Assembly: GCA_016715245.1 (NCBI GenBank)
Contig: JADKAS010000006.1
Location: 20,870-84,869, forward strand
Direction of reading: 5' to 3'
Length of the DNA: 64,000 nt
Source of the DNA: Saprospiraceae bacterium
GTDB taxonomy: Bacteria; Bacteroidota; Bacteroidia; Chitinophagales; Saprospiraceae
Shown here: piece after piece, positions 1-64,000 of the stretch
Layout of the letters: the number at the start of each line of letters is the position of its first letter
Numbering within the stretch: position 1 is the stretch's first letter
The notes under the pieces: generated by a model
What the model was told of the DNA's origin: nothing
The model's input: only the letters and a program-made list of their open reading frames with translations
Database searches by the model: none
Translations under genes and position numbers: made by a program

Positions 1-1
1 A

Positions 2-717
2 TCCAATGCCAGAGTAGCAAAAATCCTGAATGCAGGGGTCGTTATGATCGTGGAAGGAGGTATCGGAAGTACAATTGATATGCTGAATATGACCACCTCT
101 CTTTTCAGGGAAGAAAAAGTACCCATAATAGGGGTTATTATCAACAAAGTCATTCCTGAAAAAAAGGAAAAAGTAATTTATTATGTTGGAAAATGGCTTG
201 GACAGCAAAACTTGCCGTTATTGGGTGTTCTTCCGTATGAAAAAACACTGGCTTATCCTGTCATCAAAACCGTTTCGAAGCCATTTCCGGGGTTATTACA
301 TACAACGCCGATTATGCCAACAACAGAGTGGAGAGTATTCTGGCCGGATCGCTCATCGATCTGAAAGAGTTAAAAAGTTCTCAGGACTTATTATTAGTGG
401 TAGCTACACGATCTATTAATGATGCCATAAAAAAAATTGAATCTATGGCAAGACAACATGGCATAAAAAATTGCCCTCTAAGCGGTATTGTGGCTACCGG
501 TGACGGCAAAATAGAAAAACATACCCTCGAATACATTGAAGTAAATAAAATCCCCCTTATCCGGTCAGAACTGGATACTTATGGTGCTGTCATCAGTATC
601 AGTAAAATCGAGGTAAAAATAAATACAAGTACGCCATGGAAAGTGCAAATGGCCATCGACCTCATTCAAAACAACGTCGACCTGGAAGCCATACTCAATT
701 TTTCAAAATTAGCCTAA
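2..717 (+). CDS. BioD-like ATPase + DRTGG domain protein (phosphotransacetylase N-terminal-like), 5'-partial, one frame break
   Basis: Frame 2 is open from base 2 (SNARVAKILNAGVVMIVEGGIGSTID...IIGVIINKV...LLGVLPYEKTLAYPVIKT). Frame 1 continues FEAISGVITYNADYANNRVESILAGSLIDL...IVATGDGKIEKHTLEYIEVNKIPLIRSELDTYG (DRTGG-like) to TAA 715-717. The break maps to T-run 273-275. Confidence 0.6.
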
Positions 718-774
718 AGGGTTTCTCTGCATATTTGTTTTTCTGGATTGAACCATTTTGATCCGTTATTTGTT

Positions 775-860
775 ACTTTTTCTTTTGGGGTGCTTGCCCG
801 GCAAGGCAGGCTGAGATTATACCCATGGAACCTGTCCGGGTAATGCCGGAAAGGGAAAGT
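775..860 (+). promoter_or_regulatory. TPP (THI-box) riboswitch aptamer
   Basis: ttttGGGGTGCttgcccggcaaggcaggCTGAGAttatACCCatgGAACCTGtccGGGTAATGCCggaaAGGGAAagt carries the conserved THI-element blocks (GGGGUGC, CUGAGA, ACCC, AACCUG, UAAUGCC, AGGGAA) in canonical order. A possible P1 pairs 775-779 acttt with 856-860 aaagt. It lies about 100 nt upstream of a TonB-dependent receptor gene. Confidence 0.9.
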
Positions 861-898
861 GAATGGTCCGACTACCCTATCCTTTGACCATTCTTTTT
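861..898 (+). terminator. candidate intrinsic terminator (riboswitch expression platform)
   Basis: gaatggtc (861-868) is perfectly complementary to gaccattc (886-893) and is followed by ttttt (894-898). The 17-nt loop contains ccctatccttt, which could pair alternatively with the aptamer 3' strand aaagggaaag. Confidence 0.5.
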
Positions 899-958
899 AC
901 ACAAAATGGTATTTTGGATCAGGACAACAACACCCCATGATTAATAAATTCATACATC

Positions 959-3417
959 ATGAGGAACCTTTTGATTTATTTTTGTTTTTTGTATTCCTGC
1001 CTTGTTTCAGGGCAAAGCACGTTAGAAGGCAAAATTACCAATGGCGGCGGAGAGGCGTTGGAATTTGCCGTAGTTTTTCTGGAAGGAAGCCAGTGGGCAG
1101 CGTCTACTGACCAATACGGAAATTATCAAATTTCCGGTATCACACCCGGTGTGTACAGAATTAAGGTAACACACACCGCCTACCAATCAGTCTTTGACAC
1201 CTTAACCTTTTCTGACCAGAATATGGTAAAACATTTTATCATGCCCGTCTTTATGTATGAATTAATGTCCATTCAAATTATTGCCAATAAACTAAATCAA
1301 AACAACCCCTTCCGATATACACTTCTGGACAAAGACAAAATTCCCAATAAAAATACAGGCGTTGATATACCCGCCTTGTTGCAAAATACACCATCTCTCC
1401 TTGTCACCAGTGACGCCGGAAATGGCATCGGATATTCATCATTGAGTATCAGAGGCAGTGATCAAACCCGTATTAATGTAAACATCAATGGTGTTCCTGT
1501 CAATGATGCCGAGTCTCAAAACGTGTTTTGGGTCAATATGCCCGACCTGAGCAGCTCTACCCAATCGGTACAGATACAAAGAGCGATTGGCGCTTCCACC
1601 AACGGTCCTGGCGCTTTCGGCGGAAGTGTATTGCTGGATACGAAAACCATTCACCAAAATCCATTTTTAACCCTTGCAGGTAGTTTAGGCTCCTTTATGT
1701 CGTCCAAAGGAAATTTGGCTTTAGGCACAGGCCTAATGAATGACCGGTATTATGTGGAGGGCAGGTATAGTCATATTTTATCTGATGGTTTTATTGACAG
1801 AGCAAAAAGTAAACTCAGTGGAATCTATCTTGCAGCCGGAAGTGTAACTCAAAAATCATCCTTACGGTTTCAGATCATTTCCGGCAAGGAAATTACCTAC
1901 CAGGCCTGGAACGGTGTACCTGAATCCAAGGTTTTGGCACCCAAAATGACCTTCAACAACATTACAACAGAAACCTGGGCACTCTCTACAAATCGCAACT
2001 GGACTCAAGCAATTTATTTTCTTCCGACCGCCGTTATAATTACTACACCTATGAAAATCAGGTGGACAATTACCGGCAAACCCAATCCCAGGTTTCATAC
2101 AACCAGGAACTGAATAAAAACCTATCCTTCCAGGCCACAGGTTTTTACACCTTCGGTTCCGGTTACTTCGAACAATTTCGGTTTGACGATACCCTGGAAG
2201 ATTATGGATTTACCGGCGTCACCGATACCAGCGGCAATGAGGTTCTTAGCGGAAACCTGGCGCGAAGAAGATGGCTGCGCAACCACTTTTATGGAATTCT
2301 GGCAGATGTAAAAGGAGAAATCAACCAAGACCATCAATGGCAGGCAGGTATTTTTGCCAGTAATTACGATGGTAATCACTTCGGTGAAATCGTCAAAACA
2401 TGGTTTGAAACCAACAGCCCCATTTGGAACAAGTATTACAACAGCAAAGGTCAGAAAAAAGATGTGTCCGGCTATGCGCGTTACACCGGTAAAATGGGAA
2501 ATGTTTTTTCTTTGTATGGAGATGTACAGCTTCGTAAAGTAGATTATAGCATTCAGGGATTGCTGGATGACCGGCGCATCGCGGATATTCAAAAAAAATA
2601 TTTGTTTTTTAATCCCAAAGCCGGCATGACGATTCAAGTCTCAAAACAAAACAACATAATGTTTTCCTGGGCGGTGGCGAATAGAGAACCCGCCCGAAGC
2701 GATTTTACGGATCATATCGGCTTAAATAGCGATCCCAAACCGGAAAGAATGTACAATTACGAACTGGCTTTCCGCCACAAAGGGGAATTGGTAAATATTC
2801 AAACCGGCTTATATTTTATGGACTACCGAAATCAATTGGTTTTGAATGGCAATCTCAACGACGTAGGTGCCCCATTGCGGATCAATGTGCCAAAAAGTTA
2901 TCGTTTGGGCTGGGAATCCGAAGCGGAATACCACCTCCATAAACACTGGACGGTATTGGGCAATCTTACCCTGAGTCAAAACAGGATTCTCAATTTTGAA
3001 GAAGTCATTTACGATTATACAAACGGCTTTGAGGTTTTGGTACATCCTTTGGGCAATACACCTATATCCTACTCTCCCGCTGTCATGGGTTCTTTGGAGA
3101 TTTTGTACAGTCTAAATAAAGAAATGTCTATTGCCTGGACAGGCAAATATGTTTCGAAACAATATCTTGACAATACCGGAAAAAGTGACCGCACGATTCC
3201 GGCATTTCACGTACATTCTTTAAGAGCATCGTACGTTTTGAAGCCAAAGTTTTGCAAAGAACTGACCTTCCACTTACTCATTCAAAACCTGTTCAACCGG
3301 ATATATGTAAATTCCGGCTACACCTACAGTTACATTTTCGGACAGCCGGTTAGAGAAAATTTTTATTTTCCACAGGCAGGCATCCATGGTTTCGGGGGAT
3401 TTGAGGTTAAATTTTAA
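959..3417 (+). CDS. TonB-dependent outer-membrane receptor with N-terminal carboxypeptidase-regulatory-like domain; one frame break (candidate thiamine-related transporter)
   Basis: ORFs 959-2113 and 2062-3417. Signal peptide, then GKITNGGGEALEFAVVFLEG...YGNYQISGITPGVYRIKVTHTAYQ (CarboxypepD_reg-like). Plug-like segment IPALLQNTPSLLVTSDAGNGIGYSSLSIRGSDQTRINVNINGVPVNDAESQ. Beta-barrel with terminal aromatic ...GFGGFEVKF. Frame 1 reads GFGTQNDLQQHYNRNLGTLYKSQLDSSNLFSSDRRYNYYTYENQVDNYRQ from about 1930, so the break is at 1928-1935. Confidence 0.85.
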
Positions 3418-3422
3418 ATTTA

Positions 3423-3458
3423 TTGGTGAATTGGTGAATTGGTGAATTGGTGAATTGA
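3423..3458. repeat. tandem octamer (TTGGTGAA) x4.5
   Basis: ttggtgaa ttggtgaa ttggtgaa ttggtgaa ttga read directly, starting 6 nt after the receptor stop codon. Confidence 0.95.
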
Positions 3459-3657
3459 GAAATTGTCTTTGTCTTTTCATAAATATAATGTGTAGAAATA
3501 ATAATCTTAAATTCTGGATAACAAAGAGAGTAATTATTTAATTTATTTCATGAAGAATGATAAAATTATTTGGCGCAATTCAATTATAAAACATTTGCAA
3601 AACCATTTGCCCTAAAACCAACACTGCTCTTTTTTCGTTATACCCTAAAATAATGGT

Positions 3658-4127
3658 ATGTCCCATCTTGATTTTTTACTGAAACATCATTTACAAAACC
3701 GCAAACTGCTTAAAAATTACTTTTATCGGTGGATGAAAGCCAGGCCAATGAAATACCTCCTTTTTTCAACAACAATATCATTTGGAATTGCGCCCATGTC
3801 ATCGCTGTACAACAAAGCCTCATCTATCAGTTGTGTTGCAAAACACCCAGAGCTGACAAATCGATTATCCGCCAATTTACAATAGGGACAAAACCTACCG
3901 AATATTTTGAAACCGGTTTTATAGAAAATATTGGCGAGCTACTTCTTTCTACTTCCGTACAGATGGCAGAAGATCTGAATAATGAAGAATTTATCGTTGG
4001 CCAACCCTTTATGACGGCGATCAAAGTGGAACTGACCCAAGTAGAAGAAGTACTGGCTTTCACCAATTACCACGAAGGTTTACATCTCGGTGTTATCACC
4101 AGTTTATTAAAATGTATTCAAAAATGA
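3658..4127 (+). CDS. DinB-superfamily protein, one frame break
   Basis: ORFs 3658-3885 and 3729-4127. The second piece has NNNIIWNCAHVIAVQQSLIY...FTNYHEGLHLGVITSL, typical of DinB_2-type four-helix proteins. Frame 0 is open from 3714, so the join lies near A5 3712-3716 or T4 3721-3724. Confidence 0.55.
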
Positions 4128-4987
4128 TGGACCTTCCCATTAAAATCATAGAATGTCCACGGGATGCCATGCAAGGCTTGCATAATTTTATCCCTACAGA
4201 AAAAAAAATTGATTACATAAATCAATTGCTGAAAGTCGGTTTTGACACGATTGATTTTGGAAGTTTTGTTTCGCCCAAAGCGATTCCACAAATGAAAGAT
4301 ACGGAAGAAGTTTTGGCATCTCTTGAGGTAAATGAAAGCAAAACCAAACTTCTGGCCATTATTGCCAATCAACGGGGTGCTTTGGATGCCGTCAAACACC
4401 ACCAAATTGAATACCTTGGTTATCCTTTTTCCATTTCTGAGACCTTTCAGTTGAGGAATACGAATGCCACCATTGAAGAATCACTGGAAAGGGTTGCTGA
4501 GATTCAAAACCTTTGTATTACCCACAACAAAAAGCTGGTCGTTTACATCAGCATGGGTTTTGGAAATCCTTACGGAGATTTGTGGAGTGTGGAAATATGC
4601 CAGAAATGGGTAGACAGACTTACCGCCATGGATATAAAAATTCTGGCCCTTTCAGATACCATCGGCGTCGCTACACCGGATAGTATTGCTTATCTTTTTA
4701 AATATTTGATTCCACCCTACCCTGATGTTGAATTTGGCGCCCATCTCCACACCCAAAAACACAATTGGAAAGAAAAAATTGAAGCCGCTTTTGAAAGTGG
4801 CTGCAGGCGATTTGACGGAGCCCTAAAAGGGTATGGCGGTTGTCCTATGGCAAAAGATGAATTGACCGGAAATATGCCTACGGAAAATCTTGTTACCTTT
4901 TTTAATGAAAAAAACATTCCTATCGGCATCAATAGCGAAGAACTGGAAAATGCAGAAAAAATGACTTTTTCTGTTTTCAACGGATGA
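4112..4987 (+). CDS. hydroxymethylglutaryl-CoA lyase
   Basis: IKIIECPRDAMQGLHNFIPTEKKIDYINQLLKVGFDTIDFGSFVSPKAIPQM...ALSDTIGVATP...FGAHLH...FDGALKGYGGCPMA matches the HMGL-like TIM-barrel family. ATG 4124 or 4127 are alternative starts. Confidence 0.85.
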   Translation: MYSKMMDLPIKIIECPRDAMQGLHNFIPTEKKIDYINQLLKVGFDTIDFGSFVSPKAIPQMKDTEEVLASLEVNESKTKLLAIIANQRGALDAVKHHQIEYLGYPFSISETFQLRNTNATIEESLERVAEIQNLCITHNKKLVVYISMGFGNPYGDLWSVEICQKWVDRLTAMDIKILALSDTIGVATPDSIAYLFKYLIPPYPDVEFGAHLHTQKHNWKEKIEAAFESGCRRFDGALKGYGGCPMAKDELTGNMPTENLVTFFNEKNIPIGINSEELENAEKMTFSVFNG

Positions 4988-5001
4988 TACAAGTCTGCCT
5001 C

Positions 5002-6314
5002 TTAAAATTCTGTGGTAATGTGAAGGAAACCTTCTGAAGAAATAGCAGAAGCAAATGTGATAGAAATTCCTACCGACAATAAAGCCACTACTTCCCCACT
5101 CTGATCAATCAATACCCGGACGTCTTTTTTTTGAAAAGAGGGAATTTTTTTTTCTGCCAATAATTTTTTAATATCTTTTTTACTTCCTTTCATTTGTAAT
5201 GGCTTGAAAACGTCTGAATTTTTCCATGTACGAAGGAAAAGCGGAAAGTGTAGTTTTGATATATCAATTCCCTTATTTTCTCCTATGGGAAGTTTTTCTA
5301 TCTTGCTAAAAGAGATCTTCTTATTATCCAACTTAAGGAAAAAAGGAAGATGGGAAATCTCATGGATGTCGTCAGAAATGGGTTCGCCCAACAATGGTCT
5401 CACCACCCAAAAATCAGGTTCAACGCTCAGAATATAGGCATCATTTTTAACATAATTTCCTGTGACCTGATGGTGAAATAAAGCATTGACCTGCGATTGA
5501 TTAAAACCAAATTTTTCCAGCAAAAAATACAACATCAAACCCTGGTTTTTCATTTTTAGTAAGGGTTCAATATGGAGAAAATACAAATTATCCTTTCTGG
5601 AAATACAGGTATTTCTGTATACTTCCAACAAATCCTGAAAGAGCTCATTATTATCCTGCAGGTTTTTTATCGTTGTGTAAAACCCTTCTCTTTTTCTGTA
5701 ATCATGGGAATCAAAAACAGGCAATATTTTGTTTCGAATAAAATTTCGGGTATACTTTGTTTGTTGGTTGCTGGAATCTTCTCTGTAAAGGATGTTGTTG
5801 TCTGTTGCAAAATTCTGTAAATCTTTTCTTGTGGCAAATAAAAGTGGCCGAATTACTTTATCATTCTGTACCGGAATTGCGGCAAGGCCTTGCAAACCTG
5901 TTCCACGCATGGTATTGATAAAAAAAGTTTCCAAGACATCGTCTTTATGATGTGCTGTGGCTATTTTATCATAACCTTTATTTTCTGCAATCTGGTAAAA
6001 ATCTTATATCTTATTCCCCTTGCTTTCTCCTGCAAATTGGAACCCACCAACAAGTCTTCAGGAATATTTTCGGTATAAAAAGTAATGGAATGGGTATCAC
6101 AGAATTTTTTAACAAACAATGCATCCGCATCCGATTCACCTCCTCTTAATTGGTGATTGATATGGACAATGGCAAAAGGAAATTCGCTTTTCAAAAACAG
6201 ATATGCCATGACCATAGAGTCTATACCTCCCGAAACCGCAAGTAACGTCCGGTCACCTTGATGGAGAAGTTGTTTACTGACGACAAATTTTAAAAATTCT
6301 TCCTGTACATTCAT
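5002..6314 (-). CDS. tilS: tRNA(Ile)-lysidine synthase, one frame break
   Basis: N-terminal piece (stop at 5961, ATG at 6312-6314: MNVQEEF...LLAVSGGIDSMVMAYLF, PP-loop SGGxDS). C-terminal piece 5002-5934 (TMRGTGLQGLAAI...). The second frame read upstream gives YQIAENKGYDKIATAHHKDDVLETFFINTMRGTG (TilS AHHxDD motif). The join is at the A5 run 6007-6011. Confidence 0.85.
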
Positions 6315-6399
6315 CGTTGCAAAAATACAACTACAAATGTTGTAAGGCCACTTTTTGAATAAAATAGCGCATTTCTTTACAAAAAAATATGAATTTTTA

Positions 6400-6407
6400 T
6401 ACTTTTG
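6400..6407 (+). promoter_or_regulatory. Bacteroidota -7 box (TACTTTTG)
   Basis: Exact TAnnTTTG match 19 nt upstream of ATG 6426. Confidence 0.35.
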
Positions 6408-6425
6408 CATTCAAAAATGAATAAT

Positions 6426-7003
6426 ATGTCGAAAGTCACCCTCTCCTGTTTTGTCATCCTGCTTATGTTTACCTGTAAAGAAAAGGAAGATAAAAAAATC
6501 ATGGCTTCAAAACCAACTGAAGAAGCGATCAAAATCAATCAGAGTGCCAATATTGAAGCTTTTTTCCCTTATTAAATCAATCTGATGTATCCACCAATGA
6601 AGTGGCTGCATACAGAAAATCAGCTTTCGACATCGTCCATTACCGAAACAAAGAACAAGGTAATAAAGTGTATATCATTCTTGAAAAAGATCAATGGAAG
6701 GTGGAAGCCGTTTTTAAAGGCAGCAGCTTTATCCGACATGACAGTATTGGTGTGAAGTGGATTGATTTTAAAGACAATTTTACCTATGATTACGGAATGG
6801 ACAAAGAAAAAAAAGGAAGTGGTATATATACTTATAATTTTGATACGGGTCTTTTGTTGATGGTCGACGACGATATCAGCATCAAACCCAATGAATACAA
6901 TGTAAAAATACACAATGACATCATCATTTTGGAAGGTAAGTCAACGTATGAAGACAATAATATACAGGCAAAACTGGGCAGGTTGTCCACATCAAAAAAG
7001 TGA
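6426..7003 (+). CDS. hypothetical lipoprotein, one frame break
   Basis: ATG 6426 opens MSKVTLSCFVILLMFTCKEKE (lipobox-like LMFTC) and stops at 6573-6575. Frame 2 is open from 6557 and reads FFPLLNQSDVSTNEVAAYRK into ORF 6602-7003. The join is in T6C3 6560-6568. No family recognised. Confidence 0.45.
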
Positions 7004-7172
7004 CCACAATATTTAACTAAAAACAGTTTATTACCTTACAGATTATATTAATTTTAGGTTATATTTTTAAAATAATACCAATTTTAATAACTGATTATCA
7101 ATAATATATATAAAATATATATTTGTATATTAAATATTTCAAAGTTTCGTTTATCTCTTCGAATAATTTTTC

Positions 7173-7180
7173 TACCTTTG
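7173..7180 (+). promoter_or_regulatory. Bacteroidota -7 box (TACCTTTG)
   Basis: Exact TAnnTTTG match in the AT-rich 239-nt region upstream of giant gene 1, 63 nt before ATG 7243. Confidence 0.35.
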
Positions 7181-7242
7181 CCCGGTAAAAGTGTTTCTAA
7201 GCACATTTGCAGATTATTAGAACCTATAACCAACTCTGAAGG

Positions 7243-10200
7243 ATGAAAGATCTCATGATTCCCCCAACTTCACGTTATTACATATCGTTTACTAAATGTG
7301 TATTAATGTTAACCTTATTGTCATTTCTGCCTATATCTCAAACAGAAGGACAAAACTGGACCCCAGTGGAAAGTTCAGAAATCACCATCCAAACAGGAAG
7401 TATAGACATTGTACCAAACAAGTTTCAACTTTACAGAGTTAATGATGCAGAAATAAAAGCTATTCTGGATGATGCACCTACCGAAGAAGAAAAAGTCGAT
7501 GGAGATATGTCCATGGGAAAAAATGTAATCATAAAACTTGGGTTACCTGACGGAGAATCAGAAGAATTTATGATTTATGAATATAAAATGATGGAATCCG
7601 GCCTAGCTTCACAATTTCCTGATTTTAAAACTTATTATGGAAATTCCATTTCAAATCCTTTACATCATGTAAGAATTGACTACACAACTCATGGTTTAAG
7701 AGCTATGATTTTATCTCCTGACGGAAGTATTTTTATCGACCACTTCCAGCGAAATGATAAAAACCATAAAATTGTTTATTATAAAAAAGATTTCAGCAAA
7801 CCCATAACCTGGTTTTGTGGTGTAAAGGGGAACGGATTTTCGGAAAGGGATAAAAATAAAATTGATTCAAGGATCGGCGATTGTGGCATCAGACACCAAT
7901 ACCGTCTTGCCATAGCTGCTACAGGTGAATATACAACATTTCACGGAGGTACAGTGGCTTTAGCCATGGCTGCCATTATGACTACCATGAACAGGGTAAA
8001 CGGTGTGTTTGAAAAGGATTGTGCGGTTAGAATGATATTGGTGGCTAATAACAGTTCAATAGTGTATACAAACCCGGCTACAGACCCATATACGAATGGA
8101 GATCCTGATATGATGATAAATCAAAATCAGGCAAACATTGATGCAGTTATTGGAAATGCCAATTACGATATAGGACACGTTTTCGGAACCAATTCGGGTG
8201 GTTTAGCCGGTTTGGGTGTGACATGTGCCGCAGGTGCCAAAGCACTTGGTGTGACAGGTAGTAGCGCACCGATAGGAGACCCATTTGATATTGACTACGT
8301 CGCTCATGAAATAGGACATCAGTTTAACGCCAATCACACACAATATAATGATTGCAACAGAAATAACCCGACTTCCGTTGAACCGGGTAGTGCTTCCACA
8401 ATTATGGGTTACGCAGGTATTTGTCCTCCTGATGTTCAAAGCAACAGCAATGATTATTTCAGTACAGCCAGTTTATATGAAATACGGCCTTTTGTGGTAA
8501 GTAATACCTGTGATGTAGAAGTTGTGGTTACAAATTCAGCGCCTTCTGTTACAGCATTGAGTAATTATTCAATACCAACTTCTACACCATTTGTACTTAC
8601 AGCTTCAGCCAGTGATCCTAATGGTATGTTGACTTATTGTTGGGAACAGATTGATATATTTACAGGTACTCTGAGGACTATGCCTCCGGCTGCTACAAAT
8701 GTGGACGGTCCTATGTTCAGGTCTTTAACTCCTATAGTGAGTCCATTGAGGTATTTCCCCAATTTACCGGACGTTTTAAATAATGTAAATCCAACATGGG
8801 AAGAATTGCCATCTGTTGGAAGGCCTATGAATTTCAGAGTCACCGTAAGAGATAATTTTGCAACTGCAGGTTGTACTGGTGAAGCACAAAATATAGTTAC
8901 TACAGTGGCTGGAACCGGACCTTTTTTGGTTACTTCCCCTAATACTGCAGTTACGTATACAGGAAATTCGTCACAAACTATTACCTGGAATGTGGCCGGC
9001 ACAACAGCAGCACCCGTTAGTTGTGCTAATGTAAATATACTTTTAACCACCGATGGAGGCACAACTTTCACTTCACTGGCGTCTAATACGGCAAATGATG
9101 GTTCTGAAAGTATAACCATTCCAAATATCACTACATCTACTGCAAGAGTCTGGATACAATGTGCCAATAACATATTTTATGATGTTTCTAATGTTAATTT
9201 TACTATTCAGGCAGCTTTACCCCCTTGTGCTGATCTGGTTTTTCCAAGTTGTACGACCGCTGTCAACATTGATTTTGCCGGTTTTGGAGGAGCAGGTTTT
9301 TCTCCTATGCCCAATGCCAATCAACTTTGCTCCAACCACTGGGCATGGACAGGCTGGAGTAATGGTAATTTAGCTTTCGGGGGTACACAAACCACGGCCA
9401 ACACAGATTACACCAGAGGAAATACGCCTGGTGGTGTAACAACAGGCGGTATTTACTCTTTAAATAACGGCGCTTTATATATACAGCCAGGAGGAAGTGA
9501 TTGGGCACCCGGTACAGCAACACTGAGGATTCAAAATACTTCGGGTTCCAACATGACGGATATGATGGTTGGCTATGACCTGCTGGTAAGAAATGATCAG
9601 GCGAGAAGTAATAGTTTTAATTTTTCTTACTCACTGGATGACATAACATATACTCCGGTTGCATCTCTGGATTTTACATCAACTGCAGCAGCAGATGCAA
9701 TGCCAACAATTGTTACTGTTCCAAGGTCAACAACATTAACCGGACTTACCCTTGCCAACAATGCATACATTTATTTCAGATGGTCAGGTGCCGATGTCGG
9801 AGGAAGTGGTTCAAGAGACGAGTTTGGTTTGGACAATCTTTCATTTACACCTGCTTGTAATAATTGCCCCAGCTTTACAAATTTTACGCCTAATAATGTT
9901 ACCGTTGTAAACAGCACATGTTCAGCACCGACTTGTATGCTTATGGGAGGTATAATAAATGCGGCAGTAAATAATTGCCCTTCAGGATCAACATTACAGT
10001 ATTCGACCGACGCCGGAATGACCTGGAGTACAACGGTTCCTGTATATGATCAGGATGGTCCTTCACAAACTGTAATCACCAGATGTAACTGTGATTTGAA
10101 CAATGCTATAAGCAGTAGTCCTAGCAATCCTGTATCCACAAGTCCGGGCACTTGTCCTCCATCATGTAACTGTACATTAAATGGTATGGTTTCTAATGTA

Positions 10201-13200
10201 GCATGTAATAATAGTGAAACAACCAATACTGCAGATGATTTTATCACTTTTGATTTAATTGTGACAGGTGGCGGCGGCAACAGTTCTATGAGTATTACTA
10301 CAACTCCGGGTACCCCTACCCCAAATTCAGCTCTTGCTTATAATGTAACTCATTCCATCACTATGCAGCCTGGTTCTGCGGGAGGTGGAAATATAATATT
10401 GTTGGCAACAGATGATAACAACAGTGATTGTTACACAACCATGATCACAGATCCGGGTACCTGTTCAAACATCGATTTCACTGTCAGTATTTCTGACCCG
10501 TGCGTTTGTAATAATGATGCCACACCAGCTCAGAATGACGGTACTTTTGATGAACAGATAACAGTTTTAGGCCCTGCTGGAGAAACCATTACAGGTACTT
10601 GTACAGGTTGTTCGCCCACTGCTTTGACATTTACTGAAACTTCACCGGGTGTATATGAGAGTAATATATTCACACATATTGATAATTTGGGTTACAATGT
10701 TAGCATAACTGCTGGTAATTCTCAGTTAAATATCGGCAATAAATGCGCTTACCCAAATGTTGCCATAGACCCTATAGGCCCTCTTTGTAATAATGGAAAT
10801 CCTGTTGCTTTGACAGCAGTGATAACCGGAGATGACGGAAGTGGAGGATATACCTGGTCTGGAACAGGTGTCAGTGGAAGTTCATTTGATCCTTTCAATC
10901 TGGCAGCAAACAATTACACCATTACCTTAAATTATGACGGCGTTGACCTAGGAAATGTGTCTCCTGACGGAGGTATAACACCGGCTTTTCCGGGATGTAT
11001 TCAGGTTGCCACAGGTTCAGTGACAGTATTGGATTCTGTTGCCATAACTCAGCCACCTAATCAAACTTTATGTGCGAATACATCAACAAACCCGGTTAAT
11101 TTTATGTCTGCTCCTTCCAATGTAAAATATAGTTGGACGAATGACAATACAGCCATTGGACTCGCAGCAAGCGGGATGGGCAATATCCCATCGTTTATAG
11201 CTACTAATCCCGGAAGCACACCCATTACGGCTAATATTACGGTAACGGCAATGGTGATGGACACTTTTAACTTTACCGGACAAGTTCAACAATATATTGT
11301 TCCTCCAGGTGTCACCTCTATCGAAATTGAGACCTGGGGAGCCCAAGGCGCCAATGGCACCGTTGGTAATGCACCCGGCAATGGTGGATTAGGAGGCTAT
11401 TCAAAAGGCACATTGGCCGTTACACCGGGAGAGACCCTATACCTTAATGTCGGTGGACAAAATGGGTTTAATGGAGGTGGTCCTGCCGGCATCCATATTG
11501 GAACAGGAGCACAAACTTTTCCCGGAAATGGTGGAGGTGGTTCAGACATTCGTCAAGGTGGAGCTGCTTTGGCAAATAGAGTTCTAGTCGCCGCAGGTGG
11601 TGGTGGTGGTGGTGCCGCAAATAATAATAGTTGTACAAGTAATGCACAAAGAAACGGAGCAGTCGGAGGTGGACTTACAGGAGCTGATGGTGCTGGCAGC
11701 GCAAATGAGTGTACTCTTCCAGCAGCAGGTGGAGGAATGGGAGCCAATCAGGTTAATGGTGGAATTGGAGGAACTTTTACCTTTAACTGTAATAACAATA
11801 CACTGCCAGGTTTTGCAGGACTTTTAGGCCAGGGGGGTGCAGGCGGTAACGGAGGAAATAACGGCTGTTTTCCCAACTCGCAAGGTGGTCCCGGCGGCGG
11901 TGGCGGCGGTGGTTATTTCGGCGGCGGCGGCGGCGGTGCAGGTTTTGGCGGCGGCGGTGGTAGTGGATCCGGCGGCGGCGGCGGCGGTGGATCATCTTAC
12001 ATTGGTGGGGTTACCAACGGCATGACTACTTCCGGAATCAAATCCGGAAATGGAAGAATTGTTATTAATCCGGGATTGTACGCAGATTGTATGCCTTCAC
12101 CAAAAACATTTACTATTACCGTAAATCCTTTGCCTGATCCTCCTGTTATTCCTAATATCACCGTTTGTCAGGGTGGTAGTACTTTGATTGTAGCTGGTAC
12201 CATCACAACACCAACAGGTCCACCGGTGTCCGTAACCTATAATTTTGAAGGGGACAATCCGGCCTCAACCACGACTAATAATATGTTTGCAACAGGAAAT
12301 AATGCCGTTATAGGTACAGGTGTCTCCACTTTGACATTCCCTCAAGGATGCGGTTCACTGGATGCGATGTCAGCAAACAACTGGTCTCAACCTACTGAAG
12401 TTGCCGCGGTGGCTAACAATGACTATTTTGAATTTGTGGTCAACAACACTTCAGCAGTAAACACCCTGGTGATTAATGGGTTTTCATTTTCTGGAAGAAT
12501 TTCAACAACCGGGCCAACCAATTGGGCATTGTACCAAGGTACTACAGCTATAGGATTTTTTGGCACTACGACATCGGCGTCAACCCCTACTCCATGTGGT
12601 AATTATACTACAAATACATTAAACTTAGTCGTCGCTCCAGCTTCAAATGCAATAATAAGAATTTATGCCTGGGGTAATACACCAGCACAGAGTACAGGAA
12701 CGTTCAGAATTGACGATGTAGTGGTTTCCGGTACTTCCAACCCTCCTTCCAACAATTTCAAATTTTATAATGTAGACCCAACCGGAGGTATGGCCACCCC
12801 AATATTTACTGGATCTCAATATGACCCAATGACTACTCCGGCTACCTCACCTCAATCCATTTGGGTTACAGAATGTTCTGCAGCCGGATGTGAAAGTCTG
12901 CCTACACGGGTGATTGTAACTGTATCCGCAAATCCAACCATAACCATACCTACCATCAACCCCTTATGCGCACCCAATTTTTTCAATATAAACAACTTCA
13001 ATTTTAATCCAAATCCACCAGGAGGAACTTTTTCATACCATAATACACTTTCAGATGCCCAAATGGATATCAACCCAATTACAAGCGGGTTAAATAACAT
13101 AAATACAACAAGGACAATTTATGTAAGATATGAACTGGCAAACAATTGTTTTACTGTGGGTACACTGCAATTTATTGTGCATCCCATGCCTCCACCACCT

Positions 13201-16200
13201 GTTGTTCCAGCCACGGTAAGTACATGCGCAGGAGAAAGCCCACTGATAAAAGTTAATATAGATAATTACCCTGTTGAATATTTATGGAATTTTGAGGGCA
13301 ACATAACTGGAAATGGTATTTCTTCCCAACCTACCATTGCAGGAAATGGTCCGGTGCAAAGTGCCGGTGCTGGTCTGAATAGTGTTGGTTTTCAAGTAGC
13401 CGGATCCGGTTGTGGTGATGCCATAACTTCTGCAGGTTATGAAGCGGGAAATATCACCCTTGCTGCAGCCGTGGCATCTCAGGAGTATTTTGAATTCTGT
13501 GTAGGCTCAGCTTTGCCAGGTATTATATATGCAGGAGTAAATGGTATTACCATCAGGCATAGAGCTTCCGGCACAGGACCTATAAACTGGGCAGTGGTTG
13601 CCTCCAACAATCTAACGACGCCTCTGGCTTCCGGTATAGTAGGTACTGGTTGTACACTTCATACAGGAGCTTTTGCTTTAAATACGGCTACTTGTTACAG
13701 AGTGTATTACTGGGGAGCAACCAGCTTAAGTGGCACCCTGAGAATCGACGAATTCAGAGTCGCTGCTAATTACCAAAATAACGCCACTTACCGGTTTTAT
13801 ACCGTTAATCCAACAACAAATCCAAATGCGACACCAGTGTTTACAGGTGTTTGCTATCAAACAAACCTGACCGTTCAAAATGGTCCAACCACCTATTGGG
13901 TTACATGTCAGAATCCGGTTACAGGTTGTGTGAGTAATCCGTCAAATGTCATAGCGCAGGTATTTCCTGACCCTGTCGTAACTGTTTTTAATTCATGCGC
14001 TGGTGGAAGTACCGTTACATTTCAGGTATCCGGCGCTACAAGTGGCACATGGGGTGTTTCCGGAGGTGGTACGATCAACCCCACCACAGGTGTGTTTACA
14101 CCCACCACAGCTGGATGTTTTACAGCCACATACTTAGCCCCGGGAAATTGTGATGATACCAAAAGTTTTGTAGTCTTTCCTTCTGCCCCTGCGGCGCCAA
14201 TGATAAGCAACACTTGTAACACATCATTCGTAGTTCCTGTGCTTCAACCCTTTGGAGGATTTACTGCACAGTATAGCTTTAATGGTGGAAATACCTGGGG
14301 TACTTCCAATACTTCACCAACAACACCTGGTTGTTATCAGGTAGTTACAAGATATATTTTAACCAATACCTGCGGAACAACTTTAGCAGGGTCTGTTGGT
14401 CCGGCTGCTTGTCAACAAAGCGGTATCAGAGAAGTTGTTATATTTCCTGCAGCTCCACCGGCACCGGTTATTTCAAATACATGTAATACTGCCATTACCA
14501 TACCTGTTTTAACAGCTGTTACCGGATTCAGACCGGAATATAGTTTTGACGGAGGTATGACATGGTCAACCAACAATGTATCTTCCACGACCCCAGGATG
14601 TTATGCGACAAGAAGCAGGTATGTACTCGCAGCAGCATGTGGAACTCCTTATCCGGTAGGAACTACGGCGCCTCCGGCTTGTCTGCAAAGTCCTGTTACC
14701 AATGCCGTTATTTATCCGGCAGCCCCGGTTATTACAATGCCTCCGGCAACTTGTATGACAAACTTTGTATTGCCAACAGTGACTCCGGTGCCTAACTTTA
14801 CCATAGAATACAGCATTAATGGAAGTTCGTTTACTTCAACCCCAATGAGTACTATGGCTCCGGGCTGTTATACCATTATAACAAGATATGTATTAACCAC
14901 TACATGCGGAGCAACACTAGCAGGATCACCAGGGCCTGTGGCTTGTGCGCAAAGCAATACAGTGATTGCCAATGTTTTACCTATACCAGATGTTTTGGAT
15001 CAACCGGACATACTCGTGTGTAATCTTGAACTTATAAGCCCTCTACCTTTTATAAGTACTGTAGCAGTACCGACCTGTCTGGGAACGAGTATAGAATATT
15101 TTTGGACAAATAGTAATCCTGATATTGGATTACCTGCTTCCGGCATGGGTAATATTCCACCTTTTACGGCTCAAAACCCAGGTTTAGCAATTATAACCGT
15201 CACACCAAGGATTACCTTAAATGGAGTTATCTGTGAAGGTACATCCATTTCATTCAATATTGTTGTTCATCAGCCTATCGCTTTGGCGTGTAATAACGGA
15301 CTCAACATTAGTGTTGACAGAAATTGTGGTATCAAGGCCTTTGTAGACATGTTTTTAGAAGGAACTTACAATGACTATTTTTATAGTGTTCGGTTTTTTG
15401 CTTACACTGGCGTTGAAATTGATATTAACGACATACATTTATTTTTGGGTACACGACTTCAATATGAGATAATTGACAATTGTAATGGAAACAGATGTTG
15501 GGGATATGTAACTTTTGAAGACAAATACCCACCGGTTATAATTTGCCCGGATTTCGAAGTAAATTGTATAGAGGAACCAAATCTTTACCTTCCAATCAAT
15601 TCACCTGATTTTATTGGTTATCCTGAAATTCAGGACAACTGTAGTGGAGCAGAAGAAAACCTTAACATGTCTTATCTGGAAACAGGAAATACTTGTAATA
15701 AGGTAATTATCAGAAGATGGCAGACTTCTGACCAAAGTGGCAACCTCTCTAATGAGTGTTTACAAACGATTAGGGTGAGGCCATTATCATTTTCGGAAAT
15801 ATTTATTCCAAATCCATTGGTTTTTCTTGAGTGTAAAACAGCTACAGACCCTGCATCTATCGTTGCTGCAACAGGTGATGTAAGAGACGGATATGCATTT
15901 GTATTGATTGACGGAGAGCCTCTTCCTTTGACAGGTCAGGTTTGTAACATCGTTGGATCTTATACTGACTTACCAATTGAAGCATGTGGACCTCACTGCC
16001 ACGGTAATATAAAAGTAATCAGAACATGGCAATTTATTGACTGGTGTCAGGGAATCGTGTCTCAGCCGGTTACTCAGTTGATCAAATCTGCTGACCTTGA
16101 GGCTCCAACTTTCATTCTGAAAGATACCATCGTAAGTACTTCACCTTGGTATTGTGCTGCTGATTTTGATCTTCCAAGACCTTGGGAACTTCATGACAAT

Positions 16201-19200
16201 TGTGATATCAACCCTACATATTATGTAAGTGGTCCTGGTATTGTTACGATCACAGGAAATCAAGTTGACGGATACAGAGCAAAAGGTGCTCCTAAAGGAC
16301 AACATATTTTCTGTTATACAGCTGAAGACTGTTGTGGTAATATTTCTACTCAGTGTATGATTGTTACCGTAGTTGACAAAACACCTCCGGTACCTTCCAC
16401 CAAACAAAATATCGTTCTTGGTTTAGTATCAGGTGGACCTGGTCAGGATGAAGGCAATGCTAAATTGTTTACTCACCACGTGGACAACTATTCTTATGAT
16501 ATGTGTTCAGCGGTAAGACTTGAAATCAGAAGACCTGCAGGTGCGCCTCAGTGTAACAATGATGGTAGAATTGACCCTGTTACAGGAAAGCCTTACAACA
16601 ACAACGTAACTTTCAACGACAACAAACCTAGATTACATCAGGATGACAACATTGATGATACAGATAATGGAGAGTTTGTTAAATTCTGTTGTGAGGATTT
16701 AAAAACAGGTGTTGACATCGACGGTGACGGCGAAGTTAATATCGGATACCATGAAGTTATTTTGAGAGTATGGGATGATGGAGATATGAATGCTCAATGG
16801 GGAAGTGCAGGTGACAACTACAACGAAAGCTGGGCTTACGTTAAAGTTGAAGACAAAGCTCCACCGGTAATTCAGTGTCCACCAAACATGACTATTCACT
16901 GTGACTGGGCTATTACGTACAGTTCTGACTTAGGTAGTGGTGCACAATCTACAGAAGGCGTTGACTTTACAAAAACAGGTCTACCTGTTGCATACGGAAC
17001 TTGTGGTCCACGTCCAATCACATTCAGAGACAATACAGGTCAGTTGAACCAGTGTAAATTAGGAAACGTAACAAGAGATTTCTTTGTAACGCCTGCAAAA
17101 GCTGGAGTAGATCCACCTTCTTGCAGACAAGTCATCACTATTTTACCAAGTACTTCTACGCAACCATGGATAGTCACTCCACCGAGTGCAGCTCCTGTGG
17201 CTATTACATGCGCTGACCCTACTGCTACAGAGATCAAAGACAACGGGCCTAAGTGGGTCAACGGACCTTGTGATGTCATCGGAGAAAACATCAAAGTTCA
17301 CAAATTTTTATTTGAAGATGGTGTTTGTATAAAATGGAGAGTTGAGTATAACTATATTAATTGGTGTTATCCTGAAGGTCATCCTGACCATGCTAGAGGA
17401 CCATACTTCAAAGACTTTATGTTCTTCGACAATAATAAGCCTGTAATCGATAATTGTGATCCTTTAATGTTTGGTGTAGATGCCAACTGCGAACACAGAT
17501 TGGTATTGACTAACAAAGCCACAGACACAGGTGGATGTAATGGTGATAACGGATGGTTGAAATGGCAGGTATTCATCGACTTATGGGCTGATGGATCAGA
17601 TGACTGGGAATTCTCAAGTTTCTTACCTGTAGGCAACGACGAGGCCAATGCAGCTAACGGAAACCTTGCTGCTATCAGAGATGATAACAATAACGGAATT
17701 CCTGATATCTATGTAGCTCCAACGGCCGAAAATGGCATTATTACGATTACCGTTCCTGAAATCATTGTTGGCAAAATGAGTAACCACAAAGTAAGCTGGA
17801 AAGTAACAGACGGATGTCACAACCACACTACTTGTCACCAACCAGTAATGGTAGTGGACAAAAAACCACCTACCCCTTACTGTCTGAGCTTAAGCACAGC
17901 ATTGATGGCTGATCCTGACGGAACAGGACCATTGAGACCAATGGTAGAATTGTGGGCTATTGACTTCAACGTAGGATCATTTGACAACTGTACACCACAG
18001 GAAGACTTGTTGTTTACATTCAATAACTGGGCACCTCAGGTTACAGATACTATTATCGATGGAAGAACAGTAAATATTGACGTTCCTCACTATTTTGATG
18101 TAAATGGTGCAGTATGGCCATATCCTACTACTAATGCAGATGTATTGTCAAGATATAATAGAGGTGATTTACAATTGTGGTTACCTAATCTTAGAAGTTC
18201 TGCAAGAGTTTGGACTGAGTCTGTCATGGCAGGAGAAAGAAAAATAGAACTTCCCGTAATGATGAGCGTATGGGATAAAAAATTCGAAGTTGATTTCTGT
18301 ATGGTTAATTTGACAATCATTTGTAATACATGTCCAATTGAAGGCAGTTCCAGAATTAGTGGTACCGTCACTACCGAGGAAGGTAAAGGAGTGGCTAATG
18401 TTGAAATAAGATTGACAACAACCGGAAATCCTTCCAACACCTCAGAAATGACCGATGTAAATGGTTATTATTCTATTCAGAATATTCAGGCTTCCTCAGG
18501 ATTACTTTATCCTTATAAGAATACAGAACATGGAAACGGAGTCAGCACCCTGGATCTTGTGCTCATTCAAAGGCATATATTGGGCATTCAGAAATTTGAA
18601 AGTCCTTATAAAATTATGGCAGCAGATGTCAATAATGATACTAAAATCAATACCGTTGATTTGGTAGAACTCAGAAAAGTTATTTTGGGCGCTTCACCTG
18701 TTTTCACCAATAAGAGCTGGAGATTTGTAGATGCCAAGGTTACCATGGATATGAATAGCGTCTTTCCTTTCTATGAGACGGTGAATGTCAATATCAACAC
18801 GGCAACGATGGACAATATGAATTATATGGCTGTTAAGATAGGTGATGTAAACGGAAGTGCATCTACAGATGTAATCAATGCACAGTCAGAAACCAGAACA
18901 GCTTCAAGACTTGATTTGACAGCAGCTGAAAGAAGCGTAGAAGCCGGTGAAACATTTGAAATAGCAGTTACGGCAGCTAACTTTAATGAAATCTTCGGAT
19001 TCCAGTATACAATGAACCTACACGGAGCGAACTTCGTAGATGTAGTTTCTGGTGCTATTGAAGTAACTGAATCAAATGTTGGCGTAATCTCAAGTGATGT
19101 AATCACGATGAGTTATGCAGCAAGAGAAGCAGTTTCTCTAAGAGCTGATGAGGTATTGTTCACCATCGTATTGAAAGCTGACAAAGCTGGTCAATTTAGT

Positions 19201-19569
19201 GACATGATCCAACTTAACTCTAATGTAACAAGAGCTGAGTCTTATGTTGGTTCTACTATCAAAGTTCAGAATATCGGATTGACAGTAGGTTCTGTTGATG
19301 CAGCAGCTCAGATTGAGTTGTTCCAAAACGAACCAAACCCATTCAAAGCAACAACAAATGTAAACTTCTTCATGCCTGAAGCAGACAATGCAAGATTGAC
19401 TGTTTACGATGTAACTGGTCGAGTAATCAACGTAAGAAACATCAATGCAGTACAAGGTTTGAATACAGAAGCATACACAAGAGAGCAATTGGGTACTTCC
19501 GGTATGTTGTATTACAAATTAGAAAGTGGTGATTTCACTGCTACTAAGAAAATGATCATCATCGAATAA
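7243..19569 (+). CDS. giant (4108 aa) T9SS-secreted multidomain protein with N-terminal metzincin/reprolysin-like zinc protease
   Basis: Single uninterrupted ORF. Order of parts: signal peptide; HEIGHQFNANH zinc site; glycine-rich domain; Ig-like/PKD-like and HYR-like repeats; carboxypeptidase-regulatory-like domain; dockerin-like and cohesin-like modules; C-terminal LFQNEPNPFKATTNVNFFMP...LTVYDVTGRVI...KKMIIIE (T9SS type-A CTD pattern). Confidence 0.9.
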   Translation: MKDLMIPPTSRYYISFTKCVLMLTLLSFLPISQTEGQNWTPVESSEITIQTGSIDIVPNKFQLYRVNDAEIKAILDDAPTEEEKVDGDMSMGKNVIIKLGLPDGESEEFMIYEYKMMESGLASQFPDFKTYYGNSISNPLHHVRIDYTTHGLRAMILSPDGSIFIDHFQRNDKNHKIVYYKKDFSKPITWFCGVKGNGFSERDKNKIDSRIGDCGIRHQYRLAIAATGEYTTFHGGTVALAMAAIMTTMNRVNGVFEKDCAVRMILVANNSSIVYTNPATDPYTNGDPDMMINQNQANIDAVIGNANYDIGHVFGTNSGGLAGLGVTCAAGAKALGVTGSSAPIGDPFDIDYVAHEIGHQFNANHTQYNDCNRNNPTSVEPGSASTIMGYAGICPPDVQSNSNDYFSTASLYEIRPFVVSNTCDVEVVVTNSAPSVTALSNYSIPTSTPFVLTASASDPNGMLTYCWEQIDIFTGTLRTMPPAATNVDGPMFRSLTPIVSPLRYFPNLPDVLNNVNPTWEELPSVGRPMNFRVTVRDNFATAGCTGEAQNIVTTVAGTGPFLVTSPNTAVTYTGNSSQTITWNVAGTTAAPVSCANVNILLTTDGGTTFTSLASNTANDGSESITIPNITTSTARVWIQCANNIFYDVSNVNFTIQAALPPCADLVFPSCTTAVNIDFAGFGGAGFSPMPNANQLCSNHWAWTGWSNGNLAFGGTQTTANTDYTRGNTPGGVTTGGIYSLNNGALYIQPGGSDWAPGTATLRIQNTSGSNMTDMMVGYDLLVRNDQARSNSFNFSYSLDDITYTPVASLDFTSTAAADAMPTIVTVPRSTTLTGLTLANNAYIYFRWSGADVGGSGSRDEFGLDNLSFTPACNNCPSFTNFTPNNVTVVNSTCSAPTCMLMGGIINAAVNNCPSGSTLQYSTDAGMTWSTTVPVYDQDGPSQTVITRCNCDLNNAISSSPSNPVSTSPGTCPPSCNCTLNGMVSNVACNNSETTNTADDFITFDLIVTGGGGNSSMSITTTPGTPTPNSALAYNVTHSITMQPGSAGGGNIILLATDDNNSDCYTTMITDPGTCSNIDFTVSISDPCVCNNDATPAQNDGTFDEQITVLGPAGETITGTCTGCSPTALTFTETSPGVYESNIFTHIDNLGYNVSITAGNSQLNIGNKCAYPNVAIDPIGPLCNNGNPVALTAVITGDDGSGGYTWSGTGVSGSSFDPFNLAANNYTITLNYDGVDLGNVSPDGGITPAFPGCIQVATGSVTVLDSVAITQPPNQTLCANTSTNPVNFMSAPSNVKYSWTNDNTAIGLAASGMGNIPSFIATNPGSTPITANITVTAMVMDTFNFTGQVQQYIVPPGVTSIEIETWGAQGANGTVGNAPGNGGLGGYSKGTLAVTPGETLYLNVGGQNGFNGGGPAGIHIGTGAQTFPGNGGGGSDIRQGGAALANRVLVAAGGGGGGAANNNSCTSNAQRNGAVGGGLTGADGAGSANECTLPAAGGGMGANQVNGGIGGTFTFNCNNNTLPGFAGLLGQGGAGGNGGNNGCFPNSQGGPGGGGGGGYFGGGGGGAGFGGGGGSGSGGGGGGGSSYIGGVTNGMTTSGIKSGNGRIVINPGLYADCMPSPKTFTITVNPLPDPPVIPNITVCQGGSTLIVAGTITTPTGPPVSVTYNFEGDNPASTTTNNMFATGNNAVIGTGVSTLTFPQGCGSLDAMSANNWSQPTEVAAVANNDYFEFVVNNTSAVNTLVINGFSFSGRISTTGPTNWALYQGTTAIGFFGTTTSASTPTPCGNYTTNTLNLVVAPASNAIIRIYAWGNTPAQSTGTFRIDDVVVSGTSNPPSNNFKFYNVDPTGGMATPIFTGSQYDPMTTPATSPQSIWVTECSAAGCESLPTRVIVTVSANPTITIPTINPLCAPNFFNINNFNFNPNPPGGTFSYHNTLSDAQMDINPITSGLNNINTTRTIYVRYELANNCFTVGTLQFIVHPMPPPPVVPATVSTCAGESPLIKVNIDNYPVEYLWNFEGNITGNGISSQPTIAGNGPVQSAGAGLNSVGFQVAGSGCGDAITSAGYEAGNITLAAAVASQEYFEFCVGSALPGIIYAGVNGITIRHRASGTGPINWAVVASNNLTTPLASGIVGTGCTLHTGAFALNTATCYRVYYWGATSLSGTLRIDEFRVAANYQNNATYRFYTVNPTTNPNATPVFTGVCYQTNLTVQNGPTTYWVTCQNPVTGCVSNPSNVIAQVFPDPVVTVFNSCAGGSTVTFQVSGATSGTWGVSGGGTINPTTGVFTPTTAGCFTATYLAPGNCDDTKSFVVFPSAPAAPMISNTCNTSFVVPVLQPFGGFTAQYSFNGGNTWGTSNTSPTTPGCYQVVTRYILTNTCGTTLAGSVGPAACQQSGIREVVIFPAAPPAPVISNTCNTAITIPVLTAVTGFRPEYSFDGGMTWSTNNVSSTTPGCYATRSRYVLAAACGTPYPVGTTAPPACLQSPVTNAVIYPAAPVITMPPATCMTNFVLPTVTPVPNFTIEYSINGSSFTSTPMSTMAPGCYTIITRYVLTTTCGATLAGSPGPVACAQSNTVIANVLPIPDVLDQPDILVCNLELISPLPFISTVAVPTCLGTSIEYFWTNSNPDIGLPASGMGNIPPFTAQNPGLAIITVTPRITLNGVICEGTSISFNIVVHQPIALACNNGLNISVDRNCGIKAFVDMFLEGTYNDYFYSVRFFAYTGVEIDINDIHLFLGTRLQYEIIDNCNGNRCWGYVTFEDKYPPVIICPDFEVNCIEEPNLYLPINSPDFIGYPEIQDNCSGAEENLNMSYLETGNTCNKVIIRRWQTSDQSGNLSNECLQTIRVRPLSFSEIFIPNPLVFLECKTATDPASIVAATGDVRDGYAFVLIDGEPLPLTGQVCNIVGSYTDLPIEACGPHCHGNIKVIRTWQFIDWCQGIVSQPVTQLIKSADLEAPTFILKDTIVSTSPWYCAADFDLPRPWELHDNCDINPTYYVSGPGIVTITGNQVDGYRAKGAPKGQHIFCYTAEDCCGNISTQCMIVTVVDKTPPVPSTKQNIVLGLVSGGPGQDEGNAKLFTHHVDNYSYDMCSAVRLEIRRPAGAPQCNNDGRIDPVTGKPYNNNVTFNDNKPRLHQDDNIDDTDNGEFVKFCCEDLKTGVDIDGDGEVNIGYHEVILRVWDDGDMNAQWGSAGDNYNESWAYVKVEDKAPPVIQCPPNMTIHCDWAITYSSDLGSGAQSTEGVDFTKTGLPVAYGTCGPRPITFRDNTGQLNQCKLGNVTRDFFVTPAKAGVDPPSCRQVITILPSTSTQPWIVTPPSAAPVAITCADPTATEIKDNGPKWVNGPCDVIGENIKVHKFLFEDGVCIKWRVEYNYINWCYPEGHPDHARGPYFKDFMFFDNNKPVIDNCDPLMFGVDANCEHRLVLTNKATDTGGCNGDNGWLKWQVFIDLWADGSDDWEFSSFLPVGNDEANAANGNLAAIRDDNNNGIPDIYVAPTAENGIITITVPEIIVGKMSNHKVSWKVTDGCHNHTTCHQPVMVVDKKPPTPYCLSLSTALMADPDGTGPLRPMVELWAIDFNVGSFDNCTPQEDLLFTFNNWAPQVTDTIIDGRTVNIDVPHYFDVNGAVWPYPTTNADVLSRYNRGDLQLWLPNLRSSARVWTESVMAGERKIELPVMMSVWDKKFEVDFCMVNLTIICNTCPIEGSSRISGTVTTEEGKGVANVEIRLTTTGNPSNTSEMTDVNGYYSIQNIQASSGLLYPYKNTEHGNGVSTLDLVLIQRHILGIQKFESPYKIMAADVNNDTKINTVDLVELRKVILGASPVFTNKSWRFVDAKVTMDMNSVFPFYETVNVNINTATMDNMNYMAVKIGDVNGSASTDVINAQSETRTASRLDLTAAERSVEAGETFEIAVTAANFNEIFGFQYTMNLHGANFVDVVSGAIEVTESNVGVISSDVITMSYAAREAVSLRADEVLFTIVLKADKAGQFSDMIQLNSNVTRAESYVGSTIKVQNIGLTVGSVDAAAQIELFQNEPNPFKATTNVNFFMPEADNARLTVYDVTGRVINVRNINAVQGLNTEAYTREQLGTSGMLYYKLESGDFTATKKMIIIE
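8305..8337 (+). other. zinc-binding motif HEIGHQFNANH of the metzincin-like catalytic domain
   Basis: cat gaa ata gga cat cag ttt aac gcc aat cac, in frame with ATG 7243. HExxHxxxxxH spacing as in metzincins, with N where G is usual. GSASTIMGYAG follows about 20 residues later as a Met-turn candidate. Confidence 0.75.
11263..12075 (+). other. glycine-rich domain (resembles the bacterial/ALK-type Gly_rich family)
   Basis: TFNFTGQVQQYIVPPGVTSIEIETWGAQGANG...GGLGGYSKGTLAVTPGETLYLNVGGQNGFNGGG...GNGGGGSDIRQGG...RVLVAAGGGGGGAANN...GGGGGGGYFGGGGGGAGFGGGGGSGSGGGGGGGSSYIGG...SGNGRIVINPG. Confidence 0.6.
11884..11990 (+). repeat. GGC/GGT codon low-complexity tract (poly-Gly coding); (GGT)6 also at 11596-11613
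   Basis: ggtggtcccggcggcggtggcggcggtggt...ggcggcggcggcggcggtgca...ggcggcggcggtggtagtggatccggcggcggcggcggcggtgg. Includes a pure (GGC)5 at 11971-11985. Confidence 0.9.
14170..14970 (+). repeat. three tandem ~89-aa Cys-containing repeats (period 267-270 nt) inside giant gene 1
   Basis: FPSAPAAPMISNTCNTSFVVPVL...YSFNGGNTWGTSN..TTPGCYQVVTRYILTNTCGTTLAG..GPAACQQS; then FPAAPPAPVISNTCNTAITIPVL...YSFDGGMTWSTNN..TTPGCYATRSRYVLAAACGT...PPACLQS; then YPAAPVITMPPATCMTNFVLPTV...YSINGSSFTSTP...APGCYTIITRYVLTTTCGATLAG..GPVACAQS. Confidence 0.85.
18535..18690 (+). other. dockerin-like module
   Basis: NGVSTLDLVLIQRHILGIQKFESPYKIMAADVNNDTKINTVDLVELRKVILG. The second half fits the dockerin Ca-loop/helix pattern DVNxDxKINxxDLxxLxKxILG. 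Confidence 0.6.
18898..19300 (+). other. cohesin-like module
   Basis: TASRLDLTAAERSVEAGETFEIAVTAANFNEIFGFQYTMNLHGANFVDVVSGAIEVTESNVGVISSDVITMSYAA...VLFTIVLKADKAG. The pattern of a strand, then G-FQ-Y/F, then a strand resembles cohesin domains often found just before T9SS CTDs. Confidence 0.5.
19309..19566 (+). other. T9SS type-A C-terminal sorting domain
   Basis: QIELFQNEPNPFKATTNVNFFMPEADNARLTVYDVTGRVINVRNINAVQGLNTEAYTREQLGTSGMLYYKLESGDFTATKKMIIIE. Confidence 0.8.
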
Positions 19570-19594
19570 AGTTTTGACTGACAACCATAGTAAA

Positions 19595-19632
19595 AGAAGC
19601 CCTGGTGGAAATTCCACCAGGGCTTCTTTTTT
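19595..19632 (+). terminator. rho-independent terminator of giant gene 1
   Basis: agaagccctggtgg (19595-19608) / loop aaatt / ccaccagggcttct (19614-19627), a perfect 14-bp stem, followed by ttttt. Confidence 0.85.
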
Positions 19633-19918
19633 AATATTGATTACCAAATATAAACTTTGGACACCACATATCACTACATCAAAATAGATATATTTTAAAA
19701 TAATTGCAACTCAAGTAATTTAAATAACATTGATTTACATATTTAATATAAATATATATAATTATAGTTTATTTTATTTGGTAGACTTAAACTATTTGTG
19801 CACCTTTACACGATTTTTACAATACCGTCGTTTCGGTAATGGTCAATATATTAAGTAAGTCTACAACTTTTGATGTTCTATATATAAATAGGCTTTTTTA
19901 ATATTTTACCAAAAGACC

Positions 19919-22900
19919 ATGAGCGTAAAACCTAATTCCCCAAAATTTAGCTTTTTAGTAATAAGCTTTTTTCTTTTTTGTTGCAGTAGTTTATTTGCAC
20001 AGTTCACTTCGAAATCAGAATTGGCAAGACAAATTTTAATATCCAGGGCAGATGAGTTTAATCTGGATATAACCTCCCTTAATCAAATGCGTCTTTCCTC
20101 AGAAACGTACAGTAGATTAAGTAAATTGAATCATGTTTATTTTGAACAGCATATTGAAGAAATTCCGGTTTATAATGCCATTCTCAATGCGCATATCACT
20201 TCAAATGATGAGTTGCTCACAATAGGCAACAGGTTTTATTCCAATGCTTTAACAAATAAATCCCTGGGGTTGCCTCTCATTCCTCAACTTGAAGCTATAT
20301 CAAGAGTTTGTAATCATTTGGGATATTCATTTAATGGCAACCTTACCATAGTACAAAACATCGGAGGTCCAACTAAAAAGATTGTGTTTGACAAAGGAAA
20401 TATATCTCTTGAAAACATTCCTGTCAATCTGGTCTGGCAACCAATTTCTGAAAATTATCTGGTTTTAGCATGGAATGTCTCTATTTATGAAGCAAGTGCT
20501 CAAAACTGGTGGAATGTCAGAATTGATGCCGTTACAGGTGAAATACTTGACCAAAATAATTGGGTGGTTCAATGTAATTTTGACATGGATTGTGGTACAG
20601 ATCACAAATCTCTTGAAAACAAGAATACTAAGCATCATTTCATTCCAAAATCTGTTCAAAACCACAATACCCAGGATATTATTGTGATCCAGGGTACAGT
20701 TGTAGTGAGCCCCATGGATGGCAGTTCCTATCGGGTTTATCCGGAACCTATAGAAAGCCCCAACCATACCTTACCACTTCCCCCGGTAGATGGAAGAACT
20801 ACAGTTAATGAACCGGCTGATGCTACAGCTTCGCCATTCGGCTGGCATGATACCAACGGAGCTATAGGTGCAGAATTTACTACTACCCAGGGAAATAATG
20901 TACACGCGTATACTGACACCAATTTTGACAATATGCCAGATCCGGGATCCAGCCCCGATGGTGGAAGTGGACTTGACTTTCTTTTTCCTTTAGACCTTAC
21001 CATGGCCCCAAGTACTTATAGACCTGCTGCAGTTACCAATTTATTTTACTGGAATAATTTTATCCATGATTTTGCCTACGCTTTTGGATTTGATGAGGTC
21101 AGTGGTAATTTTCAGCAAAACAATTATGGAAACGGTGGATTAGGCGCAGATTATGTGCTGGCTGAAGCTCAGGATGGTTCCGGAACCAATAATGCAAATT
21201 TTGCTACTCCGCCGGATGGAAACAGGCCTCGTATGCAAATGTTCATTGGAACAAATCCGACACCGGATGTTGATGGTGATTTTGACAATGGCGTAATAGC
21301 CCATGAATACGCCCACGGTATTTCCAACAGATTTACTGGTGGTCCAGCCAATACTAGTTGCCTTGGAAATCAGGAACAAATGGGAGAAGGATGGAGTGAC
21401 TTTTATGCATTAATTACGACAATAGAACCCGGAGACTTAGGTACTGATTCAAGAGGTATAGGAACGTATTTATTTGGTCAGCCGCCAAATGGTCCTGGTA
21501 TCAGACCAACCCCTATTCTACCAATATGGCTATTAACACAGCAACTTATGACAATATAAAAACACTATCTATACCACATGGTGTAGGTTACGTCTGGTGC
21601 GGTATGATTTGGGATTTATTATGGAAAATGGTTGATGTTCATGGAAATCCGGCTGGTATTAACATTGCTATAAACCTTGTAAATGAAGGGATGAGATTAC
21701 AACCGTGCAGTCCTGGCTTTGTTGACGGAAGAAACGCCATTTTAGCTGCTGACGTTGCTATGTACGGAGGTGCTAACCGTTGTTACATTTGGGAGGTTTT
21801 TGCAAGAAGAGGGCTTGGTTTCAGTGCCAATCAGGGACTTTCAACAAGCAGAAGTGATGGAACCCAAGCTTTTGACCTACCACCATTTTGTATTTTTGAT
21901 GTAACCCCTGAAGTTGTTTCCATTTGCAAACCAAATAGTGCTCAATATACTGTATCTAATGGAACAGCTGAAACATTAACTTTATCTGCAACAGGAAACC
22001 CACCAGGCACAGTTGTATCGTTTCTTACTAACCCTGTCCCAACTAACGGGACCAGTATAATGACAATTGGAAATACAGCAGCCGCAGCCAATGGAACCTA
22101 TATAATAACTGTGACAGGAACTGGTATTTCAAATACTGTTACTGCAATGGTAACCTTAATTATCCAAAGTAATGTTCCTGGTGCACCAACATTGGTCACA
22201 CCTCTTAATATGGCTATGAATCAAATCAATCCTTTGTTGACATGGAGCCCTCAACCAGAATCAGAAACTTATAGCATTGAGGTAGCTACCGATCTGGGAT
22301 TTTCCAATATTATTGCAAGTGCAACGGGTTTAACGGTAAATATATTCCAGACAAATAATTTAATGTCAAATACTACATATTACTGGCGTGTGCGGGGTGT
22401 AAATGGATGCGGAACCGGTTCATATTCACCTATATTTTCATTTACAACAGCAAACATTGCCTGTATTACAATTGCCAGCACTGATGTACCTAAAACAATT
22501 GCGCCCGATCCCCCAAGTACAACATTATCAATATTGACATTCCCTAATGTTTGTGGAATTATTACAGATGTAAATTTACGAAATCTTAATATTACGCATT
22601 CATTTGTTGGTGATCTGAATATCGAATTAATCAGTCCTATGGGCACTGTTGTCCGGGTTTTCCAACAAGCTTGTGGTGGTTCAGATAATATCTTAATTAA
22701 TTATGACGACGAAGCAGCTTCGCCAACGATTCCTTGTCCACCAACAAACAATGGATTTTACATTCCATTTGCTGCTTTATCAGCTTTCGACGGGCAATCG
22801 CCTTCGGGAGTCTGGACTTTGCGTATTCTTGATGAAGCTCCTTTAGATGGTGGAACTTTAAATGCCTGGAGCCTGGAACTGTGTTATGCAAATACATTTA

Positions 22901-25900
22901 CTCCAGCTCCTATTGTTGTTACAGATAATTCCGGTAATACAGCAAATGATGGTATTTTGTGTCAGGGAGGAACAGCCACACTTACTGCTTCCGGAGGCAC
23001 TTCATACCTATGGAGCACAAATGAAACTACACCAGCGATTTCTGTCAACACCTCAGGCATGTATTCAGTTACAATAACAAGCGGAAGCTGTTCAGGTAGT
23101 GTATCAACCACCATAGTTGTCAATCCGAATCCAACGATTTCGGGACCGACATCAGTCGCTGTGGGGGCAAGTATAAATATTATGGGATCGGGTACCCCAG
23201 CCATGACAAATCCTTATATCTCATCCAACACTTTAATTGCTACAGTAAATAATGTGGGTTTAGTAACAGGCATAGCCCCAGGAATGACAGTAATTACATA
23301 TACAGATATTAATGGTTGTACTTCAACAAGAACAATAACAGTTTCTGCAATTACAACCTCACTTCCACCAAACGGAACTGCAAATGTTGCATGTCCGGCA
23401 TTGGCAATAGCTCCAACTCCACCAATAAATATTACGCCAATAAATCAAACTTGTCCTTTGGTACAACCTGTAGGCCCTACCATCACAAACAACCCTAATC
23501 CAATTAGTTGTGAAGGCACAAGGGAGTATGCTTATACTTACACCGATTGTGCAAATAATTTTATAGGAACATGGACGTTTACTTACACAATTGAGCGCCA
23601 ACCATTTACTTTACCAGCCAATGGCGCTGCAACTGTGGCTTGTCCTGCCCTGGCAGTTGCTCCTACTCTACCGACTGTTACAAGTAATTGTGGTGAAGTG
23701 TTAACTCCGGCTGCTCCTGTAGTTACGAATGTCCCAAATCCTTTGACTTGTGAAGGAACCAGAACCTATGCTTATACTTACACAGACTGTGAAGGCAATA
23801 CGGCTGTATGGAGTTTCGTTTATACTGTCGAAAGATCACCTTTCACAGTACCTGCAAATGGTAATGCAACAGTGGCATGTCCGGCTTTAGCAGTGACTCC
23901 TACTCCACCGGCAGTTTCAAGCAATTGTGGTGAGGTTATCACACCTACCGGCCCGGTAATTACCAATACTCCTAACCCTTTGACTTGTGAAGGAACCAGA
24001 ACCTATGCTTATACTTACACAGACTGTGAAGGCAACTTTTCTGTCTGGAGTTTTGTATATACCATAGAACGAAATCCATTTACAGTACCTGCAAACGGAA
24101 CTGCAACTGTTGCCTGTCCTGCTTTGGCAGTTGCTCCAACCCCACCAGTAGTTTTGAGTAATTGTGGAGAGACTTTGACGCCAACAAGTCCGGTAATTAC
24201 GAATGTTCCAAACCCAATCACTTGTGAAGGAACCAGAACCTATGCTTATACTTACACAGACTGTGAAGGCAAACTGCTGTACTGGAAGTTTCGTTTATAC
24301 TGTCGAAAGATTACCTTTCACTGTACCTGTAAAATGGTAATGCATCAGTGGCATGTCCGGCTTTAGCAGTGACTCCTACTCCACCGGCAGTTACAAGCAA
24401 TTGTGGTGAGGTTTTAATACCAACAGGCCCGGTAATTACCAATACTCCCAACCCTCTGACTTGTGAAGGCACAATCACCTATTCATATACATTTACGGAT
24501 TGTGAAGGTAATACTGCTGCCTGGAATTTTATTTATACGGTGGAAAGATTACCTTTTACTGTTCCCGCAAATGGAGCATCAATTATTTGCGGACTCGCGC
24601 AGGCAACTCAACCGGTTCCTCCTGTAATTACCAGTAATTGTGGTGAGATTCTAACTCCATCTGGACCAGTTAGAACTGATGTAATAAACAATGGTGGAGG
24701 AACCCGTACGTATACCTGGAACTACACTGACTGCGAAGGCAACACAGCTGGATGGAATTATGTATATACTATAAACCCGATTCCTGTTATTACCCTTCAG
24801 CCTGAAGACCAATCAATATGTATTGGTAGCGACGCCACATTTGTGGTATCTGCAACCGCTCCAGCACCGGCTACGCTTGGTTACCAATGGCAAAGATTTT
24901 CAGGTGGAGTTTGGAATGACATCCCTGGTGAAACAAATGCAACCCTGATTATCACAAATGTTGCAGCTGTGGATAATGAATCTTTATTCAGATGCATAGT
25001 GAGTAGTATAAACCTTAATGGTGTCAACTGCCCGGTAATATCTGATGAAGCGGTACTTTTTGTTCATATCCCGGTTGCACTCGCCTGTAATGACCATGTA
25101 CGCATCAGTGTAGATCAGGAATGTTCAATAAAATCTTATGTTGATATGTTTTTAGAAGGAACATATAATTTTAACTTTTACAGCGTTACCTTTAAAACAG
25201 ATGGTGGTGTCGAAATCGACATAAACGACATTCATTTATTTTTGAATCAAAGATTGAGACACGAAATTATTGATATATGCAATGGTAATAGATGCTGGGG
25301 TTATGTAACTTTCGAGGACAAATACCCGCCTGTTTTAAGTTGTCCTGATGTTACCATTTCATGTTTGGAGCAGGATCGATTATTCCTTCCTATTGACAAC
25401 CCTGATTTTATTGGCTTACCTGAATTGTCAGAAAATTGTGGAGATGCTTTGGAAAATCTCCATTACAACTATCTGGAAACAGGAAATACTTGTAATAAGG
25501 TAATTATCAGAAGGTGGCAGACGTCTGACCAAAGTGGCAACCTCTCCAATGAGTGTGTTCAAACTGTCACCGTTAATCCTCTTTCTTTCTCTGATGTATT
25601 CGTTCCAAATCCATTGGTTTTTCTTGAGTGTAAAACAGCTACAGACCCTGCATCTATCGTTGCTGCAACGGGTGATGTAAGAGACGGATATGCATTTGTA
25701 TTGATTGACGGAGAGCCTCTTCCTTTGACAGGTCAGGTTTGTAATATCGTTGGATCTTATACTGACTTACCAATTGAAGCATGTGGACCTCACTGTCATG
25801 GTAATATCAAAGTAATCAGAACATGGCAATTTATTGACTGGTGTCTGGGAATCGTTTCCGCTCCGGTTACTCAGTTGATCAAGTCTGCTGACCTTGAGGC

Positions 25901-28900
25901 TCCAACTTTCTTCCTGAAAGACACTATCGTAAGTACATCACCTTGGTATTGTGCTGCTGATTTTGATCTTCCAAGACCTTGGGAACTTCATGACAATTGC
26001 GATATCAACCCTACATATTATGTAAGTGGTCCTGGTATTGTTACGATCACAGGAAATCAAGTTGACGGATACAGAGCAAAAGGTGCTCCTAAAGGACCAC
26101 ACATTTTCTGTTACACAGCTAAAGATTGTTGCGGTAATTATAATACACAGTGTATGAGAGTAACCGTAGTTGACAGAACTCCTCCTGTACCTTCTACCAA
26201 ACAAAATATTGTTCTTGGTTTAGTACCAGGTGGACCTGGTCAGAATGAAGGCAATGCTAAATTGTTTACTTACCACGTGGACAACTATTCTTATGATATG
26301 TGTTCAGCGGTAAGACTTGAAATCAGAAGACCTGCAGGTGCACCTAAGTGTAACAACGAAGGAAGAGTAATCAACCCTGCAACAGGCGAGAGGTACAACA
26401 ACAACGTAACTTTCAACGACAACAAACCTAGATTACATGGTGATGACAACATTGATGATACAGATAATGGAGAGTTTGTTAAATTCTGTTGTGAGGATTT
26501 AACCACAGGTGTTGACATCGACGGTGACGGCGAAGTTAATATCGGATACCATGAAGTTATTTTGAGAGTATGGGATGATGGAGATATGAATGCTCAATGG
26601 GGAAGTGCAGGTGACAACTACAACGAAAGCTGGGCTTACGTTAAAGTTGAAGACAAAGCTCCACCGGTAATTCAGTGTCCACCAAACATGACTATTCACT
26701 GTGACTGGGCTATTACGTACAGTTCTGACTTAGGTACTGGTGCTCAATCTACAGTAGGCGTTGACTTTACAAAAACAGGTCTACCTACAGGATACGGAAC
26801 TTGTGGTCCACTTCCGATCAGATTCAGAGACAATACCGGTCAGTTGAACCAGTGTAAAATAGGAAACGTAACAAGAGATTTCTTTGTAGGATCAGCTGAT
26901 GTTAATGTGGCTCCTTCTTGCAGACAAGTCATCACTATCAGACCAAGTACTTCTCAGCAACCATGGATAGTCACTCCACCGAGTGCAGCTCCTGTGGGTA
27001 TTACATGCGCTGACCCTTCTGCTCAACAGATCAAAGACAACGGACCTAAGTGGGTCAACGGACCTTGTGATGTCATCGGAGAAAACATCAAAGTTCACAA
27101 ATTTTTATTTGAAGAAGGTGTTTGTGTAAAATGGAGAGTTGAGTATAACTATATTAATTGGTGTTATCCTGAAGGTCATCCTGACCATGCTAGAGGACCA
27201 TATTTCAAAGACTTTACGTTCTTCGACAATAATAAACCTGTAATCGATAATTGTGATCCTTTAATGTTTGGTGTAGATGCCAACTGCGAACACAGATTGG
27301 TATTGACTAACAAAGCCACAGACACAGGTGGATGTAATGGTGATAACGGATGGTTGAAATGGCAGGTATTCATCGACCTATGGGCTGATGGATCAGATGA
27401 TTGGGAATTCTCAAGTTTCTTACCTGTAAACAATGACGTATCGAATGCAGACAACGGAAACCTTGCTGCTATCAGAGATGATAACAATAACGGAATTCCT
27501 GATATCTATGTAGCTCCAACGTCCGAAAATGGCATTATTACGATTACCGTTCCTGAAATCATTGTTGGTAAAATGAGTAACCACAAAGTAAGCTGGAAAG
27601 TAACAGACGGATGTCACAACCACACTACTTGTCACCAACCAGTAATGGTAGTGGACAAAAAACCACCTACCCCTTACTGCTTGAGCTTAAGCACAGCATT
27701 GATGGCTGATCCTGACGGAAACGGACCATTGAGACCAATGGTAGAATTGTGGGCTATTGACTTCAACGTAGGATCATTTGACAACTGTACACCACAGGAA
27801 GACTTGTTGTTTACATTCAACAACTGGGCACCTCAGGTTACAGATACTATTATCGATGGAAGATTAGTAAATATTGACGTTCCTCACTATTTTGATGCAA
27901 ATGGTGCAGTATGGCCATATCCTACTACTAATGCATCTGTATTGACAAGTTACAATAGAGGTGATTTACAATTGTGGTTACCTAATCTTAGAAGTTCTGC
28001 AAGAGTTTGGACTGACGTTGTATTTACCGGTGGCACCAACAAAGCTGATGTTCCTGTAATGATGAGCGTATGGGATAAAAAATTCAGAGTTGATTTCTGC
28101 ATGGTTAATTTGACAATCATTTGTAATACATGTCCTACAGGTGGAGGACAAGGCAGAATAGCCGGTATCACCTCTACTGAAAGTGGACAAGGTGTTAATG
28201 ACGCAACTGTATTTATCAACAGAAATGCGATTGAATATCCTAAGTCAATGCTGACGGTAGATGGTTTATATGCATTTGATGATGTTGCACCAAGTGTAAG
28301 CGGAGCTGACGGAGTACAATTATTTGCCAACAAAGGCGGAGATTATGATAACGGTGTATCTACACTAGACTTAGTATTGATCCAAAGACATATCTTGAAT
28401 ATGGCAAAATTGGATAGTCCATACAAAGTGATAGCTGCAGACGTAAACAATGATGCTAAGATCAATACCATTGACCTTGTAGAATTGAGAAAAGTAATCT
28501 TAGGTACTTCAGAAGAATTTACCAATAAGAGCTGGAGATTCCCGACGGCAAATCAGGTTATAAACGCTGAAAACGCATTCCCTTACAATGAAGTAATTAA
28601 CTTACTTGTAAGCACAAATGATGTTGACGGACAAGACTTTGTAGCTGTCAAAATAGGTGATGTAAACGGAAGCGCATCTACAGATGTAATCAATGCACAG
28701 TCAGAAAGCAGAACAGCTTCAAGACTTGATTTGACAGCAGCTGAAAGAAGCGTAGAAGCCGGTGAAACATTTGAAGTAGCAGTTACGGCAGCTAACTTTA
28801 ATGAAATCTTCGGATTCCAGTATACAATGAACCTAAACGGAGCGAACTTCGTAGATGTAGTTTCCGGTGCTATTGAAGTAACTGAATCAAATGTTGGAGT

Positions 28901-29384
28901 AATTTCAAGTGATGTAATCACGATGAGTTATGCAGCAAGAGAAGCAGTTTCTCTAAGAGCTGATGAGGTATTGTTCACCATCGTATTGAAAGCTGACAAA
29001 GCTGGTCAATTGAGTGACATGATCCAACTTAACTCTAATGTAACCGCAGCTGAGTCTTATGTAGGTTCTACTATCAAAGTTCAGAATATCGGATTGACAG
29101 TAGGTTCTGTTGATGCAGCAGCTCAGATTGAGTTGTTCCAAAACGAACCAAACCCATTCAAAGCAACAACAAATGTAAACTTCTTCATGCCTAAAGCAGA
29201 CAATGCAAGATTGACTGTTTATGATGTAACTGGTCGAGTAATCAACGTAAGAAACATCAATGCAGTACAAGGTTTGAATACAGAAGCATACACAAGAGAG
29301 CAATTGGGTACTTCCGGTATGTTGTATTACAAATTAGAAAGTGGTGATTTCACTGCTTCTAAGAAAATGATCATCATCGAATAA
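19919..29384 (+). CDS. giant T9SS-secreted multidomain protein with N-terminal M36 (fungalysin-type) metalloprotease; two frame-break sites (about 3150 aa if repaired)
   Basis: ORFs 19919-21559, 21526-24366 and 24348-29384. Order of parts: signal peptide MSVKPNSPKFSFLVISFFLFCCSSLFAQ; FTP-like propeptide; HEYAHG...GEGWSD; FN3-like; P-domain; Big_2-like; six HYR-like 79-aa repeats; Ig-like; then the stalk shared with gene 1 and a T9SS CTD. Piece boundaries fall inside domains: GIRPTPYSTNMAINTATYD is restored by one extra C at 21510-21513, and the second break is inside repeat 4. Confidence 0.8.
21302..21400 (+). other. M36 zinc site (HEYAH ... GEGWSD)
   Basis: cat gaa tac gcc cac ggt at 21302, in frame with ATG 19919. 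gaa gga tgg agt gac (EGWSD) starts at 21386. This is the motif pair I associate with fungalysin-family M36 peptidases. Confidence 0.75.
22455..22884 (+). other. proprotein-convertase-type P-domain
   Basis: ITDVNLRNLNITHSFVGDLNIELISPMGTVVRVFQQACGGSDNILINYDDEA...GQSPSGVWTLRILDEAPLDGGTLNAWSLELC. Confidence 0.7.
23360..24785 (+). repeat. six tandem HYR-like coding repeats, period 237 nt (79 aa)
   Basis: The landmark tgtgaagg(a/c)ac... recurs at 23509, 23749, 23986, 24223 and 24462. Consensus PANG.ATVACPALAV.PT.P.V.SNCGE.LTP..PVITN.PNP.TCEGTRTYAYTYTDCEGN...W.FVYT.ER.PFT. Confidence 0.9.
28350..29381 (+). other. dockerin-like (28350-28505), cohesin-like (about 28713-29115) and T9SS CTD (29124-29381) of giant gene 2
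   Basis: NGVSTLDLVLIQRHILNMAKLDSPYKVIAADVNNDAKINTIDLVELRKVILG; TASRLDLTAAERSVEAGETFEVAVTAANFNEIFGFQYTMNLNGANF...; QIELFQNEPNPFKATTNVNFFMPKADNARLTVYDVTGRVI...KKMIIIE. Confidence 0.6.
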
Positions 29385-29409
29385 AGTTTTGACTGACAAC
29401 CATAGCAAA

Positions 29410-29447
29410 AGAAGCCCTGTTGGAAATTCCACCAGGGCTTCTTTTTT
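29410..29447 (+). terminator. rho-independent terminator of giant gene 2 (copy of 19595-19632)
   Basis: agaagccctgttgg / aaatt / ccaccagggcttct followed by ttttt. One stem mismatch relative to copy A (g to t at 29420). Confidence 0.8.
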
Positions 29448-29556
29448 AATATTAAAAACTAATTTTTTACAACATTTAACAATAAAATTCACAAATCAAA
29501 ACCTTGAAAAATATCCAACATATAGAAAAAAATATATTTTATACTGTAAATTTTTA

Positions 29557-29564
29557 TACCTTTG
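29557..29564 (+). promoter_or_regulatory. Bacteroidota -7 box (TACCTTTG)
   Basis: Exact TAnnTTTG match 36 nt upstream of ATG 29600. Confidence 0.4.
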
Positions 29565-29599
29565 CGGTTTATTTTACATTTTGAATAAAACCGTAATAT

Positions 29600-31549
29600 A
29601 TGCGTACAATTTTTAGCATCTTATTTATCCTTTCATGTTGCATTCAGACATTAATTGCCCAAAAAGACAATGAAATCCTTATGACTGTTGGAAAGTCTGC
29701 TGTCAATGTTGGTGAATTTAAATATATATATGAAAAAAATAACGGAGACAAAGCAGATTATTCCGAAAAAAGCTTGAACGAATATCTGGATTTGTATACT
29801 AATTTCAAAATTAAAGTTGAAAAAGCAAAACAATTAAAACTTGATACCATTTCAGAATTAAAAACCGAATTACAAGGTTATCGAAAACAGTTGGCAAGCA
29901 GTTATCTGATAGATAAGGAAGTTACTGAAAACCTGTTGAAAGAGCTCTACAACAGAACAAAATACGATATTGAATTAAGCCATATTTTTTTACCTGTTGG
30001 CATAGACGATACCGAGTCTAAAAAAGAGGAAATAAAAAGTCAAATGATGGCAATTAAGTCAAAAATTATTTCCGGGCAAAGTTTTGATGAGGTAGCTAAA
30101 GAATATTCAAAAGACCCCAATAATGCTTCCAAAGGAGGTTATATGGGATTCATTACCGCTAAATTACCATCAGGGTTTTACAATCTTGAAACAGCAATTT
30201 ATTCTACCAAAGAAGGAGAAATTTCAGATATTGTTCAATCAAAGATAGGATTTCACATTTTGAAAGTTCATAGTAAAAGACCGGCGAGAGGACAGATTCA
30301 GGTAGCCCATATTTTTCTTAAAAAAGATAACAAATCTGCTAAAACACTAATCGATAGTTTGTACACGGTATTAATGACGAACAATGATTTCGCACAACTT
30401 GCAGGCCAGTATTCAGAGGACAAAAACACAGGTAAAAATGGAGGAATATTACCTCCTTTTGGCATTAACACGTATGATGCCGAATTTGAAAACAATGCAT
30501 TCGCACTTACAAAAGACAATGAAATCTCCAAACCTTTTTTGTCAAAATCGGGATGGCATATTATTAAAAGAATGACTAGACCGGAACAGGACAGTTATGA
30601 TATTTTTGTTAAAAAAATGAAATCCCAAATCAACAAGGATGAAAGATTTGATTTGGCAAAATTTACATTAATCAAATACATAAAAGAAACCAACGGATTT
30701 AGAGAAAACACTTCTGTGTTGGACACTTTTATTAAAGGTTTGCAAGAGGACTTTTATTCTTATAAATGGAATCCCGAAGAAAAAAACAATGATGAAAAAC
30801 TTTTTACCTTAGGAAATTCTTTTAGTTTCACATTGGGTGATTTTACCAATTATGTGAAAAAAAATACAAAAACGAGATTAAAATACGACAAAACCAGACC
30901 AGTTTCTCTTACGGCAAAAGAATTATACAACGAATTTGTAAATGAAAAAGCAATAGAATTTGAAGAAAAAAATCTTGAATTTAAGTACCCGGATTTTAAA
31001 TCTCTTATGAGAGAATATGAAGAAGGTATTTTGTTGTTTGAAGTAACCAAAATGAAAGTATGGGATAAAGCAAATCAGGATTCTGTAGGATTGGAACAGT
31101 TTTACAATGACAATAAAATCAAGTACATTGGAGAAGAGATTGCTAAGACAACCCAATTTATTATACACACGCAAGATCAAAAACTAGCGGAAAAAATTCT
31201 TAAATATGCCAGAAAAAATTCTTCTGAAAAAGTTTTGACTAAATTCAATAAATCTACAGGAGTTGTTACCATAATGGATGAAAATTTCGAAAAGTCACAC
31301 CCGCTCATGAAAGATATCGTATGGAAATTGAATGAATCTACTCCCATGATTCATAATACACAAGCCAAACATTTTACTTTCAGAAAAATCGTTGAAATTA
31401 AAGCATCAAAAACAAAAACACTAGGAGAAGCCAGAGGATATGTTGTGGCAGATTATCAGGATTTCCTTGAAAAACAATGGGTAAAAGAGTTAAAAAAGGA
31501 ATTTCAAGTCATTGTCAATAAACCTGTTTTTACAAGTATGATAAAATAA
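29600..31549 (+). CDS. SurA/PpiD-like peptidyl-prolyl isomerase with two parvulin domains
   Basis: Signal peptide. Parvulin signatures GGYMGFITAKLPSGF...GFHILKV and GGILPPFGINTYDAEFENNAFAL...SGWHIIKR. Confidence 0.8.
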   Translation: MRTIFSILFILSCCIQTLIAQKDNEILMTVGKSAVNVGEFKYIYEKNNGDKADYSEKSLNEYLDLYTNFKIKVEKAKQLKLDTISELKTELQGYRKQLASSYLIDKEVTENLLKELYNRTKYDIELSHIFLPVGIDDTESKKEEIKSQMMAIKSKIISGQSFDEVAKEYSKDPNNASKGGYMGFITAKLPSGFYNLETAIYSTKEGEISDIVQSKIGFHILKVHSKRPARGQIQVAHIFLKKDNKSAKTLIDSLYTVLMTNNDFAQLAGQYSEDKNTGKNGGILPPFGINTYDAEFENNAFALTKDNEISKPFLSKSGWHIIKRMTRPEQDSYDIFVKKMKSQINKDERFDLAKFTLIKYIKETNGFRENTSVLDTFIKGLQEDFYSYKWNPEEKNNDEKLFTLGNSFSFTLGDFTNYVKKNTKTRLKYDKTRPVSLTAKELYNEFVNEKAIEFEEKNLEFKYPDFKSLMREYEEGILLFEVTKMKVWDKANQDSVGLEQFYNDNKIKYIGEEIAKTTQFIIHTQDQKLAEKILKYARKNSSEKVLTKFNKSTGVVTIMDENFEKSHPLMKDIVWKLNESTPMIHNTQAKHFTFRKIVEIKASKTKTLGEARGYVVADYQDFLEKQWVKELKKEFQVIVNKPVFTSMIK

Positions 31550-31550
31550 A

Positions 31551-32384
31551 ATGGGCCATAACGCTTCACTATTTAGTATTTTTGTTTTATTTTCTCTTTT
31601 AAGTTGTAATACAGACAGCAAAAATAAAGATTTGAATCCTTTGGTTAAGGTGGGTGATAAAGTTTTGTTCAATTCTGTTATAGACCAGCTTGTAACGGAA
31701 GATACCAGTCCGGAAGATAGTGCTTCCATCGTTGGAGGATATGTGGAAAATTGGGTCCGGGACAATCTGGTTATATTAGAAGCTGAAAAAAATATCCCCC
31801 CAGACCTCAATCTATCCAAACTTGTTGACGATTACCGCTCTTCACTTCTTATGTATCATTATGAAAATCTCCTGATAAAAAATCAACTTGATACTATAGT
31901 TACAAATGAGCAGAAAAAAGATTTCTACCAATCATATGGTTCTCAGTTTATTCTTTCACATAAAATTATTAATCCTTTACTTATCAAAACAGGCAATAAG
32001 GATAAATCAGCCTTTAAATTTAAAGAAAATTTTAATAAGTGGGAAACCTCACAGATCCTTGAAGCTGCTAAAAGAAATAATTACACAATTATTTTTAATG
32101 GAAATAAATGGACAACCGTTGATGATGTAAAAATATATTTGCCCAAAATATCTGCTCAAAATGGCAAGAAAGGTTACAAAGATCATCTCATTATAAATCC
32201 AAATCAATATTTTGTTAAAATACTTGGTAATTATAACGAAAATGAAATACCACCGTTAGAATATATTGATGATAAAATTGAACAGGTTATATTGAACAAC
32301 CGAAAAACGGCTTTATTGAAATCAGTAAGAGAACAATTATATCAAAAAAATATCAACGCAAAAAAAATAATCTATTATCAATAG
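31551..32384 (+). CDS. hypothetical lipoprotein between two PPIase genes
   Basis: MGHNASLFSIFVLFSLLSCNTDSK (lipobox-like LLSC). No catalytic motif recognised. Its position suggests a chaperone-like SurA N-domain relative. Confidence 0.5.
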   Translation: MGHNASLFSIFVLFSLLSCNTDSKNKDLNPLVKVGDKVLFNSVIDQLVTEDTSPEDSASIVGGYVENWVRDNLVILEAEKNIPPDLNLSKLVDDYRSSLLMYHYENLLIKNQLDTIVTNEQKKDFYQSYGSQFILSHKIINPLLIKTGNKDKSAFKFKENFNKWETSQILEAAKRNNYTIIFNGNKWTTVDDVKIYLPKISAQNGKKGYKDHLIINPNQYFVKILGNYNENEIPPLEYIDDKIEQVILNNRKTALLKSVREQLYQKNINAKKIIYYQ

Positions 32385-32419
32385 TTGTTTTCATCTCAAA
32401 ATATCTTAAAATTTATCCA

Positions 32420-33779
32420 TTGATTACATTCAGATTTTTACCCTTTATTTTATTCTTCTTTCTTCTTACAGAGTCAGGTTTTTCTCAGGACACCAATCTT
32501 CTCGACAAAGTTGTTGCCAAAGTAGGAAGTGAATATATCCTTAGCTCGGAGGTAGAAGAAGAGTTTTCTTATGCATCCAAACAAAAACCTGACTTGGGAG
32601 ATGATGCTAAATGTTCCATTCTGGAAAATATAATCGAACAAAAAGTTATTATATATCAGGCAAAACTTGATAGTATAGAAATCACTGATGAAGAAGTGGA
32701 AACTCAACTTGATTTCAGATTTGATGCAGTATTGCGTCAAATGAATGGCGATGAATCTTTTTTTAAGGACTATTATGGTGCCACAGTTTCAGAAATGAAA
32801 GAGCGATACAGAGACGATCAGAAACAGAAATTACTGGCCGAAAAAATGCAATACGATCTGATGTCAAGTATAGAGATAACACCAAAAGAAGTCGAAATCT
32901 TTTTTAAGACCATCCCGGTTGACAGTCTACCCTATTTTAAATCTGATATTGAATATTCAGAAATTGTAAGCAAGCCAATTGTAAACGAAGAAGAAAAAAC
33001 AAAAGCATTTAGTAAAATTTCAGAATTAAGAAACAGGATTGTTGAAGGAAAAGAAGACTTTGCTGCATTGGCAACAAAATATTCTCAGGACCCGGGTTCA
33101 GCAGTACGTGGTGGCGACCTTGGTTTCGCTAAAAGAGGAGCCTATGTTCCTGAATTTGAAGCCACTGTTTACACACTGAATAAAAATGAAATTTCTGAGA
33201 TCATTGAGACTGAGTATGGATATCACATCATTCAGTTAATGGAAAGAAAAGGAAACTCCGTAAAGGCAAGGCATATTCTGATAAAACCTGAAATAACGTC
33301 TGATGATCTGATGAAGACAAAATCAAAACTTGAAGAAGTAAAAAAATGGGTTGAATCAGATAGTATATCCTTTGAAAAAGCTGTTAAGGATTATTCATTA
33401 AAAACACTTCCATCATACAGTAATTCCGGTCGTGTAAAAAATTTAAATAACGGAAGCACCTTTTTTGCAGCAGATGAATTGGATGCAGACACCTACTTTT
33501 CCTTGTTTGATTTAAAACCAAATCAGCTTTCAAAAGTTGATAACTTCACCTTACCTACCGGAGAAAAAGCGTTCAGACTATTGAAATTAACCACTATTTC
33601 AAAACCACACAAAGCAAATTTAAAAGAAGACTATCACAAAATTGCAACCTTTGCTAAAGAAAGCAAAAAAAATGGAGTATTTCTACAATTGGATACAAGA
33701 AAGAAAAAAAGAAATATATATATACATAGACCCAATGTACGGCTCATGTCCAAATTTTGAGGAATATAAATCAAAATAG
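32420..33779 (+). CDS. SurA-type peptidyl-prolyl isomerase; frame break near the 3' end
   Basis: TTG start, signal peptide, parvulin GGDLGFAKRGAYVPEFEATVYTL...YGYHIIQLMERKG. The track ORF ends at 33760 with a basic, nonsense-looking tail. Removing one A from A8 33665-33672 gives ...KKMEYFYNWIQERKKEIYIYIDPMYGSCPNFEEYKSK ending at TAG 33777-33779. Confidence 0.8.
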
Positions 33780-33815
33780 TTAAATTATTTTCAAAACATA
33801 ACCGAACTGCAAATC

Positions 33816-35162
33816 ATGTCAAAACGAACGATATTACTTAAAAACGCAAATATTGTCAATCGTGGCAAAACAATGAATGCCGATATTCTTATTCAGGATT
33901 CAAAAATTGAAAAAATTGATGCTAATATCAGCTATCAGGGTAATGTGCAGGAAATCGGGCTTGATGGACTTGTTGTTATTCCAGGCATTATTGACGATCA
34001 GGTTCACTTCAGAGAACCAGGATTAACACATAAAGCCAATATAGCAACAGAATCAAGGGCAGCCATTATGGGTGGTGTTACTACATTTATGGAAATGCCC
34101 AATACCAATCCGCCTGCGACAACACAACCTTTACTGGAAGCCAAATTCAGAATTGCATCCAAAACATCTTATTGCAACTATTCTTTTTTCATGGGGGCAT
34201 CAAATGACAACCTTGAGGAGGTTTTAAAAACCGATCCTAAATCTGTATGTGGTGTCAAAGTTTTTATGGGCTCCAGCACAGGAAATATGCTGGTAGACAA
34301 TTTTACTACTTTAGAAAAAATTTTCAGCAGTTCCGGTATGTTGATCGCCACCCACTGTGAAGATGAACAAACTATAAAAAATAATATTGACAGAGCAAAA
34401 ACAAAATTTGGACCCGAACTGAAAGCGGACCATCACCCTTTTATTCGAAACGAAGAAGCGTGTTATTTATCGAGTTCCAAAGCAGTTGCCCTCGCTAATA
34501 AGTACAATACCCGATTGCATGTATTGCACATATCTACAGCGGATGAAATACCGCTTTTTTCTAATTCTATTCCATTGGCTGAAAAAAGAATTACTTCAGA
34601 AGTATGTGTACACCATTTACATTTTTCATCAGAGGACTATAAAATAAAAGGTAATTTGATCAAATGTAATCCATCCATTAAAAATCAAACGCACAGAAAT
34701 GCATTATGGAATGCATTGCTAAACGATACGTTTGACGTGGTGGCTACTGATCATGCCCCACATACCTGGGAAGAAAAGGCTCAGCCTTATATCAATGCAC
34801 CTGCAGGCCTTCCACTTGTTCAGCATGGTCTCAATATCATGCTTAATTATTACCATGAAGGAAAAATAAGTCTGGAAAAAATTGTCGAAAAAATGTGTCA
34901 TAATCCGGCCATTTGTTTTAGAATTGGCGACCGGGGATTTGCAGAGGAAGGAATGTTTGCTGATCTCGTTGTTTTAGATCCCAATAAAAAATGGATTATT
35001 GACAAATCCAATATTGCATACAAATGTGGTTGGTCTCCTCTTGAAGGAATGGAATGTAAAGGTGAAGTGAGCTATACTTTTGTCAATGGAGAATTGGTTT
35101 ATAAAAATGGTGAGGAACCCATTCAGGGTAAAGGACTTAGATTAAGATTTAAAGTAAACTAA
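33816..35162 (+). CDS. pyrC: dihydroorotase-like cyclic amidohydrolase
   Basis: VIPGIIDDQVHFREPGLTHKANIATESRAAIMGGVTTFMEMPNT...ATHCED...VATDHAPH matches the metal-dependent amidohydrolase / dihydroorotase pattern. Confidence 0.75.
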   Translation: MSKRTILLKNANIVNRGKTMNADILIQDSKIEKIDANISYQGNVQEIGLDGLVVIPGIIDDQVHFREPGLTHKANIATESRAAIMGGVTTFMEMPNTNPPATTQPLLEAKFRIASKTSYCNYSFFMGASNDNLEEVLKTDPKSVCGVKVFMGSSTGNMLVDNFTTLEKIFSSSGMLIATHCEDEQTIKNNIDRAKTKFGPELKADHHPFIRNEEACYLSSSKAVALANKYNTRLHVLHISTADEIPLFSNSIPLAEKRITSEVCVHHLHFSSEDYKIKGNLIKCNPSIKNQTHRNALWNALLNDTFDVVATDHAPHTWEEKAQPYINAPAGLPLVQHGLNIMLNYYHEGKISLEKIVEKMCHNPAICFRIGDRGFAEEGMFADLVVLDPNKKWIIDKSNIAYKCGWSPLEGMECKGEVSYTFVNGELVYKNGEEPIQGKGLRLRFKVN

Positions 35163-35195
35163 AACAGAAATCAAAATCAATTCACAAATATTTAC

Positions 35196-35203
35196 TACCT
35201 TTG
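35196..35203 (+). promoter_or_regulatory. Bacteroidota -7 box (TACCTTTG)
   Basis: Exact TAnnTTTG match 20 nt upstream of ATG 35223. Confidence 0.4.
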
Positions 35204-35222
35204 ATTTTGTACCCATACCCAT

Positions 35223-36761
35223 ATGAAAGACCTTGTCATTATTTTAGATTTTGGTTCACAATACACCCAGCTAATTGCAAGACGATTAAGGGAATTGCAG
35301 GTCTACTGCGAAATATTACCGTATAATAAGTTTTCAGCTGTTGACAAAAACGTAAAAGGAGTAATACTTTCAGGAAGTCCATTTTCAGTCCTTGACAATA
35401 ATGCTCTGGATCTTGACCTGCATCCTATCTTAAACAAGTATCCGGTTTTGGGCATATGTTATGGTGCACAATTGATTGCCCAAAAACATAATGGAAAAGT
35501 TTTAAGATCCGAAAAAAGAGAATACGGTAAAGCAAAACTTTCTGAAGTAACTGATGACATTTTGTTTAAAAATGTCCAGTCCGAAAGTCAGGTTTGGATG
35601 TCTCATGGCGATTCTGTAGAAATACTTCCAGATGCCTTTGAAATGATAGCATCAACAAAAGACATTCCTGTGGCTGCCTACAAATCAAAAAAAGATGCTT
35701 TTGATTTCCCGGTGTATTGTTTACAATTTCATCCGGAAGTCACCCATAGTCTTGATGGTAAAAATATTTTATCAAATTTTGTTTTCAAAATCTGTGGCTG
35801 TAGTGCAGACTGGACACCTTTGTCTATCGTAGAAGAGTCCATCAGGATGATTAAAGAAACTGTTAAGGACGAAGAGGTGCTAATGGGTCTTTCAGGTGGC
35901 GTCGATTCTAGTGTTGCTGCCATGTTGATACACAGAGCCATAGGTAAAAAACTTCATTGTGTTTTTATAGATAATGGTTTGCTTCGTAAAAATGAGTTTG
36001 AGGAGGTATTGGATTCCTATTACGGATTAGGTCTAAATATCAAAGGTGTTAGAGCTGGAGACCGTTTTTTGAATGCCCTGAGTGGGGTCAGCGAACCTGA
36101 AGCTAAACGAAAAATCATTGGTAAACTTTTTATAGAAATATTTCAGGAGGAAGCTAAATCTCATCCCAATGTAAATTATTTAGGTCAGGGTACTATTTAT
36201 CCGGATGTTATAGAATCCATTTCAGTCCATGGTCCTTCAGTTACCATTAAGTCTCATCACAATGTAGGTGGTTTGCCTGAAATCCTGCACCTTTCACTTG
36301 TAGAACCCTTGAGAATGATGTTTAAGGATGAAGTCAGGAAGGTAGGTCTTGCTATGGGTTTACCGGATTTTTTACTCCAAAGACATCCCTTTCCGGGTCC
36401 TGGTTTAGGCATCAGGGTATTGGGCGAAGTGACTGAAAAAAAAGTCAGACTTTGCCAGGAAGCAGATTCCATATTTATCAAGCTACTTAAAGAGGAAGGA
36501 TGGTATGATGAGGTTTGGCAGGCAGGAGCCATATTACTACCTGTTCAGAGTGTTGGCGTTATGGGAGATGAGCGAACCTATGATTATACAATAGCTTTGC
36601 GTTGTGTCAATTCAGTAGATGGAATGACGGCAGAATGGAGTCATCTTCCTTACGAACTTCTGGCAAAAATTTCAAGTGACATCATTAATCAGGTAAAAGG
36701 CATAAACCGCGTAGTATATGACATCAGTACAAAACCTCCTGCTACCATTGAATGGGAATAG
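35223..36761 (+). CDS. guaA: GMP synthase (glutamine-hydrolysing)
   Basis: GATase domain ([18 protein letters not shown]...GICYGAQL...QFHPEV), PP-loop LSGGVDSSV and C-terminal dimerisation motif ...[12 protein letters not shown]. Confidence 0.95.
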
Positions 36762-36762
36762 G

Positions 36763-38130
36763 GTGTATCTCATTTTGATTTTCCTAATGTGGCTTGGCTT
36801 GGGGTGTAGTCCTAAAACAACTATTCCTCCTTCAAATAAGGTCGTTCAGCAGGCCACAAAAAATATAAAAGACACGGTTCCTGAAGAGATTGTTCAAAAA
36901 TATCCGGATACACTAGTTTGGAAAAACGTCTCCGATCAATATCCTCCAATCATATCTCCTGAAGAAATAAACATCCAAGAGAAAGTGATTCATTCCTATT
37001 CTAAAGGAGAAAAAGTATTTTTGAAAAAAAAATATTTTCTTTCATTACTGATACCATTAAAAAGTAATCAATATACCAACTCAAGTCTTGCATCCAATCG
37101 TTTTGTTCAATTTTATGCAGGAGCTTTGCTTGCCCTGGAAGATTTGGAAAGAAATAATCTGCACCTGGAAATAAACATTACGGATACAGAATACCCTGGC
37201 TTTTCCGCGCAAAAATTTATGGACTCAATAGATTATACTAAAACTGATCTAATCATTGGGCCTTTTGAAAGAGAAGACTTAAAAATTGTCACAGGAGAAG
37301 CTCTCAAAAAACAAATCACTGTAATATCTCCATGGCAAACCAGTACAAAAATAGCTAAGGAAAATGATTTTTATGTGCAACTAAAACCGAACTTAAAAGA
37401 ACATTTCATTAAAATCACTGAAAATGTTTGCAGTTTATACAATAGAGGAGAAGTAACCGTCATAACCCACAACAATCAGGAGGGAAAAGCCTGGTTCAAC
37501 TACTTCAGTGAAACCGCACAAAAAATAACAGGAAACAAAAGTTATCTGAACCACTTTACTGTTTCAGAAGATAGTTTACAATCACCAAATACCGCATTTG
37601 TAAGGATGTTTAGCAACAATCCTCCCAAAGCCGTGATACTTCCTTATTACTCGTACAATGATGAAGAAAAACTGTATTCTGTTGTCAGGAGATTAAGTGC
37701 CGATAAAGGTAAAAAAGAGGTAGTTGTGTATGGAATGCCTTTATTACATGATTCAGAACGCATTGATTATGAATATTATTCAACACTAAATGTAAGAATT
37801 GCCATTTCGGATTTTATGGATGAGTCGAAATATGAGGTTAAAAATTTTAAAAAAAGATATTATGACATGTTTGGCGAAATAGCCGGCCATGACGCTGTAA
37901 AAGGTTATGATGTCTTCATGTTTATTGGTAAAAATCTGGAGGAATATGGTTCCAAATTTCAGGAGCACATCATAAGTCAAAGACAAAATTATTTAATGTC
38001 TGATTTTGAAATACATAAATCAGTATCAGATGAAGAAAAATCCAGAGTAAATATAGATTTTGATTTTTTTGAAAATAAACAAATACAAATCATTGAATTC
38101 AGAGACTCAGGTTTTAAAGTAATTGATTAA
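36763..38130 (+). CDS. periplasmic-binding-protein (type 1)-like lipoprotein, function unknown
   Basis: GTG 36763 opens VYLILIFLMWLGLGCSPK (lipobox). LIIGPFEREDLKIVTGEALKKQITVISPWQT resembles Leu/Ile/Val-binding-type PBP1 folds. The track start 36718 would overlap guaA by 44 nt. Confidence 0.5.
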   Translation: MYLILIFLMWLGLGCSPKTTIPPSNKVVQQATKNIKDTVPEEIVQKYPDTLVWKNVSDQYPPIISPEEINIQEKVIHSYSKGEKVFLKKKYFLSLLIPLKSNQYTNSSLASNRFVQFYAGALLALEDLERNNLHLEINITDTEYPGFSAQKFMDSIDYTKTDLIIGPFEREDLKIVTGEALKKQITVISPWQTSTKIAKENDFYVQLKPNLKEHFIKITENVCSLYNRGEVTVITHNNQEGKAWFNYFSETAQKITGNKSYLNHFTVSEDSLQSPNTAFVRMFSNNPPKAVILPYYSYNDEEKLYSVVRRLSADKGKKEVVVYGMPLLHDSERIDYEYYSTLNVRIAISDFMDESKYEVKNFKKRYYDMFGEIAGHDAVKGYDVFMFIGKNLEEYGSKFQEHIISQRQNYLMSDFEIHKSVSDEEKSRVNIDFDFFENKQIQIIEFRDSGFKVID

Positions 38131-38138
38131 TTTTTAGA

Positions 38139-38774
38139 GTGGTGTTTATAACAGAAGAAAGAAAAGCAAAATTTGAAAATGTAGCGTCCAAAAGCCAGTT
38201 GGATGTCACAGTTGTACTTGAAAACATTCATGATCCACACAATATTGGGGCAATTTTGAGAACTTGTGATTGTGTGGGTATACGTGAAATTTATGTACTT
38301 TATAATGAACACAGCCGTAATGCGGAAAAACAATATATTGGATTAAACAGTGCTTCAGGTTCACTAAAATGGATTGATGTTCATTTTTTTACGGACACTT
38401 CCATTTGTATGAATGCTGTTAAAAAAAAATACAGTTTGTTGGCAGGAACATCTTTGTCAGAAAAATGCGTGTCCCTGTTTGAACTTGATTGTACAAAATC
38501 CGTGGCTTTTGTATTTGGTAACGAAAAAGATGGTATTACCCCTGATGTTTTACCTTACCTGGACACTAATTTTATCATACCTCAAAACGGAATGGTCCAG
38601 AGTTTAAATGTCTCGGTGGCTTGTGCCATAAGCCTGTTTGAAATGTCACGTCAAAGAATACAAAACGGCCAGTATAACAGAAATTATTCCGAACAAAACG
38701 AAGGTATGAAAAACATATTCAACCGTTTTGTTGACCGCCACACTGAAAGTTTAAAGAATAAATCACGATGTTAG
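38139..38774 (+). CDS. SpoU/TrmH-family RNA 2'-O-methyltransferase
   Basis: VVLENIHDPHNIGAILRTCDCVGIREIYVLY...AFVFGNEKDGITPDVL...IIPQNGMVQSLNVSVACAISLFE (the three SpoU motifs). Confidence 0.8.
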   Translation: MVFITEERKAKFENVASKSQLDVTVVLENIHDPHNIGAILRTCDCVGIREIYVLYNEHSRNAEKQYIGLNSASGSLKWIDVHFFTDTSICMNAVKKKYSLLAGTSLSEKCVSLFELDCTKSVAFVFGNEKDGITPDVLPYLDTNFIIPQNGMVQSLNVSVACAISLFEMSRQRIQNGQYNRNYSEQNEGMKNIFNRFVDRHTESLKNKSRC

Positions 38775-38828
38775 TATATTAATTACCAGTATTCATAGGA
38801 AGAATTTTTTTAATAATCTCACAGTTAG

Positions 38829-38836
38829 TATTTTTG
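38829..38836 (+). promoter_or_regulatory. Bacteroidota -7 box (TATTTTTG)
   Basis: Exact TAnnTTTG match 16 nt upstream of ATG 38852. Confidence 0.35.
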
Positions 38837-38851
38837 TATAAAATATAATAA

Positions 38852-39406
38852 ATGTATTTGGAATTAAAAGAACTGTTTGACAGCAAAGGTCAAAGTAATG
38901 AAAAAGTATTTAACAAATTGTTGGAGGCTTTAAAAAATAATGCCATCACAGAAATGGACTATCTAAAATTTAAAAAGTCCTACATGAGTTTATGTCAGTT
39001 AGGAATGGATGAAGCTATCGCCGCCAAAAGTGCTTTTGTGACGTCAGAAACCATGGGGTTTAATAAAGAAAAATTATTTACAAGTATTCATCATTATCAG
39101 AATATTTTAAAAAAGGAAAAAGAGGCTTTTGCCTATGCTTTAAAAAACCAGATAACCAACAATGTGGAATCTAAACAACTGGAAATAAAAAAATTGCATG
39201 ATAAAAAGCTTGAAAATATAGCAAAAATTGAAAAATTGAAAGATGAATTATCCTTAATGGATGAAAAAATAAAGAGTCTGGATAATGATATTAAAACTTC
39301 CAGCGAAAAAATTGAAGACACCCGACAACAATTTGTAAATTCTATTTCCATTCTTGAAGAAGAAATTGAAGAAGATTTACAATTATTTCAAAGAATCACC
39401 TCCTGA
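38852..39406 (+). CDS. hypothetical coiled-coil protein
   Basis: 184-aa ORF. The C-terminal half is heptad-like and rich in K/E/L (KQLEIKKLHDKKLENIAKIEKLKDELSLMDEKIKSLDNDIK). No family recognised. Confidence 0.5.
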   Translation: MYLELKELFDSKGQSNEKVFNKLLEALKNNAITEMDYLKFKKSYMSLCQLGMDEAIAAKSAFVTSETMGFNKEKLFTSIHHYQNILKKEKEAFAYALKNQITNNVESKQLEIKKLHDKKLENIAKIEKLKDELSLMDEKIKSLDNDIKTSSEKIEDTRQQFVNSISILEEEIEEDLQLFQRITS

Positions 39407-39420
39407 TTCATAATAATTTA

Positions 39421-39428
39421 TAATTTTG
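39421..39428 (+). promoter_or_regulatory. Bacteroidota -7 box (TAATTTTG)
   Basis: Exact TAnnTTTG match 44 nt upstream of ATG 39472. Confidence 0.35.
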
Positions 39429-39471
39429 TTATTATATACATTTATTTCTCAACTCATCAAAACAAAAAAAT

Positions 39472-39861
39472 ATGTCATCGTTTCCTGAAACTAACATAAA
39501 AACAAAAACTTTTTGGGAAAAACCCGAAGGCAAAACAGGAGCATTTTTCCTGATTGCACTGTTGGGTGGTTTGGCTTACGTACTTTTTAAGTTTAGCGCC
39601 CAAATTTTATTAATGCTGCAAAATACACTGGGTATTGTAGCTTTACTTGCTATTCTCGGCGTCATCATTTACATGGTTCTTGACCCAAAATGGCGAACTC
39701 TGGCTTCTTACTTCTATAAAAGTATCATGAGATGGATTACAGGTATTTTTGTTACCATTGATCCCATCGGAATTTTGAAAAACTATATCAGTGACCTTGA
39801 AAGCAATCTAAATAAAATGGGTGGTCAGCTGGACAATCTCAGAGGTCAGATGCGCGAATGA
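39472..39861 (+). CDS. two-TM membrane protein with the start of a PspA/IM30-like helix; ends at an in-frame TGA
   Basis: Hydrophobic spans GAFFLIALLGGLAYVLF and LGIVALLAILGVIIYMVL, then DPIGILKNYISDLESNLNKMGGQLDNLRGQMRE, then TGA 39859-39861. Confidence 0.55.
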   Translation: MSSFPETNIKTKTFWEKPEGKTGAFFLIALLGGLAYVLFKFSAQILLMLQNTLGIVALLAILGVIIYMVLDPKWRTLASYFYKSIMRWITGIFVTIDPIGILKNYISDLESNLNKMGGQLDNLRGQMRE

Positions 39862-40476
39862 TTGACAAGAGTTGATGACAATAATAAAGAAATTAAAAAG
39901 AAGCGTGTTATAGGTAAAAAAGCGAAAGAACAAAACAATGAAAAGGCGATGCTGCGTGCCAGTAGAAAGGGCGCAAGACTCGTGGAATCAAATGAAAAAT
40001 ATTCGTCATTACACTCCAAAATGTCTGTATTGTATAGAATTTTATCTAAAATGTATTCAAATTCTGAAATTCTAATAGAAGACACAAAAGATCAGGTTAA
40101 AGTAAAAGAACAGGAAAGAAAAGCCATCAGAGCCAGTCATTCTGCGATGAGATCTGCTATGAGTATCATCAAAGGTGATGCTGACAAAAGGGCTATTTTT
40201 GATCAGGCAATGGAACATATTGCTGACGATGTAGCAAATAAAGTAGGTGAAATGGAAAGATTTATGGAAATTTCTTCTGACTTTATGAGTTCCATTGATC
40301 TTCAGAATGGAGTTTTTGAAGAGCAAGGTTTAAAAATGCTGGAAGAATATGAAAAGAAATCAACTCTTTTACTTTTAGGTGGGAAAGAGCCTAAAGAAGA
40401 TGTTCTTGAACTGAAAACACCAGAGATCCTTACAAGGTCCAAGGGTGATGATTATGAAGGATTATTCAATAATTAA
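39862..40476 (+). CDS. coiled-coil protein (PspA/IM30-like), same frame as 39472-39861
   Basis: Begins at TTG immediately after the TGA and in the same frame. LTRVDDNNKEIKKK...KVKEQERKAIRASHSAMRSAMSIIKGDADKRAIFDQAMEHIADDV. The first internal ATG gives MLRASRKG. Confidence 0.5.
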   Translation: MTRVDDNNKEIKKKRVIGKKAKEQNNEKAMLRASRKGARLVESNEKYSSLHSKMSVLYRILSKMYSNSEILIEDTKDQVKVKEQERKAIRASHSAMRSAMSIIKGDADKRAIFDQAMEHIADDVANKVGEMERFMEISSDFMSSIDLQNGVFEEQGLKMLEEYEKKSTLLLLGGKEPKEDVLELKTPEILTRSKGDDYEGLFNN

Positions 40477-40484
40477 AAAAAAAA

Positions 40485-40512
40485 CCTCCGCAAATAGCGG
40501 AGGTTTTTTTTT
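40485..40512. terminator. bidirectional rho-independent terminator
   Basis: A10 run, cctccgc (40485-40491) / aaata / gcggagg (40497-40503), then T9 run. Lies between convergent genes. Confidence 0.85.
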
Positions 40513-41059
40513 ATTCAATGAAATTTAATTTTATTTCATTGTCTATGCCTTTCCCTTCAAGATAATTGAACTTTATCCTGTCCAATGAAATACCTTCTAT
40601 TTTAGCATACATTTTTATGGCGTTTATCCTATTTTTATACAGAGGATTGCGCATATACTCATTGAATACTGAAAGTAAAAGGTTTTTATTAGGAGACTCT
40701 TTTAATATCCTCACTACTAAATCCAGATTATCTGCAGCAACATCATCTATAACTGCAAAACCGCTTCGGAAAGCAATGACGTAGGAATCTGATGAAATAA
40801 TGGAATATCCACTAAATGAAGTACTTTTTGGAGTGTTTTCTACTACCGTTTCGTACTTGGGACTTTCCAGTATATACCCATCCATAAATCCGGGAAGTGG
40901 TCTGACAACTTTAACAATTTCGGCGCTGTCATCAACAATCGCCAACTGAGGTTGTGTATTCAGTAAAAGTGGAATCTCAACTTTACTTTGAGAAAGTAGT
41001 ACACCTTGAAATAAAAAAAAGATCACTACTGAAAATGAAACCAAATGATAATGTTTCAT
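40511..41059 (-). CDS. hypothetical secreted protein
   Basis: Signal-like N-terminus MKHYHLVSFSVVIFFLFQGVLLSQS. No family recognised. Confidence 0.5.
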   Translation of the reverse strand: MKHYHLVSFSVVIFFLFQGVLLSQSKVEIPLLLNTQPQLAIVDDSAEIVKVVRPLPGFMDGYILESPKYETVVENTPKSTSFSGYSIISSDSYVIAFRSGFAVIDDVAADNLDLVVRILKESPNKNLLLSVFNEYMRNPLYKNRINAIKMYAKIEGISLDRIKFNYLEGKGIDNEIKLNFIE

Positions 41060-41086
41060 AGGTAAGATTTGATTGGTTAACTAATT

Positions 41087-42022
41087 CTAATCAATCAATC
41101 CGCGTCCTTCCTTTTTGATTTTGCCTGCTTCGTTCAGATTTTCAAGCAACTTGTCAAGTACTCCATTGATAAATTCTTTACTTTTGGAGGTACTATAATC
41201 TTTGGCAACATCTACAAATTCATTCAGTGTCACTTTAGGGGGAATTGTGGTGCAAAATATTAACTCTGCGACTGCCATCTTTAATATTATCATATCAATA
41301 ATGGCCACACGTTCTGAATCCCAGTTCTTTAACACGGGTTTGATTAATTCTAGTAACACAAAATCCTCGCCAAAAGTTCTCAAAAGCAAAAATTCTCCAT
41401 AATCTTTTGTTGCTTCTTTTTCTGGATAATAGCTTTCGAAAAAATTTTCGTCAACATCCGGCAATTGTTTCAGAATTTTTTTAACCGATCCAACTACAAG
41501 GGATTTGTCTGATTCCCAGTTTGCATAATGATCTTCCACCATCTCGTTAAATAATTCCTTTCCTCTGCAAAACCTATATAATTCAAGCAAAAGCTCCAGG
41601 ATTTCGTCAGAATTTAAAGTTTTGCCTATAGCATCAGTATACGTTTCTGTTTTTGAAAATTCACTGTAAATGCTGCGAAAATGATCCTGATCTACTTTTG
41701 CATTAAACCCTACTTTTTGGTATACCTTATGGAGTTTAGTGTTTTTTGCCAAACTTCTTATCTTATCATTTTCCCATAATAACGGTAAAAAAAGTTTATC
41801 CTGCTCTGTAGGAAGATGTTTCCCTTTTCTTTTTTCATAGTCCTCAGCAGATATTTTGGCTATATTTTCGATTAAAAAAAGATTAAAAAGCAACATTTCA
41901 TAGGTTTCTTCTATTCGTTTCCAATATTCCTTGATCAACTGATCTTTTGACAACCCTTCGTCGCGGCTAATAGAATACAAAAGTTGCATTACTTTAATCC
42001 TGACGCTCCTTCTACTTAACAT
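41087..42022 (-). CDS. nusB: transcription antitermination factor NusB (long Bacteroidota form)
   Basis: MLSRRSVRIKVMQLLYS... at the N-terminus and ERVAIIDMIILKMAVAELIFCTTIPPKVTLNEFVDVAKDYSTSKSKEFINGVLDKL at the C-terminus. Confidence 0.8.
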   Translation of the reverse strand: MLSRRSVRIKVMQLLYSISRDEGLSKDQLIKEYWKRIEETYEMLLFNLFLIENIAKISAEDYEKRKGKHLPTEQDKLFLPLLWENDKIRSLAKNTKLHKVYQKVGFNAKVDQDHFRSIYSEFSKTETYTDAIGKTLNSDEILELLLELYRFCRGKELFNEMVEDHYANWESDKSLVVGSVKKILKQLPDVDENFFESYYPEKEATKDYGEFLLLRTFGEDFVLLELIKPVLKNWDSERVAIIDMIILKMAVAELIFCTTIPPKVTLNEFVDVAKDYSTSKSKEFINGVLDKLLENLNEAGKIKKEGRGLID

Positions 42023-42224
42023 ATGATTATTAACGTTGTAATAAAAGTTTTCTTAATTCGTAAGGCAAAGAAAAGAAAAATATTTTATATAATCAAAAGA
42101 TTTAATATTAATAAAGATAAAAACAGTGTTTTTTAATAAATTAATGCTTTACAACAATATTAAACCAACGATTGCACACCAAAAAAACCATTATTCCATA
42201 AAAACATGAAAGAAGAAGCAAAAT

Positions 42225-42253
42225 AAAAAAAAGGCCTGAGAAATCTCAGGCCT
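42225..42253 (-). terminator. rho-independent terminator downstream of the tRNA pair
   Basis: On the minus strand: aggcctgag / attt / ctcaggcct (+ coordinates 42232-42253), followed by a T-run (+ strand A-run 42225-42231). Confidence 0.8.
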
Positions 42254-42256
42254 TTG

Positions 42257-42331
42257 TCGGGACAGTAGGATTCGAACCTACGACCCCTTGGTCCCAAACC
42301 AAGTGCGCTAACCGGACTGCGCTATGTCCCG
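42257..42331 (-). tRNA. tRNA-Pro (UGG)
   Basis: Minus-strand read CGGGACATAGCGCAGTCCGGTTAGCGCACTTGGTTTGGGACCAAGGGGTCGTAGGTTCGAATCCTACTGTCCCGA (75 nt). Acceptor CGGGACA/TGTCCCG, anticodon loop TTTGGGA, T-loop GTTCGAATC. Confidence 0.95.
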
Positions 42332-42364
42332 ATATATTTTCCGGCAGGTGTTTATTAGGAAACG

Positions 42365-42451
42365 CGGTGGAGGGGGGATTCGAACCCCCGGTACCGTTTC
42401 CAGTACGACAGTTTAGCAAACTGTTGGTTTAAGCCACTCACCCACCCCACC
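42365..42451 (-). tRNA. tRNA-Ser (GCU)
   Basis: Minus-strand read GGTGGGGTGGGTGAGTGGCTTAAACCAACAGTTTGCTAAACTGTCGTACTGGAAACGGTACCGGGGGTTCGAATCCCCCCTCCACCG (87 nt). Anticodon stem ACAGT/ACTGT with loop TTGCTAA, and a long variable arm as expected for a class II tRNA. Confidence 0.95.
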
Positions 42452-42493
42452 GTGGATTTCTTATTAAAAAAATGCTTTTCTTCAAAAGCGATG

Positions 42494-42501
42494 CAAAGAT
42501 A
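42494..42501 (-). promoter_or_regulatory. Bacteroidota -7 box (TATCTTTG on minus strand) for the tRNA pair
   Basis: + strand caaagata, 43 nt upstream of the tRNA-Ser 5' end. Confidence 0.35.
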
Positions 42502-42764
42502 GAACAAAAATTTAATATTCAAATTTTGCGTCTACATTTTCTCATTTTTTTTTTATTTTGTTTTAAGGTTAGCCAGTTGAAACAAATTATAATAATTTGT
42601 TATTTCTAATTTATTATATGTCAATTAAATATAAATAACAAATAGTATATATGACCGTCATTTTCATTTTTAACAAAGAATTGGTATAGCTTTTGCAATG
42701 ACTTAAAATATTGAATAAACATTAGTTACAAATTATAAAAATTGTTAATATTTAAATTTTGGAG

Positions 42765-43562
42765 ATGCTGAATAAAAAATTTAAAATCGTTTTTTGCTTT
42801 TGGGCAATCATTATGACACCGGTTTTTACGTTTGCAACAAGTAAAGATGTTCTTTTTTCTTCTATGAATATTAAAGAAGCAAGACAAAAAGCCAGTCAGG
42901 AGGGTAAACTTATTTTCCTGGATTTTCATGCACAGTGGTGCAGCCCTTGTACATGGATGGAAAAGACTACCTTTACCGATGAAGGTGTTATAAAAATACT
43001 TCAGGAAGATTTTATTGCACTAAAGATTGATATTGATCATAAAGAAGGTTATGAAATTAAAAATCAATACGACGTCAAATACCTTCCTACAATTTTGATT
43101 TTTAATTCCGAAGGCATTATGGTAGAACGAATTGAAAAAACAGTAACTCCAAGAACGTTAAAGGATTTGTTGTCAAGACATAATGAACCCAACAATAAAA
43201 AAATCGTAAAACATACGATCAATTCCTCTCCTACGCAAACAAAATCTGTGACATCCGATAGTGTTCCTGATTTACCTGAAATGTCATTGACGGAAGATGA
43301 AACAAAAGAATATTTATCTGAGCCTTTGAATAAAAAAATATATAAACTTCAATTAGGAGTTTTCGGAAAATACGAACTTGCAGATGCTTTTGTTCAAAAA
43401 TTGAACAATACTTTTTTGGAACCGGTCACTGTTAAAAACGAAATGAAAAACGGTAAAATGATTTTCAGGGTCTTTTTGGGACAATTTGAAACACAGGAGG
43501 AAGCTGAAGTGTTTAAAAAACAAATTTTTGATGAAAATCAATTGGATTCTATCGTCAATTAA
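42765..43562 (+). CDS. thioredoxin-fold protein fused to a C-terminal SPOR domain
   Basis: ATG 42765 (the track start 42759 is TTG). Signal peptide. LIFLDFHAQWCSPCTWMEKTTF...VKYLPTILIFNSEG (Trx fold, CxxC = CSPC). C-terminus YKLQLGVFGKYELADAFVQKLNN...KMIFRVFLGQFETQEEAEVFKKQI (SPOR pattern). Confidence 0.7.
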   Translation: MLNKKFKIVFCFWAIIMTPVFTFATSKDVLFSSMNIKEARQKASQEGKLIFLDFHAQWCSPCTWMEKTTFTDEGVIKILQEDFIALKIDIDHKEGYEIKNQYDVKYLPTILIFNSEGIMVERIEKTVTPRTLKDLLSRHNEPNNKKIVKHTINSSPTQTKSVTSDSVPDLPEMSLTEDETKEYLSEPLNKKIYKLQLGVFGKYELADAFVQKLNNTFLEPVTVKNEMKNGKMIFRVFLGQFETQEEAEVFKKQIFDENQLDSIVN

Positions 43563-43580
43563 ACCCAAACATTCATAATT

Positions 43581-44822
43581 ATGGCTTTACGGCTGATTAC
43601 AAACATACATAGTATCTTCGGGGTTACAGATGAAAATCTTCCCCTTATGAAAGGAAAAAATATGAAGGAGGTAGGTGTTTTAAACAACGCCTATCTCCTT
43701 TTTGATAAAAAAATAATTGACTACGGTCCTATGGATCAATGTCCTCAAAATGTTCCCGATACAATTGATGCAGAAGGAGGTTCTATCCTTCCTTCATGGT
43801 GTGACAGTCACACGCATATAGTATATGCCGGCAGCCGGGAAAATGAATATGTCATGCGGTTGCAAGGAAAGACCTATGAAGAAATTGCAGCTGCCGGTGG
43901 AGGCATACTTAATTCAGCATCCAAGATGACCAATGCCGATGAAAACACTTTGTACAATGATGCATCGGAAAGATTGAACGAAGTTATTAAAACAGGAACT
44001 GGTGCTATTGAAATCAAAAGCGGTTATGGCCTTTCTTTTGAAAGCGAAGTAAAAATGCTGCGGGTTATCAAAAAACTTAAAGAAAACTCTGACGCTGAAA
44101 TAAAAGCAACTTTTTTAGGGGCCCATGCTATTCCTGCCATGTATAAACAAAACAGATCGGCTTATATCACCCTTATTACAGACACAATGATTCCTTATAT
44201 TGCCGAAAATCAACTTGCAGACTATTGTGACGTTTTCTGTGATGAAGGTTTTTTTTCCGTAAAAGAAACGGATACAATTTTGGAAATTGCTGCAAAATTT
44301 GGATTAAAAGCTAAAATTCACGCTAATGAACTTGCAAATTCAGGTGGTGTTCAGATAGGAATAAAGCACAATGCCATTTCTGTGGATCACCTGGAAAGAA
44401 TTGGGGATGATGAAATTTATGCACTCCTGCAATCAGACACGATACCTACGGCATTACCCAATGCGTCATTTTTTCTGCAGATCCCTTATAGTCCATGCCG
44501 AAAAATGATAGATGCTGGTCTGGGCGTGGCCCTTGCTTCAGATTTTAATCCGGGTTCAAGCCCCTCAGGCAACATACCTCTTCTGTTATCTATAGCTTGC
44601 AATCATATGAAACTACTTCCTGAAGAAGCATTTAATGCCGCTACCATTAATGGAGCACATGCCATGGAAGTAGCTGATCATTTAGGAAGTATAACAAAAG
44701 GTAAATCAGCAAGTTTTATATTGACAATCCCCATTCCAAACCTCAGTTACATGGTGTACCGGTTTGGTACAAATCATATTAATAAAGTTTGGTTAAAGGG
44801 AAATCTACAACAAAATTGGTAG
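43581..44822 (+). CDS. hutI: imidazolonepropionase
   Basis: SWCDSHTHIVYAGSRENEYVMRLQGKTYEEIAAAGGGILNSA...KIHANEL...VDHLE...ALASDFNPGSSP. Confidence 0.85.
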   Translation: MALRLITNIHSIFGVTDENLPLMKGKNMKEVGVLNNAYLLFDKKIIDYGPMDQCPQNVPDTIDAEGGSILPSWCDSHTHIVYAGSRENEYVMRLQGKTYEEIAAAGGGILNSASKMTNADENTLYNDASERLNEVIKTGTGAIEIKSGYGLSFESEVKMLRVIKKLKENSDAEIKATFLGAHAIPAMYKQNRSAYITLITDTMIPYIAENQLADYCDVFCDEGFFSVKETDTILEIAAKFGLKAKIHANELANSGGVQIGIKHNAISVDHLERIGDDEIYALLQSDTIPTALPNASFFLQIPYSPCRKMIDAGLGVALASDFNPGSSPSGNIPLLLSIACNHMKLLPEEAFNAATINGAHAMEVADHLGSITKGKSASFILTIPIPNLSYMVYRFGTNHINKVWLKGNLQQNW

Positions 44823-44861
44823 ATGTTGAAATTTAATCCTAATGACATTATATCATTTCTT

Positions 44862-45383
44862 TTACATTTCAGCAAAAAAACTTTTTACATGAAGAGCTTC
44901 TGAAGGTTTAATTTTACCAGCAAGAATGAGCCTGATTTCTCTTCTCCTTATGGCACTTTCATATAGTTTTTTCTCTTCATTGGTAATCGGATTTATCCCC
45001 GGAACACTTTGTGGTTTTCTTGTTTCTTTATCTATTGCTACAAATGAAAAATAAGCATGATTAGATTGCCTTGGATTTGTACCGGGCATATCAGCTGCAG
45101 AAACCTCAACATACACTTCTACTGAAGTAGTAAAAGCTCTCGTAATAGTGGCTGTCAAAGTAATTACATCACCCAATTTAATGGGTTCGTGAAATGAAAT
45201 ATGGTCCACAGAAGCGGTAACGACATGGCTCTCACAATGCCTTGAAGCACAAATCGCACTAACAATATCCATCCATCTCATAAGATATCCCCCCATCAAA
45301 TCACCCAACGGATTGGTGTCATTAGGCATAATAAGTTCAGTCATAACTGTGCGAGAATCAGAAATTAATTTATTGGCTGACAT
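44862..45383 (-). CDS. acyl-CoA thioesterase (hotdog fold)
   Basis: TELIMPNDTNPLGDLMGGYLMRWMDIVSAICASRH...VVTASVDHISFHEPIKLGDVITLTATITRAFTTSVEVYVEV. Confidence 0.8.
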   Translation of the reverse strand: MSANKLISDSRTVMTELIMPNDTNPLGDLMGGYLMRWMDIVSAICASRHCESHVVTASVDHISFHEPIKLGDVITLTATITRAFTTSVEVYVEVSAADMPGTNPRQSNHAYFSFVAIDKETRKPQSVPGINPITNEEKKLYESAIRRREIRLILAGKIKPSEALHVKSFFAEM

Positions 45384-45400
45384 AACTTTTCTTATTGAAT

Positions 45401-46108
45401 TTATATTATTTTAAATTTAAAAATTTTCTCGAATTGAGTCTTAAGTTGTTCTGACACGTCAAAAATATCTACTTGACGGCCCAATTCGCGTTGCAACGAA
45501 GTGACGGAGAGGTTTGTTTCTTCAATACCACAGGGAATAATATGATCAAAATACTTTAAGTCTGTATTGACATTAAATGCAAATCCATGCAAGGTCACCC
45601 ATCTTGATAAATGCACCCCAATAGCGCAAATTTTCCTAAACTGACCTTCCTGATGTATATCCTCAACCCATACCCCTGTATATGCAGGAATCCTTATTCC
45701 TTTAATTTGGTAAAAATCCAACGTTTGTATAATTACTTCTTCTATCTCTCTGACATATCTGTGTACATCTGTATAAAAACATTCAAGGTCAAGTATCGGA
45801 TAACCTGTAATCTGCCCGGGACCATGATAGGTTATATCTCCTCCCCTGTTGATTTTAAAATATTCAACACCTTTTTCTGTCAAACCTTCAGTGTCAAGCA
45901 ACAAATGAGAAATATCGCCACTTTTCCCCAAAGTATACACATGACTGTGCTGGCAAAATATCAGATGGTGATCCGACAATTCTATATTTGATTCATGTAG
46001 CGTTTTAGTTTTTTTTCTTTCCTTTAATTCATTGTGAAGAGATGTCTGAATAGCCCAAACCTCTTCATACGATTTCCCTTCAATCCATTCATATTTCACC
46101 TTATGCAT
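45401..46108 (-). CDS. lipB: lipoyl(octanoyl) transferase
   Basis: CQHSHVYTLGKSGD...INRGGDITYHGPGQITGYPILDL...RKICAIGVHLSRWVTLHGFAFNVNTDLKYFDHIIPCGI. Confidence 0.9.
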   Translation of the reverse strand: MHKVKYEWIEGKSYEEVWAIQTSLHNELKERKKTKTLHESNIELSDHHLIFCQHSHVYTLGKSGDISHLLLDTEGLTEKGVEYFKINRGGDITYHGPGQITGYPILDLECFYTDVHRYVREIEEVIIQTLDFYQIKGIRIPAYTGVWVEDIHQEGQFRKICAIGVHLSRWVTLHGFAFNVNTDLKYFDHIIPCGIEETNLSVTSLQRELGRQVDIFDVSEQLKTQFEKIFKFKII

Positions 46109-46195
46109 ATGTTCTTATACTAAAAAAGTAAAATCAATCAAAAATAATCTTTTGTTAATTCTTTAATAATGTGTAATTTATATTAAATAATACAT

Positions 46196-46203
46196 TATTT
46201 TTG
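46196..46203 (+). promoter_or_regulatory. Bacteroidota -7 box (TATTTTTG)
   Basis: Exact TAnnTTTG match 19 nt upstream of ATG 46222. Confidence 0.35.
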
Positions 46204-46221
46204 TTAATTAATTATATTATT

Positions 46222-47250
46222 ATGTTTAGAAATATTTGTATTTTAACACATCTCTTCCTATTTAGTTGTCAGTTTCTTGCCGCTCAAAATCAAACCATCC
46301 AGAATTTTACGTTTACAGATATTGACGGAAATATACACAACCTTTATCAAAATCACCTTGATCAGGGAAAAACAGTTGTGATAAAATTCTTTTTCACTAC
46401 ATGTCCTCCCTGTCGTTCGAATGCGCCTTTTTATCAACAAAAAAATGTAGCATGGGGAGATAATCAGTATGATACAAGGTTTATTGAATTATCCACTTTA
46501 TCCACAGATGACAATACAAAGGTCAGAAATTATAAAAACACATTTAATATGACTGTGATTTCTGCCGGTGCCCAAGGCGACTCCGATGATGTTGCCAATA
46601 CATTCCGAACCGGCGTATATGGTCCATGGTATGGCACCCCTACTTTTGTGGTGATTGCACCAGACAGAACCCTGTATTATCCTGTTGCTTTTGACCAACT
46701 TGATGAAATTATTGAAAGCACCGGTGCAGAAAAACCAGATACCAATGTACCGGACCCCACCACTTTTAATGTAAATATTACATCTGGAATAACCTTACCT
46801 TCAGGTAGTGTGAAGTTTTATCTAAAACCTGCTAACGCATCATCTCCAAAATATGAGATTACAAAAAATAATGAAGGAAACTATTCTTTTATTTACCCCA
46901 GTTCCAATTTCCCTTCAATAGAAAATCCTGAGGTCATCATGGAAACCAATGCTTCCGCTTATCATTCCAGTCTTAATTCTGTTGATCTGGTAAGCATTCA
47001 AAAACATATTCTTGGCATAAAAACCTTAACACAACAAATACAATTATTAGCCTCTGACGTAAATGGAGATAGTAAAATAAATTCTACTGACCTGGTCATA
47101 CTTCAAAAAGTAATATTAGGTCTTATTACCCAATTTCCAAATCAAGTAAAAAGTTATAAATCCTTACCTGAAAAATTAAGTGTTTCGGAAAACCCCGGTC
47201 AAACAACCACTTTAAATTTTACTGTATTCAAAACCGGAAATGTTAATTAA
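46222..47250 (+). CDS. secreted thioredoxin-like (TlpA/redoxin-type, CPPC) protein with C-terminal dockerin-like module
   Basis: ATG 46222 gives MFRNICILTHLFLFSCQFLAAQ. GKTVVIKFFFTTCPPCRSNAP...GTPTFVVIAPDRTLYY (redoxin fold). NSVDLVSIQKHILGIKTLTQQIQLLASDVNGDSKINSTDLVILQKVILGL (46975-47125) matches the module at 18535-18690 and 28350-28505. Confidence 0.65.
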   Translation: MFRNICILTHLFLFSCQFLAAQNQTIQNFTFTDIDGNIHNLYQNHLDQGKTVVIKFFFTTCPPCRSNAPFYQQKNVAWGDNQYDTRFIELSTLSTDDNTKVRNYKNTFNMTVISAGAQGDSDDVANTFRTGVYGPWYGTPTFVVIAPDRTLYYPVAFDQLDEIIESTGAEKPDTNVPDPTTFNVNITSGITLPSGSVKFYLKPANASSPKYEITKNNEGNYSFIYPSSNFPSIENPEVIMETNASAYHSSLNSVDLVSIQKHILGIKTLTQQIQLLASDVNGDSKINSTDLVILQKVILGLITQFPNQVKSYKSLPEKLSVSENPGQTTTLNFTVFKTGNVN

Positions 47251-47300
47251 TATAAACGATATAAAAAAGGTAAACTTTTTTACTTAAAATTGACTATATT

Positions 47301-49379
47301 TTACTCCGGGGTGATTACCTTTTTACCAAATGTCATAATGATTCCGTACATAACAGCTATTGCAACTCCAAAAATAAAAAGGTTGAACCAAAAACCATAA
47401 CTAAACAATGAAGTAACAAGACAACAGGCCAATGAAACTCCACCTACAGTCATGGCATATGGCATTTGAGTTTTTACATGATCAAGGTGGTTGCAGTCTG
47501 ATGCCAGAGAACTCAATATAGTAGTATCAGATATCGGAGAACAGTGATCACCAAAAACCGCAGCCGCAAGAACAACTGAAATTATATGAACAATGTAGGT
47601 CAACAATTCTTCATTCCCCAAACCGGCCTCTACACCTACGGCATACATAGCAGGTATCGCAATAGGATAAAGGATTGCCATCGTACTCCAACTTGACCCT
47701 GTAGAAAATGCTACCAAAAAAGCAAGAATAAAAACCATTGCAGGCATAAAAACGGGTAATATACTTCCGGATAGTGCCAAACTTATAAAATCAGCTGTAT
47801 GCAATGATTCGGTCACGGAAGCAAGTGCCCATGCAAGTGTAAGAATGAGTAAAGCAGGCAACATGGTTTTAAAACCAACAGTGACCCAATGCATTGTTTC
47901 AAACAATTTCATCGTTCTATCCGACAAAGTAATAATGATGGCAACTATCAAACCACTCATACTTGCCCACAACAAAGAAATATAACTGTCCGCAGCACCA
48001 ATCACTTTTCCCAATTTAACAAAAAATCCATTTTCATCTGCCGGCATGGTTGCATGAAGTTCGGACCAAACTCTTGCCCAGGAAAAAACACCACCTGATG
48101 GAAATAATTCATTGTAAACAGAAGTAAATCCTGTTTCCATTAAACCAAAAATGGTGACAAAAATCACCGTACCTACAGGCAAAGCTGCCTTTAACCAATG
48201 AAGTCTTGCTCCTTTTACCGGATTGAGATCCTCCATATTGGGTTCATCCGGATTCAGATCTGAAGCACTGCTTACTTGCCCTTTCAATGCCCGTCTTTCT
48301 GCAGCCAGCATCGGGCCGTATTCCCTTCCTGTATAGATGATTAACAACATAAAGCCAAGTGTAAGAAACGGATAATAAGCATATTTCAAAGAACTAAAAA
48401 AGAGAGCATAAGGTGAAACATCCAAATCCAAAGGCAGACCCGCCATTCCACTCTGAATATAGGCTAATTGGGCTCCTATCCAAGTGGTGATAAAGGCCAC
48501 AGCAGCAACGGGAGCCGCCGTGCTATCCACAATATAACTCAATTTTTCCCTTGAAACCTTAAATTTGTCAGTTATAGGCCTCATGGTATTACCTACGACG
48601 AGTGTATTGGCATAATCATCAAAAAAAACTATGACGCCTAAAAACCATGCTACATACTGACTGCTTTTATTACTTTTAGCATACTTTGCCAACTTGAATA
48701 CAATACCCGCCATTCCTCCATTTTTAGAAATTAATGCCACCATGCCACCAATAAGCATTGAAAATACAATGATAGACATGTGTCCTTTATTAACCAATGC
48801 ATTTACAACATGAATCTGAACAGGCTGCCAGATTGAAGATATAAAAAAATAAAGGGAATCAAGTCTTAAACCGCCTATAATAAATACACCCGATAATATT
48901 CCAAGAAAAAGCGACATTAATACCTCCTTTAACAACAAGGCACATAAAATAGCAATTAACGGAGGCAATACAGACAACATAAATGGAATCGTTTTTATTC
49001 TGTATCCGGAATTTTCTTTCTTCGAAATATGGAATAATTTATACTGTTTATTGTGTTGAAAAAGATATAATTTACCTGTGTGATCTATTTTTTCATGAAA
49101 ATTTGCACGTCCCTTTGTACTTTGAATATTAAAAATTTCACCGTTTATCATAAATTGGGCAATACCATCCTTTTCCGTTTTGACATATAAATTGTCCGCT
49201 TCAGTAACAAATTCAAATAAACCTGAACTAAAGGTATCCTGAGGTTGTTGTAACACAGAATCTTGTAAAGTAATATTGGTATTTCTGGCTTCGGCAGAAG
49301 GAAACATTCCAATAACTAAACATAAAAGATAAAAAGATTTTAATAACCTTTTCACTGAAATTAAATGGTATGAATACAT
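47301..49379 (-). CDS. NhaC-family Na+/H+ antiporter with N-terminal extracytoplasmic extension
   Basis: Start taken at ATG 49377-49379 (MYSYHLISVKRLLKSFYLLCLVIGMFPSAEA). About 130 aa of soluble sequence, then a polytopic region (LSVLPPLIAILCALLLKE...FFDDYANTLVVGNTMRPITD...) typical of NhaC-type carriers. Confidence 0.7.
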   Translation of the reverse strand: MYSYHLISVKRLLKSFYLLCLVIGMFPSAEARNTNITLQDSVLQQPQDTFSSGLFEFVTEADNLYVKTEKDGIAQFMINGEIFNIQSTKGRANFHEKIDHTGKLYLFQHNKQYKLFHISKKENSGYRIKTIPFMLSVLPPLIAILCALLLKEVLMSLFLGILSGVFIIGGLRLDSLYFFISSIWQPVQIHVVNALVNKGHMSIIVFSMLIGGMVALISKNGGMAGIVFKLAKYAKSNKSSQYVAWFLGVIVFFDDYANTLVVGNTMRPITDKFKVSREKLSYIVDSTAAPVAAVAFITTWIGAQLAYIQSGMAGLPLDLDVSPYALFFSSLKYAYYPFLTLGFMLLIIYTGREYGPMLAAERRALKGQVSSASDLNPDEPNMEDLNPVKGARLHWLKAALPVGTVIFVTIFGLMETGFTSVYNELFPSGGVFSWARVWSELHATMPADENGFFVKLGKVIGAADSYISLLWASMSGLIVAIIITLSDRTMKLFETMHWVTVGFKTMLPALLILTLAWALASVTESLHTADFISLALSGSILPVFMPAMVFILAFLVAFSTGSSWSTMAILYPIAIPAMYAVGVEAGLGNEELLTYIVHIISVVLAAAVFGDHCSPISDTTILSSLASDCNHLDHVKTQMPYAMTVGGVSLACCLVTSLFSYGFWFNLFIFGVAIAVMYGIIMTFGKKVITPE

Positions 49380-49419
49380 TTTAAAAGTTTTAAGGTGGAA
49401 AGTTAATTTTTTTTTAATC

Positions 49420-51624
49420 ATGAAGATATATTTAGCATTTTTTATTGCAATTTTCATTTTACATTCTGGTTTTAGTCAAGATTTTTCTCCCCTTGAAATT
49501 CCCTTCTTTAAAGGCAACTCCTCTATTCGTAATCCTGTAGCAGGAGGACTAAAAAACCCTCAGTTTTCAAATATTGATTTTAATAATGACGGAAAAAAAG
49601 ACCTCTTCATTTTTGACAGAGAAGGAGACGTCATTATTCCTTTTTTATACACAGGCCTAAACCATTCTGTTGAGTATAAGTATGCGCCGGAATACGAACA
49701 TATTTTTCCTGTATTACGCAATTTTACCTTTCTTGTTGACTTTAACAATGATGGAATTGAGGATATTTTTACAGGTGGTGCTGTCCCTACCACAATTGAA
49801 GTTCATCGGGGTAAAAAAACGCAGGGAGCCCTCTCATATGAACTCATGGAGTTTAATTTTAGTGGAAGTGTCGGAGATTTTCTACAGGTTTTTTTAGGTA
49901 ATTATACCCAAATATATTGCAGTTCTATAGATATTCCAGCCATCACAGATGTTGATTATGATGGAGATGTTGATATTTTGACTTTTGAAGCAGGAAGTGA
50001 TAAAATCTCCTTTTATGAAAACCTGGCCAAAGATGAAAATCTTACATCTGATACCTTAAAATTCATTTTAAACACAAAGTGCTGGGGTGGATTTAAAGAA
50101 GATGAATTTTCATCAGACGTAAATTTAAGCAACAGCATAAATGATTGTTATAATTTTAAAGAACCAAATAAGGATGAGACCCGACATTCAGGAAGTACCA
50201 TACTTATCATTGATGCGGATGGTGACGGAGATAAAGATTTATTACTGGGTGACCTAAACAATGAAAACATAAAATTTTTAAAAAACGGCGGAAACCCTCA
50301 AAAAGCGTGGCTGAACGAAGTAGATCATACCTTCCCTTCTACAGATGTTGCAGCCAAAATGCAAGTGTTTCTTGCTGCTTTTTCAGTTGATGTTAATAAT
50401 GATGGCAAAAATGATTTGATTATTTGTCCTAATGACAGAAACGACAGTGAAAGAACCAATCATATTTGGTTATATCTGAACGAAGGAAGTAGCACAATTC
50501 CTGATTATAAGCTAAAAACAAAATCATTTCTTGTAAATGACATGATTAGTTTGGGGGCAAGTTCGCATCCAACATTTATTGACTATAACGATGATGGTCT
50601 GATGGATATTATTATAGGGGGCAATGGTTCAATATCTGTCGACGGGACAAAAAAAACCTGGATGGAATTGTATATTAATTCAGGTACGGCAACACATCCG
50701 GAATATATCCTTGAAAATGGAGATTTTTTGGGGTTCTACAATTTTGCACAGCCGATCATCAGACTGGCTCCTTCAGCAGGAGATATTGATGGAGATGGTG
50801 ATACTGATTTATTGGTTGGTGAGTTTTTAAAAGGTCAGATTTTTTATTACAAAAACAAAGCAGGAAAAGGAAATCCTGTAGAATTTGAAACCAGGATTTT
50901 TCCTTACAAAAATTTTTTTATAGGCAATGCTTCTAAACCAACCATCGGCGATGTAAACGGGGATGGATTAGGTGACCTCATTATTGGTGAAACAAATAAT
51001 GAATTAAATTATTTTGAAAATGTAGGTTCCATAGGAAATGCAGATTTCAATACCAGTCCTACAACTACAGATTTTGGGGAAATATTCCCGGCAGGCAGTA
51101 GCTATTATTTGGAAAATGGAGCCCCTTTTATCTTTGAAGATAAAGAAGGGTTAAAAATGCTGTTTGGCACTCAGGGTGGAGAAATGTACCTATTCAGTGA
51201 TATAAATGATGACAACAGGACTTTTGCAACAGAATCCGTAAAGTTTGGAAATATTAAGACAGGAATCCGAACCATTCCCACTATGGCAGACATAGATAAA
51301 GATGGCTATTATGAACTCCTCATAGGAAATGAAAGAGGTGGTATCAATTTTTTCAATACGCCTCTGAAATTAAAAACAGTTTCAACTTCAGAAAATAGTA
51401 ATCAAAATCAAATTGAAGTATTTCCAAATCCTACTTCAAATACGTGTTATTTTTACGGTCAAAAATCTTTATATGCCAACATATTTGACATTAATGGCAA
51501 AAAGGTAAAAAGTGGCTATTTTACAGAAGAAATAGAGGTTGGTGATTTGATTTCTGGCATCTATGTACTGCAATTTTACTTTGAAAATAAATCTGAAGTT
51601 CATAAATTGGTCATTACAAAATAA
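49420..51624 (+). CDS. FG-GAP/VCBS-repeat protein with T9SS C-terminal sorting domain
   Basis: Repeated Ca-loop-like motifs: DFNNDGKKDLFIF, DVDYDGDVDILTF, DADGDGDKDLLLGD, DVNNDGKNDLIICP, DYNDDGLMDIIIGG, DIDGDGDTDLLVGE, DVNGDGLGDLIIGE, DIDKDGYYELLIGN. C-terminus IEVFPNPTSNTCYFYG...IFDINGKKV...GIYVLQFYFENKSEVHKLVITK. Confidence 0.85.
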   Translation: MKIYLAFFIAIFILHSGFSQDFSPLEIPFFKGNSSIRNPVAGGLKNPQFSNIDFNNDGKKDLFIFDREGDVIIPFLYTGLNHSVEYKYAPEYEHIFPVLRNFTFLVDFNNDGIEDIFTGGAVPTTIEVHRGKKTQGALSYELMEFNFSGSVGDFLQVFLGNYTQIYCSSIDIPAITDVDYDGDVDILTFEAGSDKISFYENLAKDENLTSDTLKFILNTKCWGGFKEDEFSSDVNLSNSINDCYNFKEPNKDETRHSGSTILIIDADGDGDKDLLLGDLNNENIKFLKNGGNPQKAWLNEVDHTFPSTDVAAKMQVFLAAFSVDVNNDGKNDLIICPNDRNDSERTNHIWLYLNEGSSTIPDYKLKTKSFLVNDMISLGASSHPTFIDYNDDGLMDIIIGGNGSISVDGTKKTWMELYINSGTATHPEYILENGDFLGFYNFAQPIIRLAPSAGDIDGDGDTDLLVGEFLKGQIFYYKNKAGKGNPVEFETRIFPYKNFFIGNASKPTIGDVNGDGLGDLIIGETNNELNYFENVGSIGNADFNTSPTTTDFGEIFPAGSSYYLENGAPFIFEDKEGLKMLFGTQGGEMYLFSDINDDNRTFATESVKFGNIKTGIRTIPTMADIDKDGYYELLIGNERGGINFFNTPLKLKTVSTSENSNQNQIEVFPNPTSNTCYFYGQKSLYANIFDINGKKVKSGYFTEEIEVGDLISGIYVLQFYFENKSEVHKLVITK

Positions 51625-51649
51625 TAATACCGGGATGAAAACGTTTTTA

Positions 51650-51657
51650 TACCTTTG
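51650..51657 (+). promoter_or_regulatory. Bacteroidota -7 box (TACCTTTG)
   Basis: Exact TAnnTTTG match 24 nt upstream of ATG 51681. Confidence 0.4.
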
Positions 51658-51680
51658 AAACTTTATATTGTTGTAAACTC

Positions 51681-53357
51681 ATGATAAAAAGAATATTTAC
51701 GTTAAGTTTGATTTATATTTTTCCGGTTTTATTGTTCGGACAGGAAATAAAAAATGAATTTGTCGTTCATTTTTCAGGTAAGGATTTTCCAAAATTCGTT
51801 GAAAATATTGGTCAGAATATTTTTTCAAGGAACGCAGAAACATTAATAATAACTCCCTTCACCACCAAAGAAAACAATGAATACTTCCACATGAAAGTGT
51901 CTGAAAATTCAGCTGACACATGGTACTCCTTATTATCCAGTTCAAAAGAAATCAGCGGCCTAGAATATAATACAAAACTAGAATGGCGTGATAAAAGACC
52001 AAACGACCCAAGAGTTAATGAACAATGGTATCTTGAGAACATAAAAGCTTTTGAAGCATGGAACATTACAACCGGAGGACCAACTGAAAATGGAAAAGAA
52101 TTTGTAATTGCGGTAATTGATGATGGATTTCTGACAAATCATGAAGATTTTGCCGACATATTTTTTATCAATAATAATGAAATCCCTAATGATGGAAAAG
52201 ATAATGATGGCAACGGCTATATTGATGATTATTCCGGCTACAATGTAAAACTGCAGAATGGAAGCATCACGTCTGAAACTCATGGAACAAATGTTATCGG
52301 TGTTCTTGGTGCCAGAGCTAATAACAATATAGGTATTTCAGGTATTAATTGGAATGTAAAAATACTCCCTTTAGTTATAAATGCAACTTCTCTGGACGTA
52401 GAAAAGGCATTGGAGTATGTACTTCGCATGAAAAAATTATATCTTGAGAACAATGGAACAAAAGGCTCAAATATAGTCGCTGTTACTTATTCAGGAGGCA
52501 TTTCCAAAAGATTTGCTTCGAGTTTTCCGAATTGGTGTAATTTATACAATCTTTTGGGACAACAAGGTGTTTTGAGTATAGGGGCTACTACTAATAATAA
52601 TGACGATGTAGATTTTGTGGGAGATATGCCTTCAACATGTGAAAGCAATTATCTCATCATGGTCACCAATACGGACCAGAATGATGTAAAAGCCAGGCAA
52701 GCAGGTTATGGTAAAAAGCACATTGATATAGGTGTACCTGGTGAAGACATTCTGACTACGACCGACCAGGCAAAAAAATACACAACCGAATCAGGAACAT
52801 CTCTTTCCGCACCAATTCTGGCCGGTGCTGTTTCTTTGTTATTTTCATCCAACTGCACCGCCTTTCAAAATTTCTATGACAATTCTCCGTCATTGGGAAC
52901 TTTAAAAATAAAAGAAATTTTGTTACAATCCGGTGATCCTGCTTATTATTACAAATCTGGTCAAAATGCTGATCTGCTGGAAGTGACTACAACAGGAAAA
53001 AGACTAAATATTTTGAATGCCCTTGACTCCTTACGTGTACGTTATAATGATTGTATTCCGGGATTGTCTGAAACAGGAGAATTAAAAATCACGGACATTC
53101 TGATACTTAACAATCTTGCACAAGTTAATTATGTTTCTGAAAACAATGCAGAGATTGAACTCATCGTATTTGATGCCCTTGGCAGAATATTAAAAAAGGG
53201 AACTGTCAGTCCCCAAATTCTAGGTAAAAAAGTTTATGTTTTAGACCTGGATGATCTTTCCCTGAACAATGAATTATCGCCCTCTCAGGTGCTATTTATT
53301 GGCATGTCCCAAGGTAAATCAAAAGCAGGAAAGGGTTTTTATTATAATTTGAAATAA
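51681..53357 (+). CDS. S8 (subtilisin-family) serine peptidase, possibly T9SS cargo
   Basis: Catalytic triad contexts VIAVIDDGF (Asp), HGTNVIGVLGA (His) and SGTSLSAPILAGAVSLL (Ser). The C-terminal ~90 aa (AEIELIVFDALGRILKKG...) is CTD-like but lacks a clear PNP motif. Confidence 0.8.
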   Translation: MIKRIFTLSLIYIFPVLLFGQEIKNEFVVHFSGKDFPKFVENIGQNIFSRNAETLIITPFTTKENNEYFHMKVSENSADTWYSLLSSSKEISGLEYNTKLEWRDKRPNDPRVNEQWYLENIKAFEAWNITTGGPTENGKEFVIAVIDDGFLTNHEDFADIFFINNNEIPNDGKDNDGNGYIDDYSGYNVKLQNGSITSETHGTNVIGVLGARANNNIGISGINWNVKILPLVINATSLDVEKALEYVLRMKKLYLENNGTKGSNIVAVTYSGGISKRFASSFPNWCNLYNLLGQQGVLSIGATTNNNDDVDFVGDMPSTCESNYLIMVTNTDQNDVKARQAGYGKKHIDIGVPGEDILTTTDQAKKYTTESGTSLSAPILAGAVSLLFSSNCTAFQNFYDNSPSLGTLKIKEILLQSGDPAYYYKSGQNADLLEVTTTGKRLNILNALDSLRVRYNDCIPGLSETGELKITDILILNNLAQVNYVSENNAEIELIVFDALGRILKKGTVSPQILGKKVYVLDLDDLSLNNELSPSQVLFIGMSQGKSKAGKGFYYNLK

Positions 53358-53365
53358 AAATTTAT

Positions 53366-54019
53366 ATGTCAATTTCATTGGAGCTATCTCAATTACGTCA
53401 GGAATACACACGTCATGAACTCGATGAAAAAATGGTGCACTTAAGTCCGACCCATCAATTTTCGATATGGTTTAATGAAGCGCTGGACTCACAAATTTTA
53501 GAACCAAATGCCTTTACCCTGTCTACTGTTGACTTGGATGGATTTCCGACCGCTCGGGTTTTGTTGTTAAAAGAACTATCTGAAACAGGTTTTGTTTTTT
53601 ACACAAATTATGAAAGTGCTAAAGGCAAGGAGATTGAAAAAAATCCATACGGCGCCATGACATTTTTATGGCTGGAATTACAAAGGCAAGTAAGAATCAA
53701 AGGATCTGTTTCTAAAGTTAAGAGAGAAACTTCTGGTGAATATTTTAAGTCACGACCATTTGAAAGTCAATTAGGCGCATGGGTGTCACCACAAAGTAAA
53801 ATCATACCAAACAGAGCCTTTTTAGATGAAAAAATTCAAAAATATCAACAAAAATACAGTAGTTCTGAAAATATTCCCTTGCCCGATCACTGGGGAGGTT
53901 ATGTTTTAAACCCAACTGAAATGGAATTCTGGCAAGGAAGAATGGGCAGGCTACATGACAGAATAAGATATCGCCTTAATGGCCCTCAAGATTGGATAAT
54001 TGAAAGACTGGCACCTTAA
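53366..54019 (+). CDS. pdxH: pyridoxamine 5'-phosphate oxidase
   Basis: ARVLLLKELSETGFVFYTNYESAKGKEIEKNPYGAMTFLWLELQRQVRIKG...YFKSRPFESQLGAWVSPQS...PDHWGGYVLNPTEMEFWQGRMGRLHDRIRY. Confidence 0.9.
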   Translation: MSISLELSQLRQEYTRHELDEKMVHLSPTHQFSIWFNEALDSQILEPNAFTLSTVDLDGFPTARVLLLKELSETGFVFYTNYESAKGKEIEKNPYGAMTFLWLELQRQVRIKGSVSKVKRETSGEYFKSRPFESQLGAWVSPQSKIIPNRAFLDEKIQKYQQKYSSSENIPLPDHWGGYVLNPTEMEFWQGRMGRLHDRIRYRLNGPQDWIIERLAP

Positions 54020-54033
54020 AAAAATTTGTAATA

Positions 54034-55473
54034 ATGCTTTCGTCCGTAAAAATATCGTTTCAGACTATACTTATTTCTTTATGTATTTCATGTTTGTCGG
54101 TTTATGTTTATCATACTTATTTGACATACAACAATAACCAAAAAATTAATGAAGAAAAAAACCGGTTAATCCGGGTGGCTCAGGAAGAATTGTTTTTAAA
54201 TCAATCCCTGGCCCAATTATTCAGGTCAACTGCTCCAACCTCATTTATTGAAGCAGCTAAATTGGGAAGAGAAAGTGTTGTTGCCGTAAAAAGCAGAAAT
54301 TCTGAAGAAAACGATCTTCATTTCAACAGCAGAAATAATGGTTCAGGGGTTGTCATTTCAAGTGATGGATACATAGTTACTAATCACCATGTCATTGGTT
54401 CTTCTGACAAAATTGAAGTTACCCTGCCTGACAAAAGGACAATGGAAGCCAAACTTATTGGGATTGACAAAAATACTGATCTCGCTTTATTAAAAATTGA
54501 AGTCACTGACCTGCCATTCCTGATTATGGGCAATTCGGATTCCTTAATGATTGGAGAATGGGTATTAGCGGTGGGAAACCCCTTTGAATTACAATCTACC
54601 GTAACTGCAGGAATCGTAGGCGCCAAAGCCAGAAGTATAAATATTATGGAAAGTCAGGGCATAGAAAGTTTTATTCAGACAGATGCCGCTGTAAACCCGG
54701 GTAGTAGTGGTGGTGCCCTTATTAATACTGCAGGTCACCTTGTGGGCATTAATACGGCAATCATGAGTGAAAAAGGAACATTTGAAGGCTTTTCATTTGC
54801 TATTCCTATTAATGTTGTCAAAAAAATTATTTCTGATCTCAAGGAGTATGGGGTTGTTCAGCGAGGCTGGATGGGAATAGATATTGAAAACCTTGACGAC
54901 CGTCTTGCCGGTGAGATTGGATTGAGCGAAATTAAAGGCGTATATATAAGCTATATTTTAAAGGATGGGGCTGCCCAGGATGCAGGAATTAAAAAGGGAG
55001 ATGTAATTCTTCAGGTAAATAAAAATCAAGTAAATACTACGTCAGAATTTATGGAAAACCTAACCAGATACAGACCCGGAGAAAAAATTGAGACATTGAT
55101 ATGGCGGTCAGGTAAAAAAATGAACATTTCTGTAACCTTAAAAAACCACTTGAATTCATTAGAACCGGTGGGCATTTATAAATCAGGTATTTTGGAAAAG
55201 ATTGGTATTGAAGTAAGAAATCTCGATGGAGTCGAACATTCCCTTTTTGGTAAATCCGGTGTACTTGTTTTAAGTATTAAAAAGGGAGGAATCGTTTACC
55301 ATACAAAAATGGAACCGGGTTTTATTATTCAAAGTATGGATAATAAAATGATTTCATCAGTTCAACAATTGATAACCCTTTTAGAAGAAAATATCGGCAA
55401 CCAAATTGTTTGTGAAGGAATCTATAAAAATTACCCTGGCACCTACCCCTATACCTTTAAAATAACAAAGTAA
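54034..55473 (+). CDS. HtrA/DegQ-family serine protease with PDZ domains
   Basis: GSGVVISSDGYIVTNHHVI (His), DLALLKI (Asp), TDAAVNPGSSGGALIN (Ser), followed by two PDZ-like segments. Confidence 0.85.
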   Translation: MLSSVKISFQTILISLCISCLSVYVYHTYLTYNNNQKINEEKNRLIRVAQEELFLNQSLAQLFRSTAPTSFIEAAKLGRESVVAVKSRNSEENDLHFNSRNNGSGVVISSDGYIVTNHHVIGSSDKIEVTLPDKRTMEAKLIGIDKNTDLALLKIEVTDLPFLIMGNSDSLMIGEWVLAVGNPFELQSTVTAGIVGAKARSINIMESQGIESFIQTDAAVNPGSSGGALINTAGHLVGINTAIMSEKGTFEGFSFAIPINVVKKIISDLKEYGVVQRGWMGIDIENLDDRLAGEIGLSEIKGVYISYILKDGAAQDAGIKKGDVILQVNKNQVNTTSEFMENLTRYRPGEKIETLIWRSGKKMNISVTLKNHLNSLEPVGIYKSGILEKIGIEVRNLDGVEHSLFGKSGVLVLSIKKGGIVYHTKMEPGFIIQSMDNKMISSVQQLITLLEENIGNQIVCEGIYKNYPGTYPYTFKITK

Positions 55474-55574
55474 AAAACTGATTGATAATCAGCGTTCACT
55501 GTTTAGAATTATTCTAAATAATACATATTAAAAAAATATTGAACTAAAGTTTCATAAAGAATAATTGGAATCCA

Positions 55575-55582
55575 TAAATTTG
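55575..55582 (+). promoter_or_regulatory. Bacteroidota -7 box (TAAATTTG) ahead of the nqr operon
   Basis: Exact TAnnTTTG match 31 nt upstream of TTG 55613. Confidence 0.4.
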
Positions 55583-55612
55583 CACGATTTTTAAAATTAT
55601 AAAATTTTAAGA

Positions 55613-57247
55613 TTGAAAACAATACAATTTCAACCGACAGTAATCCTTTTTTTACTTTTTTCCGCCACACCACTTTTTTCCCAGTCAGAAACTTCAGGTC
55701 AGAATTTATTACTAACCAGTGTGATCGCCATCTGCGTGGTTCTGATACTTTGGGCATTGTTGACACTGGCAAATAATTTAATGAGAATAGAAGCTTCCAA
55801 ACATGGAATAGATACCAATAAAAACAATTTCAGTGTTTTTCCTGGTCTGGCTGACTTTATAAATCAAAAACCTTCTTTCACAACAGGGGAAAAATTCATA
55901 AATCTCACAAAAGGTTTTGATATAAAACTTGAGGGTGAAGCAAAAAAGGCAATAGAGACAGTTCAGGTCAACAGATTTGCTATAAAACCTACTGATTTTA
56001 GAGGAATGTCTCCGATTCCAAAAATAGAGGTAGAAATTGGCCAAAGTGTTAAAGCTGGTGATGTACTATTTTATGATAAAAAAAGAGACACCATTCAATA
56101 TGTTGCCCCTGTAAGTGGTGAAATTGTTGCCGTTGAACGAGGAGAAAAAAGATCTATCGCATCAGTAGTCATTCTTGCTGATAAAAAGATGGATTATCGA
56201 AAATTTACCACACCTGATTTCACTTCATGTTCCAGGGAAGAACTCGTTTCCTTTTTACAGTCTTCCGGCCTATGGACGTTGATAAATGAAAGACCCTTTG
56301 ACAGGGTCCCTGATACTCAAAAGGTGCCAGTTAATATTTTTATATCTACTTTTGACACAGCACCATTGGCTCCGGATTTCAATTTTGTGGTCTCAGGAAA
56401 TGAAACATCATTTCAAAAAGGATTGGATGTTTTGAAAGTTTTAACCAGTGGTTTTGTGCATTTGGGTTTAGATGGAAGAAGTAAAAATATTCCTCCTCAT
56501 GATGCTTTCAGAAATACCACCGGAGTAAAAAAGACTTATTTTTCCGGCAAACATCCGGCAGGTAATGTAGGAATCCAGATTCATCATGTTGCTCCTATTA
56601 AATCAGGGCAGACTGTTTGGACACTGGGAGTTCAGGATGTAATTACCATAGGAAATATGTTTTTACACAAAATATATGATGCGAGCAGGATTATTGCATT
56701 GACAGGAGCTGAGCTTAAATCTCCGGCCTATGTTAAATCATATATAGGGTGCAATGTAGCTGATTTATTAAAAAATAACATTGCTGGAGAAAACAACAGG
56801 ATTGTTTCAGGTGATGTACTCAGTGGAAAACAAGTTGACAATGACGGCTTTTTAGGTTACCGAGATGATCAGATTACTGTCATTAAGGAAGGTAATGATT
56901 ATGAACTTTTCGGCTGGTTATTACCGCAAAGTCCCAGACCAAGTTTGTCGGGAACTTTTCCTAACTTTTTATACCCTGATCATCAATTTACTGCAGAAAC
57001 CAATACTCATGGTGAAAAAAGAGCAATGGTGGTCACTGGTCAATATGAAGAAGTTTTACCTGTAGATACCTATCCACAACATTTGTTTAAGGCAATATTA
57101 ACCAACAATATTGAAAAAATGGAAGGTTTGGGTATTCTTGAATTAACTGAAGAAGATGTTGCATTATGTGAATTTGCCTGTACTTCGAAGTCTCCTCTTC
57201 AGAAAATTCTGAGGGACGGACTTGAAATAGTAAAAGAGCAATCCTAA
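55613..57247 (+). CDS. nqrA: Na+-translocating NADH:quinone reductase subunit A (start uncertain; possible N-terminal membrane extension)
   Basis: The canonical NqrA opening INLTKGFDIKLEGEA... begins about residue 95 of the open frame. The ~95 residues upstream are also stop-free and hydrophobic. ATG 55781 is an alternative start. Followed by nqrB-F. Confidence 0.8.
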   Translation: MKTIQFQPTVILFLLFSATPLFSQSETSGQNLLLTSVIAICVVLILWALLTLANNLMRIEASKHGIDTNKNNFSVFPGLADFINQKPSFTTGEKFINLTKGFDIKLEGEAKKAIETVQVNRFAIKPTDFRGMSPIPKIEVEIGQSVKAGDVLFYDKKRDTIQYVAPVSGEIVAVERGEKRSIASVVILADKKMDYRKFTTPDFTSCSREELVSFLQSSGLWTLINERPFDRVPDTQKVPVNIFISTFDTAPLAPDFNFVVSGNETSFQKGLDVLKVLTSGFVHLGLDGRSKNIPPHDAFRNTTGVKKTYFSGKHPAGNVGIQIHHVAPIKSGQTVWTLGVQDVITIGNMFLHKIYDASRIIALTGAELKSPAYVKSYIGCNVADLLKNNIAGENNRIVSGDVLSGKQVDNDGFLGYRDDQITVIKEGNDYELFGWLLPQSPRPSLSGTFPNFLYPDHQFTAETNTHGEKRAMVVTGQYEEVLPVDTYPQHLFKAILTNNIEKMEGLGILELTEEDVALCEFACTSKSPLQKILRDGLEIVKEQS

Positions 57248-57268
57248 GTTATATTAATTTTTATTTAG

Positions 57269-58519
57269 ATGAGTCTATTAAATTTTTTGAAAAAAATTGA
57301 ACCGGACAAAAAGAAGAGTCCGTTCCTTCATACTTTGTATGACGGATTTTTTACTTTTGCCTACGCACCCAATACAGTAACCAAAGATGGCGTACACATA
57401 CGTGACGGAATGGATCTGAAAAGGCTTATGGTATATGTTGTTATTGCTTTGCAACTTTGTTATATTTTTGGTACATATAATATTGGGCATCAGCATTTTA
57501 TTGCAGCAGGCCAGTACCTCGGATTTCTTGAAGGGTTTCATTTAAAACTGGCTTTCGGTTTAATTCAAATGTTACCGATTTTTGTGGTTGCACACGTGGT
57601 TGGACTGGGTATTGAGTTTTTTTATGCAGCCAAAAAAGGACACGGGATAGAAGAAGGATTTTTGGTATCAGGTGCCTTAATTCCTTTGATAATGCCTCCT
57701 GACATTCCTATTTGGATTCTTACGCTTTCCGTGGCTTTTGCAGTCATTATCGGTAAAGAAGCATTTGGCGGCACAGGTATGAATATTTGGAATATTGCTT
57801 TACTTTCCAGGGTGTTTGTTTTTTTCGCCTACCCTCTGACTATTTCTGGTGACCAATGCTGGATTTCAGGGTTTGAAAAGATTTCAGGAGGTGCTGCAGT
57901 AAATTACAATTGGTGGCATACAGGTTTTTTTAATTCCCTTTTTGAATGGATTGGTTTAGATACATTTAATACAGGATTAAAAGTGCCAGACGGATTCACA
58001 GGAGCTACACCTCTTGCCATGGCTTATGAGGGTGGATGGGAAAAAGTAACTCAATACTTTTCAGAAAGTCAATTGCTATGGGGCACAATCCCTGGGTCTA
58101 TAGGCGAAACAAGTAAAGTTCTTATTGTAGTTGGTGCTTTATTTTTAATTATCACCAAAGTTGCCAGTTGGAGAATTATGGCAGGAATGGTTCTAGGTTT
58201 GATAGTAACTACCCTGCTTTTAAATTCTATTGGTTCCACACCATTTATGCAGGTCACCTGGACGCAACATTTACTTATGGGTTCCTTTTTATTTGCGATG
58301 GCATTTATGGCAACAGACCCTGTAACTGCTTCTTCCACCAACAGGGGAAAATGGATTTATGGATTTTTTATTGGCGTCATAGGATTGATTATCCGAGTAA
58401 TGAATCCGGCATATCCTGAAGGTTGGATGCTTGCCATTTTGTTGATGAATACATTTGCACCTACCATCGACTATTTTATATTAGAGTCTAACATTAAAAA
58501 AAGAATGAATCGTGTTTAG
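57269..58519 (+). CDS. nqrB: Na+-NQR subunit B
   Basis: Polytopic. GMDLKRLM...AFGGTGMNIWN...GATPLA...ATDPVT motifs and operon position. Confidence 0.9.
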   Translation: MSLLNFLKKIEPDKKKSPFLHTLYDGFFTFAYAPNTVTKDGVHIRDGMDLKRLMVYVVIALQLCYIFGTYNIGHQHFIAAGQYLGFLEGFHLKLAFGLIQMLPIFVVAHVVGLGIEFFYAAKKGHGIEEGFLVSGALIPLIMPPDIPIWILTLSVAFAVIIGKEAFGGTGMNIWNIALLSRVFVFFAYPLTISGDQCWISGFEKISGGAAVNYNWWHTGFFNSLFEWIGLDTFNTGLKVPDGFTGATPLAMAYEGGWEKVTQYFSESQLLWGTIPGSIGETSKVLIVVGALFLIITKVASWRIMAGMVLGLIVTTLLLNSIGSTPFMQVTWTQHLLMGSFLFAMAFMATDPVTASSTNRGKWIYGFFIGVIGLIIRVMNPAYPEGWMLAILLMNTFAPTIDYFILESNIKKRMNRV

Positions 58520-59258
58520 TACATCATATATTATCAAATTCACGCTTATCATGACAGTGATAGTGTCATTGGTATTATCTTTACTTGTTTCCGGATTGAA
58601 GGATGTTCATAGTGAAAATGAATCCGTGTATAATAAAAAGGGAATCTTATCTGCAGTTTCAGCTCAATTGGGAAAAGATTTGAATACCATGACAAATACT
58701 GAAGTTCAGGAAGTATTCAGCAGTAAAATAACACAAAAAGTCATTAACATGAAAGGAGAAGAATTAACTCCTGATCAGATTAAAAAATTAACCGGCGTAA
58801 GTACAGCTGTTGAAATTGACCTTGGTAAGGAAAATAAAAAACCTGTAGCCGAGCGGGTTTTACCTGTTTTTACATTTAAAGATGATAAAAACAAGGAATA
58901 CAATATTCTTTATGTAAGAGGTAAAGGACTCTGGGATGAAATCTGGGGTTATATTGCCATGGATAGTGACTGGAATTCAATTGCTGGTCAGGCATTCGAC
59001 CATAAAGGGGAAACACCGGGTTTAGGTGCTGAAATAAAAGATAATAAAGCATGGTATAAACAATTTACCGGAAGAAAATTATACGACTCTAATGGTAATT
59101 TTAAATCAGTTTCTGTAGTGAAAGGTGGCATTAAAGTAGTTGACCATCAGGTTGATGCAATTTCCGGCGCCACAATCACAGGAAATGGTGTTGACGAAAT
59201 GATGAAAAGAGGTTTAATGTATTACGAACCTTATATTCTTAAAAATAAAAAATCTTAA
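58512..59258 (+). CDS. nqrC: Na+-NQR subunit C
   Basis: GTG start overlapping nqrB by 8 nt. Single N-terminal TM. FMN-attachment context DAISGATITGNGV. Confidence 0.85.
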   Translation: MFSTSYIIKFTLIMTVIVSLVLSLLVSGLKDVHSENESVYNKKGILSAVSAQLGKDLNTMTNTEVQEVFSSKITQKVINMKGEELTPDQIKKLTGVSTAVEIDLGKENKKPVAERVLPVFTFKDDKNKEYNILYVRGKGLWDEIWGYIAMDSDWNSIAGQAFDHKGETPGLGAEIKDNKAWYKQFTGRKLYDSNGNFKSVSVVKGGIKVVDHQVDAISGATITGNGVDEMMKRGLMYYEPYILKNKKS

Positions 59259-59259
59259 C

Positions 59260-59961
59260 ATGGCAGAAGTTTTAGCTCCCGTAAAGTCCGAGGGTTCTGT
59301 TTTTACATTTGGAAAAGCTGAAAAAAGATTAATAACCGATCCTATCGGAGACAATAATCCAATAACAGTTCAGATCCTAGGAGTGTGTTCAGCCCTTGCG
59401 GTAACTACTTTAGTTACCAAAGCTTTGGTAATGGGTATTGCGGTAACTTTAGTTACAGCGTTCTCCAATTTATTTACAGCCATGCTCAGAAATTATATTC
59501 CTAAATCAATCAGAATGATTGTCCAGTTGGTTATCATAGCATTTCTGGTCACAGTTGTTGAGTTGGTATTAAAGGCTGTAAATTATCCAATTTGGAAGGA
59601 TTTATCAGTTTTTATTGGTCTTATCATAACCAATTGTATTTTGATGGGTCGTTTGGAAGCCTTTGCAATGGCCAATAAACCATGGAAGTCATTTCTTGAT
59701 GGAATTGGTAATGGAATAGGCTATTCAATAATACTTATCATTATTGCCGTTGTTAGGGAATTGTTTGGTAAAGGTTCTTTAATGGATTATAAAATTTTAG
59801 GACCTACATCAGAATATGCTTTAAACACAACTGAAATATCGTGGTTGTCCTGGTACGCTCCTAACAATCTTTTGATTCTTTCGCCTGCAGCCATGTTTAT
59901 CGTTGCCATTATCATCTGGATACAAAGGTCCCGAAATCCTAAATTAGTCGATATTTCTTAA
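59260..59961 (+). CDS. nqrD: Na+-NQR subunit D
   Basis: DNNPITVQILGVCSALAVT...IGLIITNCILMGRLEAFA (RnfE/NqrD family pattern). Confidence 0.9.
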   Translation: MAEVLAPVKSEGSVFTFGKAEKRLITDPIGDNNPITVQILGVCSALAVTTLVTKALVMGIAVTLVTAFSNLFTAMLRNYIPKSIRMIVQLVIIAFLVTVVELVLKAVNYPIWKDLSVFIGLIITNCILMGRLEAFAMANKPWKSFLDGIGNGIGYSIILIIIAVVRELFGKGSLMDYKILGPTSEYALNTTEISWLSWYAPNNLLILSPAAMFIVAIIIWIQRSRNPKLVDIS

Positions 59962-59980
59962 TTAATTGAAAGCCTTCATC

Positions 59981-60586
59981 ATGAGTGATATTATAAATAT
60001 ATTTATTAAGTCTGCTTTTATAGAAAATCTTGCCCTATCCTACTTTCTTGGAATGTGCTCATTTCTTGCAGTATCAAAAAGTGTAAAAACCGCTTTGGGT
60101 TTAGGAGTGGCCGTCGTTTTTGTACAGGCAATAACTTTGCCTGTTAACTGGCTGATTGACTATTATTTGCTTGGCGAGGCTGGTATTTTTGGCATGGACC
60201 TTACCTTTTTGAGATTTATCATTTTTATTTCTACTATAGCCGCGTTGGTTCAATTAGTTGAAATGGTAGTTGAAAAGTTTTCACCGTCTCTTTATAATTC
60301 TCTTGGTATTTTCCTTCCACTTATTACAGTAAACTGTGCCATATTGGGTGGGTCACTATTTATGATTACAAAAGAGTATAATTTTGCACAATCATTATCC
60401 TTTGGTTTAGGTGGAGGAATAGGATGGGCATTAGCTATTGTGGCCATTGCCGGCATAAGAGAAAAACTGGAGTATTCCAATGTGCCACCCGGCCTGAGAG
60501 GATTAGGTATGGCTTTTTTCCTTACTGGTTTAATGGGTATAGCGTTTATGGGTTTGATGGGAATTGACCCTGCTGCATTTAAATAA
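59981..60586 (+). CDS. nqrE: Na+-NQR subunit E
   Basis: ATG 59981 ([32 protein letters not shown]...[13 protein letters not shown]). The track start 59966 is a non-ATG codon. Confidence 0.9.
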
Positions 60587-60601
60587 TTTAAATTTATATC
60601 A

Positions 60602-61924
60602 ATGTTTGTAGTTTTATCTATCATTGTATTTTCTTTAGTTATACTTGGGTTGTCATATTTATTGATTTATGCCAGGAAAAAACTTGTTCCACAAGGAGAA
60701 GTAAAGATAATTATAAACGGTGATGAAGAACACCCTATTCTGGCTCAACCAGGTTCTTCTCTTTTATCAAGTCTGGGCGACCAGAACATTTTTCTTCCTT
60801 CCGCTTGCGGAGGTGGTGGAACTTGTGCCATGTGTGAATGCCATGTATATGAAGGTGGCGGAGACGTTCTTCCTACGGAAATGAACCATCTTACAAGAAA
60901 GGAAGCCGCTGAAGGAATGAGGCTTGCTTGTCAGGTTAAGGTTCGTCAGGATATGAAAATTGGTATTCCCGAAGAAATTTTTGGTATTAAAAAATGGGAA
61001 TGTGAAGTTATTTCAAATTATAACGTAGCAACCTACATAAAAGAATTTATTGTCCGACTTCCTGAGGGAGAGCATCTTGATTTTCAAGCTGGTGGATATA
61101 TTCAGATAGATGTTCCACCTTGTACTGTTGAATATAAGGATATTGATATTACTGCTCACCCTAAATATCATGACAGACCTGATAAATTTAAAGAAGATTG
61201 GGATTTCAGTCAGATGTGGGGTCTGAAAATGGTAAATGAAGAGCCTATTTTTAGAGCTTATTCCATGTCAAACCACCCTGCTGAAGGAAATATAGTCTCT
61301 CTAACCATCAGAATTGCACCACCACCTTTTAAATTTAAAGTTGGTGCGGATGGCAAAAGAGTATGGGATGGATACGAGTCTGTAAACCCGGGTATTTGTT
61401 CTTCTTATGTATTTGCAAGAAAACCAGGTGACAAAGTAACTATTTCAGGTCCCTATGGAGAGTTTTTCATTAAGCCAACCAACGCTGAAATGTTGTATAT
61501 TGGTGGTGGTGCTGGTATGGCCCCAATGCGTTCCCACCTTTATCATCTTTTTCAAACAGTAAAAACTGGTAGAAAAGTGACCTTCTTTTATGGAGGGCGA
61601 ACCAAAAAAGAGTTGTTTTATGTGGAAGAATTTAGAGAAATCGAAAAAAAATTCCCCAATTTCAAGTTTGCGGTAGCATTAGACAATCCTCTACCTGAGG
61701 ACAATTGGACTCTTAAAAAAGATCTGAATGATCCTGAAGGCGATGGATTTAAAGGTTTTGTACATAATGTAGTGATTGAACAATATCTGAGCAAACATGC
61801 TGCCCCTGAAGAAGTGGAATTATATTTTTGCGGACCGCCTTTGATGAATCAGTCTGTTTTAAAAATGGCCGATGAATGGGGAATACCTGAAGAAAATGTT
61901 GCATTTGATGATTTCGGTGGGTAA
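60602..61924 (+). CDS. nqrF: Na+-NQR subunit F
   Basis: N-terminal TM, 2Fe-2S ferredoxin [18 protein letters not shown](P) module RAYSMSN...[11 protein letters not shown]. Confidence 0.95.
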
Positions 61925-61949
61925 TTTATCCCTTCTTAAATAGAAAAAA

Positions 61950-61979
61950 GGGTATACAAAAGTTGTATACCCTTTTTTT
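61950..61979 (+). terminator. rho-independent terminator of the nqr operon
   Basis: gggtataca (61950-61958) / aaagt / tgtataccc (61964-61972), followed by T7 (61973-61979). Confidence 0.85.
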
Positions 61980-62092
61980 ATTTTTGTCATGGTCTTGTCA
62001 TGACATATCGGTATTCAAAAAAAAAAGCAGATAAAATTGAGAAGTTATTTTTGTAAGATGAATTGTTTTTCATATGGATGTTTAGTTTTTGT

Positions 62093-62100
62093 TATATTTG
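62093..62100 (+). promoter_or_regulatory. Bacteroidota -7 box (TATATTTG)
   Basis: Exact TAnnTTTG match 28 nt upstream of ATG 62128. A second match TATTTTTG lies at 62046-62053. Confidence 0.35.
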
Positions 62101-62127
62101 AATTTTAAATTCTTTTGTAAATTTTAT

Positions 62128-62412
62128 ATGATGGATTGGCAGCTTGTTCAAATTGTTGCGATTGGTGCCGTTTGCGGATACGTGGCCAGTAGAATTCTGG
62201 GTGGTGAAGGTTTCGGCTTGCTTGGCAATATATTTATAGGGGTCGTCGGAGGCTGGATAGGAAACGGGTTGGTAAACCACTTTTCTGTGACTTTGCCTCA
62301 GGGTTTGATCGGAAGAATTATTTTTACCATCGGAGGGGCCATTTTACTTATTATAATACTTGAAATCTTAAAAAAAGTAATGGGTAATAGCTCATCACGA
62401 CGAAGGAGGTAA
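62128..62412 (+). CDS. GlsB/YeaQ/YmgE-family (transglycosylase-associated) small membrane protein
   Basis: MMDWQLVQIVAIGAVCGYVASRILGGEGFGLLGNIFIGVVGGWIGNGL... Start taken at ATG 62128 rather than the track's 62089. Confidence 0.75.
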   Translation: MMDWQLVQIVAIGAVCGYVASRILGGEGFGLLGNIFIGVVGGWIGNGLVNHFSVTLPQGLIGRIIFTIGGAILLIIILEILKKVMGNSSSRRRR

Positions 62413-63483
62413 TGAAAGTCTTCAGAACGATTTCAGGTAAAGTAAATGGCTCAGATGTAGAAAAAATTACTTTTAAAAATGACAATGGCCAGATTCTGGA
62501 AGTAACAAATTTTGGGGCAACCATTCACTCCTGGAAACTGGATATCGGAAAAGGTCAATACAAAGATATACTCCTTGGAAAAGACAGAATTGATGAGTAT
62601 CTGTTGGAACACCCAAATTTCGGCTGTATTGTAGGAAGATATGCTAACAGGATAAAAAACGGAGAATTCACCCTGAATGGCAAACTATACCAGGTCAGTA
62701 AAAAATTTGAACGGTCATCATCTTCATGGTGGTTTTGATGGGTTTGGAAAAAAAATCTGGAAAATAGAGCACCTTGAAAATAATGATAGTGAAGGTATTC
62801 TGGAACTTTCATATGTGAGTTATGATGGAGAAGAGGGATTTCCCGGAACATTAAAAGTCAACTTAACCATAACTTTTAATCAGAAAAATGAACTTACCAT
62901 TCTTCATCACGCATATTCAGATAAAGACACGATTTGTAATCTGACCAATCATTGTTATTTCAATCTTGGTTCTTCAGCAAGTATTCTTAATCACTCATTG
63001 CAAATAAAGGCATTCCAATGCACTGAAACCAATGCAGAATTGATACCAACAGGGCATTTTCTGAATGTTGAAGGAAGTCCATTTGATTTTATCAAAAAAC
63101 GAAAGGTTGATTGGTCAGATTTCCCAGTACATCCAATGATACAATATGGCAAAGGATATGACGTAAACTACGTACTTGAAAAACGAAATAATTATCAATC
63201 AGAAGCCGCAGCAAAATTATTCGATGAAGATAATTTAATTTTATTGGAAGTATTTACTTCAAAACCCGGTTTACAATTGTATACAGGAAACTGGCTTAAC
63301 GGGATAGCCGGAAAAGGACAAAAAACATATAATGATTATAATGGCATTTGCCTAGAACCACAGTACTTTCCTGATTCCCCAAACAATGCCCATTTTCCAT
63401 CATCCGTTTTAAAAGAAGGCGAGCCTTATTTTCATTATCTGAAATATAAGGTAAGCCAAAAAATAAAAGAGGAAAACAAATAA
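62412..63483 (+). CDS. aldose 1-epimerase, one frame break
   Basis: ORFs 62412-62738 and 62677-63483. GCIVGRYANRIKNGEFTLNGKLYQVSK, then after removing one A from A6 62700-62705, NLNGHHLHGGFDGFGKKIW...GEEGFPGTLKV...TNHCYFNL...LEPQYFPDSPN. Confidence 0.85.
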
Positions 63484-63498
63484 TTGATTTCCTCTTTT
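63465..63498. terminator. bidirectional terminator hairpin between convergent genes
   Basis: aaaagaggaaa (63465-63475) pairs perfectly with tttcctctttt (63488-63498). The epimerase stop codon lies in the 12-nt loop. Confidence 0.6.
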
Positions 63499-63516
63499 AT
63501 TAAATGAGAGATTAAA

Positions 63517-64000
63517 CTATTTACCTGCAGGTGCTTCCAACAGTTTAAAAAACTGATCAAGTTTAGGAAGTATAAGTATATCTGTTCTTCTGTTCTGACT
63601 TCTTCCTTCTCCCGTTGAGTTGGTGGTTTTAGGTATAAATTCGGAACGTCCTCCTGCTGTCATTCTTTGAGGTGCCACTTTATATTTATTCTGCAAAGAT
63701 CTCACCACAGAAGTGGCTCTTTTTGCACTTAAGTCCCAATTATCTTCTATACATGATGATGAAATCGGAACGTTGTCTGTATGACCTTCAACAAGTACTT
63801 GCAATTCTTTCTGATCATTAAGAATGGAAGCTATTTTTTCCAGTACAACTTCAGCTTTAGGGTTAATAGTAGCACTTGCGGTCTTAAACAAGAGGTTGTC
63901 AGATAAAGAAATATACACAACTCCTTGTCTGACTTCAATATTCACATCTTTGTCATTAAAATCCTGAAGAGACTTCTTCAAATTCATAACAAGAGCCAGG
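63517..64000 (-). CDS. OmpA/MotB-family peptidoglycan-binding protein, 5'-partial (runs off the window)
   Basis: VLVEGHTDNVPISS...NWDLSAKRATSVVRSLQNKYKVAPQRMTAGGRSEFIPK...GRSQNRRTDILILPK. The frame stays open upstream of ATG 63987 to the window edge. Confidence 0.8.
   Translation of the reverse strand, partial: LALVMNLKKSLQDFNDKDVNIEVRQGVVYISLSDNLLFKTASATINPKAEVVLEKIASILNDQKELQVLVEGHTDNVPISSSCIEDNWDLSAKRATSVVRSLQNKYKVAPQRMTAGGRSEFIPKTTNSTGEGRSQNRRTDILILPKLDQFFKLLEAPAGK

Follow-up and report, generated by a model that had tools for sequence, protein, structure and literature searches.

Two adjacent giant genes of a Saprospiraceae bacterium place different metalloprotease heads on nearly the same C-terminal stalk, which raises the question of whether heads are exchanged on a constant carrier or whether the pair arose by ordinary domain shuffling. 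The genes lie in a stretch of 64,000 nucleotides (the window) from an activated-sludge-type (wastewater) long-read metagenome-assembled genome (MAG) of Saprospiraceae. We think it probable that they are separately terminated paralogues for giant T9SS cell-surface proteins, in each of which a widespread metalloprotease unit is combined with a lineage-specific C-terminal cassette (Table 1).

Table 1 Features of the tandem gene pair, in window coordinates.
Feature	Position	Strand	Basis or remark
Gene 1, T9SS cargo: reprolysin-like protease, long repeat region, shared cassette	7243..19569	+	Single ORF
Gene 1 Reprolysin-like (M12B, metzincin-type) catalytic domain	7894..8487	+	Pfam Reprolysin_4/3/2/5
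Gene 1 head, glycine-rich domain, ALK/LTK type	11323..12066	+	PF12810, E 3e-14, aa 1361-1608
Gene 1 stalk core, ~1,025 aa of disulfide-rich tandem beta-sandwich (Ig/cadherin/HYR-like) domains	15268..18342	+	AlphaFold2, Foldseek
Gene 1 carboxypeptidase-regulatory-like (transthyretin-like) domain	18355..18492	+	PF13620 below cut-off; beta-sandwich in model
Gene 1 Dockerin type I-like module	18541..18684	+	PF00404
Gene 1 cohesin-like beta-sandwich	18895..19290	+	Model residues 223-354, pLDDT above 90
Gene 1 T9SS type A C-terminal sorting domain (CTD)	19333..19560	+	TIGR04183; PF18962, E 2e-6
Terminator hairpin 3' of gene 1	19592..19630	+	18-bp stem, then T run
Gene 2, M36 protease-cassette gene, ~3,155 aa	19919..29384	+	Three ORFs in window sequence
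Gene 2 FTP propeptide	20084-20236	+	PF07504, E 3e-7
Gene 2 M36 fungalysin catalytic domain	20726-21828	+	PF02128; break at 21510 splits domain
Gene 2 frame break 1	21505..21514 (at 21510)	+	C4 run; C5 in sister genome
Gene 2 middle region	22237..25004	+	Pfam; TRF
Gene 2 frame breaks 2 and 3	24265..24335	+	Within HYR_4C tandem array (237-bp repeat)
Gene 2 cassette copy: core, dockerin, cohesin-like domain, CTD	25065..29381	+	DNA/protein alignment, Pfam, TIGR04183
Gene 2 dockerin	28347-28499	+	PF00404
Gene 2 T9SS CTD	29148-29375	+	TIGR04183
Terminator hairpin 3' of gene 2	29407..29445	+	Copy of gene 1 hairpin, one stem mismatch

Protease heads and the shared cassette

Gene 1 is intact at 4,108 aa, and ORF calling agrees with the uninterrupted frame of the original prediction; its orthologues measure 4,078 aa (P0149) and 4,087 aa (L001). 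The metzincin-type unit proposed from HEIGHQFNANH (aa 355-365, 8305-8337) is confirmed by Pfam, with Reprolysin_4/3/2/5 matches above cut-off at aa 218-415 (E 2e-30 to 5e-22) that cover the motif. More than 7,800 relatives match the first 660 aa; most are proteins of 740-1,140 aa that also have a P-domain, a T9SS CTD or both. For gene 2, Pfam likewise recovers the FTP and M36 units that had been predicted (Peptidase_M36, E 8e-91 plus 1e-31), but the predicted single reading frame is replaced by three ORFs (19919-21559, 21526-24366 and 24348-29384), the second and third of which are MBK8819100.1 and MBK8819101.1. Positions 1-253 and 258-368 of the PF02128 profile fall on two separate ORFs, the 869-position NCBIfam model NF038113 (T9SS-dependent M36) matches with both ends (535 and 162 bits), and the catalytic motifs HEYAHG (21302) and then GEGWSD are intact. 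Above the Pfam cut-off, the middle region has a proprotein-convertase P-domain and six HYR_4C repeats, the latter in a tandem array at 23600-24574 with a period of 237 (TRF); fn3-like and Ig_3 matches fall below the cut-off, Big_2 marginally so. A rotamase (PpiC-type) gene and other housekeeping genes lie 3' of gene 2. Both heads are ordinary members of very common Bacteroidota groups, the reprolysin-like T9SS metalloproteases and the T9SS-dependent M36 proteases (NF038113). Whereas the usual T9SS metalloproteases need about 740-1,140 aa for a protease, a CTD and in some cases a P-domain, genes 1 and 2 have 2,200-3,300 additional residues, cassette included, between protease and CTD.

The cassette of ~1,430 aa comprises a disulfide-rich Ig/cadherin-like rod, a transthyretin-like domain, a dockerin, a cohesin-like domain and a T9SS type A sorting domain. 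No Pfam model covers the stalk core of gene 1, which AlphaFold2 models as all-beta (pLDDT 84.9) and whose length would accommodate roughly ten beta-sandwiches; many of its cysteines are invariant (alignments A1 and A4). Among the stalk modules of the original prediction, the dockerin and the CTD score above threshold in both genes (Dockerin_1, PF00404, 26-31 bits, cut-off 22.9; TIGR04183 T9SS type A CTD, 36 bits, cut-off 23), but CarboxypepD_reg (PF13620) stays at 26-30 bits against a cut-off of 32.3, and Pfam Cohesin has no match anywhere in the window. PDB dockerins match the gene 1 module by sequence and by profile, and the module forms three helices (model residues 107-153); read by eye, the first dockerin loop deviates from the canonical calcium-binding pattern. 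In the C-terminal part (pLDDT 89.1, AlphaFold2), the best Foldseek match to the cohesin-like domain is the cohesin-FN3 construct 2w1n (E 7e-8). A phmmer comparison with the same NagJ cohesin is weak (E 0.15), Pfam Cohesin matches are present in homologues, and within the window the putative cohesin assignment is weak by sequence.

As in cellulosome-type cohesin-dockerin scaffolds and the C. perfringens toxin-complex cohesin of NagJ/GH84C, the cassette has a dockerin that scores above the Pfam threshold as well as a cohesin-like fold, and by analogy they suggest protein-protein docking at the cell surface. Unlike in those systems, both modules occur, one each, in a single chain; proteases and adhesin repeats form the cargo in place of glycoside hydrolases, and anchorage is predicted to be by T9SS instead of sortase or SLH domains. 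In the role that we predict, which includes surface anchorage, proteolytic activity, a spacer and cohesin-dockerin binding, each protein would be exported by Sec and then transit the T9SS, with the CTD removed and the protein fixed to the outer surface. A rigid rod would keep the N-terminal protease tens of nanometres off the cell, where it would digest protein of the floc matrix or of neighbouring cells, and the dockerin and cohesin-like pair may join cassette proteins mutually or to other dockerin-bearing proteins.

Alternatively, the cassette could be an assembly module and no passive spacer, with one surface structure showing several different heads; the stalks of several paralogues may then form lateral bundles, like the heptamer of GhpA, or be strung together via dockerin and cohesin. 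The comparison is with the GhpA grappling hook (together with SprB-type giant T9SS adhesins), which comes from the same bacterial family as genes 1 and 2. GhpA of Aureispira is a giant T9SS substrate, anchored at the outer membrane, whose functional N-terminal head is borne by a long Ig-like stem with disulfide links; it contains 52 Ig-like repeats, assembles into heptamers and adjoins PorP/PorE homologues (bioRxiv 10.1101/2024.01.29.577165). Its neck (9flp_A) is the best Foldseek match to the stalk core, ahead of cadherin arrays, and the core is conserved far beyond the needs of a spacer: dozens of its Cys, Asp and Trp positions do not vary among proteins that share 25-50% identity. The existence of head-less members, the apparent upkeep of paralogue stalks by gene conversion and the presence of both dockerin and cohesin-like domain in one chain fit an assembly module as well. 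However, the TM-score of the GhpA match is 0.12, and such a match is generic for Ig arrays; no similarity of the cassette to GhpA was found at the sequence level, and PorP/PorE-type neighbours were not found at the locus. Genes 1 and 2 further differ from GhpA in their type A CTD, dockerin, cohesin-like module, protease heads and the rotamase and housekeeping genes downstream. We consider an assembly module possible but unlikely, and prefer the predicted spacer.

Frame breaks and selection

The original prediction was silent on frameshifts in gene 2, of which the given sequence holds three, the second and third at about 24270-24292 and about 24319-24330. A sister genome, 99.41% identical to the window over 25 kb, has an unbroken 1,318-aa ORF across the position of break 1, and orthologue ORFs of 2,579 and 2,835 aa span all three breaks. 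Nine of the ten indel differences between sister and window lie in gene 2, at sites other than the window breaks, and mismatches number 51 in 24000-25000, compared with 1-12 per kb elsewhere. The essential gene tilS and a TonB-dependent receptor gene are likewise split in the window. Given that the breaks differ among near-identical genomes and that tilS is also broken, long-read assembly or consensus errors are their most likely origin; hence, gene 2 is probably intact in cells. Some real decay of gene 2, or a systematic error hotspot, may also contribute; a third paralogue, in comparison, is intact in 7 of 10 cases.

Between the paralogues dN/dS is 0.33-0.43, and between strains pN/pS is 0.20 in gene 1 and 0.16-0.28 over most of gene 2. 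As far as such substitution ratios go, the cassette is shown to be under purifying selection. The middle region of gene 2 has a pN/pS of 0.74, from only 13 differences. This value, the three breaks and the fact that an unbroken gene 2 was not found in any recorded genome of the species (about 8 assemblies) would fit a decaying pseudogene, leaving gene 1 as the only functional copy and the shared stalk as a relic of duplication. We judge this improbable: the breaks vary among 99.4%-identical genomes, each is spanned by an ORF elsewhere, they fall in a homopolymer run and a tandem repeat, an essential gene is broken in the same assembly, and both the low pN/pS over most of gene 2 and the intact catalytic motifs speak against decay.

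Likeness of the stalk copies

From 15268 and 25065 onward, genes 1 and 2 are collinear at ~90% DNA and 84% protein identity (DNA, 90.05% for 15306-18335 versus 25103-28135 and 89.7% for 18565-19638 versus 28380-29453; protein, 84% for gene 1 aa 2653-4108 versus 24996-29381), and their likeness extends beyond the stop codon into the matching hairpins. Alignment thus bears out the predicted collinearity through stop codon and terminator, except for two diverged parts: 15306-15760, where DNA identity is only 67-78%, ahead of the strongly homogenised part that begins near 15764, and a block at about 18300-18890. The transthyretin-like domain of gene 1 falls in the latter block, with a DNA identity to gene 2 of 56-72%.

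In the sister genome, a separate contig carries the third paralogue (2,071 aa, PKD-like head), with a fourth member of the family as its neighbour. When the three stalks are compared, with the third taken from the sister genome and hence from another assembly than the window's, the closest relative switches block by block: 430 informative sites form 71 runs, compared with 192 +/- 7 expected (p<1e-4), and blocks are 97-100% identical, the longest unbroken series of concordant sites reaching 174. This mosaic indicates that gene conversion keeps the stalk copies alike within the species, although short-read polishing with mis-mapped paralogue reads could have produced part of it.

A duplication by the assembler, which had been raised as a possible objection, is excluded because the two copies are 10% divergent and the tandem pair recurs in an independent genome. 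More broadly, it is very unlikely that the stalk or its mosaic is an artefact of an assembler duplicate or of mixed paralogue reads: even though the assembly clearly has indel errors, polishing easily mis-maps reads in repeats of 90-100% identity and sister-genome mismatches concentrate in the repeat region, the copies include a diverged 0.5-kb block, full-length orthologues and the third paralogue occur in JGI, ENA and Logan assemblies, and the concordant mosaic blocks extend over hundreds of bases.

The cassette family and its precedents

The cassette is a mobile evolutionary unit in Saprospiraceae, present in several copies per genome and often in tandem, with at least two copies within 10 kb in 15 of 80 loci. 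A first search gave 241 relatives, the named ones almost all Saprospiraceae; the stalk core matched 3,403, 2,330 and 757 cluster representatives at E<=1e-3, 1e-10 and 1e-30, respectively, and named genomes among the relatives were all Saprospiraceae or close relatives. The same was true, among the matches listed, of the 443 confirmed genomic stretches with the cassette. The start of the core varies between about residue 20 and residue 4149. Of 88 proteins, 19 are head-less; among the others at least 16 head classes can be told apart, and almost all of these are adhesin-like. In 12 giant members the heads consist of HYR, P-domain, FG-GAP, LTD, SdrD_B and lectin domains (enzymes, 0/12), and PKD-type heads are all on the closest stalks. 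Protease heads are rare: of the family proteins that were examined, none bears one except orthologues of gene 1 or gene 2 and one M36 protein (P0106). The constant C-terminal part with differing N-terminal parts, as originally predicted, therefore holds more broadly than proposed, and the stalk carries many unrelated head classes, not one.

Since the cassette is common in Saprospiraceae, usually with adhesin-like domains, the arrangement is ordinary domain shuffling with gene conversion and no new kind of system. The original prediction had instead likened it to polymorphic-effector logic turned around, in which enzymatic heads would be actively exchanged on an invariant stalk that serves delivery and anchoring; despite the numerous head classes behind one cassette, the common tandem arrays and the recombining copies, this is highly doubtful, given that immunity-like or orphan head cassettes were not found and housekeeping genes including the rotamase lie downstream, that heads are overwhelmingly adhesin-like repeats and not toxins or enzymes, that the recombination detected homogenises the constant part with no head exchange seen, that a crossover between stalks, which are direct repeats, would remove a head instead of exchanging it, and that head classes follow stalk divergence, as expected of old fusions.

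Nor is the arrangement without a described counterpart, as had been supposed: the closest precedent, by analogy, is the RgpA/Kgp/HagA set of Porphyromonas gingivalis. These T9SS cargo proteins have a signal peptide and propeptide, then differing N-terminal parts (an Arg-specific protease in RgpA, a Lys-specific protease in Kgp and none in HagA), and lastly C-terminal adhesin modules that they have in common, with a CTD; repeat sequences recur unchanged within and between genes, and variants arise by recombination (PMC5266723). Genes 1 and 2 are likewise T9SS cargo with different N-terminal parts and a common C-terminal part with CTD. The domains differ, with C25 cysteine proteases and cleaved-adhesin/DUF2436 modules in the gingipains and M12B or M36 proteases, an Ig/cadherin-like rod, a dockerin and a cohesin-like module here. 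The gingipain set comprises three genes of one species, whereas the cassette extends through a whole bacterial family, mostly with non-enzymatic heads.

Two protease heads on a common C-terminal cassette

Gene 1, the reprolysin-like protease gene of the tandem pair, is one uninterrupted ORF of 4,108 aa (7243-19569), and an exact-sequence look-up of its protein returned no record. The N-terminus is hydrophobic by eye (...CVLMLTLLSFLPISQTEGQ), a candidate Sec signal peptide, and a reprolysin-like M12B domain lies at aa 218-415, with four Reprolysin Pfam models above cut-off. HEIGHQFNANH is located exactly at 8305-8337, as originally predicted, with the spacing of HExxHxxGxxH correct and Asn replacing Gly, and the downstream TIMGY is a candidate Met-turn. 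Domain homology and zinc motif together predict a metzincin of the reprolysin-like M12B type. The glycine-rich domain further along the protein overlaps in part a GGC-rich 27-bp tandem repeat (11892-11992).

Gene 2, the FTP and M36 protease gene, spans 19919-29384 as predicted. Its reading frame, however, is broken into three ORFs (19919-21559, 21526-24366 and 24348-29384), which the first reading of the sequence had not mentioned; ORF2 is exactly MBK8819100.1 and ORF3, which starts with GTG, is exactly MBK8819101.1, both from a Saprospiraceae metagenome-assembled genome (MAG). Behind an N-terminus that is hydrophobic by eye (MSVKPNSPKFSFLVISFFLFCCSSLFAQ), likewise a candidate signal peptide, come an FTP propeptide and an M36 fungalysin domain (PF02128, E 8e-91 and 1e-31 on two fragments). 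HEYAHG at 21302 and the subsequent GEGWSD, which contains the Glu ligand motif EGWSD, are also where they had been placed, and PF02128 homology, HExxH and downstream Glu ligand mark a predicted M36 fungalysin. After the M36 domain we find fn3 below cut-off, a proprotein-convertase P-domain, Big_2 and Ig_3 below cut-off and six HYR_4C repeats; across both genes, Pfam matches to HYR_4C are confined to the gene 2 head (23353-24752), that is, the part N-terminal of the cassette. The Pfam and NCBIfam scans thus agree with the original prediction that the two genes carry different protease heads, reprolysin-like M12B versus FTP plus M36.

NF038113, an 869-position NCBIfam model for T9SS-dependent M36 peptidases, aligns to both ends of gene 2, but its scores on the pieces (535, 162 and 22 bits) do not reach the whole-protein threshold of 885. 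Because the gene is fragmented here and has approximately 2,200 extra residues, we treat it as a relative rather than an equivalog of that family. Relatives of the gene 1 protease unit number in the thousands and normally belong to proteins of 740-1,140 aa that also have a P-domain and/or a sorting domain. Together with the NF038113 match at both ends of gene 2, this indicates that both genes encode ordinary T9SS proteases to which a lineage-specific cassette has been fused.

The cassette, the common C-terminal ~1,430 aa, is collinear in the two genes as predicted, with 90.05% DNA identity between 15306-18335 and 25103-28135, 89.7% between 18565-19638 and 28380-29453, and 84% at the protein level (gene 1 aa 2653-4108 versus 24996-29381). 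The similarity extends beyond the stop codon to a copied terminator hairpin (19592-19630 and 29407-29445). DNA identity is 67-78% at the 5' end (15306-15760), mostly 85-99% from ~15764, 56-72% at ~18300-18890, a block that covers the transthyretin-like domain and the dockerin, and 97-99% in the last 700 bases. An assembly duplication as the origin of the tandem pair is rejected, given the ~10% difference between the copies and the presence of the same pair in the sister genome GCA_016704045.1.

The stalk core (the first ~1,025 residues) has no hit in the Pfam-A copy used. Neither PF02494 nor PF23237 matches the stalk, and the HYR-like repeats with D-K-x-P-P boundaries that had been proposed there are HYR-like only to the eye. 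When the cassette was compared with PDB chains by sequence and by profile, the matches were at dockerin level only, and the core had no sequence-similar structure. An AlphaFold2 model of the core built with 55 homologues is confident (pLDDT 84.9) and all-beta, and Foldseek places it with tandem beta-sandwich arrays, the neck of Aureispira GhpA on top and cadherins and protocadherins next, at low TM-scores, as expected for a flexible multi-domain rod. Since whole multi-domain models give low Foldseek TM-scores, the structural assignments go as far as 'tandem beta-sandwich rod' and 'cohesin-like'. Cassette alignments contain dozens of invariant cysteines, aspartates and tryptophans.

The last 446 residues are modelled well (pLDDT 89.1), as a beta-sandwich, a three-helix dockerin, a second beta-sandwich and a sorting domain. 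Two of the domains originally named here are above cut-off in both genes: the type I dockerin (PF00404, 26-31 bits versus 22.9), which also matched PDB dockerins, and the predicted T9SS type A C-terminal sorting domain (CTD; TIGR04183, 36 bits versus 23; PF18962, 27.5-33.6 versus 27). The carboxypeptidase-regulatory-like match is below the Pfam cut-off, and the cohesin-like domain has no Pfam Cohesin match in the window at E<=1 and a phmmer E of 0.15 to the NagJ cohesin, which is not significant by sequence. Its top Foldseek match is the cohesin-FN3 structure 2w1n (E 7e-8), followed by generic Fab folds, and the call draws support from PF00963 (Cohesin) matches in cassette homologues. These two domain calls, weaker than first proposed, and the broken frame of gene 2 apart, the original observation is essentially correct. 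No T9SS machinery genes were found among the window ORFs scanned with Pfam.

Frame breaks in gene 2

The gene 1/gene 2 locus of the sister genome is 99.41% identical to the window over 25 kb and differs from it at only 10 indel positions, nine of which are in gene 2. Of these nine, one falls in a C4/C5 run at 21510 and the rest cluster at 23950-24330, within the 237-bp tandem repeat coding for the HYR_4C array. The break sites are not the same in the two assemblies, and the M36 domain is continuous in the sister genome. In two further genomes of the species, gene 2 ORFs of 2,579 and 2,835 aa span all three window breaks and break elsewhere. A comparison of the window with the sister genome gives a pN/pS of 0.16-0.28 for most of gene 2 and of 0.20 for gene 1.

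Two other genes of the window are split as well. The split of tilS, an essential gene, indicates indel errors in the assembly, and that of the TonB-dependent receptor is probably another assembly frameshift. Differing break sites, read-through elsewhere, the two split genes and low pN/pS point to consensus errors rather than gene decay as the source of the gene 2 breaks, with the caveat that none of the assemblies on record has a completely unbroken gene 2. Related genomes bear isolate names and contigs labelled 'tig', as is usual for long-read assemblies of activated sludge. Phase variation at 21510 was rejected, given that the tract is merely C4/C5 and that tilS and the receptor gene are broken too.

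Several assemblies of the species, including the sources of the homologous proteins P0124 and P0132, break or garble gene 2 at one stalk site (~27660-27720 in the window, ...LMADPDGNGPLRP...). Because the site recurs, a systematic basecalling hotspot seems likelier than random errors. The practical lesson is that frame breaks in long-read MAGs can disguise an intact giant gene as three genes or as a pseudogene.

Mosaic stalks in a large Saprospiraceae family

On a different contig from the gene 1/gene 2 locus, the sister genome contains a second tandem cassette pair of the species (GCA_016704045.1, JADJAX010000007.1, 6001-17843). Its first gene, paralogue 3, encodes 2,071 aa with a PKD-like head, and its second, a fourth family member, 1,612 aa with HYR, C-type lectin, dockerin, cohesin and CTD. 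When the stalk of paralogue 3 from that genome is compared with those of genes 1 and 2 from the window assembly, the nearest relative varies blockwise. Gene 1 is nearest to paralogue 3 at 16514-17260 and to gene 2 near 17261-17410, gene 2 is nearest to paralogue 3 at 18161-18888, and many blocks are 97-100% identical across all three. The informative sites (n = 430) form 71 runs versus 192 +/- 7 in permutations (p<1e-4), and dN/dS among the paralogues is 0.33-0.43. The blockwise mosaic, the few runs and the dN/dS values together bear the signature of gene conversion under purifying selection, with the cautions that polishing artefacts could contribute and that paralogue 3 was taken from the sister genome.

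A word-indexed search returned 241 cassette relatives, and an exhaustive search 3,403, 2,330 and 757 cluster representatives at E<=1e-3, 1e-10 and 1e-30, respectively. The core starts anywhere from approximately residue 20 to residue 4149 of its host proteins and usually ends some 400 residues from the C-terminus. All named sources are Saprospiraceae or close relatives, including Aureispira, Portibacter and Lewinellaceae, with several copies per genome; at least two copies lie within 10 kb of each other in 15 of 80 loci, nearly always on the same strand. A cassette start could be located in 88 proteins, of which 19 are head-less and the remainder fall into at least 16 head classes; the stalk is therefore not limited to the single head type that would have refuted the first reading. 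Pfam domains in the heads include HYR, P-domain, FG-GAP, lamin-tail, SdrD_B, DUF11, C-type lectin, PKD-like, SprB and similar. Among the family proteins examined, the only enzyme head besides orthologues of genes 1 and 2 is that of one M36 protein (P0106), and protease heads are the exception within the family.

The family to which the locus points is large: it comprises hundreds of sequence clusters, with multiple copies per genome, and is built around a conserved ~1,000-aa core. A definition of the cassette would allow better annotation of giant proteins now labelled 'hypothetical', which number in the thousands. It would likewise offer a handle on how Saprospiraceae, which are abundant degraders of protein and polymers in wastewater flocs and aquatic systems, adhere to particles, filaments or prey and digest them; to our knowledge, their surface machinery is largely uncharacterised.

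Known systems and possible roles

The closest precedent of the cassette pair is the rgpA, kgp and hagA set of P. gingivalis, T9SS cargo with identical C-terminal adhesin repeats and CTD, different N-terminal parts and recombination among them (PMC5266723). The original view that no such arrangement had been described overlooks this set; of the cassette itself we found no description in the open-access text searched. The likeness is architectural only, and no Pfam match to C25 catalytic or cleaved-adhesin (CAD/DUF2436) domains was found in gene 1 or gene 2. Within Bacteroidota, the design of a head carried by an Ig stem is shared by GhpA, SprB and the cassette proteins. GhpA chains are in the PDB set yet give no phmmer or profile match to the cassette, the low-TM fold match being the sole similarity, and GhpA has a PorP/PorE-type anchor cluster, whereas the cassette genes here adjoin rotamase and other housekeeping genes. 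Gingipains/HagA, GhpA and SprB are not homologous to the cassette.

The proposed analogy to inverted polymorphic effectors fails, as there is no immunity gene and there are no orphan cassettes or toxin tips; the heads consist of proteases or adhesin repeats. Downstream of gene 2 are PPIases, an amidohydrolase-family gene (Pfam Amidohydro_1), GMP synthase and similar, and a protease scan of 80 loci found no orphan heads adjoining stalk genes. The locus provides a useful family definition and, in the paralogue mosaic, a clean case of concerted evolution in surface proteins outside pathogens, not a new principle.

Beyond the domain content, family distribution, selective constraint and mosaic documented here, established T9SS biology suggests a route from export to spacing. 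Sec would export the cassette protein and the T9SS would carry it across the outer membrane, where the type A CTD would be lost and the protein attached to the cell surface, with the rod possibly acting as a spacer that keeps the protease at a distance from the cell. The scheme is consistent with the reported lifestyle of Saprospiraceae, which are protein-hydrolysing and often attached, and the T9SS is reported in all five wastewater genera of Saprospiraceae studied (PMC9304909). The existence of head-less members and the strong conservation suggest a role for the cassette beyond that of a spacer. It may dock by means of its dockerin and cohesin-like domains or bundle laterally in the manner of GhpA. 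More ambitiously, and in our judgement improbably, the cassette might be a Saprospiraceae-specific self-assembling surface scaffold in which paralogue stalks co-assemble GhpA-like side by side or head-to-tail via dockerin and cohesin. If so, proteases, lectins and adhesin heads on one structure would form a protein-degrading counterpart of the cellulosome, and gene conversion between paralogues would be selected, as it would keep the stalks compatible.

Other features of the window and the split or embedded features discussed in the text
Feature	Coordinates	Strand	Remarks
TonB-dependent receptor (CarboxypepD_reg, Plug, beta-barrel), split	959-2113 and 2062-3417, within 959-3417	+	Overlapping ORFs
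tilS (tRNA-Ile lysidine synthetase), split	5002-6310	-	Frameshift near 5950; N-terminal PP-loop part and C-terminal part in different frames
Glycine-rich ALK/LTK receptor-type domain	11323-12066 (gene 1 aa 1361-1608)	+	PF12810, E 3e-14
Three genes directly 3' of gene 2	29600-33760	+	Two with PpiC-type rotamase (PPIase) domains; conserved in sister genome
Two adjacent tRNA genes	42257-42451	-	Sole Rfam matches in the window; far from the cassette locus
AhpC/TSA-thioredoxin-like domain + dockerin type I, 349 aa	46201-47250	+	Dockerin 42% identical to that of gene 1
T9SS cargo gene, 734 aa	49420-51624	+	FG-GAP repeats + Por_Secre_tail sorting domain

The 349-aa thioredoxin-like/dockerin protein has no Pfam T9SS sorting-domain match and could be a docking partner of the cohesin-bearing cassette proteins. 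A link between the rotamase genes and the folding of giant secreted proteins is speculation. The tenth indel between the window and the sister genome is in an A7/A8 run at 33665 (ORF 32420-33760, + strand; A8 in the window, A7 in the sister genome) and gives a rotamase-domain protein a different C-terminus (446 aa versus 452 aa).

Follow-up and report, generated by a model that had tools for sequence, protein, structure and literature searches.

Alternating identity between the tails of two adjacent T9SS metalloprotease genes points to gene conversion among paralogues in a Saprospiraceae bacterium

In the window, the 64,000-nt stretch analyzed here from an uncultured member of the Saprospiraceae living in wastewater, the 3' ends of two adjacent genes form a direct repeat of 4.4 kb, in which nearly identical blocks alternate with strongly diverged ones. 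Copy A (15219-19638) ends gene 1 and copy B (25016-29453), lying 9.8 kb downstream and in register with it, ends gene 2; these and all features below are on the forward strand. The question raised by this locus is whether such a mosaic is the product of one recent duplication or of repeated gene conversion, as the initial annotation proposed. We suggest that the tails have very probably been kept alike within the genome by concerted evolution, through ectopic gene conversion among at least three paralogues.

Both genes are predicted to encode T9SS-secreted metalloproteases with different heads. Gene 1 (paralogue A, 7243-19569) is an ORF for a putative T9SS cargo protein of 4108 aa, composed of an M12B reprolysin-like head, an ALK_LTK glycine-rich domain, a long stalk, a dockerin and a T9SS type A CTD. 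Pfam models Reprolysin_2 to Reprolysin_5 match aa 218-415 (E-values from 2e-30 to 5e-22), and the zinc motif HEIGHQFNANH at aa 355 fits the HExxHxxxxxH of M12B. The tail shared by both genes has a constant order of modules: an Ig/cadherin-like stalk, a cassette with CarboxypepD_reg-like and type I dockerin-like domains, a beta-rich region and the T9SS sorting domain, followed by a terminator. Por_Secre_tail (PF18962) is found by Pfam at aa 4031-4106 of gene 1 and at aa 1601-1676 of the third ORF of gene 2, reaching 31.2 bits when the segment is scanned alone (cut-off 27), and the TIGR04183 sorting domain at the C-terminus of the tail reaches 37.6 bits (cut-off 23). T9SS genes have been reported in Saprospiraceae MAGs (PMC9304909). 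The N-termini of both proteases look hydrophobic by eye.

Gene 2 (paralogue B, 19919-29384) is a putative T9SS metalloprotease of the M36 fungalysin type, with an FTP/PepSY propeptide, the M36 domain, a P-domain, Big_2, an array of HYR_4C domains and the shared tail. Although it had been described as one ORF, this assembly has it as three (19919-21559, 21526-24366 and 24348-29384), which indels at 21509, 24272-24284 and 24331 separate. The M36 domain itself (PF02128, E-value 8e-91; HEYAH, an HExxH motif, at aa 462) is split by the indel at 21509, with profile positions 1-253 in the first ORF and 258-368 in the second. After four small corrections copied from a sister strain, gene 2 reads as a single ORF of 3154 codons (~3154 aa), and in a related species its orthologue stays open over at least 3219 codons. 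ORFs of the window are identical to MBK8819100.1 and MBK8819101.1. Compared with two sister strains, the 1-nt indels at 21509, 24331 and 33665 are private to the window, whose consensus also splits the gene of a TonB receptor and truncates that of TilS. Strains differ especially often in the tandem array of 237-nt units (23600-24574) that encodes the HYR_4C domains, immediately before copy B.

BLASTN and a global alignment confirm that the 4.4-kb repeat is real and had been placed accurately. By BLASTN, 15408-18335 aligns with 25205-28135 at 91.1% identity (2949 columns) and 18829-19638 with 28644-29453 at 97.65% (810 nt, 19 mismatches, no gaps), with a single weak match of 75.9% between them. 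The offsets of 9797, 9800 and 9815 first described were all found, although in the global alignment they run 9797, 9800, 9797, 9800 and then 9815; indels in the coding region are all multiples of three or mutually compensating pairs. The peptides quoted by the initial annotation proved correct on recheck, as did its map of identity: the first ~400 nt are diverged (63% identity at 15268-15669), 15808-16060 has seven substitutions against "about six", the patches at 16545-16600, 17080-17130 and 18211-18250 show 48-70% identity, the large window at 18336-18828 shows 53%, and near identity then resumes up to the stop codon (97.7% at 18829-19569) and the terminator. There are 18 runs of identity of at least 60 nt. 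The longest, the 232 nt at 16705-16936 (26505-26736 in copy B), was reproduced without a difference and is also identical in a third paralogue.

Four segments can be distinguished in copy A. The 5' edge (15219-15660) is old, homologous to copy B only (55-85% aa identity) and not homogenised. The homogenised core (15801-18150) is a string of Ig/cadherin-like beta-sandwiches (HYR-like, cysteine-rich), containing short patches in which A, B or the third paralogue is the odd one out; its AlphaFold2 model (pLDDT 84.6) matched cadherin ectodomains, titin and GhpA in Foldseek. After the cassette (18336-18828) comes the 3' homogenised block (18829-19638), with the beta-rich region, the T9SS CTD, the stop codon (19567-19569) and an intrinsic terminator hairpin (19592-19630). 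The corresponding block of copy B (28644-29453) has its stop codon at 29382-29384 and a terminator-like hairpin with one stem mismatch, so that the repeat covers both signals and ends at 19638 and 29453.

The alternation is also present at synonymous sites. Divergence at four-fold degenerate sites between A and B is 68% in the 5' edge, 6.6% in the core, 66% in 18336-18828 and 4.5% in the 3' block, while dS reaches saturation at 15240-15600 and 18350-18810 but stays at about 0-0.1 elsewhere. Differences are clustered (82 runs against 127 +/- 5.7 expected, 10,000 permutations, P<1e-4), which contradicts the uniform divergence that had been set against conversion.

The comparison of orthologous loci proposed earlier was made with the related species JADKBV, where synteny is kept, an M12B orthologue of gene 1 being followed by an M36 head with a second tail. 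We call the window copies Aw and Bw and the tails of this species A2 and B2. A2 and B2 are 91.9% identical, as compared with 72-78% between them and the window copies, and both show only 70-88% identity to their orthologues in the window. In sliding windows along the core, identity is 93-100% for Aw-Bw and 92-98% for A2-B2, against 70-88% across species. Among 583 informative sites of the four-sequence comparison, paralogues are grouped by 509, orthologues by 48 and neither by 26, and nearly all those in the core group paralogues. The 5' edge shows the opposite, with orthologues clustering together at 15150-15800: Aw is closer to A2 (0.66-0.78) than to Bw (0.59-0.71), and at 15450-15600 there are 14 orthology sites against 5 concerted ones. 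A third paralogue of JADKBV, on another contig, reaches 91-99% identity with A2 and B2. Another species pair gave the tails A9 and C8, which are 97-100% identical in the core while their cassettes are still of A type and C type; these come from two metagenome samples, and their origin in one genome is suggested by similar flank divergence.

The initial annotation treated the locus as a tandem pair. Exchange between A and B stands, but at least three paralogues belong to the system, and one of these lies elsewhere in the genome. Paralogue C, with a PKD-like head, is on another contig of the same species and is also encoded by the window's own MAG; a cohesin-containing T9SS protein is encoded beside it. 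In most of the diverged patches between A and B, one of the two matches C at 98-100%. The closest pair alternates by block, with A=B, A=C and B=C each found somewhere along the tail, and the labels A, B or C given to the odd one out cluster along the tail in a single long-read genome (52 runs, with 102 +/- 5.8 expected, P<1e-4). One patch private to Bw (16955-17221) is nearer to other species than A or C is.

The large diverged window at 18336-18828 does show the divergence described, but rather than a segment missed by homogenisation, it is a discrete cassette, which copy B shares with C. The A-type cassette (493 nt) has a CarboxypepD_reg-like beta-sandwich start, a type I dockerin-like domain and a variable linker; the dockerin-like C-type cassette in copy B (28136-28643) is 98-100% identical to that of C. 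Dockerin_1 (PF00404) scores 35.0 bits in the A cassette and 31.9 bits in the B cassette (cut-off 22.9), CarboxypepD_reg scores 33.2 bits in the A cassette (cut-off 32.3), and dockerin chains of the PDB match the cassette with E-values of 1e-3 to 1e-2. A duplicated F-hand, DNGVSTLDLVLIQRHILG ... DVNNDxKINxxDLVELRKVILG, corresponds to the calcium-binding segment of type I dockerins.

The cassettes fall into two old types with roughly 50% identity. In other species too, locus A has retained the A type and locus C the C type (in the cassette, Aw has an identity of 0.86-0.96 with A9 but 0.51-0.76 with B and C). Locus B has the C type in the window species and the A type in the related one, which indicates that its cassette has switched at least once. 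The B cassette differs from the C cassette of the same species by a dS of 0.02, and from the C orthologue of another species by a dS of 0.65 and a dN of 0.03, with 94% aa identity. The switch at B probably involved a tract starting in the homologous flanks and carrying the whole cassette across, and selection may be the force holding the types apart.

Conserved gene order, the orthologue-grouping 5' edge and the locus-specific cassettes at A and C indicate that the tail duplication is older than the split from the related species. Repeated conversion, rather than one recent duplication, is supported by the four-fold sites, the partition of the informative sites, the blocks among three paralogues and the failure of an artefact to account for them. 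We suggest that the tails of A (M12B head), B (M36 head) and C (PKD-like head) would overwrite one another repeatedly by non-reciprocal homologous recombination, presumably dependent on RecA, in tracts of tens to several hundreds of nt; tracts of that size would leave each of the three possible pairs closest somewhere along the tail. Homogenisation halts at the 5' edge, around 15660-15800, and is interrupted by the ~500-nt cassette.

Other origins of the mosaic were considered. Homologous recombination with DNA acquired horizontally from other strains or species, replacing alleles at each locus, is very unlikely to have built it in place of exchange among paralogues of one genome. Such allelic exchange is documented for surface proteins of Porphyromonas gingivalis (PMC5266723), the surface-protein genes here vary 3-10 times more between strains than the downstream housekeeping genes (0.7-2.4% against 0.25%), and some patches are private to one paralogue, as that of Bw nearer to the other species. 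However, import alone cannot make three loci 98-100% identical in alternating blocks while orthologues differ by 12-30%; its contribution is at the most extra variation superimposed on intragenomic conversion. A separate recent duplication of the tail in each lineage, followed by ordinary divergence with no ongoing conversion, would also leave paralogues more alike than orthologues, but we consider it highly unlikely. The two species share gene order and fusion architecture, the 5' edge joins orthologues and not paralogues, A and C each keep their own cassette type from species to species, and no single duplication history gives the alternation of A=B, A=C and B=C within one genome.

It is extremely improbable that the identical blocks were made by assembly or polishing, whether because short reads cross-mapped in the Racon step or because the consensus was collapsed or chimeric. 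All compared genomes are MAG consensus sequences, and the source MAGs appear to belong to a Nanopore series from activated sludge, with R9.4.1 reads and a final Illumina Racon polish (PMC8012365). The window does contain clear consensus indel errors, at the three private positions given above and in the TonB-receptor and TilS genes. Yet A and B differ at 447, 443 and 444 columns in three independent MAG assemblies of the species, with 410 columns common to all, and for paralogue C the copy in a sister strain's long-read MAG agrees at 99.97% with an independent contig from short reads. Polishing cannot turn an orthologue-level divergence of ~20-30% into 92-100% identity of paralogues in three species. 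Cross-mapped short reads could have altered individual paralogue-specific sites. The 26 paralogue-allele swaps that vary between strains are suggestive of conversion, but 13 of them rest on "old" alleles by a loose criterion and their polarity is unreliable. Finally, uneven purifying selection on conserved domains and diverged linkers, with no recombination, has a negligible chance of being the cause and was rejected, since four-fold divergence ten-fold apart between blocks cannot come from protein constraint and the 5' edge is constrained yet old, although the diverged window does coincide with a domain unit, the cassette, whose dockerin core is its best conserved part.

Unequal crossing-over between the copies, predicted by the initial annotation to delete 9.8 kb in frame or to amplify the unit, is plausible and mechanistically sound, since homologous codons are in register. 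No such deletion was found among four genomes (three strains and the related species), all of which keep both genes.

As an example of concerted evolution the locus is clean but ordinary, and the swappable dockerin cassette is its most interesting detail. It resembles rgpA, kgp and hagA of P. gingivalis, from the same phylum and with the same T9SS route, where different catalytic heads are also joined to near-identical C-terminal non-catalytic modules with a CTD, and identical repeats within and between genes are recombination substrates that confound assembly. Terminal adhesin variants there act as exchangeable cassettes, for which gene conversion was invoked (PMC5266723). The heads differ, being C25 cysteine proteases in gingipains and zinc metalloproteases (M12B, M36) here, and so does the tail, which here is an Ig/cadherin-like stalk with a dockerin; two of the genes here are tandem neighbours, and the evidence for their exchange is comparative. 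Scanning the tail against Pfam and NCBIfam yielded no match to Cleaved_Adhesin or the HagA repeat domain, and the resemblance lies in organisation and evolution, not in family membership.

RecA-dependent gene conversion is known to drive the concerted evolution of bacterial paralogues such as tufA/tufB in Salmonella and the rRNA operons. As in these, paralogues are closer than orthologues, synonymous sites are homogenised, and both distant and adjacent loci exchange; here, in contrast, the tail alone is homogenised and not the catalytic heads, and an embedded heterologous cassette persists in two types. Conversion of cassettes also occurs in surface-protein families such as Neisseria pilE/pilS, Borrelia vlsE and Helicobacter babA/babB, and that of H. 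pylori OMP genes is reportedly covered by a review. The likeness is a variable segment within conserved flanks that moves non-reciprocally between paralogous loci. Unlike those systems, this one has no silent donors, all three copies looking like expressed full-length genes, and shows no sign of a programmed or high-frequency switch, in an environmental organism with no host immune pressure. As for cohesin-dockerin pairs, the likeness consists of a type I dockerin-like module above the Pfam threshold and the cohesin-containing neighbour of paralogue C; in contrast to cellulosomes, the host is a Gram-negative Bacteroidota, the dockerin is known by sequence, and the cargo would be proteases and not glycoside hydrolases.

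The two copies of the 4.4-kb direct repeat are the 3' ends of two giant genes. Gene 1 (7243-19569), an ORF of 4108 aa, ends in copy A (15219-19638); its product combines a reprolysin-like M12B head with a glycine-rich domain, a dockerin and a sorting domain of T9SS type A. Copy B (25016-29453) is the 3' end of gene 2, which encodes an M36 (fungalysin) protease and is split in the window into ORFs at 19919-21559, 21526-24366 and 24348-29384. The window ORFs are identical to MBK8819100.1 and MBK8819101.1 from a Saprospiraceae MAG, and the window shares 99.4% identity with L001 and 99.1% with L012, the MAGs of two sister strains.

The repeat described in the initial annotation proved accurate in its coordinates and details by BLASTN, global alignment and block identities. 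BLASTN matches 15408-18335 to 25205-28135 with 91.1% identity and 18829-19638 to 28644-29453 with 97.65% and no gaps, with a single weak match of 75.9% between them. In the global alignment (MAFFT --auto) the offset between copies goes from 9797 to 9800, back to 9797, again to 9800 and then to 9815, the indels preserving the frame. Identity is 63% in 15268-15669, 93% overall in 15670-18335, 53% in 18336-18828 and 97.7% in 18829-19569, and the three short patches singled out earlier have 48-70%. The stretch at 16705-16936 reported as free of differences is so (232 of 232 nt), and the large diverged window at 18336-18828 and the near identity through the stop codon and the terminator hairpin, both included in the repeat, were likewise recovered.

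The tail core (15796-18333) is almost devoid of Pfam matches. Pfam and NCBIfam scans of 16501-18333 returned none, and the dockerin was the sole match in a PDB sequence search with the tail. The AlphaFold2 model of the core is a string of beta-sandwich domains with a mean pLDDT of 84.6, and its best PDB matches by Foldseek are cadherin/protocadherin ectodomains, titin and the Aureispira grappling-hook protein GhpA; the flexibility of this multi-domain model keeps the TM-scores low (0.1-0.2), and the claim is limited to the domain class. As modelled, the core is an extended stalk. The segment 18336-18828 is a discrete unit, hereafter the cassette, containing the start of a CarboxypepD_reg-like domain and a type I dockerin-like module, the dockerin being above Pfam thresholds in both copies. 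According to homology searches, many Saprospiraceae T9SS proteins with differing heads use this tail.

By scanning GTDB species representatives we found a related species, JADKBV, with the same gene order: a gene-1 orthologue, then an M36 head, then a second tail. Its two tails (A2 and B2) are 91.9% identical to each other, while they share 72-78% overall with the window copies and 70-88% when the core is scanned in sliding windows. From 583 informative sites among the four sequences, 509 group the paralogues, 48 the orthologues and 26 neither. Sites grouping orthologues are concentrated at 15150-15800 and 18150-18300, and nearly all those in 15900-18150 group paralogues. The shared gene order and these site patterns indicate that the duplication predates the species split and that the tails have since evolved in concert. 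A third paralogue of JADKBV, on another contig, is 91-99% identical to A2 and B2, and in a further species pair the core of A9 matches that of C8 at 97-100% identity; A9 and C8 were obtained from different samples, and we treat them as one genome on the strength of comparable divergence in their flanks.

The window's species also has a third tail-bearing gene, paralogue C, encoding 2071 aa with a PKD-like head. Over 25575-29384, a stretch that takes in the cassette, its identity with copy B is 96.3%, and about nine MAGs of this species have it. The window MAG itself encodes C at the protein level, and the DNA comparisons used the copy from the sister strain, whose long-read MAG carries it on a contig different from that of A and B. 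C is also carried by the Logan short-read contig L007; the possibility that k-mers of A, B and C had been joined there into a chimera is refuted by its 99.97% identity with the independent long-read copy. When the three copies are compared, the one that departs from the other two is B at 16545-16593 and at 16955-17221, C at 17349-17396, and A at 17632-17655 and 17970-18828. Within one genome, these labels fall into 52 runs vs 102 +/- 5.8 expected. The diverged patches of the initial annotation are thus mostly tracts that either A or B shares with C.

Gene conversion very probably explains the mosaic, as had been proposed; the proposal is supported and extended by the four-fold degenerate sites, the run tests, the comparison with JADKBV and paralogue C. 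Artificial homogenisation of the copies by polishing was considered as another source. The columns at which A and B differ number 447, 443 and 444 in the three assemblies, with 410 common to all, so the mosaic is reproduced; these shared differences, together with a C confirmed independently and the pattern across species, rule out such an artefact as the origin of the mosaic, although individual sites may still be affected by polishing. Protein constraint is also ruled out as the cause, since it cannot yield the block contrast found at four-fold degenerate sites (n=501), with divergence of 68% in 15219-15660, 6.6% in 15801-18150, 66% in 18336-18828 and 4.5% in 18829-19566, nor the clustering of the A/B differences (82 runs vs 127 +/- 5.7 in 10,000 permutations). 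Nei-Gojobori dS is saturated at 15240-15600 and 18350-18810 and about 0-0.1 elsewhere. It is the shared stalk-and-anchor module that is homogenised, while the catalytic heads and the embedded dockerin cassette remain distinct.

Two types of cassette were found, A and C, with a conserved dockerin core and different flanking stretches of ~65 and ~50 residues. Locus A has the A type in the window and in A9, with a nucleotide identity of 0.86-0.96 between the two, and A2 fits this type more loosely; an assembly frameshift breaks the translation of the A9 cassette, which leaves no dN/dS for this pair. Locus C has the C type in C1/Cl, C8 and C2. The cassettes of copy B and C8 have 94% aa identity with dS of 0.65 vs dN of 0.03, which indicates strong purifying selection. 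At locus B, the window's species has the C type, with dS of only 0.02 between copy B and Cl and a shared tract from 17970 to 18848, and the related species has the A type (0.89-0.93 between A2 and B2); the B3 cassette is nearer to that of copy A than to that of copy B. The different types at locus B in the two species mean that the whole cassette has been replaced there at least once, in either direction.

It is conceivable, but we consider it improbable, that the cassette acts as a swappable address label, with A and C types binding different cohesin-bearing T9SS surface proteins, selection keeping the types distinct, and conversion from the identical flanks occasionally re-targeting the whole protease. 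Selection would then maintain two cassette types amid an otherwise homogenised stalk, and conversion tracts starting in the identical flanks may move the M36 enzyme between surface scaffolds. If true, this would be a cellulosome-like protease display, reprogrammable by recombination, in protein-degrading Saprospiraceae. Downstream of C, we found a T9SS protein of 1612 aa (15005-19843 of the sister-strain contig L010; also 17316-21875 of L008), the tail of which is a distant relative of the shared tail (~30% aa). Its domains are HYR, C-type lectin, dockerin and cohesin, and it is a candidate for pairing with the dockerin cassettes. In the window, a 349-aa AhpC/TSA-type redoxin (46201-47250) has a type I dockerin-like module at its C-terminus (36 bits), which shares 42% identity with the tail-cassette dockerin. 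Such a fusion is unusual and hints that dockerin tags may occur on more proteins of the organism.

Among the three strains, clusters carrying the alleles of a paralogue were observed at 17059-17201 of copy B and 18024-18068 of copy A in L012, and at 17924-17925 of copy A in the window (equal to C). When these swaps were polarised with other species, 13 were 'old' and 13 ambiguous, and a minor allele equal to the paralogue's is given equally by plain mutation on the other branch; the polymorphisms are no more than suggestive of ongoing conversion. RecA-mediated recombination requires a few tens of base pairs. Since 18 identical A/B runs of at least 60 nt exceed this need and homologous codons are in register, an in-frame deletion or duplication of 9.8 kb would be plausible. 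A deletion would place its junction in sequence that is identical between the copies, with ~4 kb separating the markers on either side. Loss of either gene was seen in none of the four genomes examined. Variation between strains peaks in a tandem array at 23600-24574, with ~4.1 copies of a 237-nt unit that encodes HYR_4C domains, the copies sharing 76% mutual identity: 52 of the 151 differences between the window and L001 are in 24000-24500, and the array diverges from L012 by 2.4%, compared with 0.25% for the downstream genes. It could be the result of either intra-array recombination or assembly difficulty. Strain divergence is also 2.1% in the head of gene 1 (10021-13000, including an ALK_LTK glycine-rich domain), against 0.25% in flanking housekeeping genes; short GGC-rich repeats lie at 11884-11992 in this head.

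The breaks in gene 2 are a C4 at 21509, where both sister strains have C5, a -T/+CT cluster at 24272-24284 and the insertion of one A at 24331, the cluster of indels at 24272-24331 being absent from L012. Each strain has private indels elsewhere. Four small edits turn gene 2 into a single ORF of 3154 codons, and in the related species the orthologous frame runs uninterrupted over at least 3219 codons. In the window, a TonB-dependent receptor (959-3417) is split into two overlapping ORFs, one with the Plug and the other with the beta-barrel, a TilS ORF (5002-5934, minus strand) lacks the N-terminal part of the PP-loop domain, and a SurA-like gene has an extra A at 33665 that is private to the window, neither sister strain having it; all three defects likewise point to indel errors in the assembly. 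By accession and naming style, the assemblies appear to belong to a MAG series (PMC8012365) for which R9.4.1 Nanopore reads were processed with CANU, Racon, Medaka and Illumina Racon polishing. Because of this assembly route and the other indel defects, the breaks in gene 2 are likely Nanopore consensus errors and not pseudogenisation.

Directly downstream of the giant genes there are two PPIC-type PPIase / SurA-like genes (29600-31549 and 32420-33760), separated by a 277-aa ORF with no recorded domain match (31551-32384). The sister strains keep this arrangement, and in a related species, too, the tail is followed by the first PPIase gene. A role of these PPIases as chaperones for the cargo is possible.

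Assemblies from short reads are broken or misled by such tails, which also make orthologues harder to assign and variation between strains look larger. A related short-read MAG, JALHOZ bin.200, is fragmented exactly there, the shared tail being broken on either side: tail A stops after 307 codons at the end of one contig, and another contig starts 738 codons into the tail preceding the PPIase gene (contigs L005 and L006). The results suggest that one display stalk is re-used modularly for different proteases in bacteria thought to hydrolyse activated-sludge protein. The homogenisation pattern is shown here, with cross-species controls, for giant modular T9SS cargo genes of uncultured Bacteroidota, and the cassette finding makes dockerin-mediated surface organisation a testable hypothesis.

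The phenomenon itself is known, namely bacterial concerted evolution by gene conversion, here with a cassette-like element within the homogenised region, and involves no new mechanism. Its nearest analogue is rgpA/kgp/hagA of Porphyromonas gingivalis, where the likeness is in organisation and evolution, not in family: the Pfam and NCBIfam scans revealed no homology between the tails and gingipain adhesin domains. In P. gingivalis, these T9SS proteases and adhesins have near-identical C-terminal adhesin modules, which recombine, occur as exchangeable terminal variants and confound assembly (PMC5266723).

Follow-up and report, generated by a model that had tools for sequence, protein, structure and literature searches.

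How can one domain persist in two old versions when the DNA on both sides of it is kept nearly identical? The question is raised by two neighbouring genes, A and B, in the 64,000 nucleotides from a wastewater Saprospiraceae bacterium that constitute the whole stretch of DNA analysed here (the window), and by a third paralogue, C, that a search of the same genome for further copies of their stalk located on another contig (C7). Judging from domain content, the three genes are predicted to encode giant T9SS-secreted surface proteins, with protease-type heads in A and B. By Pfam, gene A comprises an M12B reprolysin-like head, an ALK/LTK-type glycine-rich domain, Ig-like repeats, and then the shared stalk and tail, and gene B an M36 fungalysin head, a P-domain, HYR_4C repeats and the same stalk and tail; the head of C is PKD-like and differs from both. 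The stalk and tail common to the three span about 1300 amino acids (3.9 kb) and are 94-100% identical within the genome. The principal features are:

7243 to 19569, forward strand: gene A, 4108 amino acids (open reading frame list and Pfam)
19919 to 29384, forward strand: gene B, in three open reading frames, 19919-21559, 21526-24366 and 24348-29384 (with Pfam)
15262 to 15640, forward strand: left edge of the repeat in A, with the protein conserved (dN about 0.2) and synonymous sites saturated (pS 0.81-0.92)
15800 to 18335, forward strand: upstream homogenised stalk of A, with cysteine-rich Ig/HYR-like domains; partner in B at 25597-28135
18829 to 19637, forward strand: downstream homogenised part of A, including the stop codon and the shared 3' end; partner in B at 28644-29452

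The breaks in gene B are probably assembly errors because in conspecific assemblies the frame is interrupted elsewhere (2579+548 or 1318+124+1678 amino acids). The left edge of the repeat, with its divergence estimated by sliding dS/dN, represents the old, unconverted state of the duplication.

Inside the homogenised DNA lies an island of a different character, present in two versions that we denote alpha and beta, accompanied by a much smaller one:

18336 to 18828, forward strand: alpha-type island in A, 493 nt, residues 17-180 of the tail model
28136 to 28643, forward strand: beta-type island in B, 508 nt; the same version occurs in C at G000:C7:128797-129304 (G000 being the genome studied here)
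18212 to 18268, forward strand: small second island, from three-way bins, where A differs from B and C, which agree (60-63% identity, 3-nt indel)

The coordinates, the two lengths and the conserved flanks are as an earlier, sequence-only reading of this DNA had described them. The left flank (18251-18335 against 28051-28135) is 95% identical and ends at ...TTGTAATACATGTCC, and the right flank, from 18829 and 28644, is 97% identical over 300 nt. Between alpha and beta, identity drops to 53%, with indels of 2, 2 and 15 nt, and the longest identical run is 20 nt, compared to 129-250 nt in the flanks. The segment VSTLDLVLIQRHIL, encoded at 18541 in A and at 28356 in B, differs in 11 of 14 codons, exactly as quoted in that reading. 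Its claim of saturated synonymous divergence is borne out by the windowed calculation of dS and dN: in the comparison of A with B (Nei-Gojobori), pS reaches 0.752 in the island, which is saturation (dN 0.51), as opposed to 0.099 in the upstream flank (17212-18336; dS 0.106) and 0.054 in the downstream flank. A 40-codon sliding window places a step at both island borders, from a dS of 0.05-0.1 in the flanks to saturation. Among codons that specify the same amino acid in A and B, 44 of 75 differ in the island versus 25 of 555 in the flanks (Fisher p = 1e-29). By contrast, the beta islands of B and C are 99.2% identical. The N-terminal segments of the island in A and B, initially considered unrelated-looking, are only 26% identical and yet homologous: conserved framework residues align across 21 family members, and the same beta-strands are predicted in both.

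The flanks are homogenised within the genome by recurrent gene conversion among A, B and C. The upstream stalk is 93.7% identical between A and B, with identical runs of up to 232 nt, the downstream part is 97.7% identical, and the identity runs on about 60 nt beyond the stop codon. The three copies form a mosaic, in which A and C agree against B at 16535-16590, and A and B agree against C at 17312-17430; the latest B-C tract runs from about 18030 to 19569 (95-100% identity), a length of 1.5 kb or more that takes in the island. Flank dS among copies is 0.05-0.13 in this genome and 0.19-0.31 in that of a sister species (G014, with copies A', B' and C'), compared to 0.86-1.06 between the two species, so that the paralogues are closer within a genome than the orthologues are between species.

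Incongruent trees tell the same story by segment. In the flank tree, the copies cluster by genome (support 100/100). In the island tree, an alpha clade unites A with A' and B' of the sister species and copy x of genome G009 (support 100/99), and a beta clade unites B and C with C' and the C copy of G009 (support 96/90). The AU test rejects the by-genome clade for the island (p 7e-4) and the alpha and beta clades for the flanks (p < 1e-40), these p-values being post hoc because the clades were picked after the tree had been seen. The alpha clade is based on 164 fast-evolving codons, over which pN is 0.31 between the alpha islands of the two species and 0.36-0.37 between alpha and beta; it is also backed by shared indels and motifs. 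The strong incongruence agrees with the original proposal that the paralogues are ancient and that the flanks were homogenised later, and the two types predate the split of this species from its sister.

Between the two species, the heads are orthologous (amino acid identity of 66-72% for A-A', 72-78% for B-B' and 40% for C-C') and synteny is conserved. Gene A keeps alpha and gene C keeps beta in both, over a span in which single-copy genes became synonymously saturated. Gene B is of the beta type here and of the alpha type in the sister species, even though the M36 heads are orthologous. The island moves as a whole domain, B being equal to C in this genome and B' resembling A' in the sister. 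The earlier suggestion that something keeps this stretch from being converted holds in part: the island is spared the piecemeal conversion seen in the flanks, but it is not immune, because it moves as a unit. The same island, with the same borders, recurs within G014, G046, G045 and G010, so that the sister species is joined by at least three others of the genus (Fisher p for the step 3e-15 in G014 and 4e-22 in G046). Within types, dN/dS is 0.04-0.13, a clear indication that each is subject to purifying selection. Comparison of dN and dS across types was dropped as a test for positive selection because the synonymous sites between types are saturated, making the ratio uninformative.

The island, at residues 17-180 of the tail, closely follows the limits of one domain in the AF2 model (residues 22-183, mean pLDDT 81). 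The model predicts a beta-sandwich of eight strands, in which a type-I dockerin separates strand 5 from strand 6; the whole is placed upstream of a cohesin-like domain that is followed by the T9SS sorting domain. The corresponding features in gene A are:

18535 to 18699, forward strand: dockerin part of the island (Pfam Dockerin_1, 27.9-31.9 bits, cut-off 22.9)
about 18895 to 19287, forward strand: cohesin-like domain (family profile against PDB cohesins, E 2.8e-4 to 2e-3)
about 19351 to 19560, forward strand: T9SS C-terminal sorting domain (Por_Secre_tail, 31.6 bits, cut-off 27)

In B, Dockerin_1 (PF00404) scores 26.4-30.1 bits (cut-off 22.9) and the sorting domain (PF18962) 27.9 bits (cut-off 27); the family models thus recognise the two loop-helix calcium-binding repeats of a type I dockerin, and a T9SS sorting domain in A and B alike. 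The family profile matches PDB dockerins with E from 7e-7 (best) to 4e-3, and the dockerin helices lie at residues 87-98, 106-112 and 122-132 of the model. As the sequence-only reading maintained, the dockerin part is alike in protein but recoded (amino acid identity 0.80 and pS 0.79 between alpha and beta). The first dockerin helix is invariant across the family, NGVSTLDLVxIQRHILG is essentially so in 64 family members, and the beta-sandwich parts are the least conserved portion of the tail across the family. A fragment of alpha matches the CarboxypepD_reg-like family (PF13620) at 32.8 bits (cut-off 32.3), a longer query reaches only 28.0, and beta yields no match to this family in the Pfam search; the fold is interrupted by the dockerin, so that the match is confined to profile positions 2-47 of 82. 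The cohesin family (PF00963) gives no Pfam match at E < 0.01 on the window proteins and is precomputed on some homologues. Foldseek with the whole tail returns mainly generic Ig-like and Fab matches, and cohesins are the only specific ones (2w1n, 5lxv, 4uyp, 2jh2), scattered among the generic Ig-like matches. The cohesin-like domain is homogenised, and all three proteins present the same one. Genomes of one activated-sludge genus of Saprospiraceae each carry 14-35 copies of the tail, with its dockerin-in-sandwich, cohesin-like and sorting domains.

The best explanation of these observations, and in our judgement a likely one, is concerted evolution of the stalk and tail, with one domain inside them surviving in two old versions. 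As the mechanism we infer a heterology barrier. With short identical runs and indels, neither strand invasion nor tract resolution would occur inside the island, which would offer conversion no foothold because its longest identical run is 20 nt. Tracts begun in the flanks would end at the conserved motifs CNTCP and AVKIGDVNG, and only a long tract with both ends in opposite flanks would replace the domain as a unit. Because each version evolves under purifying selection, hybrid alpha/beta domains would probably be removed. Such a barrier would be leaky, given that whole-domain swaps occurred in both lineages. Selection may also favour retention of the two types in each species; that two have survived among three copies could be chance, the lineages numbering only two to four.

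Among the alternatives, a purely mechanical escape has to be taken seriously, even if we regard it as somewhat doubtful. Here, with no selection for diversity, weakly constrained halves of the sandwich would have drifted below the identity that recombination requires and then diverged without bound, and the two types would persist only because whole-domain tracts are rare. The short identical runs and the 15-nt indel are consistent with such an escape, and so is the low conservation of the beta-sandwich parts. The same domain escapes in all species examined, as expected of an intrinsically fast region, and B and C share one type despite their unlike heads. An escape of this kind fits less well with the purifying selection on each type (omega 0.04-0.13). 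Furthermore, the B-C tract of at least 1.5 kb spans the island, which shows that a type can be lost mechanically; alpha has nevertheless been retained in A, and beta in C, in both species over the time in which single-copy genes became synonymously saturated.

A bolder possibility, which we consider unlikely, is that the beta-sandwich-dockerin domain represents a set of discrete, selected compatibility types (alpha, beta and more elsewhere), with the flanks acting as recombination arms. If so, which of a cell's 14-35 tail-bearing T9SS proteins join through dockerin-cohesin contacts would depend on their types; the joined proteins would form a surface assembly, and the flanking arms would let the cell re-deal types among enzymatic heads.

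It appears quite improbable that the island sets dockerin-cohesin partner specificity or the pairing of head and cargo, with selection separating the types, as the first reading had speculated. The dockerin does lie within the island, with the cohesin-like domain adjoining it, and divergence islands in converted paralogues are described as a predicted sign of selection for functional difference (Teshima and Innan, in the summary of PMC3728101). However, the dockerin helices are 80% identical in amino acids between alpha and beta, the first helix hardly varies family-wide, and the adjoining cohesin-like domain is the same in all three proteins. Nor is the type tied to the head: B and C have different heads and one type, and the orthologous M36 head of B goes with beta here but with alpha in the sister species.

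Very improbable is an artefact or a recent import, whereby alpha would either have been inserted into A by misassembly or have arrived recently by horizontal transfer. In its favour are the fragmentation of this MAG into 36 contigs, a repeat length that could mislead assemblers, and a GC3 slightly higher in alpha (0.38) than in beta (0.30). Nevertheless, at least three other independent conspecific MAGs have alpha in frame at this position of A, the 493 of 493 nt being identical in three independently assembled conspecific assemblies, and the beta island is reproduced at 508 of 508 nt in two; misassembly, which the sequence-only reading had raised against itself, is contradicted by this agreement. 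Alpha has orthologues in G014 and G009. Foreign origin by composition was rejected, the GC3 of alpha falling inside the range along gene A (0.24-0.40). Importation from a third paralogue fares no better: searches of the genome with tblastn and blastn found no donor, the best match, to B and C, extending over 161 nt at 75%, and alpha is the orthologue of alpha in the sister species. Among 5.8 billion proteins there is no closer relative of alpha than those at 49-51% identity in protein, conspecific copies aside.

The strains are informative through patchy, paralogue-like polymorphism in the flanks rather than through the island's lack of differences. Among six A orthologues, 54 of 78 amino acid differences in the last 1060 residues agree with B or C, and the island contains none of them. 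Absence of strain differences from the island was discarded as evidence, ordinary regions likewise showing 0-4 per 500 nt. Every genome used is metagenome-assembled; long reads seem to underlie the Danish set, and polishing of near-identical repeats with short reads could add or remove some of the fine mosaic sites and yield some of the paralogue-like strain differences.

Diversification by a diversity-generating retroelement or a cassette or shufflon, suggested by a sharply bounded variable segment amid conserved sequence in surface proteins, is exceedingly improbable and was ruled out by a substitution spectrum symmetric over the twelve classes, with no adenine bias, the lack of a template-like near copy in the genome, and the stability of the types, which are identical across strains and evolve under purifying selection.

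With concerted evolution around a domain retained in two versions as the preferred reading, the locus exemplifies, cleanly and in a bacterium, an evolutionary pattern already known, not a new kind of system. In the Helicobacter pylori outer-membrane protein pairs babA/babB and homA/homB, as described in PMC2795765 (which cites Pride and Blaser 2002), the 3' part clusters by strain through intragenomic gene conversion, and another segment is divergent, with few conserved allelic types and whole-segment exchange between loci. The genes analysed here are similarly surface-protein paralogues with one part converted, one part in types, and whole-segment swaps. In contrast to the H. pylori pairs, the divergent part is here internal and 0.5 kb long, lies between converted sequences and coincides with a single structural domain; the types predate a speciation and have reached saturated dS; and the proteins are T9SS cargo of environmental Bacteroidota, for which a context of antigenic variation is not known.

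Divergence islands in gene-converted duplicates have been discussed for RHCE/RHD, opsins and yeast heat-shock duplicates (Teshima and Innan 2004, 2008, in the summary of PMC3728101). Our case shares with those presented there a narrow peak of divergence between paralogues in a homogenised pair, narrower (0.5 kb) than the conversion tract (at least 1.5 kb), and occasional conversion across it that makes new combinations. In that account, such islands usually consist of few selected sites with no sequence barrier, whereas here identical runs of at most 20 nt, 53% identity and indels are all present. Because the island is saturated and carries indels, heterology alone could be sufficient to preserve it. 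Long-lasting concerted evolution in prokaryotes, with paralogues within a genome more alike than orthologues between species across deep divergences, has been documented (PMC6053082), the mtrA duplicates being one case (PMC4632066). The cases covered by these sources are mostly whole housekeeping genes.

The comparison with non-cellulosomal cohesin-dockerin modules, for which cellulosome components (PDB 2vn5, 4uyp, 2ozn and others) provide the structural reference, stems from Dockerin_1 scores above the cut-off and a profile that matches both dockerins and cohesins. Unlike in those modules, the dockerin is here predicted, from sequence and model, to be inserted in a beta-sandwich; dockerin and cohesin-like domain occur in one polypeptide, beside a T9SS sorting domain; scaffoldins and cellulases are absent from the context, and dockerin-cohesin binding is putative. 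The tail may organise secreted proteases on the cell surface.

The interest of the locus is that a bacterium shows, well replicated and down to a single domain, concerted evolution next to long-term divergence. Trans-species types, a documented whole-domain swap and the same island in several species provide a natural system to ask how far heterology alone, as opposed to selection, shields a domain from conversion. For annotation, a note of caution follows, namely that trees of the stalks of these genes show genome membership, not orthology. The stalk also shows a between-species pS of about 0.53, and all 20 of the 20 neighbouring single-copy genes are higher (0.61-0.82); such a low value could indicate that stalk DNA passed between the species after their split.

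The direct repeat comprises the 3' parts of two surface-protein genes, A and B, and its copies lie ~9.8 kb apart.

7243-19569, + strand: gene A, 4108 aa
19919-21559, 21526-24366 and 24348-29384, + strand: gene B, read as three ORFs in the ORF list

The frame breaks that split B (21510-21560 and 24290-24366), as well as the one at G000:C7:127566 that splits a third copy, C, in two (G000 being the genome that contains the window and C7 one of its contigs), are probably long-read assembly errors rather than signs of pseudogenisation, because the break positions differ among conspecific assemblies: B is found as 2579+548 aa in assembly L117 and as 1318+124+1678 aa in L118.

A sliding Nei-Gojobori estimate, calculated for A and B on a protein-guided codon alignment, revealed four zones. 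From ~15800 to 18335, dS stays at 0.0-0.1 apart from patches that reach 0.3-0.5; in 18336-18828 (28136-28643 in B), hereafter the island, synonymous sites are saturated (pS 0.65-0.96); and downstream of 18829, dS is back to 0.0-0.1. Saturation also marks the left edge of the repeat (15262-15640), where dN is ~0.2.

Synonymous divergence between A and B
Upstream flank: pS 0.099
Island: pS 0.752
Downstream flank: pS 0.054

These windowed dS and dN estimates confirm the saturated divergence between near-identical flanks described in the sequence-only reading, and the island borders, the lengths (493 nt in A, 508 nt in B) and the example of 11 differing codons among 14 reported there all proved exact. 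Among codons for the same amino acid, 44/75 differ between A and B in the island versus 25/555 in the flanks (p = 1e-29). Another unconverted patch, a small one at 18212-18268, precedes the main island by 70 nt; here A reads ESVM-AGERKIELP, B and C read DVVFTGGTNKADVP, and a 3-nt indel separates them.

The genome (36 contigs, 4.32 Mb, 36.5% GC) was searched for further copies, and tblastn located the third paralogue, C, at C7:125733-130042. Aligning the nucleotides of all three copies showed 97-100% identity between B and C across the island, where A is the odd copy (43-77% identity). Elsewhere, A equals C and differs from B at 16535-16590, and equals B and differs from C at 15695 and 17312-17430; this is the mosaic expected under repeated conversion among three copies. 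From ~18030 through the stop codon, B and C are 95-100% identical, which means that the latest exchange between them spanned at least 1.5 kb and took in the island. The earlier suggestion that one version had been imported from a third paralogue thus holds only in part: such a paralogue exists, but it shares the version of B (beta), and no donor for the version of A (alpha) was found in G000, the best match being 47% identical in amino acids and 75% in nucleotides over 161 nt. About a dozen remoter family members with the same tail are also present in this genome.

Among the sampled genomes of the genus, close orthologues occur only in the sister species G014 and in G009. The layout in G014 is the same, with A' (4361 aa), B' (3347 aa, 10 kb downstream) and C' (2047 aa, on another contig); the heads are orthologous (amino acid identity 66-72% for A-A', 72-78% for B-B' and 40% for C-C'), and the neighbouring genes are syntenic. 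In 90-column bins, flank identity is 0.94-1.00 inside each of the two genomes and 0.62-0.91 between them, and it collapses at the same place in both (A coordinates ~18315-18835), the odd copy in G014 being C', which differs from A' and B'. Tails of three further genomes, G010 (7 copies), G045 (4) and G046 (2), show a within-genome drop in identity at the same borders, in G046 from 0.93-0.99 to 0.51-0.77. At synonymous sites, island and flanks contrast significantly in both G014 (p = 3e-15) and G046 (p = 4e-22). The stalk subfamily has at least 7 copies in G010 (L019-L025) and at least 4 in G045 (L027-L030), with 3-4 island types each, and some G010 copies have flanks in common but not islands (g10_3 versus g10_1/2); these copies suggest the same process with more island types. 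At the small upstream patch in G014, B' groups with C', contrary to the island grouping, which places a recombination breakpoint between the two. On the left, homogenisation starts at ~15650-15800 in G000 and at ~15985 in G014 coordinates, so the extent of concerted evolution is not fixed.

Trees of 21 sequences were built with IQ-TREE (g0, g14 and g9 denote copies from G000, G014 and G009). In the island tree, alpha unites g0_A with (g14_A, g14_B, g9_x) (support 100/99) and beta unites (g0_B, g0_C) with (g14_C, g9_C) (96/90). The flank tree joins (g0_A, g0_B, g0_C) with support 100/100 and all G014 and G009 copies with 100/99. In AU tests, the by-genome clade was rejected by the island (p = 7e-4), and the alpha and beta clades were rejected by the flanks (p = 2e-47 and 4e-42); the tested groups were named after the tree had been seen, and the likelihood differences are large (28 and about 800 log units). 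This incongruence indicates that the alpha/beta split is older than the species split and that the flanks were homogenised later in each lineage, in accord with the sequence-only reading, which had posited ancient paralogues. Selection may also act to retain both types: across the 2-4 lineages sampled, both species have alpha in A and beta in C, over a time span in which single-copy genes became saturated at synonymous sites. Gene B carries a beta island in G000 and an alpha island in G014 even though the M36 head is orthologous, so at least one replacement of the entire domain has taken place. Between A' and B', the alpha islands show a dS of 0.62 versus 0.27 in the flanks; hence, even same-type islands convert less often than flanks.

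Pfam matches consist of Dockerin_1 in the A and B copies, a marginal CarboxypepD_reg match in the A copy only, and a T9SS sorting domain at the C-terminal end. The last 426 aa were modelled with AlphaFold2 from an alignment of 64 family members (mean pLDDT 81, pTM 0.71).

Elements predicted by AlphaFold2 (tail residues)
22-76: five strands
87-132: three helices
144-183: three strands
203-333: second beta domain
355-424: third beta domain

With the family profile, dockerins of known structure were matched at positions 84-144 and cohesins of known structure at 208-332, and Foldseek returned cohesins amid generic Ig-like matches. Taken together, the Pfam matches, the model and these searches predict a tail composed of a beta-sandwich with an inserted dockerin, a cohesin-like domain and a sorting domain, in that order. 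In the modelled tail, the island (residues 17-180) corresponds to the whole first domain, and two conserved motifs, CNTCP and AVKIGDVNG, contain its borders.

Alpha versus beta, by part of the island
Dockerin: amino acid identity 80%, pS 0.79
Sandwich, N-terminal half: amino acid identity 26%, pS 0.67
Sandwich, C-terminal half: amino acid identity 35%, pS 0.84

NGVSTLDLVxIQRHILG, the first helix of the dockerin, is near-invariant among the 64 family members. The tail was detected in every one of the 24 genomes sampled in the genus, at 14-35 places each, and hardly at all in 16 other families of the order; it represents a lineage-specific expansion of a surface-anchoring module on many different heads. 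The G000 copies include 47823-48116 in the window and others on other contigs. The records of the relatives are Saprospiraceae MAGs, many of them from Danish wastewater plants.

Within the island, alpha and beta share identical runs of at most 20 nt, the second longest being 9 nt, and the two versions are separated by indels of 2, 2 and 15 nt; flank runs reach 129-250 nt. Homologous strand exchange would therefore lack a foothold inside the island, and the domain would be replaceable only by a tract that reaches into the flanks on both sides. Omega within types is 0.09 (B-C), 0.11 (A'-B') and 0.04 (C' versus the C copy of G009): each island type is subject to purifying selection and is not a hypervariable arms-race segment. 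The earlier proposal that the island could specify partner or cargo is not supported, and dockerin partner specificity is an unlikely role, given that both types have a conserved dockerin, that the cohesin has been homogenised and that types are not tied to heads. Foreign import of alpha is contradicted by its GC3 of 0.38, inside the gene's 0.24-0.40, and by orthologues in the sister species. DGR-like diversification is rejected by a symmetric substitution spectrum and the lack of a template copy in the genome, and a misassembled insertion, a possibility raised at the outset, is excluded by identical junctions in independent assemblies.

Protein A belongs to a 90% cluster of 22 members from several conspecific MAGs, and six A orthologues that include the tail were compared with the G000 protein. 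Over the last 1060 aa, each differs at 7-25 positions; 54 of the 78 differences match the residue of B or C, and 0 of 78 fall inside the island. Alpha is identical over 493/493 nt in GCA_016718895.1, GCA_016704045.1 and GCA_016702905.1, as is beta over 508/508 nt in the two assemblies that reach gene B, and the adjoining kilobase of A has 7-20 differing sites. Because these strains ordinarily diverge by only 0-4 differences per 500 nt, hot patches in the stalks apart, the absence of strain differences in the island is mere background level. Polymorphism in the flanks is patchy and resembles the paralogues, which fits ongoing conversion; short-read polishing of near-identical repeats can shift paralogue variants between copies, and single mosaic sites call for caution.

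The present case belongs to a known pattern of concerted evolution with a divergent segment. In the babA/babB and homA/homB genes of H. pylori, one segment evolves in concert, and the adjoining, allele-defining segment is divergent (PMC2795765). Islands of divergence in converted duplicates are recognised as a proposed signature of selection (Teshima and Innan, as cited in PMC3728101), and PMC6053082 surveys long-lasting concerted evolution in prokaryotes. The present island departs from the selection model of Teshima and Innan in one respect, the presence of a sequence barrier. What makes the case attractive is that the island coincides with a domain, is bordered by converted sequence on both sides, has trans-species types and is replicated in several species.

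Between G000 and G014, pS is 0.61-0.82 for 20 syntenic single-copy gene pairs and 0.69-0.81 for the island and the pre-stalk region. The homogenised stalk (16000-18250 and 18830-19566, compared with G014 loci L013/L014/L015) yields 0.37-0.70, with a mean of ~0.53, below all 20 neighbouring pairs; between species, the converting region has thus diverged less than the genome background, and less than the island too. Stalk DNA possibly passed between the species after their split. Alternatively, weakly selected sites may be under more effective selection in a converting family, an effect reportedly predicted by the theory of Mano and Innan from 2008.

In the head of A, positions 8000-10500 show 36-95 differences per 500 nt against L117, compared with the background of 0-4, and this patch is not seen against L118; the region, which follows the M12B protease domain, looks like a strain-specific recombination import.

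Follow-up and report, generated by a model that had tools for sequence, protein, structure and literature searches.

The segment at positions 18535-19300 of the window, the 64,000-nucleotide stretch of a Saprospiraceae genome analysed here, looks like part of a large and previously undescribed surface-docking system, which we regard as putative on the basis of sequence comparison and structure prediction. Our preferred reading, to which we give about an even chance, is that the segment forms a conserved base module shared by a class of type IX secretion system (T9SS) cargo specific to Saprospiraceae, and that this module combines a clasp in cis with docking in trans in a non-cellulosomal system. 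The cassette has a set order: a beta-sandwich with an inserted type-I-like, predicted Ca-binding dockerin, a 16-residue connector, a divergent cohesin and a type A C-terminal sorting domain (CTD). It was present in 87 of the 100 sampled Saprospiraceae genera but in just 2 of the 295 genomes from the rest of the Bacteroidota. A genome-wide count gave about 16 copies in the present genome, copies per genome reached 26 or more, and 6,589 protein clusters in a public protein library carried the cassette (E<=1e-30). In one genome about one in ten type A T9SS cargo proteins bore it.

Two giant cargo genes in the window carry the cassette. Gene 1 (7243..19569, + strand), delineated by ORF list, translation and Pfam, is a 4108-aa ORF with a hydrophobic N-terminus, visible in the translation, followed by an M12B reprolysin-like head, a Gly-rich domain, a Cys-rich stalk, and then the base module and CTD; the segment 18535-19300 corresponds to its residues 3765-4020. 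The protein contains 117 Cys in total and none within its last 360 residues. Its type A CTD (19333..19560, + strand, aa 4031-4106) scored 28.6 bits with PF18962 (cut-off 27) and 36 bits with TIGR04183 (cut-off 23). Gene 2 (19919..29384, + strand) spans three overlapping ORFs, its reading frame being interrupted at A-runs by two 1-nt frameshifts (about 21555 and 24333); its M36 profile match is divided between two consecutive ORFs, the first covering positions 1-253 and the second 258-368. It encodes an FTP propeptide, an M36 fungalysin head, HYR_4C repeats and a stalk in common with gene 1, and it ends with a beta-sandwich carrying an inserted dockerin (28161..28673, + strand; dockerin at 28353-28505), a cohesin (28722..29105, + strand) that is 97% identical to that of gene 1, and a type A CTD (29148..29375, + strand). 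TIGR04183 gave the same score on both giants, with the match ending 2 residues ahead of the stop. Both sorting-domain profiles were above cut-off on each protein, which bears out the first-pass annotation of a T9SS CTD, and both giants are predicted to be type A cargo by these profiles.

The dockerin of gene 1 (18538..18690, + strand, aa 3766-3816) was supported by PF00404 (Dockerin_1), by PDB matches and by predicted helices. Residues 3767-3814 scored 26.3 bits against a cut-off of 22.9, and residues 1334-1384 of the gene 2 ORF 24348-29384 scored 26.2 bits, the two dockerins being 82% identical. Dockerin segments excised from the proteins of the window scored 35.6 (gene 1, E 1e-8) and 38.5 bits, and PDB dockerins were matched by profile at E 1e-7 to 1e-9. 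AF2 predicted both helices of the tandem repeats, with three dockerin helices placed at 68-78, 87-93 and 103-113 of the model, and the helices keep the twofold motif [ST]xDLVx[IL][QR][KR]xILG, in which the [RQ][KR] pair occupies repeat positions 17-18. In gene 1 the second calcium loop, DVNNDTKINTVD, is canonical (D-V-N-N-D-T-K-I-N-T-V-D, with D37, N39 and D48 near-invariant), whereas the first is degenerate, keeping only positions 3, 7, 9 and 12 and missing the canonical Asp/Asn at 1 and 5. The dockerin is nearly invariant among paralogues.

As modelled, the dockerin is located between the fifth and sixth strands of a CarboxypepD_reg-like beta-sandwich. The N-terminal half of the sandwich (18346..18537, + strand, aa 3702-3765) comprises five strands, supported by PF13620, AF2 and coevolution, and the C-terminal half (18691..18858, + strand, aa 3817-3872) contains the conserved motifs KSWRF and AVKIGDVNGS. 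Only positions 2-47 of the PF13620 profile aligned, to aa 3705-3750, with 26.4 bits in the whole protein and 34.2 bits in the cut-out segment (cut-off 32.3); a further profile matched NOMO2 and the SdrD B domain. In a Pfam re-scan after excision of the dockerin, the PF13620 match still covered positions 2-47 and was not extended past the dockerin, so the C-terminal half was assigned from the fold model and coevolution. In the AF2 models the strands of the N-terminal half (E3-57) had pLDDT >=91, three strands past the dockerin complete the fold, and the pLDDT of the C-terminal half rose from 59-87 to 91-98 when the N-terminal half was included. The strongest coevolution pair, Y5-F63, together with 1-115 and 7-117, joins the two dockerin flanks, and further pairs (17-165/166, 5-169 and 6-160) connect the two halves. 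The gap of about 70 residues described in the first-pass annotation between dockerin and cohesin, about 75 residues by our measure, is predicted by AF2 and coevolution to be the second half of the dockerin-bearing sandwich and not a linker.

The cohesin of gene 1 (18907..19290, + strand, aa 3889-4016) is a nine-strand jelly roll identified by profiles, phmmer, AF2 and Foldseek. Scans of the window copies with PF00963 gave no match at E<=10 (cut-off 24.1 bits). The equivalent module of five paralogues in the same genome nevertheless passed this cut-off with 25-46 bits, and phmmer linked the window cohesin to these Pfam-positive paralogues at E 1e-17 to 1e-9. A family profile matched the PDB cohesin 3l8q (E 5e-7), NagJ 2ozn/2jh2 (E 0.005, positions 129-243, almost full length) and 4uyp_A (E 0.01). 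The cohesin region was modelled at pLDDT 93-98, and Foldseek searches of the PDB with two AF2 models returned only cohesins at ranks 1-45 and 1-29 (best E 6e-7, TM on target 0.5-0.64). The PF00963 miss was not taken as a refutation, because paralogues, profiles and predicted fold agree that the window module is a cohesin; Foldseek and profile evidence rule out that it is only an Ig-like spacer. The proposed identities of both modules were right, although the cohesin is recognised by profile-level homology and predicted fold and not by the PF00963 profile itself. The refuting conditions set in the first-pass annotation applied only in part, through this one profile. CBM2 1exg appeared at Foldseek ranks 46-47, indicating that the cohesin fold is also CBM2-like.

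Conservation in the cohesin is concentrated in a polar patch formed by G-x-Q-x-T in strand 3, T-x-S in strand 6 and E-x-Y in strand 8, on the 8-3-6-5 sheet. Among 250 sequences, Q165 was conserved in all 250, Y245 in 247, G163 in 230, E243 in 224 and S201 in 219, and strand adjacency was read from the coevolving triad 163-201-243. The polar residues of the patch probably lie on the exposed side of these strands, because hydrophobic and polar residues alternate along them. Strands 3, 6 and 8 form the binding face in solved cohesin-dockerin complexes.

Sandwich, dockerin and cohesin were modelled as one rigid unit. Without the N-terminal half of the sandwich the AF2 model had a pLDDT of 90.1 and a pTM of 0.86, and with it 95.1 and 0.91; since pTM values are this high for 268-322 residues, the inter-domain placement must be confident, and the 16-residue connector is short and well modelled. 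Such a rigid single-chain model would be no less compatible with an intramolecular clasp than with head-to-tail chains. The position of the unit is also constrained, as 239 of 256 full cassettes end 70-125 residues from the C-terminus (median 96). When 250 and 233 non-identical cassettes were analysed by mean-field DCA (Meff about 230), intradomain contacts and the dockerin insertion were recovered but a dockerin-cohesin interface was not resolved, such pairs showing no enrichment in the top 100 (10 observed against about 16 expected at random). Within chains, covariation was seen between R53 of the dockerin and S201 of the cohesin (odds ratio 13.5, Fisher p 2.5e-5), and the integrity of the dockerin signature correlates with that of the cohesin patch (Spearman 0.28), both statistics ignoring shared ancestry.

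The third dockerin in the window is located on a secreted CPPC thioredoxin-fold protein (46222..47250, + strand; ORF start 46201/46222), identified by Pfam and hhalign. It has a signal peptide ending in LAA|QNQ, a thioredoxin fold at 46285-46773 (+ strand) with the CPPC motif, and an AhpC-TSA match of 31.6 bits (cut-off 26). Within the AhpC-TSA/Redoxin families (PF00578/PF08534) it is predicted to be TlpA/ResA-like; no more specific orthology is claimed, because it scored far below the cut-off of every NCBIfam equivalog. The fold is followed on the same strand by the sandwich N-terminal half (46810-46974), the dockerin (46975-47124) and the sandwich C-terminal half (47125-47247), so that the protein carries the entire dockerin-in-sandwich unit and terminates exactly at its end. 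Dockerin_1 scored 36-38 bits (36.1 in the whole protein) over residues 259-305, at the place where the first-pass annotation had put the module, and hhalign against the family profile (99.3% probability, E 2e-20) stopped exactly at the KIGDVN motif. All three dockerins originally proposed, on the two giants and on this redoxin, were thus above the curated cut-off. Profile scans of the redoxin found no cohesin and no CTD (PF18962/TIGR04183), in agreement with its description as CTD-less. The next gene downstream is on the other strand and encodes a Na+/H+ antiporter. The neighbours of the redoxin gene are housekeeping genes, so we see no operon link, and its position does not tie it to the cargo genes. 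The short, CTD-less redoxin-dockerin form occurs in at least 5 other genera and ends at the same motif in six genera (36-46% identity), with the dockerin helices conserved. In other genera, long forms continue with a cohesin region and a CTD, which indicates that the redoxin itself is exported there. For the short form, surface recruitment poses a topological problem, because we know of no outer-membrane route for a protein without a CTD.

Genome-wide inventory showed that the modules occur in several combinations: dockerin with cohesin and CTD, dockerin with CTD, dockerin alone, cohesin with CTD, and three cohesins with a type-B CTD. The last of these is encoded at C3:201092-204304. Its three cohesins match PF00963 (58.5 bits) and are accompanied by SprB repeats and CHU_C, and the gene directly downstream encodes PorP/SprF; as a predicted surface-anchored protein of the same genome with tandem cohesins, it is scaffoldin-like. 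Public data also contain proteins with 12 and 13 tandem cohesins, and GxQ[FY][ST] and TxS[WY] are retained in the free cohesins of the scaffold-like proteins. Free modules include the dockerin of an 892-aa protein at C7:214326 and the cohesin of a 255-aa cohesin-CTD protein. C1_213134 was rejected as a second short dockerin-only protein: a CTD lies 480 nt downstream in another frame, so that it represents a frameshifted cassette gene, and several cassette genes in the present genome are broken by frameshifts. The passenger domains on cassette proteins were M12B, M36, HYR, HYR_4C, Lectin_C, PKD and Ig-like, and Pfam detected no glycoside hydrolase or CBM family among the cassette cargo. The system is therefore not a cellulosome, as the cargo heads are proteases, lectin and HYR modules. 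Cassette cargo contains 40-117 Cys (2.4-3.4%, compared with a background of 1.25%), while the cassette itself is nearly Cys-free.

These observations suggest a model in which cargo would be exported by T9SS and anchored via its CTD, and in which the dockerin helices would bind a cohesin of this family through the conserved polar patch of its 8-3-6-5 face. In cargo with both modules, the default would probably be an intramolecular clasp, giving a rigid base beneath the Cys-rich stalk; if the clasp is tight, the cassette cohesins would not be open to free dockerins. Lone modules would use the same interface in trans, with the redoxin at 46222-47250 and the 892-aa protein supplying dockerins, and the three-cohesin SprB/type-B-CTD protein and the 255-aa protein supplying cohesins. 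The outcome would be a non-cellulosomal docking system for proteases, lectin/HYR adhesins and one thiol-disulfide oxidoreductase. The original idea of a surface assembly system is borne out in part and gains support at the system level, because all module combinations, the 12- and 13-cohesin proteins and a conserved CTD-less redoxin form exist.

An open network in trans, as proposed in the first-pass annotation, would do without cis binding: dockerins would plug the cohesins of neighbours, in head-to-tail daisy chains or a runaway domain swap, and the anchored giants and free dockerin proteins would be woven into a surface lattice. Canonical cohesin-dockerin pairs are indeed intermolecular, such chains need minimally one plug and one socket per chain, and proteins with free dockerins, free cohesins and multiple cohesins are all found. 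The near-invariance of the dockerin would permit promiscuous pairing, and single-chain AF2 can show intermolecular coevolution as an intrachain contact. We nevertheless consider this network rather unlikely, as the order and spacing fixed in thousands of proteins and the well-modelled connector in a model of pTM 0.91 point to a defined intramolecular geometry, and one minimal protein, of 433 aa, is hardly more than the cassette itself. That the unit always adjoins the CTD and is modelled as rigid could also mean that it is purely structural, a rigid spacer or a pre-CTD platform for T9SS recognition, much like the Ig-like domain ahead of the gingipain CTD, with no partner beyond its own chain. 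On this view, proteins with a dockerin alone or a cohesin alone would be products of decay or would bind unrelated ligands such as glycan, LPS or Ca; the CBM2-like aspect of the cohesin fold fits this, and truncation products do occur, given that several cassette genes are frameshifted. This appears improbable, however, as a redoxin form ending at one motif in six genera with conserved helices is not recent decay, 3 to 13 tandem cohesins with a type-B CTD and PorP/SprF make little sense without dockerin ligands, and the conserved polar patch is located on the canonical binding face.

Docking could instead take place in the periplasm, where the redoxin would bind the cassette cohesins of Cys-rich cargo and form or reshuffle disulfides before export, or ride out through T9SS. 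A signal peptide and CPPC motif without a CTD, the Cys-rich cargo with its almost Cys-free cassette, and the conserved redoxin-dockerin fusion are all consistent with this. We hold it to be very unlikely, as the long-form orthologues have their own cohesin region and CTD, the redoxin gene is not positionally linked to cargo genes, and we found no precedent for T9SS hitchhiking in the literature searched. Similarly slight is the chance we give to the cassette cohesin being a dock at which CTD-less dockerin proteins use T9SS cargo as carrier or client, in which case the short-form redoxin may, in the periplasm, make or proofread the disulfides of the 40-117 cysteines of the cargo, perhaps being co-exported. 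If true, T9SS would gain its first described substrate-tethered oxidoreductase or its first hitchhiking route.

Comparisons with known systems place the clasp-and-docking reading in context. In type I pairs of clostridial cellulosomes (among them 1ohz, 2ccl, 2vn5, 4uyp, 4dh2 and 3ul4), the dockerins share with ours the PF00404 match, what are predicted to be two helix-loop repeats, the internal twofold motif and the [RQ][KR] pair, and the cohesins, which gave the best Foldseek matches (TM 0.5-0.64), share the nine-strand jelly roll. Unlike in these pairs, dockerin and cohesin are here arranged in a fixed manner on one chain, the dockerin is inserted in a beta-sandwich and has a degenerate first calcium loop, and the cohesin has diverged beyond the reach of PF00963. 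The bacterium is a Gram-negative member of the Bacteroidota, the anchors are T9SS CTDs instead of SLH domains or sortase, and the cargo heads are metalloproteases and lectin/HYR/PKD modules instead of CAZymes. Non-cellulosomal modules include C. perfringens NagJ/NagH (2ozn, 2jh2) and those of Archaeoglobus fulgidus (2xdh); a survey of such modules exists (Peer et al. 2009, as cited in PMC6487960). They likewise occur outside plant-cell-wall degradation, sometimes with both in one protein, and the NagJ cohesin was the best sequence-profile and Foldseek match of the cassette cohesin. A genome has only a few such modules, which are neither arranged in a fixed dockerin-cohesin-CTD cassette nor linked to T9SS, whereas the present cassette reaches up to 26 or more copies per genome and thousands of clusters confined to one bacterial family.

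X-dockerin dyads of type II/III (C. thermocellum CipA XDoc and R. flavefaciens CttA; 2b59, 4u3s) likewise anchor the base of a large assembly, with an Ig-like beta domain stiffening the dockerin. Their X module is a separate domain ahead of the dockerin, whereas here the sandwich is interrupted by the dockerin, with the putative partner cohesin further along that chain. Among T9SS proteins, the type A gingipains of P. gingivalis have an Ig-like domain preceding the CTD, comparable to the beta-sandwich domain before the CTD here, and F. johnsoniae SprB/SprF (type B with PorP/SprF) resembles the three-cohesin protein with its SprB repeats, CHU_C and downstream PorP/SprF gene. Unlike in gingipains and SprB, the place ahead of the CTD is here taken by a cohesin and a dockerin-bearing sandwich, and cohesin or dockerin docking modules were not reported for T9SS cargo in the literature searched. 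Our literature search also returned nothing relevant on dockerin or cohesin in Saprospiraceae, Haliscomenobacter or type IX secretion. TlpA/ResA oxidoreductases (PF00578/PF08534; 3or5) share the thioredoxin fold, the CxxC motif (CPPC) and the signal peptide with the redoxin, but lack its C-terminal dockerin-in-sandwich unit, to which other genera add the cohesin region and T9SS CTD.

Cohesin-dockerin pairing is a textbook example of high-affinity protein glue that, to our knowledge, has been studied almost only in the cellulosomes of Firmicutes. A sandwich-inserted dockerin clasped to a cohesin in cis would, as modelled, be a new structural solution. For protein engineering, the cassette could also supply orthogonal cohesin-dockerin pairs, and it yields directly testable recombinant constructs of 50-320 residues. 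Saprospiraceae are filamentous bacteria that degrade protein and catch prey, and they are abundant in sludge, freshwater and marine habitats. If the modules bind, they would represent a second, independent way to build multi-protein surface machines, comprising proteases, adhesins and a redox enzyme, and these machines would be coupled to a Gram-negative secretion system.

Segment 18535-19300 of the window corresponds to residues 3765-4020 of a 4108-aa ORF (gene 1, 7243-19569) in a Saprospiraceae genome of 4.3 Mb (36 contigs, 100% complete). In this ORF, Pfam placed an M12B metalloprotease at the head, then a Gly-rich domain, a partial CarboxypepD_reg match (residues 3705-3750), Dockerin_1 (residues 3767-3814; 26.3 bits, cut-off 22.9) and a type A C-terminal sorting domain (CTD) of the type IX secretion system (T9SS) at residues 4031-4106 (NCBIfam 36 bits, cut-off 23). 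The tail of the second giant gene (gene 2; last ORF 24348-29384) is that of gene 1. The CPPC redoxin at 46222-47250 contains AhpC/TSA and Dockerin_1 (residues 259-305, 36-38 bits). The curated Dockerin_1 model (PF00404) matched all three proteins for which a dockerin had been claimed and, also as claimed, no sorting domain was found in the redoxin with Pfam or NCBIfam.

Gene 2 (19919-29384) consists of three overlapping ORFs with junctions near 21555 and 24333; its M36 peptidase profile is divided, with positions 1-253 in the first ORF and 258-368 in the second, and at the second junction an HYR_4C repeat is disrupted by one surplus A in a short A-run. Either the assembly is wrong at homopolymers or the gene is a real pseudogene. 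The cohesins of the two giants are 97% identical (18907-19290 and 28722-29105), the dockerins 82% (18538-18690 and 28353-28505), and the sandwich halves diverge further; homogenisation of the tails ends at the dockerin-sandwich unit. On another contig, the end of the shared stalk recurs in an 821-aa open frame (C7:127580-130042) whose tail is nearly identical to that of gene 2, with the same last 40 residues; the frame represents either a third member of the giant family or a fragment of one.

The Pfam Cohesin model did not match the cohesin-like module of the window, even at E<=10, an outcome that the first-pass annotation had formally counted against its own reading. This failure is overturned because three independent lines agree on a cohesin. 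Five ORFs of this genome carry a Pfam-positive cohesin 300-400 nt downstream of a dockerin in the same ORF, and the window module matched these cohesins with phmmer at E 1e-17 to 1e-9. Profiles built from 12 paralogues and from 80 relatives, searched against solved structures, matched 3l8q (E 5e-7), 4uyp_A (E 0.01) and NagJ 2ozn/2jh2 (E 0.005, with nearly the whole module covered). An AlphaFold2 model from an 80-sequence alignment (pLDDT 90.1) had cohesins as its first 45 Foldseek matches in the PDB (best E 6e-7), and a second, longer model gave the same result. The module is thus a divergent cohesin, as had been proposed, and a generic Ig spacer is ruled out by the same homology, profile and fold matches.

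The second model was lengthened by 54 residues upstream (18346-19311, 92 sequences), which raised mean pLDDT to 95.1, with a pTM of 0.91, and brought the stretch between dockerin and cohesin from pLDDT 59-87 to 91-98. It places five strands ahead of the dockerin and three behind, and the upstream half resembles CarboxypepD_reg, NOMO2 and SdrD-B type sandwiches in profile matches. In a coevolution analysis of about 240 non-identical cassettes, the strongest coupling joined the residues on either side of the dockerin (5-63, cassette alignment positions), and the first and last strands of the sandwich were coupled too (17-165/166, 5-169, 6-160). When the dockerin was excised and Pfam re-scanned, the CarboxypepD_reg match was not lengthened, so the case for the insertion is carried by the model and the couplings. 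The predicted architecture is a sandwich with inserted dockerin, a 16-residue connector, the cohesin and the type A CTD.

A genome-wide count, suggested in the first-pass annotation, found dockerins in 24 ORFs and Pfam-positive cohesins in 7. The full unit was found in 13 ORFs, with divergent versions in two or three more; type A CTD matches, the denominator, number 150 or more. Frameshifts break three cassette ORFs; in the interrupted genes (C2:353071-354989, C1:213134-214906 and C2:33448-36907) the CTD lies just downstream of the dockerin ORF in another frame. Of 256 full cassettes taken from public data, 239 stop 70-125 residues (median 96) short of the C-terminus. By profile search, the unit was detected in 87 of 100 sampled genera of Saprospiraceae, at 1 to >26 copies per genome, and of 295 other Bacteroidota genomes only 2 had it; a search of 1.84 billion representatives gave 6,589 clusters at E<=1e-30. 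The heads of this genome's cargo proteins are M12B and M36 proteases and HYR, HYR_4C, C-type lectin, PKD and Ig-like modules; no carbohydrate-active enzyme was found among this cargo, which rules out a cellulosome.

The last 146 residues of the redoxin align to the sandwich-dockerin-sandwich of the family profile (hhalign 99.3% probability, E 2e-20), and its C-terminus is exactly the KIGDVN motif at the end of the sandwich. About 25-30 of 100 genera have one match spanning thioredoxin fold and dockerin. In at least five other genera the short form (336-354 aa), with 36-46% identity, keeps the same terminal motif, and is therefore a stable, selected architecture and not a recent truncation. The long form (600-635 aa), with an added cohesin region and Por_Secre_tail, runs thioredoxin fold, dockerin-in-sandwich unit, cohesin-like region, T9SS CTD; orthologues were located at loci L098, L099 and L100 of relatives G002, G005 and G017. 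In some genera, then, the enzyme itself is direct T9SS cargo; in others it lacks a CTD. The unit also forms the end of an 892-aa protein at C7:214326, the second protein that genuinely has no CTD. Near the redoxin, a SPOR-domain thioredoxin-like protein (42759-43562, 2.6 kb upstream) and an FG-GAP repeat protein with a type A CTD (49420-51624, 2.2 kb downstream) both lack dockerin and cohesin. The closest solved structure to the redoxin dockerin, outscoring every cellulosomal dockerin, is PDB 8x39_A/8x3a_A ('Serine protease', 151-152 aa; E 4.7e-9), aligned over residues 13-62 with the redoxin query and 85-140 with cassette-profile queries; it may represent a non-cellulosomal dockerin-bearing domain.

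Cohesins were also found free of the unit. A scaffoldin-like protein (C3:201092-204304) combines SprB repeats and a type-B CHU_C sorting domain with three cohesins that Pfam recognises; a PorP/SprF gene comes directly after it, which is the SprB/SprF arrangement (both genes, C3:201092-205290; locus L114:6105-10290). A 255-aa protein of this genome consists of a cohesin and a type A CTD, nothing more, and public data include relatives in which 12 and 13 cohesins stand in tandem, with type-B tails. In these free cohesins, strand 3 still reads GxQ[FY][ST] and strand 6 TxS[WY], as in the cassettes. Proteins at C1:450309-453452 and C1:454711-456228 carry a different, terminal dockerin type with repeats DLDGNGEVSSGDF and no sandwich; a BNR_assoc_N domain occurs in one of the two, and small type A CTD ORFs lie just downstream.

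The dockerin helices retain the twofold motif [ST]xDLVx[IL][QR][KR]xILG, and together with a cohesin patch of Q165 (250/250), Y245, G163, E243 and S201 would form the interacting surfaces. The patch residues are probably exposed, because their positions alternate along strands 3, 6 and 8, and mutual coevolutionary coupling of 163, 201 and 243 shows the three strands to be neighbours. Covariation links R53 of the dockerin to S201 of the cohesin (odds ratio 13.5, p 2.5e-5), and the integrity of the two signatures is correlated (rho 0.28), both uncorrected for shared ancestry. The first model, with half the sandwich missing, still reached a pTM of 0.86, which suggests direct dockerin-cohesin contact in the predicted structure and not merely a relay via the sandwich.

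For cargo with both modules, we favour a resting state in which the dockerin would clasp its own cohesin in cis; modules occurring alone would dock in trans. The open daisy-chain network of the first-pass annotation, in which dockerins plug into neighbours' cohesins, stays a serious rival, because the rigid single-chain prediction is blind to cis versus swapped contacts and coevolution across the ~240 cassettes singles out no dockerin-cohesin interface. That annotation's module identities stand and its interpretation is partly supported; the recruitment of the redoxin to the surface that it suggested lacks a known export route. Docking of the redoxin in the periplasm to Cys-rich cargo (40-117 Cys per protein) is attractive but unsupported.

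Among known systems, the cassette comes closest to type I cohesin-dockerin pairs, the non-cellulosomal modules of NagJ/NagH and Archaeoglobus, X-dockerin dyads, and T9SS cargo with a penultimate Ig-like domain. Unlike these, it joins dockerin and cohesin in one chain in a fixed arrangement, with the dockerin inserted in a sandwich, anchoring by T9SS, non-CAZyme cargo and lineage-specific expansion. No description of T9SS-linked cohesin-dockerin cassettes was found in the literature searched; new here are the short and long redoxin forms, the module inventory of this genome, the inserted-dockerin architecture tested on this locus, and the taxonomic tallies.
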